Below the pieces are notes generated by a model, which did no database searches, was not told where the DNA came from, and saw only the letters and a program-made list of their open reading frames with translations. DNA of 63,893 nt, the filler included, from Candidatus Woesearchaeota archaeon (GTDB lineage Archaea; Nanobdellota; Nanobdellia; Woesearchaeales; DATGWN01): NCBI GenBank assembly GCA_047603125.1. It is 5 parts of 5 records of this genome, joined end to end, with 100 filler letters (N's around TTAATTAATTAA, not from the genome) between each part and the next. Parts side by side here need not be neighbours in the genome. Positions count along the whole stretch, not along the records: positions 14,804 to 29,256 come from JBLKOU010000027.1; 4 more parts are not named here. One strand, written 5' to 3'. The position numbers and the translations under genes were made by a program. Each line of letters starts with the position of its first letter. Position 1 is the first letter of the stretch. Below are positions 1 through 63,893 of the stretch, in pieces.

Positions 1-8
1 AAGCTCGT

Positions 9-431
9 ATGAAGATGCAAAATTACTTTTTCATTATACTTTTAGTGCTCGGCTTTCTCGTTTTGAGTGGTTGTGATTTTTCCATGAGTTCTGCGAGCGA
101 GTCAACTGATGAGGAAAAATATATTTGCCAAGTTGATGAGGACTGTGTTTTAGTAAGCTTAGATGTGTCGTGCACGATTTGTGATGCGTGTGGTGTAGAT
201 TATGCGCGTGATGAATATGTGGCTGTTAATAACGATTGGTTTATAGACTATGCGGATAAGCAAAGACTTGAAAATTGTGATGAGGAATTTGTGAATTGTT
301 ACTTAAATGATTTTGAGCCATTCCAGGATTGTGGTTCTTATCGGATTTGCCCGGAATGCGCTGAAGAACATAAAAATACCCATATTGAAGCTCAGTGTGT
401 TTCAGGTACTTGTCAAAAAATGACGACATGA
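9..431 (+). CDS. Cys-rich putative lipoprotein
   Basis: Signal peptide ending in lipobox-like LSG-C; many Cys; acidic. Confidence 0.7.
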   Translation: MKMQNYFFIILLVLGFLVLSGCDFSMSSASESTDEEKYICQVDEDCVLVSLDVSCTICDACGVDYARDEYVAVNNDWFIDYADKQRLENCDEEFVNCYLNDFEPFQDCGSYRICPECAEEHKNTHIEAQCVSGTCQKMTT

Positions 432-739
432 TTTTACTAAATACCTTAGTTACTGTTTTTTAGTAAGCGATGGCTGATGTAGAGTTTAAGGTGAAGATTG
501 TGTGAGTTTTATGGGGTGCTTCTCTCATTCGCAAAGCTTTTTAGTAATGCTCAGTAGCAGTGTTTTCAAATAGCTTCGAACAACAAACTTTTGTAATTTA
601 ATTATTATGAGTCAAAAAGAAGGGCGTGTGGTTATTGTGCTAGTATTATTGGCAGAATTCTTATTGTATAGTACTTGATTGCTGGAAAACATTTGTATTT
701 GCATCAAAGTAGAATAATTTTTTACACAACCGACTAAAA

Positions 740-874
740 TAGTCGACGACATTAATTTCGCATAACTCGGCGATTTCACGACAGTTGTCAAGTTTGCAAA
801 ATCAGAGCTGCATGAATCGCTCTGATTTTTGATTTTACGCCAAGGAGTTATGCTTTTCTTTTGCCGCTAACTAA
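740..874 (-). repeat. Structured repeat, form A, copy 1 (MITE-like imperfect inverted ends)
   Basis: 135-bp near-identical copy at 17061-17195 (one mismatch seen); stem GCATAACTC/GAGTTATGC. Confidence 0.9.
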
Positions 875-929
875 AATAACAAAACCTTTATAAATAAAAA
901 TTCATAAATTTCTCCTACAGGTGTGTATA

Positions 930-1520
930 ATGAAATTATCAAAAAAAGGAACGGAAAAACCTATTGAAATCTTTGTTGCGCTTTTTATCATATTAGCGGT
1001 GGCAATGTTGTTACTAAACATGTTTCGAGATCAGATTTCTGATAGAACAACGCAGTTAAGTGAGTATGAGGCGCAAGCGCGACTCGCGGAAGAATTGTCC
1101 GATGCTCGGTCGTCATGTCAAAACTTGTGTACACAGGCGGTTGCTGGACGATGTACAGAATTGTCTCAGGCAAGATTTTGTATGCAAAAAATTCAGGGTG
1201 GTCTGGATCTAAATGGTGATTCCATTATAGGCGGTGTGGATGAGCAATTATTAGCTGGAGTTGCAATTTGTGAAGATGGAATTTACTGTCCGATGCTTAT
1301 AGAGTGTAATTGCGGGAAGCAATTGACAATGCAAAACTGTCGTGAAGTGCTCTGTTCATATTGGTACAGTCAGGGAATGGACTCTGACGCAGCAAATGCT
1401 CGATTAGAATCAACATATAACGAAGGTACTTGTAACTTAGGTGATCATGAAAACAGCTGGATAAGCTTATATTTCGAAGAAGGTCTCTCTTGCTTTTTTA
1501 ATGGGGATGGAGGCGATTAA
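930..1520 (+). CDS. Class III signal peptide (type IV pilin-like) Cys-rich protein
   Basis: MKLSKKG|TEKPIEIFVALF followed by a hydrophobic helix; first gene of an overlapping operon. Confidence 0.75.
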   Translation: MKLSKKGTEKPIEIFVALFIILAVAMLLLNMFRDQISDRTTQLSEYEAQARLAEELSDARSSCQNLCTQAVAGRCTELSQARFCMQKIQGGLDLNGDSIIGGVDEQLLAGVAICEDGIYCPMLIECNCGKQLTMQNCREVLCSYWYSQGMDSDAANARLESTYNEGTCNLGDHENSWISLYFEEGLSCFFNGDGGD

Positions 1521-1559
1521 GACGTTTACCTCATTACTTTTTTAGAATAATGGAGATTC

Positions 1560-1964
1560 ATGGAACAATCAGTTTGGTTTATTTATGCAGTGCTTGCTGC
1601 TATGGTGATGCTTGGAGTAGTTATAACTATCAGCGTTCAACATAGTGATCAATTAAAATTAGGTCGCTCCGATCGAGTCGCTGATCAGCTCGTTTCCGCG
1701 TGTAATTTTGTTTGTCGCTCAGAAGGTGGGACACAACGTTTTCAGGATGTTGATTTTCCTTCCGGATTAGTCCTTCGTGCTCATGCAAATCAAATATGTA
1801 CAACGTACGATCAGCGTCAAGTTTGTCGTGTTTGTGATTGTTCTTTGTCAGATTACACGTTAGATTTGTCTACTCCACAACACCTTCATATGTTTGATAT
1901 ACATACCTTTCGTTGTTTAATTGCAAAACAAAATGAGACCATTACACTCGATTGCCAAGGCTGA
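1560..1964 (+). CDS. Pilin-like membrane-anchored protein
   Basis: N-terminal hydrophobic helix, Cys pairs, operon context. Confidence 0.65.
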   Translation: MEQSVWFIYAVLAAMVMLGVVITISVQHSDQLKLGRSDRVADQLVSACNFVCRSEGGTQRFQDVDFPSGLVLRAHANQICTTYDQRQVCRVCDCSLSDYTLDLSTPQHLHMFDIHTFRCLIAKQNETITLDCQG

Positions 1965-2328
1965 AGCAAGTACATATATTATTCTTTGGATTATGTCATT
2001 AGTTGCAACACTTGTTGCGGTTGGGTGGTATGTGGAGAATGTTCGTCCCTATAATGTAGAGGCTCGTGCTATTCAAGATGATTTAGTTCGTATTGAAAAC
2101 ACGATTAACACCGCTTGTTTAGAGAATCGATTGTTTTTGAATGCGACATTGTATTTTTCGTTGCAACAAGGTGAGTTAAGAATTCAAAATACGGGAGCGT
2201 GTATAGAGCATCAATTTGAACTTTGTACGCGTTTTATTTGTGCGACTGGTGTTGAGAAAAATATAAGTCTTGAACGATTAGAACCGATATCCGTAATAAA
2301 AGAAAATGGTGCTATTTCGATTTCATAA
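1933..2328 (+). CDS. Pilin-like protein
   Basis: KA|EASTYIIL class III-like motif plus hydrophobic helix. Confidence 0.65.
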   Translation: MRPLHSIAKAEASTYIILWIMSLVATLVAVGWYVENVRPYNVEARAIQDDLVRIENTINTACLENRLFLNATLYFSLQQGELRIQNTGACIEHQFELCTRFICATGVEKNISLERLEPISVIKENGAISIS

Positions 2329-2731
2329 AAAAGGTATTTATGACACAGTGACGTTATTTTTGTTCATTGTAGTTCTTTTAATCGTGTTATTAGGTATGTT
2401 GGGTTTTGGTCAATTATTACTGTTTATAGAAAGTTCACAAATTACACAGGAGCGCCAATCTCTTGATTTTGCTGCAAAGAAAAATGAATTTCTTTCATGT
2501 TATGGTGCAAATTCTCGTGTGGATAGCACACGGTTAAGTAACGATTGTTCAGTTGATTTTGAATATGAGTTCACGGTATTACCGACACAGGCGTGTGATG
2601 ATATTTCCAATCCTTTGCTTATTTCTCAGGATTTTGTTCCTGATAGTTTTCTTCCTCAAGGTGTTTTTACCGTTCCATTTATAAATCAAACAAACTCTAT
2701 AGTTTGTGCAGGGAGGCTTGTGGTTCAATGA
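2306..2731 (+). CDS. Class III signal peptide pilin-like protein
   Basis: HKKG|IYD followed by a hydrophobic helix. Confidence 0.7.
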   Translation: MVLFRFHKKGIYDTVTLFLFIVVLLIVLLGMLGFGQLLLFIESSQITQERQSLDFAAKKNEFLSCYGANSRVDSTRLSNDCSVDFEYEFTVLPTQACDDISNPLLISQDFVPDSFLPQGVFTVPFINQTNSIVCAGRLVVQ

Positions 2732-5700
2732 AAGTTGTCGAGGACATTGTTGCAGTGGTGATATTATTAACGAGTTTTTTATTTATTTCATTACTTGTTC
2801 TCTCTGTGCAAACAGATAGGCTCATGACTGAGACACAAATTCATGAAATGACAGAACAACAGCAACGATTTGACTCGGATATGAGTACAATTCTCGCTTT
2901 AACACAGGTGCAAACAAATCGTTCTTTTGGAGATTTATTGGCTCTATATGTGGCGGAGAATCGGTTACGTCCGATGGATGCTGAAGAGTTTATTTATGGG
3001 TCGCAACCTGTGCAATTGAAAAGTGAATTTGAGCGAATTTTTAATGCCGCATACGGTGAGGGAAATTATTATTTAGAGGTTGAGGATGTATTATCCAATC
3101 TGACTATTCATTTTCTCATAGACGGAACTGATAGTATGGAGCCGATTCGTTTGCAGTTGGGTGAAATTTTGCGAGACCTTATAGATCAGTTTGAAGAACA
3201 AGACAGGGATATTACGCCTCAAGTCAATATTCTTTCACAAAATGAAACGATTTGTGATATTTATGATGACGACACTGGGAGAGAAATTGCATGCCAATCA
3301 TTTATTTATAATCAACTATTTCATGCAAATTATACGCATTTTCGACCATACTTTGTTCCTAGTGAATTACTCACCCCTGAAGAGTATTTTACGAATAAGA
3401 CAAGACTCCCTCCGAACGAGTATAATATTTCTTCGACGAGAATTGAATTTTTGCAGCCTCGTCAACATGTGTTTTTTAGAACAAATTTTACCCATACTAT
3501 CACATTCACACATGATGATGGGTTACAAACTAGAATTACTCAAGGGAGTAATAATATTACTGCGCGATTAAGTGGACATGCGTATTTTGAAGCGCCAGTA
3601 ACTATAGATTCTAATAATATGCAGGTATTTTTGACACAAAATGCGATAATTATTCAATCTCGAAATAATGAGACTGTTCGTATTCCTTTTGCCAAAGAGA
3701 ATGTGAGCATTAGTAATATTACTTTTGGTGAGACGAGTCAGGTTCCCTCTAAATTTTATGAAATTGGTGGATTTCAAACACAAACATTGTATAATACGCA
3801 CCCCATTGAAGAGTCGAATAGAGATATTGCTTTGGCAATGGCACATTTAATTGAGCGAAATTCGACACAAGCGATGGCATTTATTCCAATTAGTGATGAT
3901 ATCCCGACGACTTCTCTTCCTAAGTCAGTTTTTGATCAATATCCTCAGTATGAATTTAACTCGAGTCCTGCAGCTCGTGCGTCTTATTCCCGATTTCAAT
4001 TTCAAACATACTGTAGCGATGATTGTCCGGACGACCGTGCCAAAAGGAGTATTTTACAGTTAAATGCTACTATGAATCATTATGTGGGTATTTATCGAAG
4101 TTTTCCTGTTTTTTTTCAAAGAACCTCCCAAGAACACTGTGATTTTGCTCCGGGCGGGTGGACGCCAAATCCGAGAATACTTCATGAGTACTGGAAGGAT
4201 TATGCTTTAACGCCTATAGATGGAGACAATTTATTTAATATTATCGACGTTCAGTATAATGAACAAAACGAACAGTTTTGCGCTCTAGTGTCTACTGAAG
4301 ATAAACAATTATGTCCGGGATGTCGAACGCATGTGAGCTCTGAGAGTATGATTAACAATACAAAAATATGCCCTCATTTTGATTGTATGCAACAAGGTGA
4401 TAGGTTGTTCAAGTTATTGGCAGGGCTGTCAGGTTCTGAGTCATTTACGATAACTGGTTCAATTTCGGGTAATGGAGATGAATTAGTTTATAGTATTAAT
4501 TTAGCCATCGAAAGTATATTAGATGATCCTATTTTTGAAATAGGTCAGCGAAGAGATGATGTAGAAACATTTAGTTTTTCTCGGGAGTTTATCAGTCGGT
4601 CTGCAAATGTAAATACGACTCGCATAATTTTGCATGTCTATGATCGACCCGTCTTTGGAATATCTGGTTTAACAAGAGTCATACCTGAACATAGTGTTGA
4701 TGTGAGTCCTGAAAAAGCTCTTGTGGATGAAAATGTCACATTTTCATGGTTTGCAAATACGAGTGATCAGGTTCGTCTTGAGTTCTTTAATGAGTCAAAT
4801 GAAAAAATATATGAGTTGGATAATCAACTAAATGTTTCTCAACATAATATGACCTTTTCATCTCCGGGTGCATATTTTGCACGGTTGTATGTGCGAACAG
4901 GTTTTTCGGTTCATGAAGATTCTGTGGTTTCTTCGTCTGTCCATGTGTTTGAAACGGACATTCCGCAAATCATTAATTTTTCGCGAACTCCGTCAGGTAA
5001 TATAACCGGGGAATTAACTGTTCATGCCAATGTTTCATATATGCATGAGATTGACACTGTTCTTGCAAGAATTGGAAATACGTCTGATTCAAACCTTCAA
5101 AATTTTACTCTGCAAAGCTCATCTCATCCGCTTGCATTTCATTCATCGTATACGGGGAGTGGATGGCTGTTGCCGGCGATTCCGGATGGAGACTATTTTG
5201 TGGAATTGGTTGTCAATGATACGCAAGGAAACCAAAACCGTTCGGATAAATTAGAATTTACATTTGAGCGTGCGTTTACTATTGGCGATGTTGAGATTGG
5301 TGGAAGTATAGATGAACCGGTTTCGAGAGATCTACCGGTCTCATTTAAAGTGCATAGTCTATATGAAACCGTTGCACAAGCAAACGCGACGATTTTTAAT
5401 GAATCGAATGAAATAGTGGAAAAAATTGATTTGAGTACTGGAGAATCTTTAACATTTCACGCAGATTTTGAACAAATGTCAGAAGATGACTTCGAAGAAA
5501 TATCTAGAATCTTAAGTATTCATAAACTACCGCAAGGGAATTATACTTTAGAGGTTGTTGTAGTAGGAAGTCACGGTTCAAAAGCAAATTTTAGTCGCCA
5601 ATTTCGAATTCAACGATCTCTAGAAACAACTAACATTAATATTCCAGAAGAAGTTTCGACAACTATTGACATAGGATTAGAGTTTGATGACGATACGGTT

Positions 5701-6798
5701 TCAGAGGTGAAGATTTCTGTTAAAGATTCGGAGGGAAATCTTTTACGCGAACTTGATGATTTTCCTGATCTTAATTCCATTTCCATTCCGCTCGGTCGAG
5801 ATACTCCTCATGGTGATTATGAGATTACTATAACTATAACAAATGATGCTGGGGAGACTCATCAAGAAACGAAAACTATTACAGTACCAAAAACACAAGT
5901 CAGAATACTCTTTGTCCCACTTGTTGATACGAGTCAAAGCAGTCGGTTAACTGAGAATTATTTTAATCAAAATTACGAGGCGACGATCGCGGAGTTTTTT
6001 GCTGTTACGCAGCTAAGTGCTTGTCCTGAACAGATTGCTAAAGATGTTGTTCCTTTTGAAGATCATTTGATGTATAGTAGTAGAAGGAGTTGTGAAGATC
6101 TTGTGACGCGAATTTGGAGTCATTTAAATGAGATCGGATATGATCATGCGAAAACATCTTATGATGCGATTTTATTTTTGACAAGAACGGATGATTATGT
6201 TTGTCAGATAACTAATGAATTTAATCAAGTAACTGGTTATGCGCTCGGGTTCATGGTGTCGGATTCGCCTCTTGTTGTTTCGCCAATTAATCAAGTTGAC
6301 ACTGTGAGCCATGAACTGGGTCATTTACTAGGAGGATTTTTTGAAGAGTACTGTTCGATGGGTCAGGGTCATACCACAACGGCCTTTGCATGTAACAATC
6401 ATCCTGCGAGTTATAATCCGAGAAGTCAAGTTATGAGTGAGCGCCTGAGAAATAACTATCCTGCAAATCTATTAGATGCGGATGAGTATTATTGTAATCC
6501 GGGATATTTTCATGATCAAGCATCGCTTATTCAAAGATTACCGGATGGCGATCCTCGCCCTGGAAGTATAGATTTACTAAATAATCCAAAACAATGTTGT
6601 TTTGAACAATGTACAGGTTGGAGAACACATGTTTGTTGCATAGGTAATGTCGTCGAGCAAGATGGTAATGTTCATCTATCAATAATGAGTGCGGGTGGCG
6701 CACATAAATACGTACAGGGAGCGGTGAAAAAGCGAGTATTTACACCGCAACAAAAAAATATATTACAGGAGATTGAGTATTTACAATGTATAGAATAA
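2728..6798 (+). CDS. Large surface protein: N-terminal anchor, VWA-like MIDAS, Ig-like repeats, C-terminal zinc metallopeptidase
   Basis: FLIDGTDSM (DxTxS); repeated GxY.L beta-sandwich patterns; HELGHLLGGFFEEY. Confidence 0.75.
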   Translation: MKVVEDIVAVVILLTSFLFISLLVLSVQTDRLMTETQIHEMTEQQQRFDSDMSTILALTQVQTNRSFGDLLALYVAENRLRPMDAEEFIYGSQPVQLKSEFERIFNAAYGEGNYYLEVEDVLSNLTIHFLIDGTDSMEPIRLQLGEILRDLIDQFEEQDRDITPQVNILSQNETICDIYDDDTGREIACQSFIYNQLFHANYTHFRPYFVPSELLTPEEYFTNKTRLPPNEYNISSTRIEFLQPRQHVFFRTNFTHTITFTHDDGLQTRITQGSNNITARLSGHAYFEAPVTIDSNNMQVFLTQNAIIIQSRNNETVRIPFAKENVSISNITFGETSQVPSKFYEIGGFQTQTLYNTHPIEESNRDIALAMAHLIERNSTQAMAFIPISDDIPTTSLPKSVFDQYPQYEFNSSPAARASYSRFQFQTYCSDDCPDDRAKRSILQLNATMNHYVGIYRSFPVFFQRTSQEHCDFAPGGWTPNPRILHEYWKDYALTPIDGDNLFNIIDVQYNEQNEQFCALVSTEDKQLCPGCRTHVSSESMINNTKICPHFDCMQQGDRLFKLLAGLSGSESFTITGSISGNGDELVYSINLAIESILDDPIFEIGQRRDDVETFSFSREFISRSANVNTTRIILHVYDRPVFGISGLTRVIPEHSVDVSPEKALVDENVTFSWFANTSDQVRLEFFNESNEKIYELDNQLNVSQHNMTFSSPGAYFARLYVRTGFSVHEDSVVSSSVHVFETDIPQIINFSRTPSGNITGELTVHANVSYMHEIDTVLARIGNTSDSNLQNFTLQSSSHPLAFHSSYTGSGWLLPAIPDGDYFVELVVNDTQGNQNRSDKLEFTFERAFTIGDVEIGGSIDEPVSRDLPVSFKVHSLYETVAQANATIFNESNEIVEKIDLSTGESLTFHADFEQMSEDDFEEISRILSIHKLPQGNYTLEVVVVGSHGSKANFSRQFRIQRSLETTNINIPEEVSTTIDIGLEFDDDTVSEVKISVKDSEGNLLRELDDFPDLNSISIPLGRDTPHGDYEITITITNDAGETHQETKTITVPKTQVRILFVPLVDTSQSSRLTENYFNQNYEATIAEFFAVTQLSACPEQIAKDVVPFEDHLMYSSRRSCEDLVTRIWSHLNEIGYDHAKTSYDAILFLTRTDDYVCQITNEFNQVTGYALGFMVSDSPLVVSPINQVDTVSHELGHLLGGFFEEYCSMGQGHTTTAFACNNHPASYNPRSQVMSERLRNNYPANLLDADEYYCNPGYFHDQASLIQRLPDGDPRPGSIDLLNNPKQCCFEQCTGWRTHVCCIGNVVEQDGNVHLSIMSAGGAHKYVQGAVKKRVFTPQQKNILQEIEYLQCIE

Positions 6799-7472
6799 AA
6801 TTAGTATTGACATGTATGCTTTTTGCAAGTTTACTACCGATAAGCTTTGGCATTTTTGCGCCAGAAGTTGTTCAAATTCGCTTCTCCATCACTCAAGATG
6901 ATGTGGTGGAGATAGAATCGGTGCAACGCATTTTTGCAAATCCGAGTCGACCGGGTGCTGGTGAATATTATGTGGAGCTAGTTGAGTCTGGTACGCGTCA
7001 TTATTTCTCACCGGATTTTCAATTTGATGTGCAGTATGATATAACACAAAGTCCTCCTCCTGATGATTTTGAGTTTTCACTACATTCTTTATTTTTGCCC
7101 TACTCGCAAGAGTCTCAAGCAGCAATATATAATGATGGTGTGCTACTAAAAGAGATTGATTTTTCTGACTATTTTGATTTGCCTGAACCTTCTCAAGAAC
7201 CGGATAGTGATGCGCAACATGATGAGCCGCGTGAAATGGTGAATGATTCAGTATCACAAAAAAGTCCTGGAGAAACACTTTCGCGTGAACTTCTTCGTAT
7301 AACAAATAATTTTCTCGTCATAATTATTATTTGCATTGGCTTAGTATTATTTGGTTTTCTATACATTCGCGCAAGACACCCGCCAAAAATTGAGCAAGAT
7401 AGTCAGTCGGATCAGCAAGTAAAAGAGATTTTGACTCAAGCGGGTTGGAAAGAAGAAGACATACGCAAGTGA
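6786..7472 (+). CDS. Exported protein with C-terminal TM anchor
   Basis: Signal peptide, C-terminal TM, cytoplasmic tail LTQAGWKEEDI. Confidence 0.7.
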   Translation: MYRIKLVLTCMLFASLLPISFGIFAPEVVQIRFSITQDDVVEIESVQRIFANPSRPGAGEYYVELVESGTRHYFSPDFQFDVQYDITQSPPPDDFEFSLHSLFLPYSQESQAAIYNDGVLLKEIDFSDYFDLPEPSQEPDSDAQHDEPREMVNDSVSQKSPGETLSRELLRITNNFLVIIIICIGLVLFGFLYIRARHPPKIEQDSQSDQQVKEILTQAGWKEEDIRK

Positions 7473-7544
7473 TGTTTTTTCTTTAGAGTGACTACTTAGG
7501 AAAAGAAACAAAGCTTTAAATATGCCAACTATATCAATAGTGGT

Positions 7545-8051
7545 ATGGCTAGTGATGACTACGAATTTATTAAATCTAAAAATGTTAAGCAATTACAGCA
7601 AGAGCTTGAAGAGATTAAAGCAAATCCTTTTGTTTCTAGTAGTCAAGCAAAAAATTTAGCACAATCAGTTACGACGCTTGAGACTTCTATTCAGCAAATG
7701 CTTGATTTGTTTAAACAGGCGCATGAGGAGATGACTCTTGAAGAACGGGAAGAAAAAATACTCAAAGCTCAGTTAGAGCCGGTTCATAAAAAAATAGATG
7801 ATTTATTTGAGCAAAATAAAACAATTGCGCGGGGTATAGTCACCGTTGTAGAATCCGTTGAGCACTTATCAGCAGAGCTTGCGCATGCACGAAAAAAAAT
7901 AGATTCAATCTCTTCTCGTCCAAGCGCACCTTCTCCGTCCCCTCTTCCAAATCCTTTATCTTCTTCTCCTTCTCAGCCTAACTCATCACAAACAAAATCT
8001 TTATTTGATGGAGGGCCTTTGCAACCGAACAATGCCAATAACTCTCAATGA
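7545..8051 (+). CDS. Hypothetical coiled-coil protein
   Basis: Heptad pattern and Pro/Ser-rich tail; TTTAAA box upstream. Confidence 0.65.
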   Translation: MASDDYEFIKSKNVKQLQQELEEIKANPFVSSSQAKNLAQSVTTLETSIQQMLDLFKQAHEEMTLEEREEKILKAQLEPVHKKIDDLFEQNKTIARGIVTVVESVEHLSAELAHARKKIDSISSRPSAPSPSPLPNPLSSSPSQPNSSQTKSLFDGGPLQPNNANNSQ

Positions 8052-8514
8052 TCAACAAAAGCTTATGAGCCCTGTGATGGCAAAGCGGTATTTTCAACAT
8101 ATTCTTGATGTTAATAGAGCGCGAGTTCCGTATGTAGTTGGAAACCACAAAGCATTGAGTGCACATGATCGGTTAAATCAACTTCAACAGGAATTGAAAA
8201 AAATGAAGTATCAGGTGGATGTGCACAATAGAGCACTGTTTTCACCAAAAGAATCTCAACCTTCTTTGGAAAAATTACAATCTACAAAAGACAATTTGGC
8301 AGATTTGCGTGAGGCGGCGTCGTCAAATAATCAGCCTGGTGAAAAAAAATCAACTGCTGAGAAACAAAGTTCTGCGGAGTTTTCAATTTTGACAACAAGA
8401 TTAAATGAATTAGAATCTCTTGCACAAAATGAACATGTGCCAAAAGAAAAACAAGAATTGATTAAACAACGCATTAGCGCAATCCGAGAGCGTTTACAAA
8501 AAAGACGAGACTAG
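8032..8514 (+). CDS. Hypothetical protein
   Basis: ORF overlapping the previous gene; helical, charged. Confidence 0.6.
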   Translation: MPITLNDQQKLMSPVMAKRYFQHILDVNRARVPYVVGNHKALSAHDRLNQLQQELKKMKYQVDVHNRALFSPKESQPSLEKLQSTKDNLADLREAASSNNQPGEKKSTAEKQSSAEFSILTTRLNELESLAQNEHVPKEKQELIKQRISAIRERLQKRRD

Positions 8515-9077
8515 GGCTTGTCTAAATTATCAATATATTCGAATGAATATTTATTCACATCCACTGAAAAAACAATTCCTGGATTAAATGTTATTCCTTC
8601 AAAGGGTTTGTTTTGTATGTTAAGAAATGTTGTTGAGCTGATGAGTTCATTTTTGTGTTTCTCCAGGGCTTTTTTGAATTCTTCAGACTGAGTAATTTCA
8701 AAAACGAGTACGCACAGGCTTGCCCCTTTAAGACCAATTCCAGGAGCTGTTCGATTATCAAAGGAATAATCGAGTTTTTGATTAAAATTGCCAGGAGATA
8801 TTCCGACATAGACATGAGTGATTTCTTTTTTTCCCAAGAGAGTTCGCTTGACAGAGAATGTGTCTGTGGCATAAAAGATGCAGTTTTTGTCGCACATAAA
8901 TAATAGTCTTTGCATTTTTTCTAAATATCTTGGGTGTGTAATTCTTTTTTTAGAGGAGAAAAAGTAAAAATCGTGGCTTGGTTGGTTGCCTGTTTGTTTT
9001 ATAATTGATGCAAACTCATTTGTTGGTTTCATCCAAATACCGTATTTATTATGCAATGACCAGCTTGTAAAACTCAT
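8511..9077 (-). CDS. Hypothetical protein
   Basis: 188-aa ORF with upstream TTTAAA box. Confidence 0.6.
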   Translation of the reverse strand: MSFTSWSLHNKYGIWMKPTNEFASIIKQTGNQPSHDFYFFSSKKRITHPRYLEKMQRLLFMCDKNCIFYATDTFSVKRTLLGKKEITHVYVGISPGNFNQKLDYSFDNRTAPGIGLKGASLCVLVFEITQSEEFKKALEKHKNELISSTTFLNIQNKPFEGITFNPGIVFSVDVNKYSFEYIDNLDKP

Positions 9078-9122
9078 AATGGGATTAAGTGTGCACGTTG
9101 TTTAAATACTTAATGGGTGACA

Positions 9123-9300
9123 GATTTTATCAAGAATTGTTTTTCAAAAGAGCACTCAGATTTTGCTCAAAAGTCCTGCTTTGAGATTCGTGCGAAAATT
9201 CGGTTGCATGTTTTTGGATTCCCATCCTCGCGTTTGAAAGAAGCTTTTAAACAAGCAGTAAATTTTCAAAATTTTTGTAAATTCTGCAAATCTGATCTCA
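9123..9300 (-). mobile_element. Degenerate copy of form C MITE/structured repeat
   Basis: Aligns to 19000-19192; ends decayed. Confidence 0.75.
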
Positions 9301-9336
9301 AAATACATATATTGTGGAACAAAGGTAGCTACTTTT

Positions 9337-9804
9337 ATGAAATTACTATACTTAAATGCGAATATATTGTATGGCGAATGTCTAAAGAAAATCCAAAAAC
9401 GTTCTTGGAGAAGGCTAATAAAGACTGGCGTTTTAGAAAATTTAGAGAACTATTCTTTTTTCACGTCTACTTTAACTAAGATGGAAATTATTCAAAGGCT
9501 CGTCAGAGATGAAAATATTCATTTAGATCGAGCAAGAAAACTCTTTTCACAAATTGTAAGAGAATTTAATGTAACTCAGATTAGCAGCTTAAATAAGTTG
9601 AATTTGCTTACAAATACTTTTATTGATAATGTTCTATCTTCAAACTTAGATTTTAAAGATGCCTTACATTTAGAAATTGCGTCTAAATATAAATTAGACG
9701 TGCTCACTCATGACAAGAAATTTCTAAAAAATCATTCGCAACATAAGGATAAAGAAAAATTTTATTCGCGAGTATACAAATCTGATGACTTATTCGATGA
9801 TTAA
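9337..9804 (+). CDS. PIN-domain (VapC-like) protein
   Basis: YLNAN..., TSTLTKMEI, DFKDALHL, LTHDKKF motifs. Confidence 0.8.
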   Translation: MKLLYLNANILYGECLKKIQKRSWRRLIKTGVLENLENYSFFTSTLTKMEIIQRLVRDENIHLDRARKLFSQIVREFNVTQISSLNKLNLLTNTFIDNVLSSNLDFKDALHLEIASKYKLDVLTHDKKFLKNHSQHKDKEKFYSRVYKSDDLFDD

Positions 9805-10042
9805 CGCCTGAAACTGCTTTCGGGCTTTTTTTGGCATAATGACATCTGCCTTAACGCCATTTATTTGCATTTCCACTTCTTCAAATTGTGAATTCTTAGT
9901 CATAGCTCTATGGTGAATTCAGTATTTTATATATTTTCTTCTCAATTTATTGAAAATTTGCGCGAAAGTACTTTTTCTTATTTTTTTGATGAGGTTAATG
10001 GGACAAAAACCTATTTAAATCATTCAGGGTTTACAAATTGAT

Positions 10043-12457
10043 ATGGAAATTCCAAAAAAATATGATCCGTCCGTTGAAGAAGCAAAAATTCGTCAGCGTT
10101 GGGATGAGCAAAAACCATTTGCTTTTGATCCAAACACAACAAAACAATTATTCTCAATAGATACTCCTCCGCCAACAATGTCGGGGAAAATGCATATAGG
10201 GCATGCATGTTCGTTTTCTCAGCAAGATATTATTGCGCGTTTTAAGCGTATGATGGGTTTTGCGGTCTTTTATCCTTTTGGAACGGATGATAATGGACTT
10301 CCAACAGAAAAACTTGTGCAAAAAGAAAAGAATGTGCTTGCCACAAAAATGGATCGAGATGAGTTTATTCATATTTGTCTTGATTTTTTACAAACAGAAC
10401 GGCCAAAATTTGTTCAAGATTGGAAAAATATTGGGATGAGTTGTGACTTTGATAATCCCTACTCGACAATTGATGATCATTCGCGAAAAATTGCGCAAAA
10501 AACATTTCTCAAGCTGTTGGCATCTGGGCGTGCACAACGAAAGGAAGCGCCTGTTATTTGGGACACACTGTTTCAGTCAGCAATTGCACAAGCTGAGCTT
10601 GAAGATGTAGAGAAAACAACATGGTTTAATGATATTGTATTTACAACAGAAGATGGAAAAGAATTACTTATTGCAACTACGCGACCGGAACTTTTAGGAG
10701 CCTGTGTTGCCATATTTGCACATCCTGAAGATGAGCGATATACATCGCTGTTTGGGAAATTTGCGTATTCGCCACTGTACAAACAAAAAGTTCCAATTTT
10801 AGCTGATGAAAAAGCAGATCCGCAAAAAGGAACGGGTATTGTTATGTGTTGTACTTTTGGTGATCAAACTGACATTGAGTGGTTTAAAAAACATAATTTG
10901 CCACTTCGTCTTGTTATTACGCCCGATGGTCGTATGAGTGAGGCTGCAGGTGAGTATGCGGGTCTTAAAATCGAGGCTGCCCGAGAAAAAATTATTGACG
11001 ATTTGAAAGCTGCAAACTTATTGCGTTCACAAAAACAAATCACGCACACTGTCAATGTTGGTGAGCGAAGTGGTCGACCTGTTGAAATTTTAAATTCAAA
11101 ACAATGGTATGTCACATATCTTGACAAAAGAGAAGAGATGCTTACGTGGTCTCGAAAGCTTGAGTGGAAACCTGAGTTTATGAAACACCGATTAGATAAT
11201 TGGATTAAAGGACTCAATTGGGATTGGTCGATTTCTCGCCAACGTCATTTTGGTGTTCCGATTCCTGTCTGGTATGATGCGTCAGGGAAGATGTACTTGC
11301 CTGATGAGAGTCAACTTCCAGTTGACCCGCTCAAAGATAGACCAAATTGTGCACCAGAGGGCGTTGAACTTATTGGTGAAAAAGATGTATTTGATACATG
11401 GTTTACTTCGGCATCAACGCCGTATCTTGCTGCGGAAAAATATGAGGGTACGCCAATTTTTGACAAGCTCATCCCGATGGATATTCGTCCGCAAGCCCAT
11501 GATATTATTAGTTTTTGGTTATTTTATACCTTGACAAAAACACAACTCCTTGAGCAAAAAATGCCGTGGAAACAAGCCTTAATTTCAGGTTGGATACTTG
11601 ATCCGAAGGGAAAGAAAATGGCAAAGTCTAAGGGCAATGTCGTTTCGCCGCAAAAAATTATGGAAAAATATTCTGCTGATGCAATTCGTTACTGGGCGAG
11701 TTCTATTAAGTTGGGTGAGGATTCCGCGTTTCAAGAAAAAGAACTCATTACAGCAACAAAGCTTATTAATAAAATTTGGAATGCATCAAAATTCTGTCAT
11801 ATGCATTTAGCTGAGTATACTGCACAAAAACCACAAACACTAGAAGCGCTTGATGAATGGATTTTGGGATTACTCTCACAAACAATTGAGGAGAGTCAAA
11901 AGAGTTTTGATGCGTATGAGTATCATAGGGCAAAAACAATTATTGAGAATTTCTTTTGGAATTTTTGTGATAATTATTTAGAAATTGTCAAGGATCGTTT
12001 GTACAAACCGGAAGTGTATGGTATTGAAGCAAAACAGAGTGGGCAATATACGATTGCTATTGTTTTGCGTGCAGTGTTAAAAATGTTTGCACCAATTCTT
12101 TGTTATGTGACTGATGCAGTGTGGTCGTACATGTTTGAGGAGAAAACAAGTATTCATGCACAATCTTGGCCGATATTGGAGGCTGATACTACGCAGGCTG
12201 CAACGCTGTATCAACCAGTGGTTGATGTCATTGGCGCTGTTCGTCGTTTTAAGTCTGAGAAGAATATTTCGCTTAAAACTGAAATTGCACTATTAACAAT
12301 TGAAGCTGATAAAGCAACGCAAGAGTTAATTTTAAAAACTAAGCAAGATATATTAGCAACAACCAAAGCAAAACATATTGTGTTTGGAGCTGCAAATGAC
12401 TTAGAGGTCGGTGCAATAAGGGTAGGTGTGGAGTTTGAGCAAAGTAGTAACGGTTAA
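10043..12457 (+). CDS. valS: Valyl-tRNA synthetase
   Basis: IDTPPPT, HIGH, DWSISRQR, KMAKS motifs. Confidence 0.97.
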   Translation: MEIPKKYDPSVEEAKIRQRWDEQKPFAFDPNTTKQLFSIDTPPPTMSGKMHIGHACSFSQQDIIARFKRMMGFAVFYPFGTDDNGLPTEKLVQKEKNVLATKMDRDEFIHICLDFLQTERPKFVQDWKNIGMSCDFDNPYSTIDDHSRKIAQKTFLKLLASGRAQRKEAPVIWDTLFQSAIAQAELEDVEKTTWFNDIVFTTEDGKELLIATTRPELLGACVAIFAHPEDERYTSLFGKFAYSPLYKQKVPILADEKADPQKGTGIVMCCTFGDQTDIEWFKKHNLPLRLVITPDGRMSEAAGEYAGLKIEAAREKIIDDLKAANLLRSQKQITHTVNVGERSGRPVEILNSKQWYVTYLDKREEMLTWSRKLEWKPEFMKHRLDNWIKGLNWDWSISRQRHFGVPIPVWYDASGKMYLPDESQLPVDPLKDRPNCAPEGVELIGEKDVFDTWFTSASTPYLAAEKYEGTPIFDKLIPMDIRPQAHDIISFWLFYTLTKTQLLEQKMPWKQALISGWILDPKGKKMAKSKGNVVSPQKIMEKYSADAIRYWASSIKLGEDSAFQEKELITATKLINKIWNASKFCHMHLAEYTAQKPQTLEALDEWILGLLSQTIEESQKSFDAYEYHRAKTIIENFFWNFCDNYLEIVKDRLYKPEVYGIEAKQSGQYTIAIVLRAVLKMFAPILCYVTDAVWSYMFEEKTSIHAQSWPILEADTTQAATLYQPVVDVIGAVRRFKSEKNISLKTEIALLTIEADKATQELILKTKQDILATTKAKHIVFGAANDLEVGAIRVGVEFEQSSNG

Positions 12458-13133
12458 TACGATATTGGCACAGATTACAGAGGTGCGTAACAATTTATTT
12501 TCGTTACACGCTGCAGCACTTGAAGCAAGCCAACGTCTTGCATTAGAAGACACTTCTGAGGCTTTTACCTTTTGGCAAAGACAGTTGAGACGCGAGTTAC
12601 TTTATGTCGCAATTGTTAAGCAAGGCTGCACTATTGCTAAAAATTATATTGCAACTAATATGTCTGATGAGAATCCTGAAAAAGACACGTGTTTAACGCT
12701 TATGAATGAAGCGTATACTGCTCTTGAAAAAATACAATCTTCCCCGTATGCACAATATGAGCAATTAATACAAAAACATTCTGATAATTTGACTCGTCGA
12801 AAAGTTATAACAAAAATGCTCGATAAAGAAATTCCGTCTGCACCGCAAGGGCTTTGGGATAGTATCCCTCGTCACTTAGATGAATTAATCCGCAAAGTGG
12901 TTGGGAGAATACAAGATACGGGTGTGAGAAAGTATGTTTTAGCAAGTGCAATAGGTGGTTTATCGGGTTCATCTGCGGTAGTTGCTTCAAAAACGTTACC
13001 TCCTGGCTTAGAACAGACAAATTTGTTGGATCCTTCACTTGCAGTTAATTATGGTGTGACTGCTATTATTGGAATGGTTGCAAGTATTGTTTTTTTGTAT
13101 TCGTTTTATGATGTGAAGCGTCTAGACCGCTAG
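12426..13133 (+). CDS. Hypothetical membrane protein
   Basis: 235-aa ORF with C-terminal hydrophobic helices. Confidence 0.55.
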   Translation: MWSLSKVVTVNTILAQITEVRNNLFSLHAAALEASQRLALEDTSEAFTFWQRQLRRELLYVAIVKQGCTIAKNYIATNMSDENPEKDTCLTLMNEAYTALEKIQSSPYAQYEQLIQKHSDNLTRRKVITKMLDKEIPSAPQGLWDSIPRHLDELIRKVVGRIQDTGVRKYVLASAIGGLSGSSAVVASKTLPPGLEQTNLLDPSLAVNYGVTAIIGMVASIVFLYSFYDVKRLDR

Positions 13134-13142
13134 TTTCATCGT

Positions 13143-13598
13143 TCATTCTTTTTTCTTTTTAATCATATCCGCAATCGTAAATCCTGATGATTCTGTTGGT
13201 TTTGTTTGAATGTCGATGTCGCTTGTGTCTTTTTTGAAGATGAGTTTCACACCAAGTCCTTGCTCAAAAATCTTCGCGTCAGCAAATGTGGGTTTTGCAT
13301 GGCCAGATTCGACTTGGTGAATGACGGATTCTTTGATGTTGAGCATGCGTGAGAGGTCAATTTGTTTGAGGTTTCGTTTTTCTCGCTCTGCTTTGATTAA
13401 TTGTCCTGCTTTTGGTGTGATAAATTCATACGTTTCATCTTGTTGATAGCGACTAGCCGGGCTCTTTTTGCGAAATGGTTGTTTCTTTTGTGCAGGTGGT
13501 AATCCATAATGTTTACATTTTGGGCAAAGTTGGAGTTCAACGCCCTCAATGATGCGCGGTGTCAATTGTCCGTCAGATGAGCACATTTCGCATTTCAT
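13143..13598 (-). CDS. mbf1: Archaeal multiprotein bridging factor 1 (Zn ribbon + HTH)
   Basis: CEMC...CPKC, Cro-like HTH, terminal TIAD motif. Confidence 0.88.
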   Translation of the reverse strand: MKCEMCSSDGQLTPRIIEGVELQLCPKCKHYGLPPAQKKQPFRKKSPASRYQQDETYEFITPKAGQLIKAEREKRNLKQIDLSRMLNIKESVIHQVESGHAKPTFADAKIFEQGLGVKLIFKKDTSDIDIQTKPTESSGFTIADMIKKKKE

Positions 13599-13739
13599 AC
13601 TATTGGTGTTGTTTTGTAAGTATTTAAATGTGGTGTTTCGGGTTTTTACTGTTTTATAGTTAAAAAAACGATTATTTTGAAAAATCTAGGTTTTTTCAAC
13701 TCCGGTAGTGTTTTAAATTAGGGTATTTTCCTCGTTTGT

Positions 13740-14045
13740 ATGGTCGCTTTGTTGCCTGAATATACTGAGTATGGTGAACGTGTAGGGGTTTTATTAGATG
13801 AATTTTTAGCAAAACATGGTCGTGAATTTGCAGACTTAAAACCGCATGTGCATACTATACGGCGTTTTTGTGGGTTGGAAGAAGTTATATTAACGAATAT
13901 TGATCGAACGAATGAACGAGAAATTGATGAGCCAATATTGTATTTTAGTGACAACTTGGGTGGATATTTAATTGACGCACTCCAAAATCACCTTCGCGAG
14001 GTGTATTCTGAGCCAAAATACGGTTCTGACACAAAAACTATTTAA
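13740..14045 (+). CDS. Hypothetical protein
   Basis: 101-aa ORF. Confidence 0.5.
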   Translation: MVALLPEYTEYGERVGVLLDEFLAKHGREFADLKPHVHTIRRFCGLEEVILTNIDRTNEREIDEPILYFSDNLGGYLIDALQNHLREVYSEPKYGSDTKTI

Positions 14046-14082
14046 ATAAAACTTGTCAAAATTGTCTTGAGGGTTTTTTATA

Positions 14083-14703
14083 ATGAAAAAAGCAGTAGCA
14101 ATTGTGTGTGTGTTTCTTATGTCGCTTACGTTGGTTTTTGCCAATGTGGATAATTATGGTGTGCCTCCCTATGCGTTTGATCCAGCAAATGGTCATACGG
14201 CTGCGTATATTGTGGTGCAGGATCCTGCAAACTCAAATGAAGAGTTGACGCTGCATGATTTTATTTATAACCTTCCTCTAAATCACACACACGGTTTTTG
14301 GAGACGAAGTGCTGGAAATACACTAAATATTCTCTATGATGAGGGGAATGTCGGTGTTGGTGGAGAGTCGCCGACAGCACGTTTAACAATTCATCATGGT
14401 TATGGGAATTTTTTGCGTTTGAATCATTCTCCTGGTGGTTTGCTTTATACGATAAGTGCGACGGGTAGTGGTTTTACGCATTCTTCCTCAAGTCCGATTC
14501 AGTTTCAAAGTGAAGAGGATCAAATTTTACGCTTAGAACGGCAGGGCAATGGTGAGAGTTTAGGGTTTTCTCGAGGTAGTGAAATCATGCGTTTGACGTC
14601 CTCGCATCGTCTTGGTTTTGGTTCTGGTGCTCATAATGATAGAATGGTTTTGACTTCGAGTGGAAATTTAGAGTTGGCGAATAGTTTAACAGTTGGTAAT
14701 AAT
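14083..14703 (+). CDS. Secreted beta-rich fibre-like protein (truncated at contig end)
   Basis: Signal peptide; GNVGVG..P.ARL and MRLTSSG-type repeats. Confidence 0.65.
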
Positions 14704-14803
14704 NNNNNNNNNNNNNNNNNNNNNNNNNNNNNNNNNNNNNNNNNNNNTTAATTAATTAANNNNNNNNNNNNNNNNNNNNNNNNNNNNNNNNNNNNNNNNN
14801 NNN
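14704..14803. other. Artificial contig spacer
   Basis: N-run + TTAATTAATTAA + N-run. Confidence 0.99.
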
Positions 14804-14838
14804 TATACTAGTGTCGAAATTGACGTAACTAATATACT

Positions 14839-15180
14839 CTAGAATTCTTCGAAATCTTCGTCAAATTTGAGTAGTCCCTTCTTCTTGAGAACAGGAATTT
14901 GATTTGGTCGATATTTAAAAATAACATCACCTTTTTCATCTCCACCAAACTCCCAGGGTTTTATAAGAAGAACATCACCTTCGCGAGTCCATAATCGTCG
15001 TTTTAATTTACCTGGAATTCTGCAAAGTCGCACTTTTCCGTCCATGCAACGCACTTTCATGCGACTGCCACCAACACGTTCATCAAGAATGCCAAGAACT
15101 TCAGGATCACGTGGTACACGAACCCGAACTACTTCGTTTTGTTGTTGATTTGGTCTATTTGGTCGTTTTTGAAAAGCCAT
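14839..15180 (-). CDS. eif1a: Translation initiation factor aIF-1A
   Basis: VRCMDGKVRLCRIPGK..RR.W.REGD...PW motif. Confidence 0.95.
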   Translation of the reverse strand: MAFQKRPNRPNQQQNEVVRVRVPRDPEVLGILDERVGGSRMKVRCMDGKVRLCRIPGKLKRRLWTREGDVLLIKPWEFGGDEKGDVIFKYRPNQIPVLKKKGLLKFDEDFEEF

Positions 15181-15249
15181 CTATTCATACGTTAATTCGA
15201 GTCCATTTATAAATCTTTGCTCAAAAGACAATGTTTGATTATCATCATC

Positions 15250-15345
15250 AGCACTATTTCCTTGGTGAAATCTCAGAAATCGAGTGATTTATGCAACGAA
15301 GATTTCGCGAATAGACAGCTGTCATAAGATCACCGAAATAGTGCT
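15250..15345 (+). ncRNA. Structured repeat, divergent form A'
   Basis: AGCACTATTTC-CTT-GGTGA...GATTtATGCA...GACAGCTGTC...TCACC-GAAATAGTGCT; same fold as form A with different stems. Confidence 0.7.
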
Positions 15346-15423
15346 TGCTATTTATCTAACAAAGTTCAAACACTGTCGCTCAAAATGAGATTTGAGCAAA
15401 AATTAAAAGAATATAATAATATA

Positions 15424-15480
15424 GGCTTCACCCACTTGTTTTTCAAAGAAGAGCATGCAGATTTGGCTCAAGAGTCTCGC
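15424..15480 (-). mobile_element. Truncated form C MITE (one end)
   Basis: GGCTTCACCC...GAGCATGCAGATTTGGCTCAAGAGTC. Confidence 0.75.
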
Positions 15481-15567
15481 ATAATCTTCATAGAAACAGA
15501 TATAAGTTATGTGCGTCCCTACTGTAAAATAGAAACATTTATATAGCTACATACCCTCACAAAGTTC

Positions 15568-16080
15568 ATGAAAGCACATACAATCCTTGCTAATCTCTTT
15601 GCAATTGTTCTTTTCGTTGCACTTCTCTTTGCACTGCCACAGGAACATGCAGCTATGCAACTTATTGCAATTGTTGCCTACGCACTTATTATTGGCGTTA
15701 CATTTTTCCTTGATAAGCAAACATATGCACTTGTTAATGTTATGCTCAGCGCTGTCATGCTTGCCAATGTTAGTATCATCTTTACAAAAGTGCACTCTTT
15801 GTATCTCATCCCACTTGCAATTTTTTTAGTGTACATATTCGTGAGCAATATTAATACAGTCATGGCTGTACGAAAAGCACCCACTGTTGTTATTAAAAAA
15901 CCAATACGACAAGCCATTAAACAGCCTGTTGTGAAAAAAACAACAAAACAAGTTCGCCGTAAAGGACCGAAAAAGAAAGCAGCAACGACAAAAAAACGTT
16001 CTGCAAAAAAAACCGTGAAAAAGTCTACGAAAAAAGCGACTACAAAAAAGAAACGTGGACGACCAAAAAAGGCAAAATAA
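15568..16080 (+). CDS. Four-TM membrane protein with Lys-rich histone H1-like tail and AT-hook
   Basis: Hydrophobic N-half; KKATTKKKRGRPKKAK C-terminus. Confidence 0.75.
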   Translation: MKAHTILANLFAIVLFVALLFALPQEHAAMQLIAIVAYALIIGVTFFLDKQTYALVNVMLSAVMLANVSIIFTKVHSLYLIPLAIFLVYIFVSNINTVMAVRKAPTVVIKKPIRQAIKQPVVKKTTKQVRRKGPKKKAATTKKRSAKKTVKKSTKKATTKKKRGRPKKAK

Positions 16081-16560
16081 CTACCTTTTTTTCTTAACTC
16101 TTTTTTCAAATTCTTCTGTTAGCATGTGATATAGAACAATCAATACACCGAGCGATATACAGATATCTGCAAAGTTTATTACAGAAAAATATGGAATTGC
16201 AATAAAATCTATAACTGCGCCGTACAAAAACCGATCGACTAAATTTCCCAGCGCACCACCGAGAATAAGCGCAAGCGGTACTCGAAATTTATGGTCAAAG
16301 GATTCAAAATAGACAATTCCAAAAAAAATAATTGCTCCGCTTATAATCATCATAAGCCATTGTAATTGAGAAAATAAACCAAACGCCACCCCCGTATTAT
16401 ATACAATAATAAAATCAATCCAAAAAAATGATTGTGGCTGTTCTAAATTCGCAAGTGCAATTTGCTTGAGTAATCTGTCAAGAAGCGCAACAGCCCCAAT
16501 AATACAAAAAAATGTCAGTTGGCGAGTGTACCACTTACCAGTATTTTTTTCCTTTGACAT
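16081..16560 (-). CDS. lspA: Lipoprotein signal peptidase II
   Basis: NTGVAFG, GGALGNLVDR, VIDF, NFAD motifs. Confidence 0.92.
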   Translation of the reverse strand: MSKEKNTGKWYTRQLTFFCIIGAVALLDRLLKQIALANLEQPQSFFWIDFIIVYNTGVAFGLFSQLQWLMMIISGAIIFFGIVYFESFDHKFRVPLALILGGALGNLVDRFLYGAVIDFIAIPYFSVINFADICISLGVLIVLYHMLTEEFEKRVKKKR

Positions 16561-17017
16561 GTTGTTCAAGAACTGTGAGTCGATGCTGAACATTTTCTAG
16601 TTCAGCACGTATTAAATCTAACCGCGACAAAATTAATTCCGTATCTCGCTTTGAAAACGAATCATTTGAAGACGACTGTGACGTTGAAGATTGCTGCGGC
16701 TGTTCATACCCACTAAACTGGGGTTGAAATGACGAATCTTGGGATGTCTGTGAAAATGCTTGTTGCTGTGAGAGTGTATCATGCGCTAATGAAGATTGGC
16801 CGAAAGGTTGTGTCTGCTGGCTTGATTGTTGCGAATCAAAAGATGATTGCGACATTTGATTTGGTTGCGGTGAATCAAAGGAAGACTGCATTGACGACTG
16901 ATCAAATGCTCCCGGTGCTGACTCTTGTTGTGCTTGTTGTTCCCCTTCTTGTGCGTAACGAGAAAGAATTGAATCCACATCATCCTCTTTTTTCCAGAAT
17001 TTCAATTTATCAAACAT
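16535..17017 (-). CDS. Hypothetical Gln/Ser-rich protein with C-terminal coiled coil
   Basis: Low-complexity middle region; ELILSRLDLIRAEL C-terminus. Confidence 0.7.
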   Translation of the reverse strand: MFDKLKFWKKEDDVDSILSRYAQEGEQQAQQESAPGAFDQSSMQSSFDSPQPNQMSQSSFDSQQSSQQTQPFGQSSLAHDTLSQQQAFSQTSQDSSFQPQFSGYEQPQQSSTSQSSSNDSFSKRDTELILSRLDLIRAELENVQHRLTVLEQHVKGKKYW

Positions 17018-17060
17018 GTTTTAGTTACAGAAAACTGAGTTTAAAAAGATTGCGAATATT

Positions 17061-17195
17061 TAGTCGACGACATTAATTTCGCATAACTCGGCGATTTCAC
17101 GACAGCTGTCAAGTTTGCAAAATCAGAGCTGCATGAATCGCTCTGATTTTTGATTTTACGCCAAGGAGTTATGCTTTTCTTTTGCCGCTAACTAA
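17061..17195 (-). repeat. Structured repeat, form A, copy 2
   Basis: Near-identical to 740-874. Confidence 0.9.
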
Positions 17196-17279
17196 TTTAG
17201 TTGCATAGAAACCCTCTGAATCGTTAGAATTAATACAGTACTTGGTATATTTTCTGTTTATAAGCAACTATTTTTTAAT

Positions 17280-17431
17280 GAGAAACAACACGAAAACTGT
17301 ACTGGAGAGTCCCACTTCCAGTACTTTGCCACAATTTTGCTGCAAGTTTTCAGATTTTTTATCCTCAAGTTTGAAAGAGGCTTTCAAACAATCGCCAAAT
17401 TGTGTAATGGTATTTCAAGGTGTTGTTTCTC
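17280..17431 (-). ncRNA. Structured repeat, form C' (stems rewritten)
   Basis: Form C core retained; GAGAAACAACAC/GTGTTGTTTCTC, GTACTGGA/TCCAGTAC and CACAATTT/AAATTGTG replace the form C stems. Confidence 0.75.
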
Positions 17432-17520
17432 TAAACATTGATTGAGATTAATTGGCACAAGAATTTCTATACGCCCTCACTATCAATACCTTTTTAAATC
17501 CCTGCAAGCTTCACACCCAC

Positions 17521-17685
17521 ATGAAAACACAACAAGCACTCAAAGAAGAGCTTTTAAATAACACAGGCAGTGTTCAGTTTACTTGCCCTAACTGCTTAAA
17601 AGGCAAAATCATTCGTACAAAAAATAATCGTCAAATTATGGCGAGATACACTTGCACAGAATGTGGGTTTGTGGGGCCAAACTAA
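17521..17685 (+). CDS. Small Zn-ribbon protein (DUF1610-like)
   Basis: FTCPNC...YTCTECGFVGP; usual position upstream of aEF-1beta. Confidence 0.88.
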   Translation: MKTQQALKEELLNNTGSVQFTCPNCLKGKIIRTKNNRQIMARYTCTECGFVGPN

Positions 17686-17687
17686 AA

Positions 17688-17966
17688 ATGGCAAAAGTTG
17701 TTGCAACTATTCGCGTCATGCCCGAATCTCCAACTGTTGATTTGGCAATTTTACAAAAGATTGTTGAAGAGAAAATCACAGAATTTGCAGGATCTGCAGA
17801 AAAAAAGTTTGAACAAAAACCGATTGCATTCGGCCTCAAGGCACTTGATGTAACATTTATCATGGATGAAGATTTAGGTTCAACCGATGCACTTGAACAA
17901 ACATTAAAAACAATAGAGCATGTACAAGATGTGCAGACTACTGATGTTCGCCGTGCACTCGGCTAA
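17688..17966 (+). CDS. ef1b: Elongation factor 1-beta
   Basis: VMPESPTVDL, PIAFGLKAL. Confidence 0.95.
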   Translation: MAKVVATIRVMPESPTVDLAILQKIVEEKITEFAGSAEKKFEQKPIAFGLKALDVTFIMDEDLGSTDALEQTLKTIEHVQDVQTTDVRRALG

Positions 17967-18954
17967 GTTTTTGTAATACTTTTTTTATTTTTTCTTCTGG
18001 TAAATTAATACGAATTGATTCTTTTTCAAAAGTAGATTTACAGAGCAAAATATTTTTTTTCTCACAATACTGTTGTATTCGCTCAAAGGAAGGTATATTT
18101 GTTAATTGATGCTGCTTTGCAAACTTACCCATATGTACATACCCGACTTGAGAAATTGCAAATTCGAGTTTCAGTTTTTCAAACCAATCATCAACATGAA
18201 TCTGCTCTAAAAATTTTGAATCTGCTAACGATCCCACATATATTGGCCCGCATTGTTTTTTTTCTTGATCAAAAATAAACTCGTATTTTTGTTTGTCACA
18301 TACACTTCTTGACTTTTTCACACGAAAATAGACTCGATAATAATGATCTTTATGATATGAGAGTAGCGGTACAAGCGCGATTTCATATAAAAAACCAATT
18401 TGCTGACAACTCCGTATCAATGTGCGAATGCCAAATTCATGCTGCCAATACACATCTGCTGGTATCCCCCAGTATCTTCGTTTATGCGTTTGTTTACTTT
18501 TTGAGCAAAGCGCAGCTAAATCAGTTGCAGTTACTGCAACAATGCCATTATGCACAGCATTTTGAATAGCACTTGCAAGAAATGGCAGGGGTGAGCCGAA
18601 GGGATCAATATCAATATAATTAAAAGGCCCATTGGTAAATAAAAATGAATCTGCACGCATGTTTGTAACTGTGCATTTTGTATTATTTTCTTTGAGATTT
18701 TTTTTGATTGCCTCAACTGCTTTTTCAGACCAGTCGTTAGCGTAAAGATTATGTAATTTTGTTTCTTGCAAAATTCGAATCGCACGAACACCACTTCCTG
18801 CTAAGGGTAGAGCGACTTTTGCTTGATGAGGGAGTGTTTTCAAAACTTCAATGCAAACATCCCGATTATGTTTCATTTTTGGATTATAAAATACATTCCC
18901 ATCCGCTAATATATGTTCACTAACTGCGAGTTTTGCATTGTTTTCTTGAATCAT
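17938..18954 (-). CDS. trm1: tRNA (guanine26-N2)-dimethyltransferase
   Basis: VFYNPKM..NRD, IDIDPFGSP, VTATD, HYYRVY. Confidence 0.93.
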   Translation of the reverse strand: MIQENNAKLAVSEHILADGNVFYNPKMKHNRDVCIEVLKTLPHQAKVALPLAGSGVRAIRILQETKLHNLYANDWSEKAVEAIKKNLKENNTKCTVTNMRADSFLFTNGPFNYIDIDPFGSPLPFLASAIQNAVHNGIVAVTATDLAALCSKSKQTHKRRYWGIPADVYWQHEFGIRTLIRSCQQIGFLYEIALVPLLSYHKDHYYRVYFRVKKSRSVCDKQKYEFIFDQEKKQCGPIYVGSLADSKFLEQIHVDDWFEKLKLEFAISQVGYVHMGKFAKQHQLTNIPSFERIQQYCEKKNILLCKSTFEKESIRINLPEEKIKKVLQKLSRVHGEHQ

Positions 18955-18999
18955 TGTCAGTAAGGAAATATGTGTCTTTTAAAAAATAGAGGTTTTTTG

Positions 19000-19192
19000 G
19001 GCTTCATCCAAAAATTGTTTTCAAAAAGAGCACGCAGATTTTGCTCAAGAGTCCCGCTTTGAGAATAAAGCGAAAATTCGGCTGCATCTTTTCGGATTCT
19101 CATCCTCAAGTTTGAAAGAAGCTTTCAAACAATCACCGAATTTTCTCATTTTGCTGCAAGGTGCTCTTTTATCTTATTTTTTGGATGAAGCC
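19000..19192 (-). mobile_element. Intact MITE (form C) with 15-bp TIRs and 9-bp TSD
   Basis: TIR GGCTTCATCCAAAAA/TTTTTGGATGAAGCC; flanking direct repeat GGTTTTTTG (18991-18999, 19193-19201). Confidence 0.93.
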
Positions 19193-19210
19193 GGTTTTTT
19201 GGTAGAAACA

Positions 19211-19672
19211 TTATTCACTTAACTGAACAGAGTCTTGGCGTTCTCCTAAGATAGGAACTTCCCCGTAAAATTGATATGTTTGAAAATTTCGTAGATTTTT
19301 ATATGTAAAGTCAATATGTATTCGATAAACCTCTTCTATTTGAACTTGCTCTGTAAAAACGGAAATATTTCCTTGTTCACGCGGATCTAACACTAATAAA
19401 ATCGAATGCTCATTTGAGTTTAATGAAATATTTGTTATATTAATTGAATGCGCTAAATTATTTTGAACCACAAGAAAAAGATGTGTTTGATTTGCCACAT
19501 GCGCAACTATCCCAATATCACTTGCAGACCAATAACTTTGTGACGCGCGAACTTCTGCTGAGCTTCCTATAGCAGGAAATTCAAAGAGAGGGAGAATTGC
19601 AACTACAAGTAAAATAAGAATTAAACTCAATAATATCAAATATTCTGTTGCCCCTTGACTTTTTTTGTTCAT
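19211..19672 (-). CDS. Class III signal peptide pilin-like protein (short form)
   Basis: KKS|QGATEYL; paralog of the N-terminus of the upstream gene. Confidence 0.85.
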   Translation of the reverse strand: MNKKSQGATEYLILLSLILILLVVAILPLFEFPAIGSSAEVRASQSYWSASDIGIVAHVANQTHLFLVVQNNLAHSINITNISLNSNEHSILLVLDPREQGNISVFTEQVQIEEVYRIHIDFTYKNLRNFQTYQFYGEVPILGERQDSVQLSE

Positions 19673-19674
19673 TT

Positions 19675-22155
19675 TTAGCTCTGTATTTCCACATCCCCTA
19701 TTGTCCAGAAGGCCGAGTTATTTTGTTGTATGTTTACCAATGTCTGCAGTTCTTCTTCGCTCAATGCTCTTTGAACAAAACCCAGCTCGTCTGCAAAACC
19801 TCTAAAGGACCAAGTACCTCTATCGACCCAGCCCCCTATATGTAAATCGTTCAAAGAAGGACCCCATTCTCCTGAAGGAGCTGAACGAGAAGTTATTAAG
19901 TTTCCATTATAGTACAGCCTAAGAGATGTGCCATCTCGAACTAATGCGAGATGAGTCCATTGTGAATAGTATCCTGAGAAACTTTGTTGGCTAGTGAAAT
20001 GTCCCGAGCTTGCAACTCGAGTTCTTGCCTCTACGTTACTACTCGTAAGCTCATGCAAATAAAGCTCATTTGTACTATCATCTCGAAAACCAAAGAGCGG
20101 CTGATGAATACCAAGGTTTTGAATATAAAACCACCCAAAAATCGTAGCTTGATCATGGCCACTTAATTGATCAGCGGTTTGTGAAATTATTATTCTTTGA
20201 CCACCACTTATTTGCGTTAAATTTTGCGCATAACCAACTAAACCATCCATTTGTACAATTTGTGAAGGTGCAGTTTTAAGACTTTCAAAATCATTCTGTG
20301 TTTCATCCTTTATGTGCGTGTTATTCTTGTCACTCATTGTGGAATAAAAGGCATGATGCTCACTCCACACATTATGCATCCCATACAAGTCATCATCAGC
20401 AAAATCAGAAGCTAAAGAATTGTTAAAGTACACAAAATACTCTGTCGGCGTATCCGTAGCAAGCTCATCAGCATAGAAATAGATAATACCACGTTTTTGT
20501 GAAGCATTAAAATCCCGTACTCCTCTTGCGAGTTGCGTTTGCCCATCAGCCAAAGTTATTCGTATATCCCTACCATCACTTTGAACGGAATCCCAAAAGT
20601 CATCGTCTGAGATTTGCGATAAATCAAAAACAGCACCATATGGGTAGGATGCATTTACAAGAGAGTCATCAGAAGAGATGGAAAAGCGATTCGACCAATC
20701 GTTAAAGATGTGGGTCTGATTACCATCCCACGCTACAGGAAGCACTTCTTCTTCAATCGTCACTTGCCTAAGAGACGTTTCTAATAATTGACCCTGTGTA
20801 TTAGAAGCGAATGCTTGAAAGCTATATGTTTGTGGTACTAAATTACTAAATGTCCGTTCATAATTATCTGCAGAAGCATTATATAAAGATTGAATTTCTG
20901 ATTCTGAGAGTGCGCGATTAAAAATCATCACTTGGTCAAGTGAGCCTGAGAAGTACGTTTCCCACACAGTCCCCGGAAGATGACGACCTAACTCTAATGG
21001 TGTTTCTGTTTCGCTCATTCTTTGATAACTGCTGCCAATAAATGTTTCTGAAGATACTAGTTGCCCATCCACATACAACTCTAGTTCTGCCGTCAAAGGG
21101 TCGCCACCTGGATGAACAACTGCCACATGCTTCCATTGACCTAAATAATTTGTAAAAGGTTCATCAGCAATTGTTCTTGCCCAGTTATTTACACCATCTC
21201 CTGCAGCCCCATCGATTCTATCAAGGCGTAAGATGCCCTCAGTTGTAACGAAAAACCGATATTCTCCGCCTTGACCAACATGCGTTGTAATATCATGTTT
21301 TTGTAATATGTAATTGTTGCTGTCATCTGATGCAATATTAATCCATGCACTCATAGTAAAAGGCAATTCTTGCGAACCCTGTACGAAATTAAATTGAGAA
21401 TTATGACCAATAGAAATATGATCCCCAACTCCATCAAAAGAAAACGCTTGGCCAAACCTGCCAGCAGTTTGCGTTGCACCAGTATTTAAACCATGGTGTT
21501 CTCCCATCTGATCGAGAACATGTGTTTCATTATACTCATCCATTCGCCACCAAGCAACTAAGGAATCATTCCAATTAAGAGCGATAAAGTAATCTGAAGG
21601 AAATGTAGATTCTGCACGAATAGTTACGTTTTCAGAAATTTGAGTTGACTGATGCGCGGGTGTTGGCGCAGTAAAATATAATTCCGGAACAAATGGATCA
21701 GGTATGGGTTCACCCGTGGCTAACCCCATAAGAGGAATTTCACCAAAATAGGTGTAACTTTGTTGTGTTCGTAAATTCATGTACACAAAGTCCACATGAA
21801 ACTGGTAATTCTGTGCCTGCGTGAGGGGTATTTCTAACTCAATAAGCACACTCTTTTGCTCACCGGGCTTTAATTCAATATGGGTTTGATGCGAAATGTC
21901 TTCTATGAGTATTTGCGTAATATTAATGGAATGCAATAAATTATTTTGTAGGGCAAAGAGCATATGTGAGTAATTAAACGTATGACCGACTATACCGATT
22001 TCACTCATTTTCCAATAGGATTCTGATGCTCTTGACTCAAAGGAGCTTGCCATCATTCCAAATTCTAAAAAAGGTATGAGAATTATAATAAGAATCACTA
22101 ATATGACACCTAATAGTATCAAATACTCCGTTGCACCCTGACTTTTTGTTTGCAT
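19675..22155 (-). CDS. Pilin-like protein with LamG, DUF2341-like and second LamG domains
   Basis: KS|QGATEYL; LVAWWRMDE, WKHVAVV, LYVDG, RALS..EI; SDGRDIRIT. Confidence 0.85.
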   Translation of the reverse strand: MQTKSQGATEYLILLGVILVILIIILIPFLEFGMMASSFESRASESYWKMSEIGIVGHTFNYSHMLFALQNNLLHSINITQILIEDISHQTHIELKPGEQKSVLIELEIPLTQAQNYQFHVDFVYMNLRTQQSYTYFGEIPLMGLATGEPIPDPFVPELYFTAPTPAHQSTQISENVTIRAESTFPSDYFIALNWNDSLVAWWRMDEYNETHVLDQMGEHHGLNTGATQTAGRFGQAFSFDGVGDHISIGHNSQFNFVQGSQELPFTMSAWINIASDDSNNYILQKHDITTHVGQGGEYRFFVTTEGILRLDRIDGAAGDGVNNWARTIADEPFTNYLGQWKHVAVVHPGGDPLTAELELYVDGQLVSSETFIGSSYQRMSETETPLELGRHLPGTVWETYFSGSLDQVMIFNRALSESEIQSLYNASADNYERTFSNLVPQTYSFQAFASNTQGQLLETSLRQVTIEEEVLPVAWDGNQTHIFNDWSNRFSISSDDSLVNASYPYGAVFDLSQISDDDFWDSVQSDGRDIRITLADGQTQLARGVRDFNASQKRGIIYFYADELATDTPTEYFVYFNNSLASDFADDDLYGMHNVWSEHHAFYSTMSDKNNTHIKDETQNDFESLKTAPSQIVQMDGLVGYAQNLTQISGGQRIIISQTADQLSGHDQATIFGWFYIQNLGIHQPLFGFRDDSTNELYLHELTSSNVEARTRVASSGHFTSQQSFSGYYSQWTHLALVRDGTSLRLYYNGNLITSRSAPSGEWGPSLNDLHIGGWVDRGTWSFRGFADELGFVQRALSEEELQTLVNIQQNNSAFWTIGDVEIQS

Positions 22156-22158
22156 TTG

Positions 22159-22863
22159 TTAAAAATTACCTATGAGTAGCAAGACGATATACATAAAGAT
22201 TCCGAAAATAAAGTAGGTTATAGGAGCCTGATCGTGACGAGGATGAAGTATTGTCGTAATTAAATAAACAAATGTCCCTCCAAAAAAGGCGTAGAACAAA
22301 ATAAGGGGAAAGTTGAACAGATGCGTGAGGGCGATTGCCAGAACAGAACCGATAAAAATCAAAAAGGGAAGAACAAATTTCTCATCAATGGTTTCTTTGG
22401 ACCACTTTGTCAAATCTTCATACAATAATGTTGTGGCAATAATGTGAAGCGTCAAGGGAACAAGTAAAATAAATGTCTGAAATAAATTTGTCTGATCATA
22501 GGTGTACACCAGTATGAATCCTGTAATAAAGTGAATCAAATGAATTCCTGCTGATCGAATGAATATAACTTTTTGTTTTATAGAAATTTGCTTGCCAAGT
22601 GCGGCAAATGTACGCTTTTCTGCTAAATAAAACCCGATATAACCGACAAACATGCTAAACGCTGCAACTCGTGCAAGCTCACCACTGTGAATAATGATTT
22701 CTGGAATTAACGTGAGAAAAATATATGCAAACATGAGTCCACCCGTCATATTAATAATGAGCTGACGATGCTTTTTTGCATGTGGCATTAAGTGCGTAAG
22801 AAAATATAAGAACAATGCATAACTCAAAGCAATAATGATGGGAAATATCTGTTGTTCAATCAT
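22159..22863 (-). CDS. Multi-pass membrane protein (possibly ZIP-like)
   Basis: About 8 TM helices; YIFLTLIPE motif and His residues in helices. Confidence 0.65.
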   Translation of the reverse strand: MIEQQIFPIIIALSYALFLYFLTHLMPHAKKHRQLIINMTGGLMFAYIFLTLIPEIIIHSGELARVAAFSMFVGYIGFYLAEKRTFAALGKQISIKQKVIFIRSAGIHLIHFITGFILVYTYDQTNLFQTFILLVPLTLHIIATTLLYEDLTKWSKETIDEKFVLPFLIFIGSVLAIALTHLFNFPLILFYAFFGGTFVYLITTILHPRHDQAPITYFIFGIFMYIVLLLIGNF

Positions 22864-23000
22864 ACGTATTATGAGAAAGTCCAGTTTATAAAGAATTCAC
22901 ACCACTTTCAAGTTAAAAAAAAGAAGCCATAGCCTAAAAAGGCTAGGCAAAACAGACCTTCAACCACGTCGTTTGGGGGTGACTGCACAGTTGAGGCAAG

Positions 23001-23028
23001 AAAAAAATGGTACCTCAAAGAGTACCAT
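23001..23028 (-). terminator. Hairpin + U-tract directly after ftsZ
   Basis: ATGGTAC-8nt-GTACCAT followed by T-run on the minus strand. Confidence 0.65.
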
Positions 23029-23032
23029 GAGT

Positions 23033-24097
23033 TTAACGAACAATCTCAATTCCTAGCTCATCGCTCATTTTTTGAGATTGCGCTTGTTTTTCAGATTGTG
23101 TAACCTGTCCAACTATGTATGGAGATTTTACTCCTGTCATAATTGTCATCACAACCAATTTTCCTTTCATGTCTTCAGTAACACGTGCTCCCCAGATACA
23201 GTTTGCATCAGGATCCATGCTTGTTGTTACTAATTCACCAACATGATTGATTTCTTCAAGCGTCAAATCCGGTCCGCCATGGATATGTAAGAGTGCACCA
23301 CTTGCTCCCTCATAGCTAATATCTAAGAGAGGATTGCTAAGCGCACCATTTACTGCTTCTTCCACACGGTTTGTTGTATCAGATGATCCAACACCAATTG
23401 CTGCAACACCACCATTTGTCATAATCGCTTTTACATCCGCATAATCCAAGTTTACCAAGGACGGAACTGCGATTGTCTCAACAATACCTTTAATCATTGT
23501 TGAAATTAACTCATTTGCAACTGCAAATGCTTGTTGAATTGGGAGGTTCCCTGCAATTTCAACTAATTTATTATTATCTATAACAATTACTGTATCACAC
23601 ACCTGCCGTAATTGCTGTAAAGCAAACTCTGCTTTGTCCACTCGTGCTCGCTCGATTTTAAATGGCATCGTGACTGTTCCAATGACAATGGAGCCCATTT
23701 CTTTCGCAAGACCTGCCACATATGGAGCTGAACCTGAACCCGTTCCACCACCAAGACCTGCACATACAAAGACCATGTCTGCGCCTTTAATAGATTCTTT
23801 TAATTCTGAAGCTGTTTCTCTTGCTGCTTCCATACCAACTTCAGCATATCCGCCTGCACCAAGACCACGTGTTTTTTCTTTTCCAATCAAAATTTTGTGA
23901 TCAGCTTCAATCATTTTCAAATGTTGTAAGTCAGTATTACACGCGATAATTTCTGCGCCTCGTACACTTTTTTTGTAAAGCCAGTTTACTGCGTTTCCAC
24001 CGCCACCGCCACATCCTACTACTTTAATGTTTGCGCTGCCGACTTGTATGTCGTTTTCCATGTTCGTGTTTTTTGCGTTTTGTACAATAAAATCCAT
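23033..24097 (-). CDS. ftsZ: Cell division protein FtsZ (probably FtsZ2 type)
   Basis: GCGGGGGNA, GGGTGSG, NLDYAD. Confidence 0.97.
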   Translation of the reverse strand: MDFIVQNAKNTNMENDIQVGSANIKVVGCGGGGGNAVNWLYKKSVRGAEIIACNTDLQHLKMIEADHKILIGKEKTRGLGAGGYAEVGMEAARETASELKESIKGADMVFVCAGLGGGTGSGSAPYVAGLAKEMGSIVIGTVTMPFKIERARVDKAEFALQQLRQVCDTVIVIDNNKLVEIAGNLPIQQAFAVANELISTMIKGIVETIAVPSLVNLDYADVKAIMTNGGVAAIGVGSSDTTNRVEEAVNGALSNPLLDISYEGASGALLHIHGGPDLTLEEINHVGELVTTSMDPDANCIWGARVTEDMKGKLVVMTIMTGVKSPYIVGQVTQSEKQAQSQKMSDELGIEIVR

Positions 24098-24397
24098 GTT
24101 TTTTTCCCCCTTATGAGTGGTTTGTTGTGTGTATCATTTGTTCGAATGATTATGATAGTTTTATAGAGCTGTCGCTATTATAGTCTGTAAACTATATATA
24201 GTTGAACCTAAGTATTTTTAAGTAAGTTCGCCCTATGTATTCTTAGAAGTTAACCAATGTTTCCTAACTCGCCAAAGTTATGGAAATCGCCAATTCAAAC
24301 AGTTGTTCGCCAAAACAACTTTCTTATACTTATTATTTTGAAGTTTAGTATTTAAATAATTAATGGTTTTCTAGTGTGTATGTTTGAAAGATTGTTT

Positions 24398-25981
24398 TTA
24401 ACTACGGACGCAACGGTATGGTCTGGGAGAGGGAATTCCTTCTCCCAGACCCCAAATTCTTCCTATATTAGAAGCAGAAGTTCTATTATATATTATAGCA
24501 TATCGAGCTTCCCCCAAAGGTCGAGAAGTTGAAGTTGACCAAAAACCTGATGTAGTAGGCCAAGATAAAGCAGAATGTTGGCGAGAATCTTCTGTGAAAT
24601 CAACCAAAGTATAAGCTTCCAAGACGGTAGGCAAGCGCCAATCTTCAAAGCCACCCAAATTGGAGTTTTCACAACTCTCCAGAGCCGGGGCCCAGAGAGC
24701 TGAACTAAACCCTTTTTGCCAGTAAAGACTCGTATCAACATCTAACACAAAGTCACCTAATTCTTCGAATTGTTTATTCCCCGTTTGTAATGCGGGATAC
24801 TCAGTTCCTCGAACGCAAACCGTTTGAAAACTTCTAGCAGAATCTTCTAAAAGAGTTATAGGAGAAAATACATGTCGAAGAACGTACGAATCTTCAGATA
24901 TCGTCGGATCTGAAGTTGAAGACCAGAGAGTTCTTTCAGAAGAATTTTCACCTGGAAAAAACCATCCCGGGAAAGAATTGGACAAATTCTCAAAATTTAT
25001 TGCCGATACTAGCTCAAGAATGCTTGGAACACGCCAATCAGACTCACCGGCAAGATCCAATCCATCACAAGTTTCAACAGCTTGCGAATGATTTTGCAAA
25101 CCGCGCTTATCAGTCCAGTATAATCTCGTATGTTCGTCTCTAACGACACCTGGTCCAATTATCGTATAACGCTTGGCACGCCCATCGTGGTATGCGTCAT
25201 CATAAGTTGCCCACACTGTTGTTTGACCAGTATGCAGGCCTAGTGCAAAATAAAACAACGAATAATCAAACCCTTCGCAAACAAAGGTCATATTTGCAGC
25301 CACATTTGGTAAAGAAGGAGAAAAATCCTTTCTGAAAAATAAAGTATCCTTGAATCGCAATTGACGAGTCAAATCTGTAAATGTCGTTATTTGCCCTGAC
25401 TGATTAATAGTCAAGTTTGCATAAAGAGACTCCTCAGGGCAATGAAAGCGAAGAGCACTTAATTGATTGAGTGGATTCTCGTCATCATCACATTCTTCCC
25501 ATAAAAGCGAATTTCCAAACCGACATTCCACCGGACGCTCCGTAACATTAAGCGGATCAGCACAAGCACCACAGCATAAAAATACCCCATAATCCGGAGA
25601 ACGGTAGAGCTGATGTTCTTGATTGCAATTTGGATCCAAAGTTCCATTAATTTGAAATCGTTCAGGTAGAAATAATATGAATTCACCAGAAGAGTCATTA
25701 ATACGAATATCTTGACCCCCAATAATGGAAGCAGAGTATCCGTGCGGAATAATTGAATCAAACTCAAAATCATATCGAGAACCAGCTACAGAGCGATGCG
25801 TAAACTCAATAATGGAGCGCAAATCAGTTGCAATACTTTCTTTTGTTAAAACTTCACCTTCTTGGAGAAGTGAAGAATATCCTTGAGATAAAAATAGAAA
25901 GAGTAGCGAAAATACAAATAAAACTACGCCAAACATAATTAAAAATTCTACTGCGTTTTGTCCTTTTCTTACTCGTGCCAT
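24398..25981 (-). CDS. Pilin-like protein with two DUF1566 (Lcl C-terminal) domains
   Basis: RKG|QNAVEFL; two D..T.LYW...DWR(L/V)P...E...CVR units. Confidence 0.85.
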   Translation of the reverse strand: MARVRKGQNAVEFLIMFGVVLFVFSLLFLFLSQGYSSLLQEGEVLTKESIATDLRSIIEFTHRSVAGSRYDFEFDSIIPHGYSASIIGGQDIRINDSSGEFILFLPERFQINGTLDPNCNQEHQLYRSPDYGVFLCCGACADPLNVTERPVECRFGNSLLWEECDDDENPLNQLSALRFHCPEESLYANLTINQSGQITTFTDLTRQLRFKDTLFFRKDFSPSLPNVAANMTFVCEGFDYSLFYFALGLHTGQTTVWATYDDAYHDGRAKRYTIIGPGVVRDEHTRLYWTDKRGLQNHSQAVETCDGLDLAGESDWRVPSILELVSAINFENLSNSFPGWFFPGENSSERTLWSSTSDPTISEDSYVLRHVFSPITLLEDSARSFQTVCVRGTEYPALQTGNKQFEELGDFVLDVDTSLYWQKGFSSALWAPALESCENSNLGGFEDWRLPTVLEAYTLVDFTEDSRQHSALSWPTTSGFWSTSTSRPLGEARYAIIYNRTSASNIGRIWGLGEGIPSPRPYRCVRS

Positions 25982-26415
25982 ATTGAAATATTTGTACCAC
26001 ATTTACGCAGCACCAATTCTTTTCTGCCCGGAGTTGAGATGTAGTCTAATAAATCATCAGGCGGCTCCACAGTCGTACAATTCCCAAAATACAAATCTCG
26101 TCGAGAAAAGAATAATAAATCAGTCTCACCGCGCTGACTTCGAACCGAAAATACCAAATCTCGATTATTATTTATACTCATATTTGTTACCGTGACTGGT
26201 AAGGTAAACGAAATCGTGTCAAATGTCCCAACACCTGCAGAATAAATAAACTCGGATGTTTCTAAGATTAAATTTCCAACAGTTATAACTTGATCAACGC
26301 CAGCCTCACTTGTTAAATCACTACTTTGCGTGAATGCAAACATGAGAGCAAGGCCAAATACAAAAAGTGCCAAGCCAATAATCATTAAATATTCAACACT
26401 ATATTGTCCCTTCAT
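25969..26415 (-). CDS. Class III signal peptide pilin-like protein
   Basis: MKG|QYSVEYL plus hydrophobic helix. Confidence 0.85.
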   Translation of the reverse strand: MKGQYSVEYLMIIGLALFVFGLALMFAFTQSSDLTSEAGVDQVITVGNLILETSEFIYSAGVGTFDTISFTLPVTVTNMSINNNRDLVFSVRSQRGETDLLFFSRRDLYFGNCTTVEPPDDLLDYISTPGRKELVLRKCGTNISIWHE

Positions 26416-28967
26416 TTCATCTGCCTCACCGATAAAAATACAAACACAAACATAAATATGATAATAACCCCTATTAAGTAAACCCATAAATTCACATTTT
26501 CAGCACCAGGATCTGTTAACTGGACTGCTGATGCACTCGATGATGATTCTCTCGATTCTGCCTCTTGCGACGTCTCATCTTCTGTTGAAGAAATGTTCTT
26601 AACTGGTTGTCGCAGTCGCTCTTCAAGTGTAGGATCTAAAAACGCCAATGTTGTTCCATTTGTGTATCGTATCAAAATTGGATCTGTTTGTGTGTCCAAT
26701 GCTAAACCACGAGGTATACGAAGCGAATAATTAATTACTTGATTGGGTAAAACCTCGAACTCGACTTCTTGAATTTGCTCCTCCCCTGGAAATTCGATGA
26801 CACCTTCAATAGGAACAGTCACATTATTTTGAAGCTGCACATGAACGAGTGCCGAGTCATTTTGATCAAAATCCAAGTACTTTGTAGCAAATAAAATTGG
26901 AATATTTGTTAAGCGATATGTTACCGAAGGTTTACTCACATTAATGAGATCCACAATATTACCTTCGCCCGTTGATGGCAGATCATGAATAACGACAAAT
27001 TGGCCAAAGTCAATATTGTCTCCAAACTGTCTTGGTCGAACGGATAATCGCCATGTGACTGTGTCTCCGGGCTCAATTCGCTCAAATTCAAACTTCGTTT
27101 CATCCAAAGGATCAAATCCTGTCCCCGGTATGTATTCAATTCGCACATTTTCAAAAATTAAAAAATCCTCGGACGTGAGTTCTACTTGCACATTTGCAGG
27201 ATTTCCAAAAAAGTATGACGGATGTCGCACAGTTACTTTTGGCGCTTCTTCAAGCGGACTTGCGATAGGCATCGTTAAATTCACTTGCATATATGCCTCT
27301 TCAATCCACACATTTGTGAGTAAAAACCGCTCTTTTTCATCTCGAGGTTGAATAAAATTAAATGCATGAGCCGTTTGTTTTGTTACGCCACCGACAATGT
27401 AGGTCTGATCCAGTGTAGCAATACGAGAAAAGATTGATCTTTCTGCCGATATTACATCTGTTGGTAAAAGCGTTTGTATCTCAATATTACTTAAAGGCAA
27501 ATCTTGTAGTTTATTTTCAGCTGTTATTACGCCGCGCACTTGTGCATTCCCACGTACTTGCGAATCATCTATAACATGGCGAATTTCTAAAGCTTCTTCA
27601 AAGGAGAGAATCTCTAATTCATACTCATCATTAAACTCCTTTGTTCTCCTTTGCCCGTCAACAATGACTTCGTATGTGGCGTTAATAATGATAGGAATGG
27701 TGACCTTTGATTCTACCTGATCAGGCATGTATAAAAAACTTCCAACTGTTTTTGCTTGTTCTTTGCGTAAATAGTCTAAAAAAAATGTTTGGTTCTCGAA
27801 AATGTCCGAGTGAATTTTGACATCCATGTTGTGTACATCTTTATCTTCGATTGCAAAAAAATTCACCCAAATTGCCTGCTCCAAGCCACCAATTGTCGGG
27901 TTTGATCGGGGGCGAAGTTCTGTTTTGAAGTATTGGATTTCTTTGATTTCTTCAGCTTTCATCTCTCTTATATCGAGAACATTCTCGCCAAAGATCGGTT
28001 TTGTATATTGCGAATTTGTTAATGTCAATTCATGAGAAACAGGATATTTACCAGCTGGCGCTTGAAATAAAAATGAAAAATACTCAGTATCTCCCGCAGG
28101 TATAGTTCCTTTCCATGTTGTATTTCCCTCCACATTTCTAAACTCCAGAGGTAATGTAGTCTTAAAATCACCCACATGTGCAGGAACATCCAAATTATTT
28201 TTCAAAATATATGTGAAATTATAACGATTATGTTCTAATAAGGTGCTTCCATTTAAAAGTGCCGTGACGGTTACTGGTTGCAATGCTTCGATTGTCAATG
28301 ACGATGAGCGAAATGTAATTTTCTCACCTGAAAACGTATATTCACCATCTGCAACTAATGTTGCACGAACATCATCTTGTGCTTCAAAGACTGCAATGAA
28401 TCTTCTTGTCTCACCCGGTTGTAAGCGATTTGCTCGAAATAAGACGCTATTTTGCTCACGAGAAGCATCAATTACTCGTTTTAATTGTAATCCTTGCGGG
28501 TATGCATCAATATATTCTAAGGACTCTAATGTGCGTTGTCCTGTATTTCTTAACTCCGTTGTTATGCGAAACTCATCACCAACAATTGGATTTGTCGTTG
28601 TTGCCTCACGCGTAATTTCTAACTGAGGCAATCGTGAATGGACTTGAATAGACGCTGCTGAAAATCCCCCTAATGTTTGCGGATTAACGCGACAATTATA
28701 TTTCGAATCCACGCTGCAAGAATCAGGTTCATACGCACCAATACAAATTTCAAAAATTCCATGATCACGACAACTCCCATATTGATACAAACGCGTATCT
28801 TCAAAATCAATTGTTATCCGTGCTGAACCGGAACCAAGCACAACTTCTATGTTCCTTCCAGAAACTTCTAATGTTTGATGCGAATAAATTGTATCACTGT
28901 GTAATAGTGTTGCAAATACGGATGGTAAAAACAGTAATACACCAAATACAAGTAAAAGTTTGCGCAT
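26412..28967 (-). CDS. Large Ig-fold surface protein (DUF11/S-layer-like)
   Basis: Signal peptide, LRNTG...L.PGE repeats, C-terminal TM, many N-x-S/T sequons. Confidence 0.75.
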   Translation of the reverse strand: MRKLLLVFGVLLFLPSVFATLLHSDTIYSHQTLEVSGRNIEVVLGSGSARITIDFEDTRLYQYGSCRDHGIFEICIGAYEPDSCSVDSKYNCRVNPQTLGGFSAASIQVHSRLPQLEITREATTTNPIVGDEFRITTELRNTGQRTLESLEYIDAYPQGLQLKRVIDASREQNSVLFRANRLQPGETRRFIAVFEAQDDVRATLVADGEYTFSGEKITFRSSSLTIEALQPVTVTALLNGSTLLEHNRYNFTYILKNNLDVPAHVGDFKTTLPLEFRNVEGNTTWKGTIPAGDTEYFSFLFQAPAGKYPVSHELTLTNSQYTKPIFGENVLDIREMKAEEIKEIQYFKTELRPRSNPTIGGLEQAIWVNFFAIEDKDVHNMDVKIHSDIFENQTFFLDYLRKEQAKTVGSFLYMPDQVESKVTIPIIINATYEVIVDGQRRTKEFNDEYELEILSFEEALEIRHVIDDSQVRGNAQVRGVITAENKLQDLPLSNIEIQTLLPTDVISAERSIFSRIATLDQTYIVGGVTKQTAHAFNFIQPRDEKERFLLTNVWIEEAYMQVNLTMPIASPLEEAPKVTVRHPSYFFGNPANVQVELTSEDFLIFENVRIEYIPGTGFDPLDETKFEFERIEPGDTVTWRLSVRPRQFGDNIDFGQFVVIHDLPSTGEGNIVDLINVSKPSVTYRLTNIPILFATKYLDFDQNDSALVHVQLQNNVTVPIEGVIEFPGEEQIQEVEFEVLPNQVINYSLRIPRGLALDTQTDPILIRYTNGTTLAFLDPTLEERLRQPVKNISSTEDETSQEAESRESSSSASAVQLTDPGAENVNLWVYLIGVIIIFMFVFVFLSVRQMK

Positions 28968-29040
28968 ACATGTTTTTTGGAAAGTTGTCTTTATAAATTT
29001 TTTAGCAATTTCAAGGTTTGTGTAAAAATAAAAAGAAATA

Positions 29041-29177
29041 AGCAATATTACCTTGATGCCTCATTACGACATGGCGCGATTGTTTGAAAGCTTCTTTCAA
29101 ACTTGAGGATGAAAATCCGAAAATATGCAGCGCCTCGTCGGCAAGATACGCGAGTCCAAATCAATCGTAATATTGCT
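29041..29177 (+). ncRNA. Structured repeat, form C'' (stems rewritten)
   Basis: AGCAATATTAC-CTT-GAT...form C core...ATC-GTAATATTGCT. Confidence 0.75.
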
Positions 29178-29181
29178 GTAA

Positions 29182-29256
29182 AATAACAAAAGTTCGCTGC
29201 TCGAAGCTAATTGAAAAACACAAGTTTTTCAAACCCAGAAAACTAGAAAGTTTTCT
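29182..29256 (+). repeat. Repeat D (double hairpin)
   Basis: Reverse complement of 53401-53475; partial copy at about 560-597. Confidence 0.85.
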
Positions 29257-29356
29257 NNNNNNNNNNNNNNNNNNNNNNNNNNNNNNNNNNNNNNNNNNNN
29301 TTAATTAATTAANNNNNNNNNNNNNNNNNNNNNNNNNNNNNNNNNNNNNNNNNNNN
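29257..29356. other. Artificial contig spacer
   Basis: N-run + TTAATTAATTAA + N-run. Confidence 0.99.
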
Positions 29357-29496
29357 CCGGTAAAATCTTCAAACAGATATAATTATAATGCGGCAATTTT
29401 AGAACGGTGGTTCATCTTGCGAATTTCTCCGGTGCCAAGCTTCGCGGAATTCTGATTTTGCGCCAAGGCATTATAATTTTGTATTGTCGTCGACTA
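29357..29496 (-). repeat. Structured repeat, form B, copy 1
   Basis: Inverted homolog of 35114-35257; ATTATAATGC-GGC...GCC-AAG-GCATTATAAT. Confidence 0.85.
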
Positions 29497-29539
29497 GAGA
29501 AACAATACTCTTTTAAATAGAAAATAAATCACAATATCT

Positions 29540-29812
29540 ATGAACCAAGACCAAACAAATTCAAAAGAAGAATCAACGACAAAACAAGACCAGCATGAAT
29601 GTTGTGGTGGTGGATGTTGCTCAGACGATCATCAACACTCCCATGCATCAGCACACCAGCTTGAAGAGATTGCCTACAATAATCATGTTCTTTTACAATC
29701 ACTCATAACACTACTTGTGAAAAAAAACATCATCACTGAAACGGACTTTCAGCAACAAATCGACCAATTATTTAAGCAGAAAGCACCCGAAGAAGAACCA
29801 AAACAAGAGTAA
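29540..29812 (+). CDS. Small Cys/His-rich protein
   Basis: ECCGGGCCSDDHQHSH; LITLLVKKNIITE. Confidence 0.7.
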   Translation: MNQDQTNSKEESTTKQDQHECCGGGCCSDDHQHSHASAHQLEEIAYNNHVLLQSLITLLVKKNIITETDFQQQIDQLFKQKAPEEEPKQE

Positions 29813-29820
29813 TTTCAAAA

Positions 29821-31308
29821 ATGACGCTCACTATCGATCAAATGGCTGCATTTTGTAAGCGAAAGGGGTTTGCCTATCCTTCTTCTGAAATTTATGGAGG
29901 ACTTCGCGGGTTTTTTGATTATGGGCCACTTGGTGTTGAGCTTCGCAATAACATAAAAAGAGAATGGTGGAAATTTTTCATACAACAACGTGATGATATT
30001 GTTGGCATTGACGGAAGTCTCGTTTCCAATGCTGCGATTTGGAAGGCATCAGGTCATGTTGATAATTTTGAAGACATTCTCATACAAGATACAAAAACAG
30101 GTGAGCGATTTCGCGCAGATCACTTTATCGAGGATCAATTACAAATAAGTGGGGACGGCCTTACTGTCGAACAAATCGAATCCCTCATTCAAGAGCACAA
30201 ACTAAAAAGTCCGAAAGGAAATGAGCTCTCAAAACCTATTCGATTTAATTTAATGTTTCAAACATATGTCGGTCCCGCAATTAGTGAAGAAACAAAAACA
30301 TATTTGCGTCCTGAAACTGCACAAATTATATTTGCACAATTCAAAAATATTGTTGAAACAAATCGTCTCAAATTACCTTTTGGAATCGCCCAAATCGGAA
30401 AGTCATTTCGAAATGAAATCTCACCGAGAAATTTCTTATTTCGATTACGAGAACTTGAGCAAGCAGAAGTCGAATTTTTCATTCATCCAGATGAGTTTGA
30501 ACAATGTCCGTACATTTCAACAATGGCTCAAGAATCAGTGAGTTTATACACGAAAACACATCAAGCAGACGAGACTGATGCTGCGAACACAACAATACAA
30601 GAAGCACTCGCGCAAAAACAAATTACTAACCAATGGCATGCATACTTTATTGCTCTCTGTCAAAAATGGCTTTTGACAATGGGTATTGACAAAGAAAACA
30701 TACGCTTTCGCCAACACTTAGACACAGAACGATCACATTACTCGACAGATTGTTGGGATCTCGAATACAAATATCCGTTTGGATTTAAAGAACTCTGGGG
30801 TATTGCAGACAGAGGAACATATGACCTTGACGCACATACAAAACAAAGTGGAAAAAGTCACGCAATTTTTGATGAAAAAACACAGAAAAAAATTATTCCA
30901 AAAGTCATGGAACCATCCCTTGGAATTGACCGAGTCTTTTTAACAATTTTATTTGATGCATATACATTTGATAAAACGCGAGAAAATGTAGTTCTTAAAT
31001 TGCATCCTCGATTAGCACCCGTATTTGTTGCAGTCATGCCATTAGTAAAAAAAGATGGTTTAAGTGAGCTTGCAAAAGATATTAGTACAACACTCAAAAA
31101 AGAATTCATGACTTACTACGATGAATCAGGTTCGATTGGCAGACGATATGCACGCCAGGATGAGCAAGGGACACCATTTTGTGTTGCTATTGATTATGAT
31201 ACAAAAAAAGATAATTGTGTTACTGTTCGTGATCGGGACTCGACCAAACAAGAGCGTATTGCTATAGATAAACTAGCACCGTATCTTCGAGAGAAGTATT
31301 ATGCATAG
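29821..31308 (+). CDS. glyS: Glycyl-tRNA synthetase (alpha2 type)
   Basis: YGPLG, LRPETAQ, FRNEISPR, EPSLGIDR, GSIGRRYAR.DE. Confidence 0.97.
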   Translation: MTLTIDQMAAFCKRKGFAYPSSEIYGGLRGFFDYGPLGVELRNNIKREWWKFFIQQRDDIVGIDGSLVSNAAIWKASGHVDNFEDILIQDTKTGERFRADHFIEDQLQISGDGLTVEQIESLIQEHKLKSPKGNELSKPIRFNLMFQTYVGPAISEETKTYLRPETAQIIFAQFKNIVETNRLKLPFGIAQIGKSFRNEISPRNFLFRLRELEQAEVEFFIHPDEFEQCPYISTMAQESVSLYTKTHQADETDAANTTIQEALAQKQITNQWHAYFIALCQKWLLTMGIDKENIRFRQHLDTERSHYSTDCWDLEYKYPFGFKELWGIADRGTYDLDAHTKQSGKSHAIFDEKTQKKIIPKVMEPSLGIDRVFLTILFDAYTFDKTRENVVLKLHPRLAPVFVAVMPLVKKDGLSELAKDISTTLKKEFMTYYDESGSIGRRYARQDEQGTPFCVAIDYDTKKDNCVTVRDRDSTKQERIAIDKLAPYLREKYYA

Positions 31309-31324
31309 TTTTCTTTTGTGTTTC

Positions 31325-32700
31325 TCAATCCCATGAACCATCTGGACCAATGCGAGCAACAAAAATATCGTTATCACCAGTTGCTGTAAATTCTTGTGAA
31401 CCAAATAAAACAGTGTTTTCAAAAGCACCAGTTACTAATATAGAATCATCTGATAAACTACTAACACCTAAACCAACATCATTACCAATTCCCCCAATAT
31501 TCATTGCCCAAACCCAGTCACCATCTGAATCTATTCGAGCAACAAAAACATCTGTTCCTCCCACAGATGTGAGTTCATAGGAACCAAATGTGACTGTATC
31601 TCGAAACAATCCAGTTATTATGGCAGAATTATCAGACAAAATATCTATTCCCTGCGATGTATCAAAATTTTCTGAACCTTCCGCATTTGTGACCCACATC
31701 CAATTTCCATCCGAATCTATTCGAGCAACAAAAATATCCCCACCACCCTGTGATATGATTTCATTGGAACCAAATGTTACTGTACCTTCAAAATAGCCCG
31801 TCATAACAGCCGAATTATCGGACAAAATTGTGATACCTCTCCCTTCAACATCACCAGAACCACCAGCAGTAGTTGCCCAAACCCAGTCACCATTAGAATC
31901 TATCTTAGCAACAAAAATATCAGTACCACCCGCTGATATGATTTCATTGGAACCAAATGTCGCATTACCTGAGAAACCACCTGTGACAATAGCAGAACCA
32001 TCGGGAAAAATATCAACACCTCTACCTGAAGGTACAGCTCCCGTTGTATTCGCGCTTGTTACCCACTCCCATTCCCCATTTGCATCAACTTTAGCAACAA
32101 AAATCTCATTCCAACCCGCAGAAGTTATCTCAAGAGCTCCAAATGTTGCTGTTCCTTGAAAAAAACCTGTAATTATTGCAGAACCATCCGCTAAAGTCTT
32201 AACATCCCACCCCTCATCATTTCCACTCCCGCCCGCTTGTATAGCAAATGGTTCAAATGTCGTACTACCAGAAGAACCACCATTCGAACCTGATTGTGGT
32301 GGCAATGTTGCAGAAACCTGTCGTGTCGAATCTGAACCAATGGGTGCCCAATCAATTATAACATCAGACATCGCACCCCCTGCGGGCAAGTCACTCTATA
32401 TCGAGAGCCGACATTAAGTGTAACGGGCGTTAATAAACACGATTGCCCATCTAAACTCACATTCAATAATCGAATTGTTCGAGGCTGATTATTAAGCAAG
32501 AAAAACCCAATATCTTCACCATCTTCATACATATCAACGATTCCAACATCAAGTAAACGCAATTGCGCAGCATCTACCTGCTCGCCTGCTCCACCACCAA
32601 TTGAAGGAATTCCACCTAAAGAACCGACGACAATTAAAGCGATTATAATAACGACTGCCGTAATTATAAGATACTCAGTAGCAGTTTGCGCAACATTCAT
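31325..32700 (-). CDS. Pilin-like protein with beta-propeller head, split by a frameshift at about 32376-32380
   Basis: ORFs 32356-32700 (AQTATEYL) and 31325-32389 (G..DIFVAR.DSDG.W.W repeats) align continuously with paralog 44690-45367. Confidence 0.8.
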
Positions 32701-32729
32701 ACTAAATACACAACAATGTTTATTTAAAA

Positions 32730-33143
32730 CTATTTTTGTTTCTTATCAAACCACGCAACAATAGCTCTTGCAACATAGCTAATCAGAGGAAGGGAGGATA
32801 AAATAGCCATCAATAAAGAATATCCCCTACGTTGACAAATTCTATACCACACATAAATTGAAATCGCAAGAAATATCCAGAATCCAAAAAATGGAATAAC
32901 TATCAAAAACGAACTCCAAAACCACCAACCAGACATTCGTGCAATCTTTAAAACTAAATAAAAATTTACAATAGGTATCCACGCCAAATATGCTTGAGGC
33001 GTCTTTGTTTTTTTTGCTAAGGTATAATAAATCCACGCAGTATACAAGTGTAATAACAAAAAAACACCACTTATGATTACAAACAACAAAAACAACTCAC
33101 GCAATGTAACACTTTGCAACCAATTTATGTACCAGTCAATCAT
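32730..33143 (-). CDS. Membrane protein (DUF5684-like)
   Basis: LAWIPIVN.Y...KIA...WW motif. Confidence 0.7.
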   Translation of the reverse strand: MIDWYINWLQSVTLRELFLLFVIISGVFLLLHLYTAWIYYTLAKKTKTPQAYLAWIPIVNFYLVLKIARMSGWWFWSSFLIVIPFFGFWIFLAISIYVWYRICQRRGYSLLMAILSSLPLISYVARAIVAWFDKKQK

Positions 33144-35070
33144 TTTGTATTCTCTCTTTTAGTTTATTTATTTTCTCACGAAGTTCAATTGCTTTTTCAA
33201 ACTCCAGTGCCTCAGATGCTTCGTTCATACGTTGTGTTAATGTTTCAACTAATTCTTTTGCTTGACTTTTTGGAATATGTTTGACATCTTTTACTGTCAC
33301 ATTCGATTCTTTTGGAATAGCTTTTATAATTGTTTTTGGAGTAATGTTATGCTCTTTATTATAGGCAAGCTGCTTTTCACGCCGGCGATTAATTTCGTGC
33401 ATTGTTTGTTTAATTGATTCAGTCATCGTATCCGCATAAAAAATAACTCGACCATGCTCATTTCTTGCAGCGCGACCACAGGTTTGAATAAGCGAGCGAG
33501 AGTTTCGCAAGAATCCTTCCTTATCCGCATCTAAAATAGCAACAAGCGCAACTTCAGGTAAATCTAGACCCTCACGCAATAAATTAATCCCGACAAGGAC
33601 ATCAAAATCTTTTAAGCGAAGTTGTCGTAATATTTCAGTCCTCTCCAGCGTATCAATTTCTGAATGTAAATACCGAACTTTAATCCCTTGCTTTGAAAGA
33701 TATTCACTTAAATTTTCAGCCATGCGTTTTGTCAGTGTTGTGACTAATGTCCGAAATCCTTGTTTTGTTGTTAGTTGAATTTGCTCAACTAAATCATCCA
33801 TTTGACCCTGTGATGGTCGCACATCAATTGGTGGATCAACTAAACCCGTTGGACGAATTAATTGCTCGCAAATATTTTCACTCACAGACAATTCATAGTC
33901 TGCTGGTGTTGCACTTACATACAAGACTTTGTCAAGCTTTGCATCAAACTCTTCAAAGGTGAGCGGACGATTATCATATGCACTTGGAAGTCGAAACCCA
34001 TGATCAATTAAACTTTGTTTTCGAGAACGATCTCCTTTGTACATACCATGAAGTTGCGGTATAGTTACATGGCTTTCATCAATAATAACAAGAAAATCTT
34101 CTCCCAAAAAATCGATCAATGTAAATGGGGGTTCACCTTCTTTTCGTCCATCAAAATGTCGTGAATAATTTTCTATACCATTACAATATCCTAGTTCTTT
34201 AATCATCTCCAAATCATACTTTGTTCGTTGAGAAAGACGATGCGCTTCTAATTGATCAAGCTGCGGTAAACGCCATTCAAGCTCTTGTTCAATATCATGT
34301 ATTGCTGCATCTATTTTATCTTGGGATATAACATAATGGCGCGCAGGAAATAATACATAGGCCTCATGAGAATGTAATTGTGTATTTTTCACATCATCAA
34401 GTTCGCGAATAGATTCGACTTGATCATCAAACAATTCAATTCGAATGATGTGTTTAGCATATCCTGGAATTATATCAATAATATCTCCACGAACACGAAA
34501 TCGACCTGGTAACAATTCTGCATCATTTCGTTGATATTGCATAGAAATAAATTTTTGTAATAATTGATTGCGAGAAACTTGTTCCCCCACTTTAACTAAC
34601 ACACTCTGCCCCTTAAATTCTGCAGGATCCCCCAAGCCATAAATACAAGAAACAGATGAGACAATAATCGTATCTTTTCTTGTCACAAGCGACATTGTTG
34701 CACGTAACCGAAGTTGTTCTATTTTTTGATTAATTTTTGCATCTTTTTCAATATAGGTATCCGTATTTGCAAGATAACTTTCAGGTTGATAATAATCATA
34801 ATACGAAACAAAATATTCTACTGCATTATTTGGAAAAAAATCTTTCAATTCATTATAGAGTTGTGCAGTCAATGTTTTATTATGTGTGAGCACAAGAACG
34901 GGTTTATTGAGTTTTGCAATAATATTTGCCATTGAAAATGTCTTTCCTGAACCTGTGACACCTAAGAGTGTTTGGCGCTTCTTTTTTTTATCAAAACCCT
35001 CAACAAGTCCTCGCACTGCTTGGGGCTGATCCCCAGTAAGAGAAAACGGACTCACTAACTTAAATGTCAT
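33136..35070 (-). CDS. uvrB: Excinuclease ABC subunit B
   Basis: GDQPQA, GVTGSGKT, YYDYYQPE, DESH, GRAARN, C-terminal UVR domain. Confidence 0.98.
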   Translation of the reverse strand: MTFKLVSPFSLTGDQPQAVRGLVEGFDKKKKRQTLLGVTGSGKTFSMANIIAKLNKPVLVLTHNKTLTAQLYNELKDFFPNNAVEYFVSYYDYYQPESYLANTDTYIEKDAKINQKIEQLRLRATMSLVTRKDTIIVSSVSCIYGLGDPAEFKGQSVLVKVGEQVSRNQLLQKFISMQYQRNDAELLPGRFRVRGDIIDIIPGYAKHIIRIELFDDQVESIRELDDVKNTQLHSHEAYVLFPARHYVISQDKIDAAIHDIEQELEWRLPQLDQLEAHRLSQRTKYDLEMIKELGYCNGIENYSRHFDGRKEGEPPFTLIDFLGEDFLVIIDESHVTIPQLHGMYKGDRSRKQSLIDHGFRLPSAYDNRPLTFEEFDAKLDKVLYVSATPADYELSVSENICEQLIRPTGLVDPPIDVRPSQGQMDDLVEQIQLTTKQGFRTLVTTLTKRMAENLSEYLSKQGIKVRYLHSEIDTLERTEILRQLRLKDFDVLVGINLLREGLDLPEVALVAILDADKEGFLRNSRSLIQTCGRAARNEHGRVIFYADTMTESIKQTMHEINRRREKQLAYNKEHNITPKTIIKAIPKESNVTVKDVKHIPKSQAKELVETLTQRMNEASEALEFEKAIELREKINKLKERIQND

Positions 35071-35113
35071 AACAACAAGAAAACAGATACTATCTAAAAA
35101 GATTGTGGAATTT

Positions 35114-35257
35114 TAGTCGACAACAATAAAAATTATAATGCCTTGGCGCAGAATCAGAATTTCGCAAAGCTCTGCGCCTGAGAAATTCGCAAGATGAACC
35201 ACTGTTCGAAGATCGCCGCATTATAATAATTTACTTATGTTTAAAACTATTTACCCG
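35114..35257 (+). repeat. Structured repeat, form B, copy 2
   Basis: TAGTCGACAAC...ATTATAATGC-CTT-GGCG...CGCC-GCATTATAAT. Confidence 0.85.
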
Positions 35258-35272
35258 TACAGAAATTCAGAC

Positions 35273-35842
35273 TCAAGGGAAAACATAAATAGTGTTTCTG
35301 GTATAAACAGACGGCGTAACAAAGTCAATCGTTTGAATTATACCAGTTGCGGGCAAAAATGTCAACGATACAGACTCGCTTTCTCCAACAGGCACAGGTG
35401 GTGCAAAACAAATACGCACAACTTCACCTTGTTGTAAATATTGTGCAACATGATTTTGCGCCTCAAATAAATATTCAACTACAAAGCCCGATGAAATTTG
35501 CACATCACAATCACCAACATGTGAGAATTGCCAAGAATTTACTTGATCACCAACAGAGGTATCTATAGAAAGATCACCTAAATTTACAACTGAACTTGCT
35601 GGTGTGAGCTTTAATTCAACAATAAACTGCTCAATCGTTCGGTCTTGAGCAAAATCAGTGCCATAAACTGAAAGAATCTGAAAACCCGAACTTGCTTGAC
35701 TTGTCGCTTGAGAGCCAGTACTAAGCGCAGACGTTTGTAAAGTGTTTGCAGTCTGTATGAGAACACCTGCTCCAATTGCCGCGATTAAAAGCCCTGCTAT
35801 TGCTAATACTAATGTACCTAACCCTACTTGTGCAGTTTTCAA
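35273..35842 (-). CDS. Archaellin-family protein
   Basis: A|QVGLGTLVL.IA..L.AAI.AGVLIQTA..LQ, the typical archaellin N-terminus. Confidence 0.85.
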   Translation of the reverse strand: MKTAQVGLGTLVLAIAGLLIAAIGAGVLIQTANTLQTSALSTGSQATSQASSGFQILSVYGTDFAQDRTIEQFIVELKLTPASSVVNLGDLSIDTSVGDQVNSWQFSHVGDCDVQISSGFVVEYLFEAQNHVAQYLQQGEVVRICFAPPVPVGESESVSLTFLPATGIIQTIDFVTPSVYTRNTIYVFP

Positions 35843-35946
35843 TTAAATTCCCCCGTACGAATTCTGGAATGCTATCCTTATAAAGTTTACTTTTTCAAAC
35901 GCCGGAAAACAAAATATTTTTAACCACAAGCAAAATAGCTTTTACT

Positions 35947-37626
35947 ATGATACTCTATAAAAAAGTTGCAGACATTCTCGAACCAATCTTGCAAACATCC
36001 ATTGCACATGCACTAGAACAACCAAAAAACCTCGCACATGGCGATATTGCACTTCCAGTGTTTGTATTTGCAAAAGGATCTAACCCTGCTCAATTTGCAG
36101 CAGAATGGGTAAAAAAAGTACAAGAATTTTTACAAAACACACCACACTCACTTATTCAGTCAATCACTAATATTGGGCCATTCATTAATATCTCTATTAA
36201 CTGGACTGCAATTGCAACAGACATTTTAGAGCAAACCTACACGCAAACTACAAAAGCACAAACAGTTGTGATTGACTATTCTTCTCCAAACATCGCAAAG
36301 CCATTTGGTATCGGGCATCTACGAAGTACGGTTATCGGAAACGCCATCAAAAATATATTGCAATTTTGCGGCCATAAAGTCATCGGCATTAACTACCTAG
36401 GAGACTGGGGAACACAATTTGGAAAAGTCATTTGCGCATATCAATTATGGGGAAACCAAGAAAAACTCAAAAAAGATCCTATACCGTACTTACTTTCACT
36501 CTATGTTCGATTTCATGAACAAGCAAAACAAGAACCTGAACTTGAAGATAAAGCAAGAGAAATATTCTCACAACTAGAGAAGGGAAATGAACAATATCTC
36601 GCATACTGGAAAGAATTTCGCGAATTAAGCATTGGCGAGTTCGAGCGCATGTATGCAAAGATGAATGTCACATTCGATTACTTTCGAGGGGAAGCCTATT
36701 ATAACACACAACTCGAATCAACATTTGAAAAACTCAAAAATTTAACTCAAATTAGCGAAGGCGCGACAATTATCCCACTTGAAGAATTCAATATTGAAAC
36801 ACCCGCAATGATCAAAAAAAGTGATGGAGCATCAACATACCTTCTTCGCGATATTGCGGCTGCAATTGATAGAATTGAAAATTTTCATGCAGACTCTGTT
36901 CTCTATGAAGTTGGTAGTGAACAAAAGCTTCACTTTGCACAACTCAAAGGCGTAATGGCAAAATATAATGCAGACTATGAGGAGAAAATTACCCATATCG
37001 ATCATGGCAGATATCGATTTACTGATAAAAAAATGTCAACACGCTCAGGAAATATCATTCTCATCGAAGATGTCTTACAAGAATCTGTTCATCGAATTGA
37101 AAAAATAATTGAACAAAAAAACCCTGCGCTACAAAATGATGCGCAATATCAACAAATCATCCAAGACATTGGTATTGGCGCAATCATCTTTGCAGATCTT
37201 AAAAACGACCGAACAAAAGAAGTTGTTTTTGATTGGGAAGACATACTTGATATTCAAGGAGAGAGCGGACCATACATTCAATACGTTATCACTCGCATAC
37301 ATTCGTTACAAAAAAAAGTCACACAAACGCTTCCCGAACCTGATACGACACTTTTAACAACCGAACAAGACAGATTGCTACTGCTCAAACTCTCACAATT
37401 TTATGAGACTATTGAGCAATGTGCAAACACGCACAAACCACATACACTGGCAAGATATTTACTCACACTTGCGCAATTATTTAATGAATACTATGCAAAG
37501 CATAAAATAGTGGACGAGAAAAACCTCACACTTACTTCCACGCGATTGTACTTATTCTCACATGTGCAAAAAATACTCACAAAAGGTTTACAACTTCTTG
37601 GTGTGAATGCTGTGGAAAAGATGTAA
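35947..37626 (+). CDS. argS: Arginyl-tRNA synthetase
   Basis: DYSSPNIAK, GHLRST, GDWGTQFG, KMSTRSG, GPYIQY. Confidence 0.97.
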   Translation: MILYKKVADILEPILQTSIAHALEQPKNLAHGDIALPVFVFAKGSNPAQFAAEWVKKVQEFLQNTPHSLIQSITNIGPFINISINWTAIATDILEQTYTQTTKAQTVVIDYSSPNIAKPFGIGHLRSTVIGNAIKNILQFCGHKVIGINYLGDWGTQFGKVICAYQLWGNQEKLKKDPIPYLLSLYVRFHEQAKQEPELEDKAREIFSQLEKGNEQYLAYWKEFRELSIGEFERMYAKMNVTFDYFRGEAYYNTQLESTFEKLKNLTQISEGATIIPLEEFNIETPAMIKKSDGASTYLLRDIAAAIDRIENFHADSVLYEVGSEQKLHFAQLKGVMAKYNADYEEKITHIDHGRYRFTDKKMSTRSGNIILIEDVLQESVHRIEKIIEQKNPALQNDAQYQQIIQDIGIGAIIFADLKNDRTKEVVFDWEDILDIQGESGPYIQYVITRIHSLQKKVTQTLPEPDTTLLTTEQDRLLLLKLSQFYETIEQCANTHKPHTLARYLLTLAQLFNEYYAKHKIVDEKNLTLTSTRLYLFSHVQKILTKGLQLLGVNAVEKM

Positions 37627-37698
37627 GCCGGAGTGAAATTACCAAATATATTCATATCCTAGCTAAAAGTCCTAATATCGAGTGTCCAAAACAAATAT

Positions 37699-37711
37699 CT
37701 TTATAAATAGG
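37699..37711 (+). promoter_or_regulatory. Likely rRNA operon TATA box
   Basis: CTTTATAAATAGG, identical to the motif upstream of tRNA-Ile (45461-45473). Confidence 0.7.
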
Positions 37712-37889
37712 TGTCTTTTCCTTTCTTAAATCATCTCCAACTCAGTAATGAGTTACTAGATAATATGTGTAACAAACACAGTTTGTTATGAATAACAATT
37801 AATGGTAATGTACTATAATATGTTAATATTGTGACATGCCAATTTCTTTAACTTCAAGCGACTATACTAAGGATATAAAACATATGCGA

Positions 37890-39364
<1,475 letters not shown>

Positions 39365-39424
39365 TTTTTTTCAAAAAATACTAATCAACACTCGATTTGA
39401 TTATGCATTACCATTAATTGTTAT

Positions 39425-39498
39425 GGGCTTGTAGCTCAGTCCGGTAGAGCACCTGCCTTGCAAGCAGGGGGTCCCGAGTTCGAATCTCGGCGAGTCCA
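39425..39498 (+). tRNA. tRNA-Ala(TGC)
   Basis: Cloverleaf with anticodon TGC in the 16S-23S spacer. Confidence 0.96.
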
Positions 39499-41308
39499 CT
39501 TATGGGTACGCGAAAGCGTTGCAATTCATAATGGTATCATTATGGATGAAGGGTTTAAAACTAGAGAAGACACATTGTTTGAAATGTTGTCGTTCACACT
39601 CACGTTTAATGGAACCATGCATACATAGATTATGATTATACAATAAAATTTTTTTACACTGTTAGGTGGATGACTTGGCTTGGTAGCCGATGAAGGACGC
39701 GACTAACTGCGAAATGTTTTGGCGAGACGTATGTTGTCTTCGAACCAAAAATATCCGAATGAGACTTCTCTATAAATCCGATAAGGATGGGGAACTCGGG
39801 GAATTGAAACGTCTTAGTACCCGAAGGAAAAGAAATCAATTGAGATTCTGTGAGTAACAGCGAGTGAAACCAGATCAGGGCAAACTGAATCCTTTTATGA
39901 AAGTAAAAGGAGATGTGGTGTATTGGCCATCATAGTATCTTCACTGTCGAAACTGAAGTCTACTGGAATGTAGTGCGACACAGGGTGAAAGCCCCGTAAG
40001 TGAAAGTCAGCAGATACAGATGAGTCCAAGAGTAGCGTATATTGGAATTTATGCGTGAATTTGGGAGAGATTAACTTCCAACCCTAAATACTTACCAAGT
40101 CCGATAGCGTACAGTACCGCGAGGGAATGTTGAAAAGAACCTTTGACAGGGAGTTAAAAGACTCTGAAACCTAACAGTCATAGATCGGTAGGGCGTAAGT
40201 TCTACCGTACGTTTTGAATAACGTGCCAGGAAGTGTATTTTTGTGGCAAGAGTAACATGTTTTGCATGGTACTCGCAGGGAAACCAAGTTTTCGCAGCTT
40301 GCCAGGAAAAAGGTGTTATAAGCGCCTTCAGTCACAAGAATACGACCCGAAGCCGCTCGATCTAATCTTGGGTAGGATGAATCGATGGTAATACATCGTG
40401 GAGGTCCGAAGAGGTGCTACGTGCAAGTGCTCTTGTAACTTGAGATTAGGGGTGAAAAGCCAATCGAGAGCGGTGATAGCTGGTTCCAGTCGAAGTTGGC
40501 CGTAGTCAAGCCTTGATGGAGATGATACGAGTTGTAAAGCGACGGATTTGGAATTTTGGGGGAGAAATCCCTCGGTTTCTTGTCCAACTCAAAATGCTCG
40601 TATATCGTAGAAGTCAGGAGACGCGGGCTGGGGGTAAACCCCAGTCCGGAGAGGGGAATAACCCAGACTATAGTTAAGGTCCCTAAATATTATCTAAGTG
40701 TTAAAGCGTGAAAGGTGTCCATTGTCTAAGACAGTGAGGAGGTTGGCTTAGAAGCAGCAATCCTATAATAAGTGCGTAACAGCTTACTTATCGAGACTTT
40801 GGGCCCTGAAGATGGACGGGGCTAAGATAATTACCGATACTATAGGCATGCGTGTGTAGCGTATGTGGTAGACTGGTGTCGTGCTTGGGCAAAAGCGTCT
40901 GTGCAAGCAGGCGTGAACCGTGTACGAATAAGAATCCTGGTGGTAGTAGGATCATAGCGGTGTGAGAATCACCGTCGCCGGATGGGCAAGGGTTCCTTCA
41001 CAATGTAAATCAGTGAAGGGTTAGTCGGTCCTAATCGTAGTCGTAACACGACGAAACGAGAAAGGGAAACTGGTTAATATTCCAGTACTTTTTAAATACA
41101 AGTGGCAACACAAGATATATTTCTGACACTGAGGGTTAGATTGACACAAACCGTCGTTTGTGCTAATACATGTAAGTCTGTGGAGTATTGTTATAATGAG
41201 AAGCAGAGTAAAATGTACAATGGTATTTCGTATGAAGTATTCAGTTGATACCTTGAGTCCATGAAAAAGGAATATATAAGGATTTTAAAAAGCCGTACCC
41301 AGAACCAG

Positions 41309-41341
<33 letters not shown>

Positions 41342-41603
41342 AAAGGTATAATCTTCGTAAGGGAATTCGTCAAATTAGCCCTGTACCTTCGGTATAAAGG
41401 GTCCCTGTTTTTGTGTTTGTAGAAATGTGAAAGCAGGGTGCAATAACAAAGTGAGTCCGACTGTTTAACAAAAACATAACTTCCTGCTAGGTGGTAACGC
41501 TGTGTACAGGAGGTGACGTCTGCCCAGTGCCTGTACTTTAAACTTGGGTTCAACCGAGCAAAGAGCAGGTAAACGGCGGGAGTAACTATAACTCTCTTAA
41601 GGT

Positions 41604-42282
41604 GAAAAGTTGCCTTAGTAAAATCTGGCTATATGCTGGAATATCTGAGAATCCCACACTACTCACAAGACATGTTTAAGAGTACTTTATTTAAACAAGC
41701 TTGAAGTAACAATGTGATGGGTGCAGACAATCAGCAGGAAAGACTAGAACATTTTTGGATAGTAGGCTTTGTTGACGGAGAAGGATGTTTTCATGTGTCT
41801 ATTAATAAAAATAGCAAATCAAAATTAGGTTGGCAAGTCCTTCCTGAATTTCGTATCGTGCAACATAAACGCGATAAAAAACTGCTTAAAAAAATTCAAC
41901 ATTTTTTTCAGTTAGGAATAATTTGCAAAAACCATGGAGACAGACTCGAATTTCGTGTAAGAAAACTGCAAGATTCATAAATATCCTCTGCAAAGTTTCA
42001 AGCAAAAAAATTTCTTATTATTTTGTGATGTAATGTCACTAATGAAAAAGAAAAAACATTTGAGTTTGAAAGGCTTACAAGAAATTGCACAAATCCGACA
42101 ACAAATGAATAATAAACAAAAACCAAAATTTCTAGAATCCTCAGAGACTACACGCCAGAGCTTGTAGCGAGCAAGCAAGATATAGTCCGATCCTTATAGC
42201 GATATAAGGAGGCAATAAGAAATTATTGTCCGCCAGCAAATCTTGTTGGTAAGTAGCGATAAGTCGTGAAGTAACATAAATG
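41604..42282 (+). mobile_element. Group I intron in 23S rRNA (AAGGU^AGCG site, about E. coli 1931)
   Basis: P1 UAAGGU/GCCUUA with U-G; P UGCUGGAA, Q AAUCAGCAGG, R UCAGAGACUA, S AAGAUAUAGUCC; terminal G. Confidence 0.93.
41717..42167 (+). pseudogene. LAGLIDADG homing endonuclease, frameshifted
   Basis: WIVGFVDGEGCF; stop at 41980; continues in another frame as KYPLQS...HLSLKGLQEI..IRQQMN. Confidence 0.88.
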
Positions 42283-42636
42283 AGCGAAATGCCTTGTCGT
42301 TTAATTGACGACCTGCATGAATGGCGTAACGAGATTCACAGTGTCCCTACGAAGAAACCTCCGAACTCTCCTTTCTGGTGCAAAGGCCAGAGAAATCTAA
42401 TGGGAAGCGAAGACCCCGTGAAACTTTACTGTAATTTGTAGCTGTAGAGTACTTTTTGTTGTTTAGCGTAGATAGTAGTTGCTTACGTCCTGGTCGCTAG
42501 GTTAGGAATAGACACCAATGAAACACTATCCTACGAGAACTACTCTACTCACGTAGAAAATACGAACACCTGCAAATGGACAGTTTGGCTGGGGTGGCAC
42601 CCCGTCGAAAATGTATCGACGGGGCCCAATGGTTGA

Positions 42637-42671
<35 letters not shown>

Positions 42672-43308
42672 AGCAAAAGTCAGCCTGATTGTGTTAAGAC
42701 CAAAAATTGACACAAACACGAAAGTGTGGTTTAGCGAACTTCCGTACCTCCTTAATGGGGGTCGGGAATGACCGAAAAGTTACTCCGGGGATAACAGAGT
42801 TGTCCCGCCCGAGAGCTCGTATCGACGGCGGGGCTTGCTACATCGATGTCGGCTCTTCCTATCCTGGGCGTGCAGAAGCGTCCAAGGGTGGGGGTGTTCA
42901 CCCATTAAAAGGGATCGTGAGCTGGGTTCAGAACGCTGTGAGGCAGTTTGTTTGATATCTATTAGATTTGTTGTATGTCTGAAAGCAAGGGACCTTTAGT
43001 ACGAGAGGAACAAGGTGTCGAAGCCTCTGGTGTACCGGTCATCTGACAAGGTGACGCCGGGCAGCTACGCTTCAAGGGATAAGCGCTGAAAGCATCTAAG
43101 CACGAAACCCCGCTTGAAAAGAGACATATTGCCACGCTTATAGAAGATAAGTTTGATGGAGTTGCTGTGTACGGCACAAGCTCACGCGAGTGTTTTAGCA
43201 GGCAACCCCCAATTGTGGTTACCTGTATAGTCATAATCTATGTATGTATGGTTCTTTTTTTTTCTTTACAAATGCAACTTTTTTAAATAAATACAGTATT
43301 GTTCTTTT

Positions 43309-43693
43309 ATGAAATGGACAATTTTACAATTATTTGGTTGGCTTTTTTTACTTTTAAGCATAAGTACAATTTACTTTGCACTCACAGTAACAAGCGTCGA
43401 TAATCTCTTTTGGCTCTCAAACTGGGCACTCGCGCTTATTGGTATTGGGCTTATTTTCAAACTTCCTCGACTCATTGCAAGTCAGCTCAACATCATCTTA
43501 ATTCCTCATCTCTTTTGGACAATTGATTTTGTGTACATCCTTTTATTTCGCCAACCACTCTGGGGAATCACAGATTACTTTTTTGAAACCACACATTTAC
43601 TCCTCAATATAGCAAGCCTCAGTCATGTACTTCTCTATCCTGTCGGCCTATATGCTCTTTTCGTATACGGATTGCAATCTACAGACTTTTGGA
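43309..43693 (+). CDS. Membrane protein (truncated at contig end)
   Basis: Hydrophobic ORF; FWLSN, W.IDF, WGITDY. Confidence 0.7.
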
Positions 43694-43793
43694 NNNNNNN
43701 NNNNNNNNNNNNNNNNNNNNNNNNNNNNNNNNNNNNNTTAATTAATTAANNNNNNNNNNNNNNNNNNNNNNNNNNNNNNNNNNNNNNNNNNNN
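43694..43793. other. Artificial contig spacer
   Basis: N-run + TTAATTAATTAA + N-run. Confidence 0.99.
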
Positions 43794-43807
43794 GGTCTTT
43801 TAGATAT

Positions 43808-43997
43808 TGCTTCATCCAATAAATGTTTTTCAAAGAAGAGCACGCAGATTTGGCTCAAGAGTCCCGCTTTGAGAATCATGCGAAAATTCAGCTACACCTT
43901 TTCAGATTTCCATCCTCAAATTTGAAAGAAGCTTTCAAACAATCATCGAATTTTCTGATTTTACTGCAAGATGCTCCTTCTTTTTTTGGATAAAGCC
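43808..43997 (-). mobile_element. Form C MITE copy
   Basis: GCTTCATCCAA...TTGGATAAAGCC; full internal match. Confidence 0.9.
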
Positions 43998-44012
43998 AGT
44001 CTTTTCTAAAAT

Positions 44013-45367
44013 TTACATATCTCGAACACAAAAAGCACGTAAAGTATCAGTCTTATCTGCAGCACTGCCTTGGAAATAAAAATTCCCATTTAAACGTATT
44101 GCACGATTTTGATTCGCGGGAGTTGTTGTAGATGTCCAGACCCAATCACCCCATGGAATAAACGGCTCACTTACCCCTTGAGAAACACAACCACCGCCTG
44201 AACCAGTACATCCATAGTCCGCACCAGTCATTACTTCAAATGCCGTTGGAAGTCGCCAATCTGTATGACTTGCAAGCGTCAAATCGTTACAATATGCAAT
44301 TGAAGCATTCCATGTTAAAAAGCCGCTCGCAGTTCTGTCCGCTTGCCACATAAGATTCGTATCTGTGTCTGTTACGGTTCCATCCGTATTATCAACAAAA
44401 TTTTTTGACTCTTCATATCCTGTAATCATTGGTATTGTCGATGTGCCACGAACACAAAACACATCAAAACTTGTTGAACCAGCAATATTCCAACCACTAA
44501 AGGCAGCAAATAAATATGCATGATTGCCATTAGGAATTCGTGTCGAGGTATAAGCTCCTACAAATATTCCAATATTCCCGTATAAATCATATGCAGAAAA
44601 AGACGCAAACTCCAAAAAATTTGGCATTCGCCAATCACTCTGTCCACCATGAATCAGCTCATCACAAAATAATTCAGATTCTGTATAATTTAATCCTTGC
44701 GTAAACATATCAACAGCCCAATACATTCAGTGTGCGGATCATAAATAATGCCACTCTGATTATCAAATTCTTTTGACATACCAAAGTGATATCCATCTTG
44801 ACCAATGTGAACAGAACCACAAGATTCCACGCTAGCGGGCGTATTTGTTGTACTATAACAATCTTCTAATCCCGTAATATATCCTTGGAAAACAGTTGGT
44901 GGAGAACCCCCATTACCACCTGATGAACCACCAGAAGAACCTCCACCTGATGAACCAGAGATCGCTGAAGATGTCGTTCTTGTTGTTTGTGAATCTATGG
45001 GCGACCAAGTAACTTTTACATCACTCACTGCTTGATTTGTCGCAGAGCAGGTCACCTTATATCGAGACCCAACCGTGACTGTTACCGGAGAAAGTATACA
45101 TTGCTCATCTGCAAATGTCACATTTTGTATGCGAATTGATTGGCGCTGATTATTTAGCAAGAAAAAAGAAACCTCCTCTTCGTCTTCATAAATATCTACA
45201 ATACCAACATCTTGCAAGCGCAATTGAACAGCATCAACTTGCTCACCTGCACCCCCACCAATTGAAGGAATAGCTCCAATTGCTCCAACTACAATGAGTG
45301 CAATAACAATAACAACTGCACTAATGACAAGATATTCTGTAGCTGTTTGCGCGCGAAAAACCATCAT
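44013..45367 (-). CDS. Pilin-like protein with two DUF1566 domains, split by a frameshift at about 44726-44729
   Basis: RA|QTATEYL; IYDPHT/MYW broken across frames; DWRMP, DWRLP, CVR. Confidence 0.8.
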
Positions 45368-45495
45368 AAACTAAAGTCACCAAAAATTGTTTTAAAAATT
45401 TTTTCCATTATCAGTCAGCAAATCATCCTTGACCCTTCAAGAATTTTTGATTGCCACAACCTTTATAAATAGGCAGCAAGTTCGTAGTAGCATTC

Positions 45496-45569
45496 GACCC
45501 CCTAGCTTAGCCTGGTGGAGCGCACGACTGATAATCGTGAGGTCCCGTGTTCAAATCACGGGGGGGTCA
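45496..45569 (+). tRNA. tRNA-Ile(GAT)
   Basis: GACCCCC/GGGGGTC acceptor stem, CACGA-CTGATAA-TCGTG, TTCAAAT loop. Confidence 0.95.
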
Positions 45570-45776
45570 TTTTTTCATCTGACAATCTTTTTTTTGAACA
45601 ATAAATTGCTGCTGCCTAACACAGACACGATCACCTTCAACCAGTGTTTTTCGATTTGCCGTTTCTACTACTCCATTGACAGTTACCACGCCACTTCTAA
45701 TTAGTTGTTTGGCTTGGCCTCCTGTTTTGTATTGCGTATATTTTTTTACAAAGGCATTGAGTTCAACATAGTCCAT
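45567..45776 (-). CDS. S4-domain RNA-binding protein (YaaA/YbcJ-like)
   Basis: TGGQAKQLI.SG.V.VNG.VET..RK.L..GD. Confidence 0.9.
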   Translation of the reverse strand: MDYVELNAFVKKYTQYKTGGQAKQLIRSGVVTVNGVVETANRKTLVEGDRVCVRQQQFIVQKKDCQMKK

Positions 45777-45829
45777 AGTGTTTATACAATGCACAACATT
45801 TATAAGTGTTTTATTTTCACGTCAATGAC

Positions 45830-47029
45830 ATGATAGAATCATATTTGCAACTTTTTGCCGAATACGTGCCAAACCAATATATGCGCGCACTCATTATATT
45901 TGTCATATTAACCATTCTCACACGCGTCGTTTTACAAATCAGTATTCGAACATTAACACATTTTGCTTCAAAAACTACCACCGATTTAGATGATATTTTA
46001 ATTAAAAAACTCACAGGACCAGTTACTATTGTCGCAAGCTTAGTGAGTTTTGTCATTTCAGTTAATACACTCACACTTGATCCAGCAGCAATGAATTTAA
46101 TTGATAGCGTGAGTTCAACAATTATCGTTTTTGTTGTTGCATATACTATTTATGAGATTCTCATATTTTTGCTTGACCGCTATTGGTTTCGCGTCACAGC
46201 TGATAATGATACGCTTGCTAATCAAACAATTCTCAACCTCATCCATAATGTATTAACAGTCATTTTTATGGTGATTGCAATTCTGTACATTCTTCGCGTT
46301 TGGGGCATTGAAATTACTCCACTACTCACAGGATTAGGAATTGCAGGACTTGCAGTGGCGCTTGCCATACAACCAATTTTATCAAATACATTTAATGGAA
46401 TTTCACTTATTTTAGGAAATGTCTTTAAAATCGGAGATGTAGTCAAAATCAATAACGATATTATGGGTGTTGTACACAGCATTGGACTACGTGTAACGCG
46501 GATTAAAACATTTGACAGTGAAATGATTATTCTTCCTAACTCAAAAGTTGCAGAAGCAACAATTCAAAATTTCTATCAACCTGATCGACGAGTTCGTGTC
46601 GGTGTTGAATTTGGAGTCGAGTATGGCGTCGACCCAGAGTATGTAAAACAACTTGCAATTGAAGAAGTTTCTAAAATAGACTTTATCGACAAAAACGAGC
46701 AAATTCGTGTACTTTTCACAGACATGGGCGATAGTTCACTTGATTTTAAAGTCATGTTTTGGGTGGACGATATTGCAGAAAAATGGCCCGCAAATCAAGA
46801 AGCAATGACGCGTATTTATCGCAGACTCTATAAAGAAGGCATTGGCATTCCATTCCCACAACAAACAGTCTGGCTTCGAGACGAGGGAAAAGCTCAATCG
46901 AGCAGTCCGTTTGACAGGAAATTTAAGAAAACAAATACGAAATATTTCTCGCAATTTGGTCATGTTAAAGAGAAAAAACAAGAACCTGCTCCTGAGAAGA
47001 AAAAAACAATAAAAAAGAAAAAGAGTTAA
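45830..47029 (+). CDS. mscS: Small-conductance mechanosensitive channel
   Basis: GLGIAGLAVALA, FKIGD, IGLR.T, GI.IPFPQ. Confidence 0.93.
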   Translation: MIESYLQLFAEYVPNQYMRALIIFVILTILTRVVLQISIRTLTHFASKTTTDLDDILIKKLTGPVTIVASLVSFVISVNTLTLDPAAMNLIDSVSSTIIVFVVAYTIYEILIFLLDRYWFRVTADNDTLANQTILNLIHNVLTVIFMVIAILYILRVWGIEITPLLTGLGIAGLAVALAIQPILSNTFNGISLILGNVFKIGDVVKINNDIMGVVHSIGLRVTRIKTFDSEMIILPNSKVAEATIQNFYQPDRRVRVGVEFGVEYGVDPEYVKQLAIEEVSKIDFIDKNEQIRVLFTDMGDSSLDFKVMFWVDDIAEKWPANQEAMTRIYRRLYKEGIGIPFPQQTVWLRDEGKAQSSSPFDRKFKKTNTKYFSQFGHVKEKKQEPAPEKKKTIKKKKS

Positions 47030-47262
47030 AATGTTTGAATTTGCGGTTCACTACTTGATGGTTCGTCATCACTATCGTCCGAGTCATCATCGTCAATAAG
47101 ACCATTATATTCAAAATGTTCGACGAATTTTTGCAAAGTGACCAAACCAAGTTGCCCCGATTCTATATTTGCTAGTAACACAAGCCCATCCGCATGGTCA
47201 GTTAGACGCAAGACGTAGTAGATATCATCTGTTCCTTTTCGAGTAACGCTATATTCTTCCAT
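47026..47262 (-). CDS. Small acidic hypothetical protein
   Basis: 78 aa; AGGTG ribosome-binding site upstream. Confidence 0.6.
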   Translation of the reverse strand: MEEYSVTRKGTDDIYYVLRLTDHADGLVLLANIESGQLGLVTLQKFVEHFEYNGLIDDDDSDDSDDEPSSSEPQIQTF

Positions 47263-47378
47263 ATAAACACCTGCACAATTTCTGTTTAGAGAGTTTATTA
47301 ATATTTATGTTTTAAGCCAGCACAATAAAGAGTCGCTGCGTAGTGGTCATATGAGATTTGAACAAACTCACAAAAAAC

Positions 47379-47574
47379 TGCTTTATCCAGTAATTGTTTT
47401 TTTAAAAGAGAGCACGCAGATTTGGCTCAAGAGTCCCACTCTAAGAATAGTGCGAAAATTCAGCTGCATCTTTTCGGATTTTCATCCTCAAGTTTGAAAG
47501 AGGCTTTCAAACAATCGCCGAATTTTCTGATCTAGCTACAAGGTGCTCCTTTTTCTTATTTTTTGGAGGAAGCA
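47379..47574 (-). mobile_element. Form C MITE copy with 9-bp TSD
   Basis: TGCTTTATCC...GGAGGAAGCA flanked by ACAAAAAAC (47370-47378, 47575-47583). Confidence 0.9.
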
Positions 47575-47619
47575 ACAAAAAACAAAAGCCTTTTAAAGCC
47601 TTATAACTTTTTCCTTATT

Positions 47620-48171
47620 ATGGCGCAAAAAGACAAATTAGCAGACCAATTCAAGAATATAGGGATTGATACCGATTTTATTAAAACACATGCAGATGAA
47701 CACAATAAGAAGGTAAATGCCGTCTATTATAATTATAGCTCGCATAAAAAAGAGCAATTTTTCAAGGAACCAGAAAGCGTAGTGCAAGAGCCAAAAAAAG
47801 AAGAGCAAAGACCCAAGCCCGTTGTACAAGAAAGTGAAATAGTAAATCTAGAACAACTCAAACTAGAACTTCAAGCATATGCGGATCAAAAGATACTTGA
47901 ACTTGCGCAAAAAATGCAAGCATTTGCAGATCAGACTGATGCAAAATTAGACCAATTAGCCCAGCAAATTGGAAGTCACAGTCAAAATCCTCAACCACAA
48001 CAACAAAAAGCTGAGCCTGTGCAAGAAACATTACAACAACCAACAAGTAGCAAGCCACCATCAAGTGAGCAGCATAATCCTCACACAAAAGATACATTTA
48101 AGCCCGAAGATGTAGAAATTGGAAAGATGTTTAACTTTTCAAATAATCCATCAGGAAAAATACAGCGCTAA
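47620..48171 (+). CDS. Hypothetical coiled-coil protein
   Basis: Gln-rich; C-terminal PEDVEIGKMFNF. Confidence 0.7.
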   Translation: MAQKDKLADQFKNIGIDTDFIKTHADEHNKKVNAVYYNYSSHKKEQFFKEPESVVQEPKKEEQRPKPVVQESEIVNLEQLKLELQAYADQKILELAQKMQAFADQTDAKLDQLAQQIGSHSQNPQPQQQKAEPVQETLQQPTSSKPPSSEQHNPHTKDTFKPEDVEIGKMFNFSNNPSGKIQR

Positions 48172-50516
48172 GAAAAATAATCTCCTAAGGAGTGCTGTTT
48201 TCCCATCGCTACTAAATCTTCTTTTTTTAATCCAAATATTTCCATAATACTTGCAACAACAGGAATAATCTGATTATGAATATAATATTGTTCATCTACA
48301 TCTTGCGTTTTTGCCTGCGTTGCTGGAACTACTCGCTCATAAATAGGACCACTTCCCTTGCATACGACAAAATCTATGATTGAACCTTTTTTTATGACTT
48401 CCCCATCATCGAGTAATTTTTTTGCAACAATGACATGGGGTAAATTTGTTTCATACTCATGAACTTCTCGAGAAAGTTTGGCATGTAAAAAGAGTTTTTC
48501 AACAGGAACCTCTTTTTGTTGTAATTTTGTAATTACATTTTTGATGTATGTTGTTGCTTTGGAAACATCATGTTCTTCTAATAATAAGCGTATGACTTCT
48601 TTTTGTGTCTCTCTTGCTAGATCAGACCAGTCCGTTCGAACATATTCTAGCCCCGTAATTTTGAATTTTCCACTTTGTGAGAGAAGCGCATATCGCTTTT
48701 TTGCACCACCGCTGCCATCTTTAGCTCCAACAAAAATTCCAGAAACAAATACATCTTCAAGTTGCAGCTCCATAATTCCTGGAAGGGATTTATTAAATTC
48801 CCCAACAAATTCCTTTGCTTGTGCAATGCTTTTATCTTTTAATTCTAAAAATATAGAATCAGTATCACCATAAATAACAGAAAAACCCTGCTGCGTTGCT
48901 CTCTCAATTGTCTGCTTAATATAATGGCGAGCAAATGCCGTTGTTGCTCCTGCGCATTCATTGCAATACCATCTTGCATGTGCAAAAGCCAGATATCCGT
49001 AGAGTGAATTTGCCAAGATCTTTAAATTGTAAATTCTTGCTTCCAACATACGTTTTTTATACGAATCAGTTTCTTTTCGTAATTGGTTTTTTAACTCCAC
49101 TCTTCGCGTAATAATATCGCGAGTAACTTGCGGTATAAAAGAAGGCGCAGTTTGATTAATATAGAGTTCGCCGGGATATTCAGGAACTTTTTGCTTCTGT
49201 GTTCCTTTCTGTATAATTGTAGAGCGCTCTATATTTAATGAGGCAATAATGGAAGGGTACAGGGACTGAAAATCAAAAATTGCAATATTATGATATAAGC
49301 CAGGTTTTGGTTTAAACACAAACGCTCCAACATTTTTCGGCGTTTGTAATCGCTTTTGTAATTCATCTCCAAAAGGTTTTGGTGGGATAAGAACAGAAAA
49401 TTCCTGTGCACGATTAATCAAATACCACTCAACAAGTTGCGAGTAGCTCATTCGTGTGATGTCTTGAATGGGCAAAGGAATCATCGTCATAAATACTTGA
49501 ATGTTTGGAAAAATTACATCACAGAGCTTAATGCAAAGCTGTGCGTCTTGCATATTATATTTTGCAAACAACTGTAGTTGCTTTGTGTTTTTTGTGTCCC
49601 ACGCGTGAAAGAGTTTTGAAACATCAACGTCGTCATGTTTTTGCTCTCCAACAAGCTCTTTGGAGACTGCATCTAGTGAGTAGGAAGTTGTTTTTAATTG
49701 TGTGCGTAAATTTCTTTGAATAAAAGGATAAATATCCAAATGAACCCGTCCCTTAATATGTGCCTGACCGGATTGTGTAAAATGCAGGGGTTCGTTTTGA
49801 CGCCCAATGGTAAATTCAATACCATGAATTTGACAGCGATCTTTAATGTAGGAAAAATCAAAGGCATCACTATTATACCCACAAATAATATCCGGATTTT
49901 GTTGTTGAATATACTCGATAGTTTGCACGAGCATGTCTTTTTCATTCGAGCAAACAATGGCTCCCTCTATTTTATGAGTATGTGTGAATACAACCTGTGT
50001 TTGTTTTGTTGCAAGAGCTATCATTAAAATAGGATTATTTTTTGAATCTATGCGTTTTGTTTTGGCATACGTCTCAATATCAAGGCCCATAATAGCGATT
50101 TTATCATAAGAGAGATGTTTTTGAGTTTTTTTCAATGAATCCAGCGTTTTTCCATCACATTCATAGCCAACGAGGGGTTCTATTTGTCTATCAACTAAAA
50201 ATTTTCGAATAAAGGGAAGATCCGCTTCATAAAACTGCGTAATACCTAATTGTTGCAATGTTTCTTTAACAGAATTTGTTGCAAGCGCATCATCGTAAAA
50301 AACTTTCAGAAGATCTTTTTTTTTGTTAAAATATGTTTTTGTAACAGCCTGTGTTTTATACGGAATCTTTTTTTCGGTCTTTTCGATATAGAGAAAATTT
50401 TGAACAGGCTGCTCTAAAATGACAATGTTATTTTGCTCATCTTTACAATAGAGTTTCACAATAGTTTGTTTTTCTACTGTTTGCACACTTATATCAAAAG
50501 GGTATACAATTGCCAT
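48168..50516 (-). CDS. polB: Family B DNA polymerase
   Basis: DIET, GYNSDAFD, DFQSLYPS, KILANS.YG, YGDTDS, KKRY. Confidence 0.97.
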   Translation of the reverse strand: MAIVYPFDISVQTVEKQTIVKLYCKDEQNNIVILEQPVQNFLYIEKTEKKIPYKTQAVTKTYFNKKKDLLKVFYDDALATNSVKETLQQLGITQFYEADLPFIRKFLVDRQIEPLVGYECDGKTLDSLKKTQKHLSYDKIAIMGLDIETYAKTKRIDSKNNPILMIALATKQTQVVFTHTHKIEGAIVCSNEKDMLVQTIEYIQQQNPDIICGYNSDAFDFSYIKDRCQIHGIEFTIGRQNEPLHFTQSGQAHIKGRVHLDIYPFIQRNLRTQLKTTSYSLDAVSKELVGEQKHDDVDVSKLFHAWDTKNTKQLQLFAKYNMQDAQLCIKLCDVIFPNIQVFMTMIPLPIQDITRMSYSQLVEWYLINRAQEFSVLIPPKPFGDELQKRLQTPKNVGAFVFKPKPGLYHNIAIFDFQSLYPSIIASLNIERSTIIQKGTQKQKVPEYPGELYINQTAPSFIPQVTRDIITRRVELKNQLRKETDSYKKRMLEARIYNLKILANSLYGYLAFAHARWYCNECAGATTAFARHYIKQTIERATQQGFSVIYGDTDSIFLELKDKSIAQAKEFVGEFNKSLPGIMELQLEDVFVSGIFVGAKDGSGGAKKRYALLSQSGKFKITGLEYVRTDWSDLARETQKEVIRLLLEEHDVSKATTYIKNVITKLQQKEVPVEKLFLHAKLSREVHEYETNLPHVIVAKKLLDDGEVIKKGSIIDFVVCKGSGPIYERVVPATQAKTQDVDEQYYIHNQIIPVVASIMEIFGLKKEDLVAMGKQHSLGDYFS

Positions 50517-50556
50517 AATAATGAGTAATAAATCAGTATTTAAAAAGTCAGTGGAT

Positions 50557-50946
50557 TCAACTTAAATAAATATGCTCATATAGTTTGGCACCCGCCCAAG
50601 AAAATAAAAGAAAAGAGACAAAAACGAAAGGAAATGTTATTAAAACTTCTAAAAAAAACCAGAAGTGGTCTCTCGTTAATATATAAATTATCAAAGGGAT
50701 CAGCAAATTTAAAAACACTTTAAATAATGCAAAATATAAGCTCACTTTCAATGCATTTCGAACATTTTTTGATATTCGCATGGCTTCCATCCCAATTAAA
50801 AAAAATATAGCATAGATAAAGAAAAGTGTTAACCATTGAAAAAAAGATGATTGAAATATAAACTGATTTACTAACATAAATACATGCTGCACTACCATTA
50901 ATACTAGCAACAAAGAAAATTTTAAAATCGTTGGCGCATCATACAT
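50557..50946 (-). CDS. Membrane protein
   Basis: Four hydrophobic helices. Confidence 0.6.
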   Translation of the reverse strand: MYDAPTILKFSLLLVLMVVQHVFMLVNQFIFQSSFFQWLTLFFIYAIFFLIGMEAMRISKNVRNALKVSLYFALFKVFLNLLIPLIIYILTRDHFWFFLEVLITFPFVFVSFLLFSWAGAKLYEHIYLS

Positions 50947-51044
50947 AAACTAAATCATATTGAAATATTTATAAATTTTTGTATAAAACTTACAAATAGG
51001 CATCCCGAAATTAAGATTAATCACCCCTGCAATAAATTCAAAAT

Positions 51045-52079
51045 TCACACCATATACGAATCTAAATATTGCTGCTGATCACAACTATGCGAGAGGTGGG
51101 AAATTTTTACTCCAAGTAAGCGAACAGGGCGAAGATTCCAAAAATCAAAAAATAATTTTGTTAATATCTGCTTGACCGAATCAGATTTTGCCGGTAAAAT
51201 TGTGCATTGCTTTAATGTTGTTGTAAAATCATCATAGCGAATTTTAATACTAATCGTTCTATATGTGACCGGGCAGTCCACCGTTTTCTCAAAAAGGCTG
51301 TGCAAGGTCTGCACTAATGTTTTTTGACAAGAAATATCATAATCAAATGTTGTTTCATGTGAGATTGATTTTTCTTTTTTATAGGGGCTCATTCCCGTTC
51401 GATCATTTCCCGTGGCTAAAAACCAATATTTATATGCATGCTTTCCAAAATGCTCCATAACCCAAAAAATATCTTTCTTTGCCAAGTCTCCGATAGTATA
51501 TACTCCTTTTTCTTGATAATGGGAAATACTCTTTTTTCCAATCCCAGGTATTTTTTCAATTGCAAGCGGATGCAAAAAAGCTTGATGATTTTTTACAACC
51601 GTAATACCGGACGGTTTATGATGGTCACTTGCCATTTTCGCCACACGACTTGAATTTGCAACACCAATAGAGCAAGTATACCCTGTTTTTTCAAATAAAA
51701 ACGCACGAATATACTTTGCGCCACCAAGCCAGCCTTTTTTTTGTGCCAATGTTGTTATATCTAAAATGGCCTCATCAATGGAGCGCGCCTCATAGGAATC
51801 ACAAATTTGTGCAAGATAGGAGAATATTTTTTGCGACTCTTGTTGATAATATCTGTGTTGGGGTTTTACAAAAACACCCTGTTTACAAAGAGCCCTTGCT
51901 TGAGAAATGGGCATTGCACTGTGCACACCAAAGGCGCGTGCATGATAATTTGCAGTACTGACGACACCCCTATTTGTTGTTGAACCGATAATAAGTGGTT
52001 TATCAAATAACCAGGGCTTTTGCTTGACTTCACACGCCGCAAAAAAGCAATCCATATCCACATATGCATAGACTCGCAT
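51045..52079 (-). CDS. dinB: Y-family DNA polymerase IV
   Basis: VDMDCFFA, ANY.AR.FGV.SAM, SIDEA, VRLLGV. Confidence 0.95.
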   Translation of the reverse strand: MRVYAYVDMDCFFAACEVKQKPWLFDKPLIIGSTTNRGVVSTANYHARAFGVHSAMPISQARALCKQGVFVKPQHRYYQQESQKIFSYLAQICDSYEARSIDEAILDITTLAQKKGWLGGAKYIRAFLFEKTGYTCSIGVANSSRVAKMASDHHKPSGITVVKNHQAFLHPLAIEKIPGIGKKSISHYQEKGVYTIGDLAKKDIFWVMEHFGKHAYKYWFLATGNDRTGMSPYKKEKSISHETTFDYDISCQKTLVQTLHSLFEKTVDCPVTYRTISIKIRYDDFTTTLKQCTILPAKSDSVKQILTKLFFDFWNLRPVRLLGVKISHLSHSCDQQQYLDSYMV

Positions 52080-52151
52080 GATTTTATACTGGTATTTTTT
52101 ATTTATAAATATCCTGAACGCATCTGTCCAGTGGGATAGTGGTTGCAGAGA

Positions 52152-52343
52152 AACTTCATACAATAATTGTTTTTCAAAAAAGAGCACGCAGATTTGGCTC
52201 AAGAGTCCCGCTTTGAGAATCATGCAAAAAATCGGCTACACTTTTTCGGATTCCCATCCTCAAGTTTGAAAGAAGCTTTCAAACAATCACCGAATTTTCT
52301 GATTTTGCTGCAAGGTGCTCTTTTTCTTTTTTTGAATGAAGTC
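52152..52343 (-). mobile_element. Form C MITE copy
   Basis: AACTTCATAC...GAATGAAGTC ends; full internal match. Confidence 0.88.
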
Positions 52344-52387
52344 AAAAAATGCCAAATATTTATAAATAATATAAAGAGATTTTTTTT

Positions 52388-53008
52388 ATGAAAGCAATCA
52401 TCTTTGACATGGACGGAACACTTGTAGACAGTATGCACATGCACTTTTTAGGTTCAAAGAAAATATTTGAAAAGTATAATATCGAATTCACACCAGAAGA
52501 CACACAAAAATATGCAGGTATTCCTGTAAAACACATCATAAAAGAAAAACTTCCCCACTTAAGCGACGAGCAAATACAAGAAATGATGCAAGAAAAAATG
52601 CAATTTATTTTAAACAACATGGACGAATATGCAAAACCCATGCCTGGAGCATATGAGCTTTTAGAAGATCTAAAACAAGCAGGGTATAAACTTGCAATTG
52701 CATCAGGAACACGTCAACAAATTGTCAATGACTGTGTGAAAAAATTAGGTTTTGAAAAATATCTTGATTGCTATCTCTCCTCAGATTTAGTTTCACAAGG
52801 AAAACCACAACCTGACATTTTCTTAGAAGTTGCAAAAAGACTTGATGTGTCTGCGCAAAATTGCTGGGTCATTGAAGATGGAGAAAGTGGGATGATTGGT
52901 GCAAAAAAAGCAGGAATGAGCGTTATTGGAATTTCTGATAAAAACACAATTCCTGCAGATATAATCGTAAAAGAATTAAAAGATATTACTGTCGCACACT
53001 TTACTTAA
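52388..53008 (+). CDS. HAD-family phosphatase
   Basis: FDMDGTL, GKPQPD, IEDG..G..GA..AGM. Confidence 0.93.
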   Translation: MKAIIFDMDGTLVDSMHMHFLGSKKIFEKYNIEFTPEDTQKYAGIPVKHIIKEKLPHLSDEQIQEMMQEKMQFILNNMDEYAKPMPGAYELLEDLKQAGYKLAIASGTRQQIVNDCVKKLGFEKYLDCYLSSDLVSQGKPQPDIFLEVAKRLDVSAQNCWVIEDGESGMIGAKKAGMSVIGISDKNTIPADIIVKELKDITVAHFT

Positions 53009-53240
53009 GTGCTTCTTGTGCCTTTTGTATAAGCGGCAGAATTGCAGTAACTTCTTCACTTGTCATTCGTCCTAATTTTGCAAATGTGTATTCACCAGAA
53101 TTCGGATTTAAATTTTCTCGAGAAATCTGTAATTTTGGTTGACCATTATTATACGAATATACACTTACTCGAATCTTTGTTGTTTCAAATTCAGCTGTTT
53201 CACCGAATAGTTCTGCGTCTAAACTTTTATCAAATGCCAT
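53001..53240 (-). CDS. Small conserved protein, possibly PC4-like ssDNA-binding fold
   Basis: VSVYSYNNGQPKLQISR...KLGRMT beta-beta-beta-helix pattern. Confidence 0.65.
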   Translation of the reverse strand: MAFDKSLDAELFGETAEFETTKIRVSVYSYNNGQPKLQISRENLNPNSGEYTFAKLGRMTSEEVTAILPLIQKAQEALK

Positions 53241-53287
53241 TGTATACATGAACAATTTCTAGTCATTTAAATGTGTTTTGCAATTTT

Positions 53288-53394
53288 ATTGAGAGTTTCG
53301 CGGGTATAATACCCCGGACTTTAGTCCGCAAACTCTCAATTCAAAAGTTCGCGATTAGGTGAGAAGCGTAATACCCCGTCCCTTCAGGGCGGGG
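53288..53394. mobile_element. IS200/IS605-like end hairpins (non-autonomous remnant)
   Basis: CCCCGGACTTTAGTCCG and CCCCGTCCCTTCAGGGCGGGG, each preceded by TAATA. Confidence 0.6.
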
Positions 53395-53400
53395 ATACCT

Positions 53401-53475
53401 AGAAAATTTCCTAGTTTTCTGGGTTTGAAAAACTTGTGTTTTTCAATTAGCTTCGAGCAGCGAACTTTTGTTATT
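53401..53475 (-). repeat. Repeat D copy
   Basis: Reverse complement of 29182-29256. Confidence 0.85.
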
Positions 53476-53520
53476 GTCGTTAGCTATTTAAGGGTTTCAA
53501 AAAAAAGTTAAAGAAAAAAT

Positions 53521-54522
53521 CTAATCATACGCTTTTTCTATAAGCGCAGTATTTTTTTCCAATGTCGCCCGCACAGGAGAAATAAGAGTTGTCATGCATG
53601 AGCTTACTGCTTGCTTGAGATCAAATGATGAGAGCTTTTTTTGCACAAAATCTGCTTCTAATGTCTCATATGTCTCATACACAATATCTCCACCATACTT
53701 TTGAGGACGAGAAATCTTTACTGATCCATATAATTCAAACAAAATATATTTACAAATTGGTAACAATCCATTTTGTACATCCCCATCCACACAATGTGCT
53801 TTTTGAATCTTTTTTTGTATGATGGCATCACTATCATCAAAATCAATTTTTGAATTTGGTTGCGAGGAACTCATCTTTCCACTTGCTCCAAGTCCCGGAA
53901 TTAGTGGATTCATCAAATGAATTCGTTTATTGTATCCAATTTTTGGAAGAAATTCTCTGGCAAACATGAATATTTTTCTCTGATCAACACCACCAAATTG
54001 CACATCCACACCTAAGTACTGCTCATCAAGAGCTTGCAAGACTGGATACAAAAGACTACTCATCTTTGGCGTTTCAATTTGTTTGACAACTTGTGCTCCA
54101 GCTTTTATTGTATCCCTTGTGGAAACAAGTGCACAGAGTTTATACATATCCAGAGTGTATTGTTCTTGTAATTGAAAATCTGTTCCCTTCACAAATTCGA
54201 GTTTTTCTATGGGTACTTTTGCAATCTTTAAAATTTCAGTAATCAGTAATTGATAAAATTGAGTTCGATATTCTAATTGATCCCACGTAGACTTCATATT
54301 GTCCAAATACGCGTGCATATTTGCAAATAAAATTTTCACCGTACAACCTGCACGTAAAAAATCAGCAATTTTTAAAACGGGAACAAGGTATCCAATTGAA
54401 GGTTTCCCAGTAGGTGCTGTACCCCAATAAATTACAGGGGAGCGAGTTTTAAGTAATTCTTGTAAATCCTGCTCGCCAACCACTTCTTGTAAATGCTTTG
54501 TTATGAGTTGGTATTTGTCCAT
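53521..54522 (-). CDS. tyrS: Tyrosyl-tRNA synthetase (archaeal/eukaryotic type)
   Basis: YWGTAPTG, LYPVLQALDE, QFGGVDQRKIF, KMSSS. Confidence 0.96.
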   Translation of the reverse strand: MDKYQLITKHLQEVVGEQDLQELLKTRSPVIYWGTAPTGKPSIGYLVPVLKIADFLRAGCTVKILFANMHAYLDNMKSTWDQLEYRTQFYQLLITEILKIAKVPIEKLEFVKGTDFQLQEQYTLDMYKLCALVSTRDTIKAGAQVVKQIETPKMSSLLYPVLQALDEQYLGVDVQFGGVDQRKIFMFAREFLPKIGYNKRIHLMNPLIPGLGASGKMSSSQPNSKIDFDDSDAIIQKKIQKAHCVDGDVQNGLLPICKYILFELYGSVKISRPQKYGGDIVYETYETLEADFVQKKLSSFDLKQAVSSCMTTLISPVRATLEKNTALIEKAYD

Positions 54523-54615
54523 AGAAACACCAACATCGTCGGACTTTATATTAATTGTGCTTTTTTTGACGAAAAAATAGAAAAGCATAAATAGGATTTG
54601 CAAAAGGAGGCTGTT

Positions 54616-55335
54616 ATGTTAAAAAAATATGAAAATTTACTAATAATCAACCCCAGACATTCTGCTCCATATAGATGCATGCCCCCACTCGCGCAACAAC
54701 TAAAAGCAATAGATAGAACGGTCTTAAGTGGTCTAGTTTCTCCCAGAAAAGGGGTTGAAAAGAAAATACAACTCTTCGAGTATTTTCTTGAACATGAAGA
54801 CCCCATTACAACGACTTTATTTGAAACGCAAACAAAACTTTTTGATATTTATGAGCTTGTTCGAAATGCCGTGAAAAAAAATCGTTGGCCAAATATTGGA
54901 AAAAATAAATTTGCAACAGATGATGCAGTACTATTATTAAAAAGACATGTTCCTAATATTCCCTTCGATTATCAAAAGCCCGGAGCAACACCCATTGATG
55001 CACTCATGACTTTTTCTGCAGGTGCAGGAGCATATGGTTTTTCTACTCTTCTTTTTGACGATCCACTTATCTGGGGAACTGCGGGATTTTTTGCAGGAGC
55101 AACTCACGGAATACATACAATAGTTACAAGAAATCGATCTTTATTTCACGATAGTGCATGGGATTATGCGAATCTTGAGCAAGCAAATATGGAATTTTAT
55201 AAAAATGGAGCACACGCATGCTGGGAACTCTTTACCTACAAAGATGTTCCTAGAAGAAAAATTAAACGACTCAGTACCTACAAATCTATTAGTGATTCTC
55301 TGAGTCCGTACGCAATGCCTGCTGTACATTCTTAA
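54616..55335 (+). CDS. Hypothetical protein
   Basis: 239-aa ORF with Gly-rich hydrophobic segments. Confidence 0.55.
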   Translation: MLKKYENLLIINPRHSAPYRCMPPLAQQLKAIDRTVLSGLVSPRKGVEKKIQLFEYFLEHEDPITTTLFETQTKLFDIYELVRNAVKKNRWPNIGKNKFATDDAVLLLKRHVPNIPFDYQKPGATPIDALMTFSAGAGAYGFSTLLFDDPLIWGTAGFFAGATHGIHTIVTRNRSLFHDSAWDYANLEQANMEFYKNGAHACWELFTYKDVPRRKIKRLSTYKSISDSLSPYAMPAVHS

Positions 55336-55879
55336 AATGCATTTTTACAAATTCATTTGCCACTAATTTTTTTTCTTTGAGTTGTTTAAGTGCATCTTGG
55401 ACATGTGTTGAGCCTTTTGGAAGTAAAAAGCCGGCTCTTTTGGAAAGTTCTTCTAGCTGTACAAGTGCTTGTTCTCTTGCTAAAATAGATGCTGCGCCAA
55501 CACTTATAAACAGCGATTCTGCGCGAAATTCTTGGATAGTTCCAACAGTACAACCAGGAAATTTATCCACAATGTGCAGTGGCTGATACCCTATTTGTTT
55601 GCAAATAGTCTCATACACTTGCGCGTGTAACGCGTTGAGCAGTGGTGTGAGTGATTTTTGATTATACTCTTTTGGATAAATTGAGCAAATTGCGTGCGGG
55701 CAAATGTCTTTAATTTGCTTTGCTAATAGACGAACCTTTTTATCAGATATTTTTTTAGAATCGCGAATACCCAAATCTAACAGTGCTTGTTCTTGTGCTT
55801 TTTCTACATACACACCGGCAACGACAATGCCACCAAATGTGTCTCCTTTTAACGATTCATCGCTTCCTATTGCATTCAT
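55289..55879 (-). CDS. RNase HIII-like protein (catalytic domain only)
   Basis: IGSDESLKGDTFG, DSKK, VDKF, AASILAR, LPKGS, K.HF. Confidence 0.85.
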   Translation of the reverse strand: MNAIGSDESLKGDTFGGIVVAGVYVEKAQEQALLDLGIRDSKKISDKKVRLLAKQIKDICPHAICSIYPKEYNQKSLTPLLNALHAQVYETICKQIGYQPLHIVDKFPGCTVGTIQEFRAESLFISVGAASILAREQALVQLEELSKRAGFLLPKGSTHVQDALKQLKEKKLVANEFVKMHFKNVQQALRTDSENH

Positions 55880-56544
55880 GAAAAAAATTTCCCCAAGGTG
55901 GTATTTTTCTTTGCTTGAGCAAGCTGTTCGTATGGTTTCCAATGCACACGAAAAAAATCAAACTTATCCCAATTTCGTTGTAAAAACATCTTTGTTACTG
56001 GGTCACTCGGGTATCCTGAACCAATTTGCTCATCTACTTGTGATTGCAAAGACTCTATTTCTCTATCCCTGGTAACTTTTGCAATAATTGATGCTGCACC
56101 CACAATTACATACTGGTCATCCGCGCGGTGTTCACAAACTATTGGACAAGGACAAAATTGCGAAAGGGAATTTGTGTATGCAATCACATTTGTTGATGGA
56201 CAATCAATAAACATACGCGCAGGCTGATGTTTTTTTACTTGTAAAAATAATTCTAAGGTCATCATATGCTCTATCTGATTTAAATTAACCTGTTCATCCA
56301 TCAAGGAATTTATTTTTTTTGCATCAAAGACAACAGTGTGCACAAAACAATGCTTGTGAATTTTTTCAAATAGTTCTTCACGTTTTTTTTTTGTTAATTT
56401 TTTTGAGTCTTTTATACCTAATGATTCTAAATAGGCTATATCACCACTACAAACCGCACACATGACAAGCGGTCCTAATACCGGTCCTCTTCCTGCCTCA
56501 TCAATACCGCAAAAGACTTGCGAGGATGTTTTCTTTTGTTTCAT
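55876..56544 (-). CDS. rnhB: Ribonuclease HII
   Basis: GIDEAGRGPVLGP, DSKKL, AASIIAKV.RD, GSGYPSDP. Confidence 0.96.
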   Translation of the reverse strand: MKQKKTSSQVFCGIDEAGRGPVLGPLVMCAVCSGDIAYLESLGIKDSKKLTKKKREELFEKIHKHCFVHTVVFDAKKINSLMDEQVNLNQIEHMMTLELFLQVKKHQPARMFIDCPSTNVIAYTNSLSQFCPCPIVCEHRADDQYVIVGAASIIAKVTRDREIESLQSQVDEQIGSGYPSDPVTKMFLQRNWDKFDFFRVHWKPYEQLAQAKKNTTLGKFFS

Positions 56545-57371
56545 GATACTAACCTTTTTGTAAATGTATTAATCCAATCATAGGATGTCTCATCAATGAA
56601 AACAATATCATATGATTGTTTAAACTTATCAATATAATCCACATCTCCATTGAGAAAGCCAATTTTGAGGCAATGTTGATGTGAAAAATGATTGGACATA
56701 TTTGCATCTGTTAACGAATCTCCCAAGAGCAATATATTTGTTTGTTTTATTTTAAGTTGTGGTAACTGTAATAATGAAGAATCATGCTTATTTAATGAAT
56801 GAATAATAAGCGAACGATACCCGATTACTTTTTTTTCTTGATATGCAAATTCATTTGCAAAAATAGTCATATTATCAAAAAGAATGTTTTTGTGCTTGAG
56901 AAAATGATAAATGACATCCTTAATTCCTGCAGAAAAAATTATTACCGGAATATTGTGTTTATGTAATAATTCTAGAAATTCTTTAACACCATCACGTAAG
57001 ACAAGCTGACCATCCGTTGCAGCTTGCTTGACAATGTCTTGTGTGAGTCCGTATTGAACAAAGAGTGTTAAATGTTTTTTCCACCATTCATTCATCAATT
57101 CATTTCGCTTATCCAAAGGACCATCGTGATCGTATTCAAATGGACCAAAATGTTGTTTGAGTGCGAATGCTTTTTGCACATACTCAGGATTAATGTAATC
57201 ACCATGACGAAAAACACCGATTGCGTTGACTGTTGGCCGATTATTGGAAACTGCTTTTGTGAGTGTTTTATCAAAATCAGCGACAACAAAAAAGTTCCCT
57301 CGTAGTTGCTGCTGCTTTTTTTCTAGCACAGAACTATCAAATAATGGCTCCATACTACGAATGGAAAGCAT
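56541..57371 (-). CDS. Pyrimidine 5'-nucleotidase (UMPH-1/NT5C3-like HAD); start may be 57353
   Basis: DFDKTLT, MNEWW, LRDG, FSAG, IHSLNK, LLGDS..D..M, KIGFLN. Confidence 0.88.
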   Translation of the reverse strand: MLSIRSMEPLFDSSVLEKKQQQLRGNFFVVADFDKTLTKAVSNNRPTVNAIGVFRHGDYINPEYVQKAFALKQHFGPFEYDHDGPLDKRNELMNEWWKKHLTLFVQYGLTQDIVKQAATDGQLVLRDGVKEFLELLHKHNIPVIIFSAGIKDVIYHFLKHKNILFDNMTIFANEFAYQEKKVIGYRSLIIHSLNKHDSSLLQLPQLKIKQTNILLLGDSLTDANMSNHFSHQHCLKIGFLNGDVDYIDKFKQSYDIVFIDETSYDWINTFTKRLVS

Positions 57372-57409
57372 AAACTATATAAATATTCTGTTAGTGGCTT
57401 TTTCTATGA

Positions 57410-57509
57410 NNNNNNNNNNNNNNNNNNNNNNNNNNNNNNNNNNNNNNNNNNNNTTAATTAATTAANNNNNNNNNNNNNNNNNNNNNNNNNNNNNNNNNNN
57501 NNNNNNNNN
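57410..57509. other. Artificial contig spacer
   Basis: N-run + TTAATTAATTAA + N-run. Confidence 0.99.
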
Positions 57510-57579
57510 GCCGCAATTTATTCCCAGTCAAATCCGTGTAAGGAAATGGGATGACAACTATATCTTTTTGATTATACAT
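57510..57579 (-). CDS. PemK/MazF-family toxin, N-terminal fragment (contig edge; absent from ORF track)
   Basis: Translates as MYNQKDIVVIPFPYTDLTGNKLR; overlaps the antitoxin stop. Confidence 0.8.
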
Positions 57580-57793
57580 CGTTCCAAATTTCATCCACAG
57601 AATTATCCCATTCTTTTTTGAGAACTTCTTGCGATGCCAACATTGTTAAAGCACCTTCATTATTTTCCAAAGAATCTAACTCGTCCAAGCGCTTTTTGAT
57701 GGTTTTTCTCACAAATTCACTCCATCTAATATCTGAGTGAGCTTTCATGCGCTTATATACCGCAGAATCTATTGCAAGGGTTATGTTTGTCAT
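57572..57793 (-). CDS. Putative antitoxin (RHH-like)
   Basis: MTNITL.I...MK.H.DI.WSE; LASQEVLKKEWD...DEIW tail. Confidence 0.8.
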   Translation of the reverse strand: MTNITLAIDSAVYKRMKAHSDIRWSEFVRKTIKKRLDELDSLENNEGALTMLASQEVLKKEWDNSVDEIWNDV

Positions 57794-57900
57794 AAATAAG
57801 TGAATTCACTTATTTTTTATAAAGTTTTGCGTCTTTTTCTTGAAATTCTTTCGGATTTTTTTCGTGAAAGTATATTAAAGGTACGAACACCTTTACACGC

Positions 57901-58452
57901 ATGCATAAAGACGTTTTACCAGATTTAAAAAGTAAAATCCACACCATTCGTGAAAAGCAAGTCATGCTTGATAGAGATTTGGCTGAGATGTATGGAGTGG
58001 AGACGAGAGTCTTAAATCAGACTGTTAAAAGAAATATAGAACGTTTTCCAGAGGAATTTTGCTTTCAATTAAGTAGTGATGAGTACAATATACTATACTC
58101 CTTTAATAAACAGAACTTGAAATCACAAAATGTGACATCAAGTTGGGGAGGAATTAGAAAATTACCTTACGCTTTTACAGAACAAGGGGTTTCAATGCTC
58201 TCCGCTGTTTTAAAAAGCAAAAAAGCAATTCAAATCAGCATTCAAATAATAAAAGCATTCGTTGCAATGCGACATTTCTTACTAAAAAATGCAAATATCT
58301 TTGCTCGATTAGACTCTGTAGAGCGTAAACAAATTGAATATCAAATTAAGAGTGATGATAATTTCACTAAACTCTTCACCGCACTAGAAAGTAAGCAATT
58401 AACCCCAAATCAAGGCATTTTCTATGATGGGCAGATTTATGATGGCCCTTGA
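57901..58452 (+). CDS. ORF6N-domain protein, C-terminally truncated paralog
   Basis: IR..QVMLDRDLA..YGVET..LNQ.VKRN..RFP, AFTEQGV. Confidence 0.88.
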   Translation: MHKDVLPDLKSKIHTIREKQVMLDRDLAEMYGVETRVLNQTVKRNIERFPEEFCFQLSSDEYNILYSFNKQNLKSQNVTSSWGGIRKLPYAFTEQGVSMLSAVLKSKKAIQISIQIIKAFVAMRHFLLKNANIFARLDSVERKQIEYQIKSDDNFTKLFTALESKQLTPNQGIFYDGQIYDGP

Positions 58453-58545
58453 GAAAAAAATAAAGTTGAAATTCAAGCATCGAGGAGAATAATGCATTGG
58501 ACAAATGTGCACGAAGTATTTAAATACCGATATAGGTTTACTAGT

Positions 58546-59373
58546 ATGATGTCAAAAGAAAAAGCAGTAAGATTATTTCAAGATAAGAAAGTAAGAGTTC
58601 ATTGGGACCAGGATAAAGAAAAATGGTTTTTTTCTATTGTTGATGTAATAGGTATATTAACAGAAAGTCCAAATGCTAGAAAGTATTGGAGTGTCTTAAA
58701 AAATAGACTAAAAAATGAAGGAAATCAGTTGGCTACAGATTGTAGTCAACTGAAACTTTTATCTTCAGATGGAAAATATTACAAAACAGATGTAGCAGAT
58801 ACTGAACAATTATTAAGATTAATACAATCAATTCCATCCAAAAATGCAGAACCGTTTAAATTATGGCTTGCAAAAGTTGGAAATGAAAGAATTGATGAAA
58901 CAGAAGATCCCGAAATTGCCATAAACAGGGCATTAGAGACATATAAAAGAAAAGGTTATTCTAATGAGTGGATTAATCAACGTTTGAAATCAATCGATAT
59001 TAGAAAAGAACTGACAGAGGAGTGGCAAAGAAGTGGTATTCAAAAACAGACTGATTTTGCAATCCTTACAAACGAGATTACTAAAGCATGGTCTGGAAAA
59101 ACGGTTAAGGAATATAAAAAGCTTAAAGATCTTAAGAAAGAAAATTTAAAAGATAATATGAGTAACATGGAATTGGTTTTAAATATGCTTGCAGAAGTAA
59201 GCACAAAAGAGATATCTAAGTCTAAAAATCCTAAAACATTTGACGAAAGCAGAATTGTCGCGAAGGAAGGCGGTTCAATAGCAGGAAATGCCAGACAAGA
59301 GATTGAGAAAGAAACGAGGAAAAGTATAATTAGCTCCAAAAATAACTTAAATCAAAAAAAGAAAATTAATTGA
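58546..59373 (+). CDS. Bro-N domain antirepressor-like protein
   Basis: WFFSIVDV, YWSVLK.RL, RLIQSIPS..AEPFKLWLA. Confidence 0.88.
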   Translation: MMSKEKAVRLFQDKKVRVHWDQDKEKWFFSIVDVIGILTESPNARKYWSVLKNRLKNEGNQLATDCSQLKLLSSDGKYYKTDVADTEQLLRLIQSIPSKNAEPFKLWLAKVGNERIDETEDPEIAINRALETYKRKGYSNEWINQRLKSIDIRKELTEEWQRSGIQKQTDFAILTNEITKAWSGKTVKEYKKLKDLKKENLKDNMSNMELVLNMLAEVSTKEISKSKNPKTFDESRIVAKEGGSIAGNARQEIEKETRKSIISSKNNLNQKKKIN

Positions 59374-59504
59374 ACATGAGGTGAATTTTAGTAAAAGAGT
59401 TACGTAAGATCAAACTAAACATACTAAAAAACCTTCAACTTACATGAAATTCTTTCGGATTTTTTTCGTGAAAGTATATCAAAGATGCCGATCCTTCTAC
59501 ACAT

Positions 59505-60371
59505 ATGAATAATGACGTTTTACCTGATTTAAAAAGTAAAATCCACACCATTCGTGGAAAGCAAGTTATGCTTGATAGGGATTTGGCGCAGCTGTATGGG
59601 GTTGAGACTAAAAGACTAAATGAGCAAGTTAAGAGAAATAGCGAACGTTTTCCGGAAGACTTTTGCTTCCAATTAAATAATGATGAGTTTAATGAAATCT
59701 TGAGGTCGCAATTTGCGACCTCAAATTCTGATTGGGGAGGGATACGATATTTTCCATATGCATTTACTGAGCAAGGTGTTGCCACACTTTCAGGTGTGCT
59801 GAAAAGTAAAAAGGCAATCCAAACAAATATTCAAATTATGCGGGCATTCGTTGCAATGCGGCATTTCTTACTAAAAAATGCAAATATCTTTGCTCGATTA
59901 GACTCTGTAGAGCGTAAACAAATTGAATATCAAATTAAGAGTGATGATAATTTCACTAAACTCTTCACCGCACTTGAAAGTAAACAACTCACTCCAAAAC
60001 AAGGTATTTTCTATGATGGGCAGATTTATGATGCTCATGTTTTTGTTGTTGATTTGATTAAGCAGGCAAGGAGAGATATAATTCTGATTGACCCATATAT
60101 AGACACTTCAGTAATAACTCTGATGTCACACAAAGCAAACGATGTAAAAGTAACTATACACACAAAAGAATTATCTGATAAACTTAAGCTAGCTGAGAAA
60201 AAGTTCAATAAACAATATGCCAATCTAACGATAAATGAATTCACGAAATCACACGATAGATTCTTAATAATTGACAAAAAAACATATCACATCGGTGCAT
60301 CTTTAAAAGATTTGGGAAAGAAATGGTTTGCATTTTCAAAGATGAAACTTCAAATCAAGCACATCTACTGA
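59505..60371 (+). CDS. ORF6N-domain protein with C-terminal PLD-like domain
   Basis: ORF6N motifs; IDPY, HDRFLIID, GASLKDLGKK. Confidence 0.9.
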   Translation: MNNDVLPDLKSKIHTIRGKQVMLDRDLAQLYGVETKRLNEQVKRNSERFPEDFCFQLNNDEFNEILRSQFATSNSDWGGIRYFPYAFTEQGVATLSGVLKSKKAIQTNIQIMRAFVAMRHFLLKNANIFARLDSVERKQIEYQIKSDDNFTKLFTALESKQLTPKQGIFYDGQIYDAHVFVVDLIKQARRDIILIDPYIDTSVITLMSHKANDVKVTIHTKELSDKLKLAEKKFNKQYANLTINEFTKSHDRFLIIDKKTYHIGASLKDLGKKWFAFSKMKLQIKHIY

Positions 60372-63181
60372 TTCACATTTCTTGTATACACAATCCATCG
60401 CTGCCCATTAATCATGTCAACGCGATCAAATTCCGTAACATATTCGTGCATTCCTGCACCACCGTAGAAAAATAATTTTGTAAATGTTGAGGCAATAAGC
60501 TCATCTTGTGCAAGTAAAACAAAGTATCTGCCTTGTTCTTGACTAATTGTGAGAGATATGCCCGTCGTTTGCTCATTTTGCTCAACCAAGTCATATATTT
60601 GCCCATCTGTGAAAAAAACTCTATCAGGAGAAACGCGTCCTTGCTGATTTCCTTCAACAAAAAGCATAGATATATCAGTTAAATTCTGTGTAAATTCAAC
60701 TGTCGCAATACCTGAATTCTGGCTGAGTCCAATTTGCACTTCACAAGTGATCGATTCTCCATCTTGGGTACATGCCCGCTTTGCACTTCGAGAACTTCCT
60801 AAAAACTGCGGATACGTTGCAATCCATTCATTTCCTTGTCGCTCTGAAAAGCCTCGTAATTGTGTTTGTAATTGTCGTGCTTGAATAGGCGTATAATTAA
60901 ATGTTTCTTGAGCAAATGTTAAGAATTCAGGTCTATTTCGTAATCTCCATGCCTGTGCTCGCTCAAAATCCCATAACCCAAAATGACCCCATACTGGTGC
61001 TTTTCCAATCATATCTTCAGAAGCAACCCAGAAACTTTCAACTTCTGGTTCACAATGCGTTGAATCAATAATCGTATCTGGTAAATTCTGTTCTTGTGCA
61101 TACGCTAATGCCTGCTCTCGTGATTCTTGCGCGATTAATGTTTTTGTAATATTGATTGCTTGCAACGGATTAGGTTCTAATTCATTAATTATTTCAAACG
61201 CACCATTTGCATTACAATTAAGCATTCGTGAAATATCATTGAATTCTTTTGGATCTTCCGTTGTTAACGCTTGCGCAAGCCAATACGATTGAGGATTATT
61301 TTGTGTACTCCCGTCAGCCGTTGCTCCTCTTCGCGCCACACCTGTGAAATGGTGTCCAAAGTCCCACCAGCTTGAGATGATTGCGTCTTCTTGTGAGTTT
61401 TCTTGAATGTTAATAAGCAAATTATATTGATCATCATTCATCATCGGTAAGAGACCCGAGTGTAGCGGACCTTGTAACATGGATAATCCAGTTACTTGTC
61501 CGAATGCCGAATCATATTGAGGAACAATTAAAACAAGCGAGCCTATGATAATTATTACCAAGACTGTCCAATACACCACCTTATCTTCAATTTGATTTTG
61601 AGTGAATCGAATAATCTGTCCAAATGCAACTCCCGCTGCAAGTGCAAATGCAGGTGCAAAAAGTATTTGAAATCGTACAGCAACAATTGCCATTGCTAAA
61701 GTAATAACAAACCATGCAATTAAAAACGAAGGTAATGTATAATTAATTTTTGACTCATGTTTAATTTTACTTGTAAAGTATAATAAAATCATCCCTGCAA
61801 ATGCAAGAAGAATAAAAAATCCTGTGAATTGAAATGTTGCCGAATTAATCGCCTGTGAGAATGTACTCGGATTGAGTTCTGCAACTGTTGTCATAATATT
61901 TGGAAATAATGTTGGATTTGCTGCAGTTGTAAAACGATCCAACGATGTAAAAGGTGTAAGTATTAATTGCACAACTCGAGAAAAACCGCTAAATATTGTA
62001 ACAAACAATGCTGTTGCGAGAACAAAAACCACCCCGACATGCACCATTTGCACAAATGGCTTTGCAAAAAATTCAGCTTGCATACGCTTGGAAAGTGCAA
62101 CGCGAACAATATATACAATCGCATAGATTGCTGCAACTGTAAATAATGTAATCATCACTTCTTGACTTCTCACTTGTGTGTATGTCATAAACAAACTTGC
62201 AATCACAGCTCCAATACCGACAGTAATTGCGCGCCATGTCCAATTCTCTTTTGCTAAGATATAACTCAGTAAATATAAGCCAAAACCTGCTACCACAACA
62301 TAAAAGATAAACCACCAACCAGACCAAGCATACGCGAAAAGTCCTACTGCCAATCCTGCTAACGCGCTAAAGAGTGATTTTTGCCAAAGCTTTGTCGCTA
62401 AAATTGCTTCAACAATCATCCATATTGCTAAAACAGGAAAGAGCATATTCCATCCATCCGTTGAGGAAAAACCGCCAACAGTTCGCATGACAGCTAATGG
62501 GTGAAATGCCAAAAGTGTTGCTGCAAAAAATCCTGCAAAGTCGCCCGCTAATCGTCGTGCTAAAAAAAACATTGAGATAATTGCAAGCGACATTAAAAAG
62601 ACCGGGAGATAAAAATACGTTGTGTGAAGTGGCGTATCTGTAAAAATATTAATGAATCTATGATAGTAATACGAGAATTGAATATGAAAATCATCTGCTG
62701 CTCGAAACATATCCTCAGGTGTTGGTGCGAGGCGAAGATTTGAATACGAAATACCATCCTCCCCTATATACTCCCCCGGATGCCCATTTGTGAGCATATT
62801 GTCTAAAATACGGTAATAATAATACGGATCTAATTCAAGTAAATAGGTTTGCCCGTCTTCATGTTGAAATGCCTGTTTATATTGTCTACTGAGTTGCTGT
62901 ACCTGCGCGTCAAAGGCTTGTCGGTCTTGCTCTATGAGTTGTGCTAATTGTCGATTGATTTCTTGTTGCTGTGCCTGTGGTGATGAAAACGGCATTTGTG
63001 CTTGCACTTGCTGTGCAATTTGTTGCTGCAAGCTTGAGAGCACTGCATTTTCAGCCAAAAAGTCAGTTTGTGCCAGTTCTCCCGTTGCCATGCGAACCTG
63101 AGAACCAAAATAGACGGGAATAAAAAGTAAGATAAGAAGTAAAACGAGCATAAAACCTTGTTTTTGTGTAATCATTAGCAT
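60365..63181 (-). CDS. aglB: Oligosaccharyltransferase AglB (STT3)
   Basis: DPYYYYR, TVAE, SWWDFG, multiple TM helices. Confidence 0.95.
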   Translation of the reverse strand: MLMITQKQGFMLVLLLILLFIPVYFGSQVRMATGELAQTDFLAENAVLSSLQQQIAQQVQAQMPFSSPQAQQQEINRQLAQLIEQDRQAFDAQVQQLSRQYKQAFQHEDGQTYLLELDPYYYYRILDNMLTNGHPGEYIGEDGISYSNLRLAPTPEDMFRAADDFHIQFSYYYHRFINIFTDTPLHTTYFYLPVFLMSLAIISMFFLARRLAGDFAGFFAATLLAFHPLAVMRTVGGFSSTDGWNMLFPVLAIWMIVEAILATKLWQKSLFSALAGLAVGLFAYAWSGWWFIFYVVVAGFGLYLLSYILAKENWTWRAITVGIGAVIASLFMTYTQVRSQEVMITLFTVAAIYAIVYIVRVALSKRMQAEFFAKPFVQMVHVGVVFVLATALFVTIFSGFSRVVQLILTPFTSLDRFTTAANPTLFPNIMTTVAELNPSTFSQAINSATFQFTGFFILLAFAGMILLYFTSKIKHESKINYTLPSFLIAWFVITLAMAIVAVRFQILFAPAFALAAGVAFGQIIRFTQNQIEDKVVYWTVLVIIIIGSLVLIVPQYDSAFGQVTGLSMLQGPLHSGLLPMMNDDQYNLLINIQENSQEDAIISSWWDFGHHFTGVARRGATADGSTQNNPQSYWLAQALTTEDPKEFNDISRMLNCNANGAFEIINELEPNPLQAINITKTLIAQESREQALAYAQEQNLPDTIIDSTHCEPEVESFWVASEDMIGKAPVWGHFGLWDFERAQAWRLRNRPEFLTFAQETFNYTPIQARQLQTQLRGFSERQGNEWIATYPQFLGSSRSAKRACTQDGESITCEVQIGLSQNSGIATVEFTQNLTDISMLFVEGNQQGRVSPDRVFFTDGQIYDLVEQNEQTTGISLTISQEQGRYFVLLAQDELIASTFTKLFFYGGAGMHEYVTEFDRVDMINGQRWIVYTRNVNQ

Positions 63182-63264
63182 TTGTGTTTTCTTTTTATTT
63201 AAAAAAGTTTGGCTCGAAATTGGATATCATAAAGGAATTGATTGAGCAGAATAAGATTATACAC

Positions 63265-63558
63265 TTAATCCTTCTTTCTGAGAAACCTTTTCTGATGATT
63301 CTTCGTGCCAAATGCTTCAATTATAATTAAACCATCAAAAATTGTATCATACACTATAACTGTCCCTTCTTTTACAATATAATATATGCGAAGATTCGGA
63401 TACTTTAATTCATACTTCTCATGATTTGTCAAATATTTACCAAGAAATGGATTTGTTGCAAGCGAATCAATATCACGCATAATTTTCTCTTTCAGAGGAT
63501 GTTTTCTCAGTTTTTTTATAATTTTTTCAAAACCCAATGTTTCTATATGAAAATTCAT
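63265..63558 (-). CDS. RelE/ParE-family toxin
   Basis: L..NPFLGK.L, LRIYY, GTK..Q; overlaps the upstream antitoxin. Confidence 0.75.
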   Translation of the reverse strand: MNFHIETLGFEKIIKKLRKHPLKEKIMRDIDSLATNPFLGKYLTNHEKYELKYPNLRIYYIVKEGTVIVYDTIFDGLIIIEAFGTKNHQKRFLRKKD

Positions 63559-63824
63559 TCAAGCAATTCCCGTTTTATTTGATCCCACGATTTGCTCTCA
63601 CCACTAGCAACTTTTTCAAGAATTTTTCTGTGATACGTGTCAGCCTTTGTCGAAGATTCATGAAGCGTAAGCAATTTACTTGCATACTTCTTCAACACAT
63701 ATGTTTGATTTTTCTCATAAGATGCATACAGTCTTTCAATAATATCATTATAACTCTCCGATTTTAAACCAATTTCATCAAGTTTGGCTTTAAGTTCTTT
63801 TTTAATAGTTATAGTAGTATTCAT
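63555..63824 (-). CDS. Antitoxin (RHH-like)
   Basis: TTITI...LK.KL......ESY.DII.RL; SWDQIKREL tail. Confidence 0.75.
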   Translation of the reverse strand: MNTTITIKKELKAKLDEIGLKSESYNDIIERLYASYEKNQTYVLKKYASKLLTLHESSTKADTYHRKILEKVASGESKSWDQIKRELLE

Positions 63825-63893
63825 CTATGTTAAACCTCGCATGTTTTTATAGCTTTTCATTTTTTGTTTGTATTTTTCCAAATACCTCTCACA

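What the first reader, a model, noticed from the sequence alone, without database searches (positions are those of the whole stretch)
740..52343. Candidate undescribed structured-RNA family: about 13 intergenic copies, six sequence forms, one covarying fold
Seen: repeats that look unrelated share one architecture. They are form A (760-853, 17081-17174), A' (15250-15345), B (29381-29478, 35132-35227), C (9123, 15424 partial, 19000, 43808, 47379, 52152), C' (17280-17431) and C'' (29041-29177). Read on the CUU strand, each full copy has: a closing stem, an invariant CUU bulge, a short stem, an A-rich linker, stem P2 capped by GAUU..(A)UGCA (divergent in B), GCA/GCG (GCU at 19000), a small hairpin, then closure. 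The closing stem is rewritten but still pairs: GCAUAACUC/GAGUUAUGC (A), AGCACUAUUUC/GAAAUAGUGCU (A'), AUUAUAAUGC/GCAUUAUAAU (B), AAGAGCAC/GUGCUCUU (C), AGAAACAACAC/GUGUUGUUUCU (C'), AGCAAUAUUAC/GUAAUAUUGCU (C''). P2 also covaries: AAAAUCAGAGC/GCUCUGAUUUU, GAAAAUUCGG/CCGAAUUUUC, CACAAUUU/AAAUUGUG, CGAC..GGCGC/GCGCC..GUCG. Inference: selection acts on a folded single-stranded molecule, such as a ribozyme, a protein-binding or guide RNA, or an ssDNA transposition substrate. I do not recognise it as a known family.
Basis: partly seen in the sequence, partly recalled or inferred. Interest (0 to 1): 0.92.

Follow-up and report, generated by a model that had tools for sequence, protein, structure and literature searches.

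The report
Structured core shared by archaeal mini-transposons
The repeats are real and share one covarying fold, but they are the common core of small non-coding jumping elements (MITEs) that fill this tiny archaeal genome, not a free-standing RNA gene; why so many different transposons keep the same strand-specific fold is still unexplained.

Summary
Observation confirmed. A covariance model built from 24 copies finds 11 full copies in the window and 115 in the 1.12-Mb genome. Stems pair in 89-93% of cells, against 60% in shuffles and 32-44% when slid. No Rfam family matches.

Interpretation partly supported. The fold is not a stand-alone RNA gene. It is the core of MITEs. A copies have 12-bp terminal inverted repeats and 3-bp target duplications in 17 of 17 copies. 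C copies have other repeats and 9-bp duplications. At least six end types carry the same core.

In two sister genera the core lies just inside the left end of an ISH3-like DDE insertion sequence, antisense to the transposase 3' end.

G.U pairs outnumber A.C (25:3 in family C; 69:37 overall), so the CUU strand is the one that folds. RNA or single-stranded DNA cannot be told apart; no RNA data exist.

IS200/IS605-type ssDNA transposition, strict BHB, K-turn and known ribozymes are not supported.

CM-confirmed copies lie only in MAGs whose record titles read Woesearchaeota or, for four bins, Methanosarcinales. Four literature searches found no description.

This scan had already found the family on other DNA of this genome and in relatives. 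It is a new variant of a known kind, and its function is unknown.

The parts
740..873 (-). Form A MITE, full element. TIRs are TAGTCGACGACA (740-751) and TAGTTAGCGGC, read on the other strand (863-873). The core is at 761-852, with the CUU strand on minus. The TSD is AAA, at 737-739 and 874-876.
17061..17194 (-). Form A MITE, second copy, 99% identical to the first. The core is at 17082-17173. The TSD is ATT.
15228..15377 (+). Form A' MITE. The TIRs are ACAATGTTTGA and TTCAAACACTGTC. The core is at 15253-15342. The 9-nt flanks are GCTCAAAAG and GCTCAAAAT (8 of 9 identical).
35114..35249 (+). Form B MITE. The TIR TAGTCGACAACA is at 35114-35125 and the element ends ..AAAACTA at 35249. The core is at 35134-35225. 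The TSD is TTT.
29357..29496 (-). Form B MITE at the start of a contig. The core is at 29384-29475. The right TIR TGTCGTCGACTA is at 29485-29496. The left end is unclear or cut by the contig end.
19000..19192 (-). Form C MITE, long form. The TIRs are GGCTTCATCCA and TGGATGAAGCC. The core is at 19026-19168, with a two-hairpin module in the P2 loop. The 9-bp TSD GGTTTTTTG lies on both sides.
43808..43997 (-). Form C MITE, long form, 14 nt from a contig start. The core is at 43836-43978.
47379..47574 (-). Form C MITE, long form. The core is at 47408-47550. The 9-bp TSD ACAAAAAAC lies on both sides.
52153..52342 (-). Form C MITE, long form, with degenerate TIRs. The core is at 52180-52322.
9122..9299 (-). 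Decayed form C copy, 66% like the reference, with no closing stem. The model does not match it.
15424..15480 (-). Fragment of a form C element (one side only).
17284..17427 (-). Form C' core, long form. P1 is AGAAACAACAC/GUGUUGUUUCU and the 4-bp helix is GAAA/UUUC. The ends of the element were not defined.
29015..29174 (+). Form C'' element. The left TIR GGTTTGTGTAAAAA is at 29015-29028 and the core at 29044-29174. The right end is replaced by a different ~190-nt repeat that runs from 29175 to the contig end at 29256.

Best explanation

Anatomy. Each element is TIR, a spacer of 8-25 nt, a core of 90-150 nt, a spacer, then TIR. It is flanked by a target-site duplication.

The fold. On one strand (the CUU strand) the core folds as follows:
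- a closing stem P1;
- an invariant C|CUU|G three-base bulge;
- a helix of exactly 4 bp;
- a three-way junction;
- P2, capped either by GAUU(N1-4)UGCA or by an added pair of hairpins;
- an invariant G;
- a variable hairpin P3.

Spread. The same core sits inside at least six unrelated end types with two duplication lengths. It also sits 21-24 nt inside the left end of two ISH3-like DDE insertion sequences, antisense to the last ~35 codons of the transposase frame.

My reading. I read the core as a portable cis module of these transposons that works as a folded single strand recognised by a protein.
- About 85%: it is a transposon module under selection for its fold.
- About 45%: the folded molecule is an RNA, an antisense or cis-regulatory transcript of the element.
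- About 25-30%: it is single-stranded DNA exposed during replication or transposition.

Shown: mobility, fold, covariation, strand asymmetry, presence in two autonomous elements. Inferred: the nature of the molecule and its role.
For: Mobility.
- 17 of 17 A copies have identical 3-nt flanks outside TAGT..ACTA ends.
- 12 of 22 C copies with both ends have 9-nt flanks identical at 8 or 9 positions, 8 of them perfect.
- A copies are 97-100% identical.

Copy number. 115 model matches in 1.12 Mb.

Fold. 89.2% and 92.9% of cells are paired, against about 60% in shuffles and 32-44% slid.

Strand.
- In family C (31 distinct P2 arm pairs), G.U is 25 against A.C 3, binomial p = 2.7e-5, relatedness ignored.
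- Over all copies it is 69 against 37.
- H+P2 counts by genome are 17:13, 12:1, 18:11, 3:0, 3:0, 2:0 and 1:0.
- The CUU strand has the lower MFE in 78 of 116 cores.
- GNRA loops (GAGA, GCGA) read on that strand.

The fold is local, not a by-product of terminal repeats. In the insertion sequences both P1 arms lie at one end, 1.2 kb from the other TIR.

Selection in transposing lineages. Within family C the P2 apex runs C-G / U.G / U-A with almost no C.A.

End types. TAGTYRRCGACA, GGCTTCATCCA or GGCTTTGCACG, CAGTGTTTGAA, TTTGTGTAAAAA, TTGTTGCATA and CTCTGTCCCAAGAGTC.

Conserved unpaired bases. CUU 96-100%, UCA 86-98%, GAUU 89-99%, UGCA 84-99%, G 100%.
Against: - No RNA evidence at all.
- No promoter is evident inside the elements.
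- The elements sit just upstream of promoters that fire away from them.
- Orientation to neighbouring genes is unbiased. In tandem contexts 18 copies are co-oriented and 27 opposed. A role that depends on host read-through is therefore unlikely.
- The strand asymmetry is absent in P1 (13:12) and weak in the G000 subset of alignment A2 (17:13). Copies are related, so the p-value overstates.
- Only 2 of the transposase loci examined carry the core. It was found in 0 of 28 other ISH3-like loci of the order and 0 of 9 DDE_Tnp_1 loci in five other core-bearing genomes. The insertion sequence may therefore have acquired the core rather than being its source.
- A T-rich tract follows the core on the opposite (AAG) strand: T fraction 0.48 against 0.31. 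This would fit a 3' end of the transposase mRNA instead.
Confidence: 0.5

Rival explanations
1. Single-stranded DNA reading. The CUU strand folds as DNA, for example on the lagging-strand template or in a transposition intermediate. The transposition machinery or a host protein recognises this hairpin junction, much as integron integrases read folded attC sites through extrahelical bases.
For: - The element is mobile DNA.
- The fold is kept in non-coding derivatives, which are selected only for mobility or retention.
- There is no promoter and no orientation bias to host genes.
- The core occurs in either orientation relative to the subterminal sequences of TAGT-type elements, as in A versus B. 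This suits a signal that does not depend on transcription.
- G.T is also the best-tolerated DNA mismatch.
Against: - TIRs plus fixed 3-bp and 9-bp duplications are the mark of double-strand DDE cut-and-paste. From my own knowledge, that mechanism needs no single-stranded substrate.
- GNRA loops, A-rich junction strands and optional peripheral hairpins are more typical of RNA.
- No HUH or tyrosine enzyme is linked to the elements. G000 holds only one Y1_Tnp fragment.
Confidence: 0.27
2. Processing-site or ribozyme reading. The CUU bulge plus the 4-bp helix is a relaxed bulge-helix-loop site for the archaeal splicing endonuclease, which would release a circular RNA. Alternatively, the junction is a new self-cleaving ribozyme carried by the transposon.
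For: - The bulge is 3 nt in nearly all copies (96-100% CUU).
- The helix behind it is 4 bp in all forms, opened by G-C in 86 of 89 copies.
- The 16S flanking stem of this genome folds with a UAC bulge followed by a 4-bp helix.
- Conserved unpaired bases cluster in a bulge, a junction and an internal-loop-like GAUU/UGCA. This is the pattern seen in small ribozymes.
Against: - The second 3-nt bulge, closed by a further helix, is absent. The strands after the 4-bp helix do not pair, so strict BHB fails.
- No ribozyme family of Rfam matches at E <= 10 in 14804-19400, which holds four copies.
- There is no RNA to look for junctions.
Confidence: 0.1
3. Terminator or 3'-end reading. The functional strand is the transposase-sense (AAG) strand. 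The fold plus the T-rich tract behind it ends and stabilises the transposase mRNA and, in MITEs, insulates neighbouring genes.
For: - A T-rich tract follows the core on the AAG strand. In G000, 64% of 76 copies have a T-run of 4 or more, against 21% on the other strand. In relatives it is 33% against 23% of 39.
- In both insertion sequences the transposase frame runs through the core and stops just after it.
- MITE-borne terminator-like elements are known in bacteria (SPRITE; passages read in PMC10969869).
Against: - G.U pairs favour the other strand.
- Many relatives lack the T tract.
- Only 34 of 82 copies have a gene reading into them on that strand.
- From my own knowledge, archaeal termination needs no hairpin.
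Confidence: 0.08
4. No function. The apparent covariation is only the palindromy expected of MITEs, whose two ends must both bind one transposase, plus hitch-hiking hairpins.
For: - The outer stems continue into the TIRs.
- P1 shows no strand asymmetry (13:12).
- Y-shaped MITEs have been noted elsewhere by this scan.
Against: - In the insertion sequences the whole fold lies at one end.
- P2, H and P3 are internal hairpins unrelated to the ends.
- The same loop and bulge bases are kept across six end types and at least four taxonomic families.
- G.U far exceeds A.C in P2.
- Among the C-type TIR pairs up to 195 bp apart I read one genuine internal-deletion derivative (C25:7882-8000, 119 bp); the 95- and 96-bp pairs lie inside full elements.
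Confidence: 0.05

Closest known systems
Prokaryotic MITEs with structured transcripts (Correia/NEMIS of Neisseria, ERIC of enterobacteria, QMITE of Coxiella, SPRITE/BOX/RUP of pneumococcus, Sulfolobus SM elements)
   Same: They are short, non-coding and multi-copy, with TIRs and target duplications. They lie between genes and fold into stable stem-loops. Some act at RNA level: RNase III or RNase E cleavage, sRNAs, terminator-like action (passages read in review PMC10969869).
   Different: Here one about 90-nt three-way-junction core, with invariant bulge and loop bases and strand-specific covariation, is shared by at least six end types with 3-bp and 9-bp duplications. It also carries an optional two-hairpin domain. 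I found no such portable core described (listings; passages).
ISH3 / IS4-IS5 superfamily DDE insertion sequences
   Same: Two autonomous elements with the core encode a DDE_Tnp_1 transposase (58.8 and 48.6 bits; cut-off 23). It has a YKCRWGIE..K motif. The best NCBIfam model is ISH3 (E = 5e-31). The elements have 15-bp TIRs and possibly a 5-bp imperfect duplication.
   Different: The score of 107.9 bits lies below the curated ISH3 cut-off of 225. The core was found in 0 of 28 other ISH3-like loci of the order. The MITE duplications (3 and 9 bp) differ from the 4-5 bp I recall for ISH3.
Integron attC sites (folded single-stranded recombination sites)
   Same: This is a 'works like' comparison only. 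In both, sequence varies while the fold is kept. Both have a closing stem with extrahelical bases on one strand, a variable terminal structure, and strand choice set by the bulged bases (recalled knowledge).
   Different: attC sites are recombined by a tyrosine integrase and have neither TIRs nor target duplications. No integrase is linked here. Membership was not tested beyond these points.
Transposon-borne structured RNAs overlapping the transposase 3' end (omega RNAs of IS200/IS605 TnpB)
   Same: Both are structured non-coding modules that overlap the 3' end of the transposon's ORF and persist in non-autonomous derivatives. Archaeal examples are discussed in PMC12558985 (passages read).
   Different: Omega RNAs are sense-strand and end in a guide outside the element. 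They belong to TnpB/Y1 elements without TIRs or duplications. Here the fold is antisense and closed by its own stem, and no TnpB was found in five genomes.

Membership tests
MITE (non-autonomous DDE-type transposon) | Terminal inverted repeats | tested here: met
   A has TAGTTAGCGGCA / TGTCGTCGACTA. C has GGCTTCATCCA / TGGATGAAGCC. Further types occur in relatives.
MITE (non-autonomous DDE-type transposon) | Target-site duplication of fixed length | tested here: met
   3 bp in 17 of 17 A copies. 9 bp with at least 8 of 9 identical in 12 of 22 C copies.
MITE (non-autonomous DDE-type transposon) | Short, multi-copy, without a transposase gene | tested here: met
   Elements are 134-196 bp. The genome has 115 model matches. 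The transposase-sense frame is open in only 41 of 103 cores.
MITE (non-autonomous DDE-type transposon) | A related autonomous element exists | tested here: inconclusive
   Two ISH3-like insertion sequences carry the core, and one G007 MITE has similar ends. No transposase was found for the TAGT or GGCTT end types. G000 gave none with PF01609, PF00665, PF13358, PF07282 or PF00078.
Any Rfam 15 family | Match at gathering score, or at least E <= 10 | tested here: not met
   On the whole window only rRNA and tRNA reach gathering score. In 14804-19400 at E <= 10, no match overlaps the four copies there.
IS200/IS605-type ssDNA element (PATE) | No TIRs, no duplication, insertion 3' of a fixed short word, Y1 transposase | tested here: not met
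   TIRs and duplications are present. A different about 190-nt repeat of this genome does fit that pattern.
Bulge-helix-bulge (BHB) splicing-endonuclease motif | 3-nt bulge followed by a 4-bp helix | tested here: met
   The CUU bulge is 96-100% conserved. The helix has 4 pairs that are 96% paired.
Bulge-helix-bulge (BHB) splicing-endonuclease motif | Second 3-nt bulge on the other strand, closed by a further helix | tested here: not met
   The strands after the 4-bp helix (..AAAAUCA and ..AAU) do not pair in any form.
Bulge-helix-bulge (BHB) splicing-endonuclease motif | Cleavage and ligation or circularisation | not testable with these tools
   No RNA run is listed.
Kink-turn | 3-nt bulge followed by tandem sheared G.A pairs | tested here: not met
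   The first pair after the bulge is G-C in 86 of 89 copies and G.U in 3.
ISH3 family (the two autonomous elements) | NCBIfam transpos_ISH3 at the curated cut-off | tested here: not met
   107.9 bits against a cut-off of 225. It is the best family, E = 5e-31.

The most novel reading that the evidence does not exclude
The core is a portable, transposase-independent cofactor module. As a folded RNA or single strand it is needed in cis for mobilisation by several unrelated DDE transposases. Alternatively, it tethers the transpososome to the archaeal pre-initiation complex. That would explain why elements with 3-bp and 9-bp staggers both land with the centre of the duplication about 11 bp upstream of a TATA box. 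Either case would be a new principle for cut-and-paste transposons.
Probability: 0.12. Interest if true: 0.85.

Novelty: new variant of a known kind. Interest (0 to 1): 0.6.

Why it matters
MITEs are usually seen as stripped-down transposon ends with no function of their own.

Here about 115 copies occupy roughly 1.5% of a 1.1-Mb genome. They carry at least six different end types, yet all keep one strand-specific, covarying three-way junction. That points to a cis-acting folded nucleic acid in the life cycle of DDE transposons, for which no precedent turned up in my searches.

The finding offers a compact, testable RNA/DNA motif for a group of archaea (DPANN) that has no genetics. Together with the fixed distance to TATA boxes, it also offers a handle on how mobile DNA coexists with extremely compact genomes.

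If the fold proves to be only a terminator or a stability element, the finding is ordinary.

Tried and rejected
- RNA evidence. No RNA holder is listed; 8 DNA runs from 2 studies were listed, all lake-water metagenomes.
- Laid contigs. Contigs of 4 DNA runs laid on 14804-29256 show only 10-20 times higher summed depth over the repeats, plus other copies with short or long P2 loops. No contig bridged an empty site.
- Naive motif scan. A scan for stem/CTT/helix was not specific: 227 hits for CTT against 57-389 for other triplets.
- Chance TIR pairs. Pairs 1.5-2.5 kb apart in G000 enclose ordinary genes, not transposases.
- Neighbouring ORFs. Twelve ORFs next to copies in relatives were scanned against Pfam. 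Ten are housekeeping genes, two have no family, and none is a transposase.
- Viral contigs. The pattern gave 2 hits and the model confirmed none.
- Metagenome contigs. The transposase query found no relative. A 22-base core pattern gave 8 stretches, all unrelated GC-rich DNA.
- Pseudoknot idea. Pairing between AAUC of the linker and GAUU of the loop was rejected, because it is not kept in several forms and is sterically implausible (reading).
- Coding constraint on the core. This was rejected. The transposase-sense frame is open in 41 of 103 cores, and residues encoded over P2 differ completely between the two insertion sequences.
- Direct repeats around P1. I looked for repeats that would mark the core as an independently inserted unit and saw none.

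Full report
**What the window is.** The 63,893 bases are five contigs of one 1.12-Mb assembly (36% G+C, 70 contigs). They are joined by N..TTAATTAATTAA..N linkers at 14704-14803, 29257-29356, 43694-43793 and 57410-57509. The assembly carries an archaeal rRNA operon. Earlier notes of this scan call the genome Woesearchaeota. Named relatives with the same element carry that label too. Several copies lie next to contig ends, as repeats do.

**Checking the observation.** I read every copy. On the CUU strand each full copy has the following parts:
- P1;
- a bulge C|CUU|G;
- a 4-bp helix (GGCG/CGCC, GGUG/CACC, GCAG/CUGC, GAAA/UUUC; GAUG/AUC in C'');
- a linker ending in UCA;
- P2, capped by GAUUYAUGCA or by that loop split by about 42 extra bases;
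- a G;
- a small hairpin;
- closure.

A MAFFT alignment of 24 short-form copies from the genome gave 89.2% paired cells. Shuffles gave 61.4% (0 of 500 reached the observed value), and slid partners gave 32-43%. 24 of 26 pairs changed on both sides.

A covariance model R1 (23 pairs; P3 left unpaired because its register differs between forms) matched 11 places in the window. It matched 115 in the genome at E <= 0.01. The copy at 9122-9299 is decayed and the one near 15424 is a fragment.

Rfam gives only rRNA and tRNA at gathering score. At E <= 10 nothing overlaps the four copies in 14804-19400.

**They are transposons.** Aligning flanks showed where similarity ends.
- Form A is TAGTTAGCGGCA...TGTCGTCGACTA. 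All 17 of 17 full copies have the same 3 nt on both sides.
- B shares this end type and the 3-bp duplication.
- C is GGCTTCATCCA...TGGATGAAGCC. Its 9-nt flanks are identical at 8 or 9 positions in 12 of 22 copies that keep both ends.
- A' (CAGTGTTTGAA) and C'' (TTTGTGTAAAAA) also show 9-nt duplications.
- A copies are 97-100% identical, which points to recent movement.

G000 itself gave no match to DDE_Tnp_1, rve, DDE_3, the TnpB zinc-ribbon domain or RVT_1. It gave one 67-aa Y1_Tnp fragment.

**Relatives.** R1 matched 6 of 9 other genomes of the same family, with 2-35 matches each. It matched 1 of 51 genomes of other families of the order. In a second sample of 150 genomes it matched 5 of 10 in f128, 1 of 4 in f32 and 1 of 1 in f38.

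Of the 80 listed, R1 confirmed 47. All 47 are in MAGs titled Candidatus Woesearchaeota or, for four bins, 'uncultured Methanosarcinales'. None of the bacterial hits was confirmed.

On 89 distinct copies from 8 genomes, 92.9% of cells pair, against 60.2% shuffled and 35-44% slid. This alignment is fitted to the model and leans towards it.

The following bases are nearly invariant: C-CUU-G, UCA, GAUU, UGCA and the G after P2.

The relatives add further end types: GGCTTTGCACGAAAAGT with a 9-bp duplication, TTGTTGCATA, and CTCTGTCCCAAGAGTC.

A hairpin of at least 3 bp is predicted at P3 in 89% of 82 distinct segments. Mean MFE is -4.95 against -3.04 for shuffles, which is modest support.

The optional P2 domain is always two hairpins, but its sequence differs between G000, G007 and G008.

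**Long versions with an ORF.** Of five genomes searched (G000, G001, G005, G007, G008), DDE_Tnp_1 genes turned up only in G007 and G005, one each, and each lies beside a model hit.

In G007 the element is about 1.27 kb. It has perfect 15-bp TIRs (L093 1118-1132 and 2373-2387). A 390-aa frame runs on the minus strand at 1141-2313. The core is at 1156-1255 on the plus strand. The CUU strand is therefore antisense to the transposase. The frame reads through the core and stops four codons later.

The G005 copy is 54% identical in protein and has two in-frame TGA codons. It has the same layout. Residues encoded over P2 are unrelated between the two, so the conservation is structural, not protein-level.

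The protein's best family is ISH3, below the curated cut-off.

The core is rare among such elements:
- 0 of 28 other ISH3-like loci of the order carry it. One of these, L115, is from the unpublished genome G321.
- 0 of 9 DDE_Tnp_1 loci in five other core-bearing genomes carry it. There was one 15-bit hit at E = 0.09.

So the core is a local structure at one end of an autonomous element, not something made by pairing the two ends. But this insertion sequence need not be the source of all the MITEs.

**Which strand folds.** Transitions turn a Watson-Crick pair into G.U or A.C with equal chance. A.C on one strand is G.U on the other.
- In family C of G000 (31 distinct P2 arm pairs) I count 25 G.U/U.G against 3 A.C/C.A. 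The binomial p is 2.7e-5 with relatedness ignored. The apex positions run C-G, U.G, U-A.
- Over alignment A2 the count is 69 against 37: P1 13:12, H 11:4, P2 45:21.
- By genome, H+P2 gives 17:13, 12:1, 18:11, 3:0, 3:0, 2:0 and 1:0.
- A cruder count of 1x1 mismatches gave 17:6: 4:4 in G000 and 13:2 in relatives.
- The CUU strand has the lower MFE in 78 of 116 cores.

The inner helices are thus kept on the CUU strand. P1 shows no bias.

**Context.** A TATA-like box (TTTATAAA, at most 1 mismatch) lies at a fixed distance from the element ends.
- For A it lies exactly 13 nt from the 3' end in 9 of 17 copies and from the 5' end in 5 of 17.
- For C it lies exactly 15 nt from the 5' end in 9 of 22 copies and from the 3' end in 3 of 22.
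- The A-rich BRE-like bases lie between element and box, so these promoters fire away from the element.

With crude gene calls, 27 copies lie between divergent genes, 18 lie in tandem pairs co-oriented with the CUU strand, 27 lie in tandem pairs opposed to it, and 3 lie between convergent genes.

A T-rich tract follows the core on the AAG strand.

None of this shows a transcript. No RNA run is listed.

**Weighing the readings.** Non-coding derivatives are selected only for mobility or retention. Compensated variation among them, and the retention of the whole core in six end types, argue that the fold matters to the elements themselves. I cannot decide between RNA and ssDNA.
- RNA is favoured by GNRA loops, A-rich junction strands, optional peripheral hairpins and the antisense position in the insertion sequences.
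- ssDNA is favoured by the lack of a promoter, the unbiased orientation, and the fact that the core is flipped relative to the subterminal sequences between A and B.
- Strict BHB and K-turn fail.
- IS200/IS605-type transposition fails.

**What is in print.** Searches for MITE/archaea/DPANN (11 papers), MITEs/compensatory/three-way junction/transposase (44 papers), ISH3/MITE/archaea/secondary structure (236 papers) and Woesearchaeota/transposable elements/inverted repeat (1 paper) listed nothing on this element. I judged this from titles and abstract starts only. I read passages of PMC10969869 and PMC12558985. I read no supplements.

**Earlier notes of this scan.** The same family was found before on other DNA of this genome and in other DPANN genomes, and was likewise filed as structured MITEs.

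Noticed in passing
flanks of A and C copies, e.g. window 874-900, 18960-18999; genome-wide in G000: Insertions sit at a fixed distance from a TATA-like box. The distance is 13 nt for A (3-bp duplication) and 15 nt for C (9-bp duplication). In both cases the centre of the duplication lies about 11 bp upstream of the box, just outside the BRE, and the promoter fires away from the element. Only 3 of about 75 copies lie between convergent genes.
   Followed up: partly
window 29175-29256 and about 53381-53480; at least 13 copies in G000: A second repeat of about 190 nt, 94-100% identical between copies, has no TIRs. It starts TTATTGAGAGTTTCGCGGG.. and ends ..GCGAACTTTTGTTATT, and it is rich in GC hairpins. 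It sits after a TTATT word. In 6 of 13 copies that word is the T-rich tract right beside a core. This looks like an IS200/IS605-type PATE. G000 has one Y1_Tnp fragment at C25:38117-38290.
   Followed up: partly
P2 loop of long forms, e.g. window 19060-19130, 17330-17395, 29078-29131: The same about 42-nt two-hairpin module (..GUUUGAAAGCUUCUUUCAAAC..GGAUGAGAAUCC..) is present or absent in otherwise unrelated core forms (A, A4, C, C', C''). Some short forms keep a GUU/GUC remnant. This suggests exchange or loss of the module at the conserved GAUU/UGCA borders.
   Followed up: partly
A versus B copies, window 740-873 and 35114-35249: The core is inverted relative to the TAGTCGAC-type end and the subterminal AAAAG / ATTAAT sequences between families. 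This would fit flipping of the inner segment between the P1 arms.
   Followed up: no
L096 (G005:C28), transposase frame: One of the two in-frame TGA codons aligns with the conserved Trp of the RWGIE motif of the G007 protein; the other aligns with Ala. This is probably a pseudogene, but TGA read as Trp was not excluded.
   Followed up: no
window 37770-37895 with 39360-39430; 39612-39642 with 43224-43254: The 16S flanking stem folds with a 3-nt bulge (UAC) followed by a 4-bp helix, which is BHB-like. The 23S flanking stem is a continuous 32-bp helix without bulges.
   Followed up: partly
window 31320-32213: Tandem repeats of 183-186 nt (4-5 units, 61-72% alike) lie inside a long minus-strand ORF. 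This is probably a repeat-domain protein.
   Followed up: no
window 14704-14803, 29257-29356, 43694-43793, 57410-57509: N runs with TTAATTAATTAA mark joins between five separate contigs. Neighbourhood across these points is not real.
   Followed up: yes

What the first reader, a model, noticed from the sequence alone, without database searches (positions are those of the whole stretch)
19080..19140. Optional two-hairpin insert with GNRA-restricted loop variation indicates the functional strand
Forms C, C' and C'' insert GUUUGAAAG-CUU/CCU-CUUUCAAAC-UUGA-GGAU-loop-AUCC-GAAAA between GAUU and UGCA, where forms A and A' have only 2 nt. On the CUU strand the GGAU/AUCC loop reads GGGA (9.2 kb, 52.2 kb), GAGA (19.1 kb), GAAA (29.1 kb, 47.5 kb) and GGAA (43.9 kb). 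All are GNRA; only C' deviates. A polymorphism at the top of P2 (ATCACCG/ATCGCCG) alternates U-G and C-G only on that strand. GNRA tetraloops are an established RNA structural motif, which argues for RNA rather than DNA function. The loop UGC could also pair with the junction GCA as a pseudoknot (speculative).
Basis: partly seen in the sequence, partly recalled or inferred. Interest (0 to 1): 0.75.

Follow-up and report, generated by a model that had tools for sequence, protein, structure and literature searches.

The report
Optional hairpin cassette in archaeal MITEs
The two hairpins are a 42-base optional cassette inside small non-coding jumping elements (MITEs) of a tiny DPANN archaeon, and its mutation pattern suggests, without proving, that one strand folds as RNA.

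Summary
Window 19089-19130 is a 42-nt two-hairpin cassette between GAUU and NN-UGCA. The window has 7 copies and the 1.1-Mb genome has 43.

It has 15-bp terminal inverted repeats, 9-bp target duplications and about 78 loci. Its ends often lie 14-16 nt from a BRE/TATA box.

The cassette tips helix P4 of a branched core (P2, CUU bulge, P3, junction). At least five sub-families with different stems and ends share this core. Each has a long and a short form differing by exactly this cassette.

Support for the CUU strand is moderate:
- G:U outnumbers A:C 50:5 in the inner helices but 65:94 in the outer ones.
- The cassette is about five times more conserved than the ends, apart from two free, purine-only loop positions.

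Against it:
- Both strands fold equally well.
- The two hairpins show no compensatory changes.
- The related genome G007 has UUUA loops and no wobble bias.
- No canonical promoter lies inside, and no strand-resolved transcript was available.

Earlier notes of this scan already described this MITE family on other DNA of the same genome. Verdict: a new variant of a known kind, with RNA function plausible but unproven.

The parts
19000..19192 (-). Full long-form MITE copy, 193 bp, read on the CUU strand. Terminal inverted repeats GGCTTCATCCAAAAA lie at 19000-19014 and 19178-19192.
18991..18999 (.). Left copy of the 9-bp target-site duplication, GGTTTTTTG. The right copy is at 19193-19201.
   Evidence: One search shows the sequence. 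One search scores it 9 of 9 identical.
19089..19130 (-). The 42-nt optional cassette, the subject of the finding. Hairpin 1 is 19110-19130 with loop 19119-21. Junction UUGA is 19106-09. Hairpin 2 is 19094-19105 with loop GAGA at 19098-19101 on the CUU strand. GAAAA is 19089-93.
19072..19082 (-). 3' arm of closing helix P4 on the CUU strand. The 5' arm is 19135-19145. Junction strands are UGCA at 19083-86, the free dinucleotide at 19087-88, and GAUU at 19131-34.
   Evidence: 11 of 11 P4 pairs change on both sides across sub-families. One search gives the per-pair counts.
19044..19063 (-). Hairpin P5: stem CUCAA/UUGAG with a conserved 10-nt loop AGCGGGACUC.
   Evidence: the loop is identical in 37 of 53 aligned copies and has one C/U change in 10 more; pairwise difference 0.042.
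19024..19037 (-). One arm of P2 (19024-33) and of the 4-bp helix P3 (19034-37). The partner arms are 19154-57 (P3) and 19161-70 (P2), with the 3-nt bulge (CUU on the minus strand) at 19158-60.
   Evidence: The same stem, CUU bulge and 4-bp helix appear in all five sub-families folded.
9211..9252 (-). Cassette copy, loop GGGA, in a degraded main-family element.
17347..17389 (-). Cassette copy of the divergent C' form, with pentaloop AAAAA and stem GGAU/AUCU.
29082..29123 (+). Cassette copy, loop GAAA, in sub-family 2. Here the closing stem is GGCGC/GCGCC and the terminal repeats are GGTTTGTGTAAAAATT.
43899..43940 (-). Cassette copy, loop GGAA, stem GGAU/AUCU with a G:U pair.
47471..47512 (-). 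Cassette copy, loop GAAA.
52243..52284 (-). Cassette copy, loop GGGA.
740..874 (-). P4 is AUCAGAG/CUCUGAU and is closed by the loop GAUU-CA-UGCA, with no cassette. A second copy lies at 17061-17195.
   Evidence: repeat D10, 99% identical..

Best explanation
The two hairpins are a 42-nt optional cassette at the tip of helix P4 in the branched core of a MITE family. The host is a Woesearchaeota-type DPANN archaeon.

Shown:
- The host element is a DNA transposon derivative with 15-bp terminal inverted repeats and 9-bp target duplications. It comes in 150-nt and 193-nt forms, at about 78 loci in 1.1 Mb.
- Its ends often lie 14-16 nt from a gene's BRE/TATA box.
- The core consists of P2, a CUU bulge, the 4-bp helix P3, and a junction bearing P4 and P5. 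At least five sub-families share it, although their stems and terminal repeats differ.
- Every sub-family has a long and a short form that differ by exactly this cassette.
- The cassette sequence is under purifying selection, apart from two loop positions.

Inferred:
- The inner core is constrained as a folded single strand in the CUU sense.
- That strand is most simply RNA, made by read-through or pervasive transcription.
- The cassette would add a stable G-R-R-A-capped hairpin pair to it.
- Its likeliest role is a cis-acting structure, such as 3'-end protection, a processing site or a terminator/insulator next to promoters, as proposed for bacterial MITEs.
- The cassette is dispensable for transposition.
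For: It is a MITE:
- Of 29 copies with both ends found, 15 have flanking 9-mers identical at 8 or 9 of 9 positions (10 are perfect). A shifted control gave 0 of 28.
- nhmmer found 78 loci.

The core is conserved:
- In P4, 11 of 11 pairs change on both sides across sub-families. 94.8% of cells pair, against 81.9% in shuffles, and 0 of 500 shuffles reached this.
- The same P2 / CUU bulge / P3 / junction fold appears in nine representatives of five sub-families.

Constraint on the cassette (34 copies with both ends, 19 of them long):
- Pairwise difference per site is 0.039 for the cassette without loop positions 2 and 3.
- It is 0.50 at those two positions.
- It is 0.19-0.21 in the terminal repeats and 0.21-0.32 in the junction strands.

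Choice of strand:
- G:U to A:C on the CUU strand is P3 5:1, P4 37:3, hairpin 1 5:1 and hairpin 2 3:0. In the outer helices it is P1 47:76 and P2 18:18.
- In 43 cassettes A:C cells are near-singletons, 8 cells at 7 pairs once the sub-family 2 internal loop is set aside. G:U variants are multi-copy, up to 14.
- Unpaired columns show no matching bias: C>T 83 against G>A 70 (approximate column assignment).
- Loops are G-R-R-A in 37 of 43. The neighbouring free dinucleotide shows all four bases.

Other points:
- The cassette is dispensable. Perfect 9/9 duplications flank 7 of 12 short and 3 of 17 long copies.
- A metatranscriptome run of the same study holds two short contigs covering the cassette, at depth 3 and 5.8. 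This is a weak hint with no strand information, and DNA carry-over is possible.
Against: - Both strands fold equally well.
- Hairpins 1 and 2 show no compensatory change, 0 of 13 pairs. Their structure is therefore inferred from complementarity alone.
- The related genome G007 keeps the frame but carries a different two-hairpin insert. Its G000-like cassettes have UUUA loops and UAA instead of UGA.
- G007 shows no wobble bias in P4 plus hairpin 1, at 4:5.
- No match of 6 bits or more to the organism's own BRE/TATA matrix lies inside the 5 copies scanned. No transcription start is known.
- Among tandem gene pairs, more copies face read-through in the opposite sense (22) than in the CUU sense (13).
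- Short forms look younger and more prolific, which argues against a strong benefit of the cassette.
- Copies are related by descent, so cell counts overstate the number of independent events.
Confidence: 0.5

Rival explanations
1. The two hairpins act as double-stranded DNA. Hairpin 1 is a perfect 9-bp inverted repeat with a 3-bp spacer, and hairpin 2 is GGAT-N4-ATCC. They would be palindromic binding sites for a dimeric protein, either the unknown transposase or a host factor. The optional 50-bp segment of the Neisseria Correia elements, which carries an IHF site, is the model. No RNA is involved.
For: - The hairpins are conserved in sequence rather than structure: 0 of 13 pairs change on both sides.
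- The only free positions are the centres of the two palindromes.
- Fold energies are equal on both strands.
- The elements sit at promoter edges.
- No promoter lies inside the element.
- The Correia precedent was read in passages of the review PMC2229807.
Against: - A double-stranded site predicts no G:U over A:C bias, yet 50:5 was seen in the inner helices against 65:94 in the outer ones.
- P4 covaries in 11 of 11 pairs, so a fold is maintained around the cassette.
- The purine-only restriction of the two free loop positions has no obvious reason in a spacer.
- The conserved 3-nt bulge breaks the palindrome in all sub-families.
Confidence: 0.2
2. The cassette is itself a tiny mobile or excisable hairpin unit, handled as single-stranded DNA. 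It would resemble a REP or a palindrome-associated element acted on by an HUH (Y1) enzyme, or be removed by structure-specific repair. The strand bias and the G...A loops would then reflect recognition of one DNA strand, not RNA.
For: - Long and short forms differ by exactly the same 42 nt in five sub-families whose P4 stems differ. The counts are main 27 long / 25 short, sub-family 3 3/17, sub-family 4 3/1, sub-family 5 1/1 and C' 1/1.
- Long and short forms are interspersed in the tree.
- G007 carries a different two-hairpin insert at the same site, flanked by a GATTGT direct repeat.
- Another repeat, R3, is nested at a fixed AATAA in three sub-families.
- The genome holds a relic of a Y1 transposase gene.
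Against: - The Y1 gene is truncated: a 56-aa reading frame, a 67-aa open frame. It lacks the region of the catalytic tyrosine.
- No TnpB was found.
- The cassette has no subterminal spacing or guide segments of the IS200/IS605 kind, because hairpin 1 starts at the boundary.
- No cassette lies outside a P4 loop: 43 of 43 are in that context.
- The wobble bias is strongest in P4, which is not part of the cassette.
Confidence: 0.2
3. The interior is a neutral palindromic remnant of a decaying MITE. The GNRA-like loops and wobble bias would be chance, or inheritance from a few master copies.
For: - Copies are related by descent.
- Counting pairs rather than cells weakens the bias: 13 pairs show G:U at least once and 8 show A:C at least once.
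- G007 shows no bias.
Against: - The cassette and P5 are 4-5 times less variable than the terminal repeats and junction strands of the same copies.
- The architecture and the cassette persist across five sub-families whose stems have turned over completely.
Confidence: 0.1

Closest known systems
Correia / NEMIS elements of Neisseria (bacterial MITEs)
   Same: - Small non-coding transposon derivatives with terminal inverted repeats.
- Two size classes, about 107 and 155 bp, that differ by one internal segment of about 50 bp.
- Transcripts fold into long stem-loops that affect neighbouring mRNAs, and promoter effects have been proposed.

Source: passages of the review PMC2229807.
   Different: - Correia elements duplicate TA; these duplicate 9 bp.
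- The Correia optional segment is an IHF-binding DNA site.
- Here the optional segment is two hairpins on a covarying helix in a branched core, shared by sub-families with different ends.
- The host is an archaeon.
ERIC (enterobacterial repetitive intergenic consensus) elements
   Same: The effect on mRNA stability depends on the orientation of the element, so one strand's RNA fold matters (PMC2229807, passages).
   Different: - ERIC is a simple imperfect palindrome, without a multi-branch core or a G-R-R-A-capped cassette.
- No transcript evidence exists here.
MITEs derived from the IS903 group of the IS5 family
   Same: - A 9-bp target duplication.
- Terminal repeats beginning GGC/GGT. The IS903 end sequence is recalled, not checked in any call.
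   Different: No DDE_Tnp_1 gene was found in this genome. The DDE_Tnp_1 genes found in relatives are not flanked by this terminal repeat. The link is therefore unproven.
GNRA tetraloop hairpins of structured RNAs
   Same: G at position 1 and A at position 4 are fixed in 41 of 43 loops, and the middle positions vary.
   Different: - Three GAUA loops break the rule.
- Position 2 is as purine-restricted as position 3.
- G007 has UUUA.
- No receptor motif or tertiary partner was identified.
- The existence of the RNA is not shown.
High-density MITEs reported for DPANN archaea (census in PMC11602168)
   Same: The census names a Woesearchaea genome among the archaeal genomes with the highest MITE density, 105 per Mb (passage read).
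   Different: In the passages read, the census gives counts only. It gives no core structure, cassette dimorphism or promoter-edge position.

Membership tests
MITE (non-autonomous DNA transposon) | Terminal inverted repeats | tested here: met
   A 15-bp repeat, GGCTTCATCCAAAAA, lies at both ends. 34 of 53 aligned copies keep both ends with 4 mismatches or fewer.
MITE (non-autonomous DNA transposon) | Target-site duplication of fixed length | tested here: met
   A 9-bp duplication. 15 of 29 copies match at 8 of 9 or better, and 10 are perfect. The shifted control gave 0 of 28.
MITE (non-autonomous DNA transposon) | Small, non-coding, many dispersed copies | tested here: met
   Elements are 150-195 nt and lie at 78 loci in 1.1 Mb, in intergenic DNA.
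MITE (non-autonomous DNA transposon) | An autonomous partner with the same ends | tested here: inconclusive
   PF01609, PF00872, PF07282 and PF03400 gave no match in this genome. DDE_Tnp_1 genes in G007, G332, G058 and G354 are not flanked by this repeat. Transposase genes are often missing from such assemblies.
GNRA tetraloop | Loop sequence G-N-R-A closed by a helix | tested here: inconclusive
   38 of 43 loops fit, with 3 GAUA and 2 pentaloops. 0 of 4 fit in G007.
GNRA tetraloop | Present in an RNA molecule | not testable with these tools
   Only unstranded contigs of one metatranscriptome run touch the cassette.
Any Rfam family | Covariance-model match | tested here: not met
   The gathering threshold gave only rRNA and tRNA in the window. 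The best E-values on element copies were 5.1-9.9 and 0.2.
Hammerhead ribozyme, type III topology | Core CUGANGA ... GAAA around three helices | tested here: not met
   The helix order resembles it, but the strand between hairpins 1 and 2 is UUGA, so the CUGA turn is missing. No Rfam hammerhead match was found. The consensus is recalled.
Kink-turn / k-junction (L7Ae site) | A 3-nt bulge followed by tandem sheared G-A pairs | tested here: inconclusive
   GA before and GA after hairpin 2 are conserved in most of the 43 copies. However, only 2 nt separate hairpin 1 from the GA, and G007 has AA instead of GA. The rules are recalled.
IS200/IS605-type palindrome-associated elements / REPs | An HUH (Y1) transposase and subterminal hairpins with guide segments | tested here: not met
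   Only a truncated Y1 relic is present, and no TnpB. Hairpin 1 starts at the cassette boundary.
Correia-like dimorphic MITE | Long and short forms differing by one internal segment | tested here: met
   27 long and 25 short copies in the main family, and the same dimorphism in four more sub-families.

The most novel reading that the evidence does not exclude
The branched core (P2, CUU bulge, P3, junction with P4, cassette and P5) would be an undescribed structured RNA. Several unrelated MITE frames in Woesearchaeota carry it as cargo, and it is expressed in the CUU sense. The 42-nt cassette would be a separately mobile expansion module that toggles in and out of the P4 loop by a precise, still unknown mechanism. 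The carriers would be aimed at the upstream edge of BRE/TATA promoters, perhaps by the transcription initiation complex.
Probability: 0.2. Interest if true: 0.8.

Novelty: new variant of a known kind. Interest (0 to 1): 0.55.

Why it matters
MITEs are usually treated as decaying DNA whose ends alone matter. Here the interior is better conserved than the ends, and it is shared by elements with different ends. A 42-nt piece of it is gained or lost precisely in five lineages.

If the core works as RNA, DPANN archaea would hold an abundant, mobile class of structured RNA placed next to promoters. If it works as DNA, these elements spread protein-binding palindromes to promoter edges. Either way it bears on how very small, gene-dense archaeal genomes tolerate, and perhaps use, some 100 transposon copies per megabase.

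Tried and rejected
- **Rfam.** Nothing beyond rRNA and tRNA at gathering thresholds, and no credible weak match on element copies.
- **A larger loop sample.** Exact-pattern scans of genome contigs found 0, then 4 loci all in G007. Scans of metagenome contigs found 0 and 0. The covariance model R1 matched only this genome among 151 genomes of the order; G007 was not in that draw. The loop tally therefore rests on 43 + 4 copies.
- **Transcripts.** No RNA holder was listed for window 17900-20400. Laying three metatranscriptome runs of the same study gave 0, 0 and 2 short contigs, which cannot show strand, ends or level.
- **Internal promoter.** A BRE/TATA matrix was trained on 449 upstream regions. 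It peaks at -35 from the ATG in 112 of them. It gave no hit of 6 bits or more in 5 element copies, so this idea was dropped.
- **Divergent transcription from the neighbour's TATA box.** Rejected, because the A-rich BRE lies on the element side and so points the promoter away from the element.
- **Hammerhead-like and kink-turn readings.** Not met or inconclusive; see the membership table.
- **Autonomous partner.** Not found.
- **Fold energy as a strand test.** Uninformative.
It says relatives carry the core at the end of a full insertion sequence. I could not reproduce this. The repeat shared around the G007 core-only copies is only 200-330 bp.

Full report
**What is there.** The window is five contigs (C5, C6, C7, C8, C38) of a 1,115,666-base, 70-contig archaeal genome, joined by N spacers. 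It is 37% G+C and holds an archaeal rRNA operon. Earlier notes of this scan call the organism a Woesearchaeota (DPANN) archaeon; I did not test this.

The first hairpin occurs 7 times in the window against 0.01 expected. The loops at the named places are as stated.

**It belongs to a MITE.** The hairpins lie inside a 193-bp element (19000-19192). The element has 15-bp terminal inverted repeats GGCTTCATCCAAAAA and a perfect 9-bp direct repeat GGTTTTTTG on both sides.
- A profile built from four window copies finds 102 pieces, which merge into 78 loci in the genome.
- Of 29 copies with both ends detected, 10 have perfect 9/9 flanking repeats and 5 more have 8/9. A shifted control gave 0 of 28 at 8/9 or better.
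- No gene for the transposase families tried was found: PF01609, PF00872, PF07282 and PF03400.
- DDE_Tnp_1 genes in four relatives are not flanked by this repeat.
- The same terminal repeat, with up to 2 mismatches, is present in 60 of 401 genomes of the order. It is multi-copy in several distant families: G058 25 hits, G278 23, G336 20, and G217 11. G217 is an unpublished genome, and nothing else here rests on it.
- Elements fetched from 7 of those genomes have quite different, G+C-rich branched interiors.

**Position in the genome.** The organism's promoters are strongly positioned. A BRE/TATA matrix (AAAnnTTTATAAA) starts at -35 from the ATG in 112 of 449 upstream regions, and at -34 or -36 in 85 more, which indicates leaderless mRNAs.
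- A strict TATA pattern begins 14-16 nt outward from the CUU-5' end in 16 of 47 elements.
- It does so from the CUU-3' end in 6 of 40 (offsets 15-16), against about 1% of 1973 random intergenic positions.
- Many of the flanks printed show a TATA-like box at this spacing that the strict pattern did not score; I did not count them.
- The gene on the 5' side of the CUU strand is divergent in 52 of 70 cases.
- Of 58 elements with both neighbours known, 35 lie between tandem genes, 21 between divergent genes and 2 between convergent genes.

The elements therefore sit at the upstream edge of promoters. Note e1-949735 reported this for five copies; I find it genome-wide.

**The core and the cassette.** On either strand the element folds into P1 (the terminal repeats), P2, a 3-nt bulge, a 4-bp helix P3 and a junction that bears P4 and P5. 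The two hairpins sit at the tip of P4.

The cassette occurs 43 times in the genome (45 loci, 2 unrelated). It lies in at least five contexts whose P4 stems differ completely:
- AAUUCGG/CCGAAUU
- GGCGC/GCGCC
- AUCAGAG/CUCUGAU
- GAAGCACC/GGUGCUUC
- AAAUGGGC/GCCCAUUU

Their terminal repeats differ as well. On 26 aligned copies, all 11 P4 pairs change on both sides. 94.8% of cells pair, against 81.9% in shuffles and at most 60.5% in slid controls. All five sub-families fold into the same P2 / CUU bulge / P3 / junction plan. By contrast, hairpins 1 and 2 are conserved in sequence, with 0 of 13 pairs changed on both sides.

**The cassette is optional in every sub-family.** The counts of long and short forms are:

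| Sub-family | Long | Short | Source |
|---|---|---|---|
| Main | 27 | 25 | (52 of 53 copies kept) |
| Sub-family 3 | 3 | 17 | |
| Sub-family 4 | 3 | 1 | |
| Sub-family 5 | 1 | 1 | |
| C' form | 1 | 1 | |

- In the main family the two forms are interspersed in a tree built without the cassette columns.
- The sub-family 3 short copies are nearly identical.
- Short forms equal long forms minus exactly GTTTG...CCGAAAA, and they keep the free dinucleotide (GAUU-CA-UGCA and the like).
- No cassette was found outside a P4 loop.
- Short copies look younger: 7 of 12 short and 3 of 17 long copies have perfect duplications.
- In the related genome G007 (same family, other genus), 13 full copies keep the frame but carry a different two-hairpin insert at the same place. 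That insert is flanked by a GATTGT direct repeat.

How the same 42 nt is gained or lost so precisely in five lineages is unexplained.

**Is the loop variation meaningful?** Over 43 cassettes the loops are GAAA 14, GAGA 12, GGGA 7, GGAA 4, GUGA 1, GAUA 3 and two pentaloops.
- G1 and A4 are fixed in 41 of 43.
- Positions 2 and 3 are the only freely varying sites. Their pairwise difference is 0.50, against 0.039 for the other 40 positions (19 long copies).
- In the same copies the terminal repeats differ by 0.19-0.21 and the junction strands by 0.21-0.32. The cassette and P5 (0.042) are thus the best-kept parts of the element, the reverse of what is usual for MITEs.
- The GNRA rule itself is a weak test. 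Position 2, free under the rule, is purine in 40 of 41 loops and position 3 in 38 of 41, while the nearby free dinucleotide uses all four bases.
- The data therefore say G-R-R-A, with three exceptions.
- The four G000-like cassettes of G007 read UUUA, with UAA instead of UGA before the hairpin.

**Which strand?** Fold energies do not decide. They are -67.1 against -68.7 kcal/mol, and the CUU strand is lower in 5 of 9 representatives. Wobble pairs do discriminate. In 53 main-family copies, G:U against A:C on the CUU strand is as follows:

| Helix | G:U | A:C |
|---|---|---|
| P3 | 5 | 1 |
| P4 | 37 | 3 |
| Hairpin 1 | 5 | 1 |
| Hairpin 2 | 3 | 0 |
| P1 (outer) | 47 | 76 |
| P2 (outer) | 18 | 18 |

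- The outer helices serve as an internal control against a general mutational strand bias. Unpaired columns likewise show C>T 83 against G>A 70 (with an approximate column map).
- In the model-based alignment of 43 cassettes the totals are 43 to 14, and 6 of the 14 lie in an internal loop of sub-family 2.
- A:C variants are near-singletons, whereas G:U variants reach 14 copies.
- The reference structure came from the CUU strand, and one counted pair is U-G in the reference itself. Without that pair, P4 is still 22:3.
- Counted by pairs rather than cells, the contrast is 13 to 8.
- G007 gives no support: P4 plus hairpin 1 is 4:5. Its 11:1 in the second hairpin comes mostly from one inherited position.

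I read this as moderate evidence that the inner core, but not the terminal repeats, is constrained as a folded single strand in the CUU sense.

**RNA or DNA?** RNA is the simplest single-stranded form for an element that moves with terminal repeats and 9-bp duplications. It is not shown, and several points count against it:
- No canonical promoter lies inside the element.
- Tandem neighbours would read through more often in the opposite sense (22 against 13).
- The only transcript-library signal is two short unstranded contigs in one of three runs.
- Loops with a sheared G-A pair are also stable in single-stranded DNA (recalled).
- The genome holds a truncated Y1 (HUH) transposase relic.
- The cassette behaves as a discrete unit.

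A single-stranded-DNA reading therefore stays open. So does the reading of the two perfect palindromes as double-stranded protein sites, for which the optional IHF-binding segment of Correia elements is a close precedent (PMC2229807, passages).

**Comparison and novelty.** The element meets the defining features of a MITE. Its long/short dimorphism parallels Correia elements, and its orientation-dependent RNA reading parallels ERIC.

Three features were not found described in the papers searched: the conserved, covarying branched core shared by sub-families with different ends; the precise toggling of a 42-nt cassette; and the position at the BRE/TATA edge.
- Searching 'miniature inverted-repeat transposable' with 'DPANN' returned 3 papers. 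One was a census that only counts MITEs per Mb; I read its passages.
- 'MITE' + 'archaea' + 'GNRA' returned 2 unrelated papers.
- 'MITE' + 'Woesearchaeota' returned 3 unrelated papers.
- 'MITEs' + 'archaeal' + 'TATA box' + 'target site duplication' returned 0.

Subscription journals are not in that library. Earlier notes of this scan had already described this family on other DNA of the same genome (e1-949735, e1-6982087) and like families in other Woesearchaeota genomes. The finding is therefore not new to the scan.

**Verdict.** The object is a new variant of a known kind, with an open and testable question about an RNA-level role.

Noticed in passing
window 53290-53480 (minus strand); also window 29180-29256 (end of contig C6): A third repeat of about 190 nt, richer in G+C and hairpin-rich. 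It begins CAAAAGTTCGCTGCTCGAAGC and ends GCGAAACTCTCAATAA. Elsewhere in the genome it is nested at the AATAA of the 5' arm of main, sub-family 2 and sub-family 4 elements (for example C21:2161-2540, C43:10702-11079, C45:337 and C53:18832). This explains copies that seem to lack one terminal repeat. It has no Rfam match.
   Followed up: partly
genome-wide; in the window at 740-874 and 17061-17195: Sub-family 3 short forms, without the cassette, are the most uniform and probably the youngest burst. There are 17 near-identical copies against 3 diverged long copies. Their ends, about TTAGTYRRCGG, differ from those of the main family.
   Followed up: partly
G000 contig C25:38117-38290 (locus L117:1483-1653, minus strand), outside the window: A truncated IS200-type Y1 (HUH) transposase relic. 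It keeps the HVH motif and ends before the region of the catalytic tyrosine. The reading frame is 56 aa and 67 aa.
   Followed up: partly
loci L097-L116 (genomes G354, G170, G399, G336, G278, G086, G159): MITEs of 104-206 bp in other families of the order share the terminal repeat GGCTTCATCCAAAAAAT but have unrelated, G+C-rich branched interiors. The apical loops read GUAA on one strand in three of the seven genomes, UACG in one and a GAA triloop in one. This was read by eye after the fact and was not tested.
   Followed up: no
upstream regions genome-wide; for example window 52340-52390: Promoters are very uniform: AAAnnTTTATAAA starts 34-36 nt before the ATG in 197 of 449 upstream regions. 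Most mRNAs of this organism therefore appear to be leaderless.
   Followed up: partly
contig C60:19945-19965 (locus L047): One cassette copy has the loop of hairpin 1 inverted (AAG instead of CUU on the CUU strand), while hairpin 2 keeps GGGA. This looks like a hairpin-loop inversion of the kind made at the DNA level.
   Followed up: no
window 31320-32213: Tandem 183-186-nt repeats inside a minus-strand reading frame (31325-32389), seen in the repeat scan. They are probably a repeat-domain protein and unrelated to the finding.
   Followed up: no
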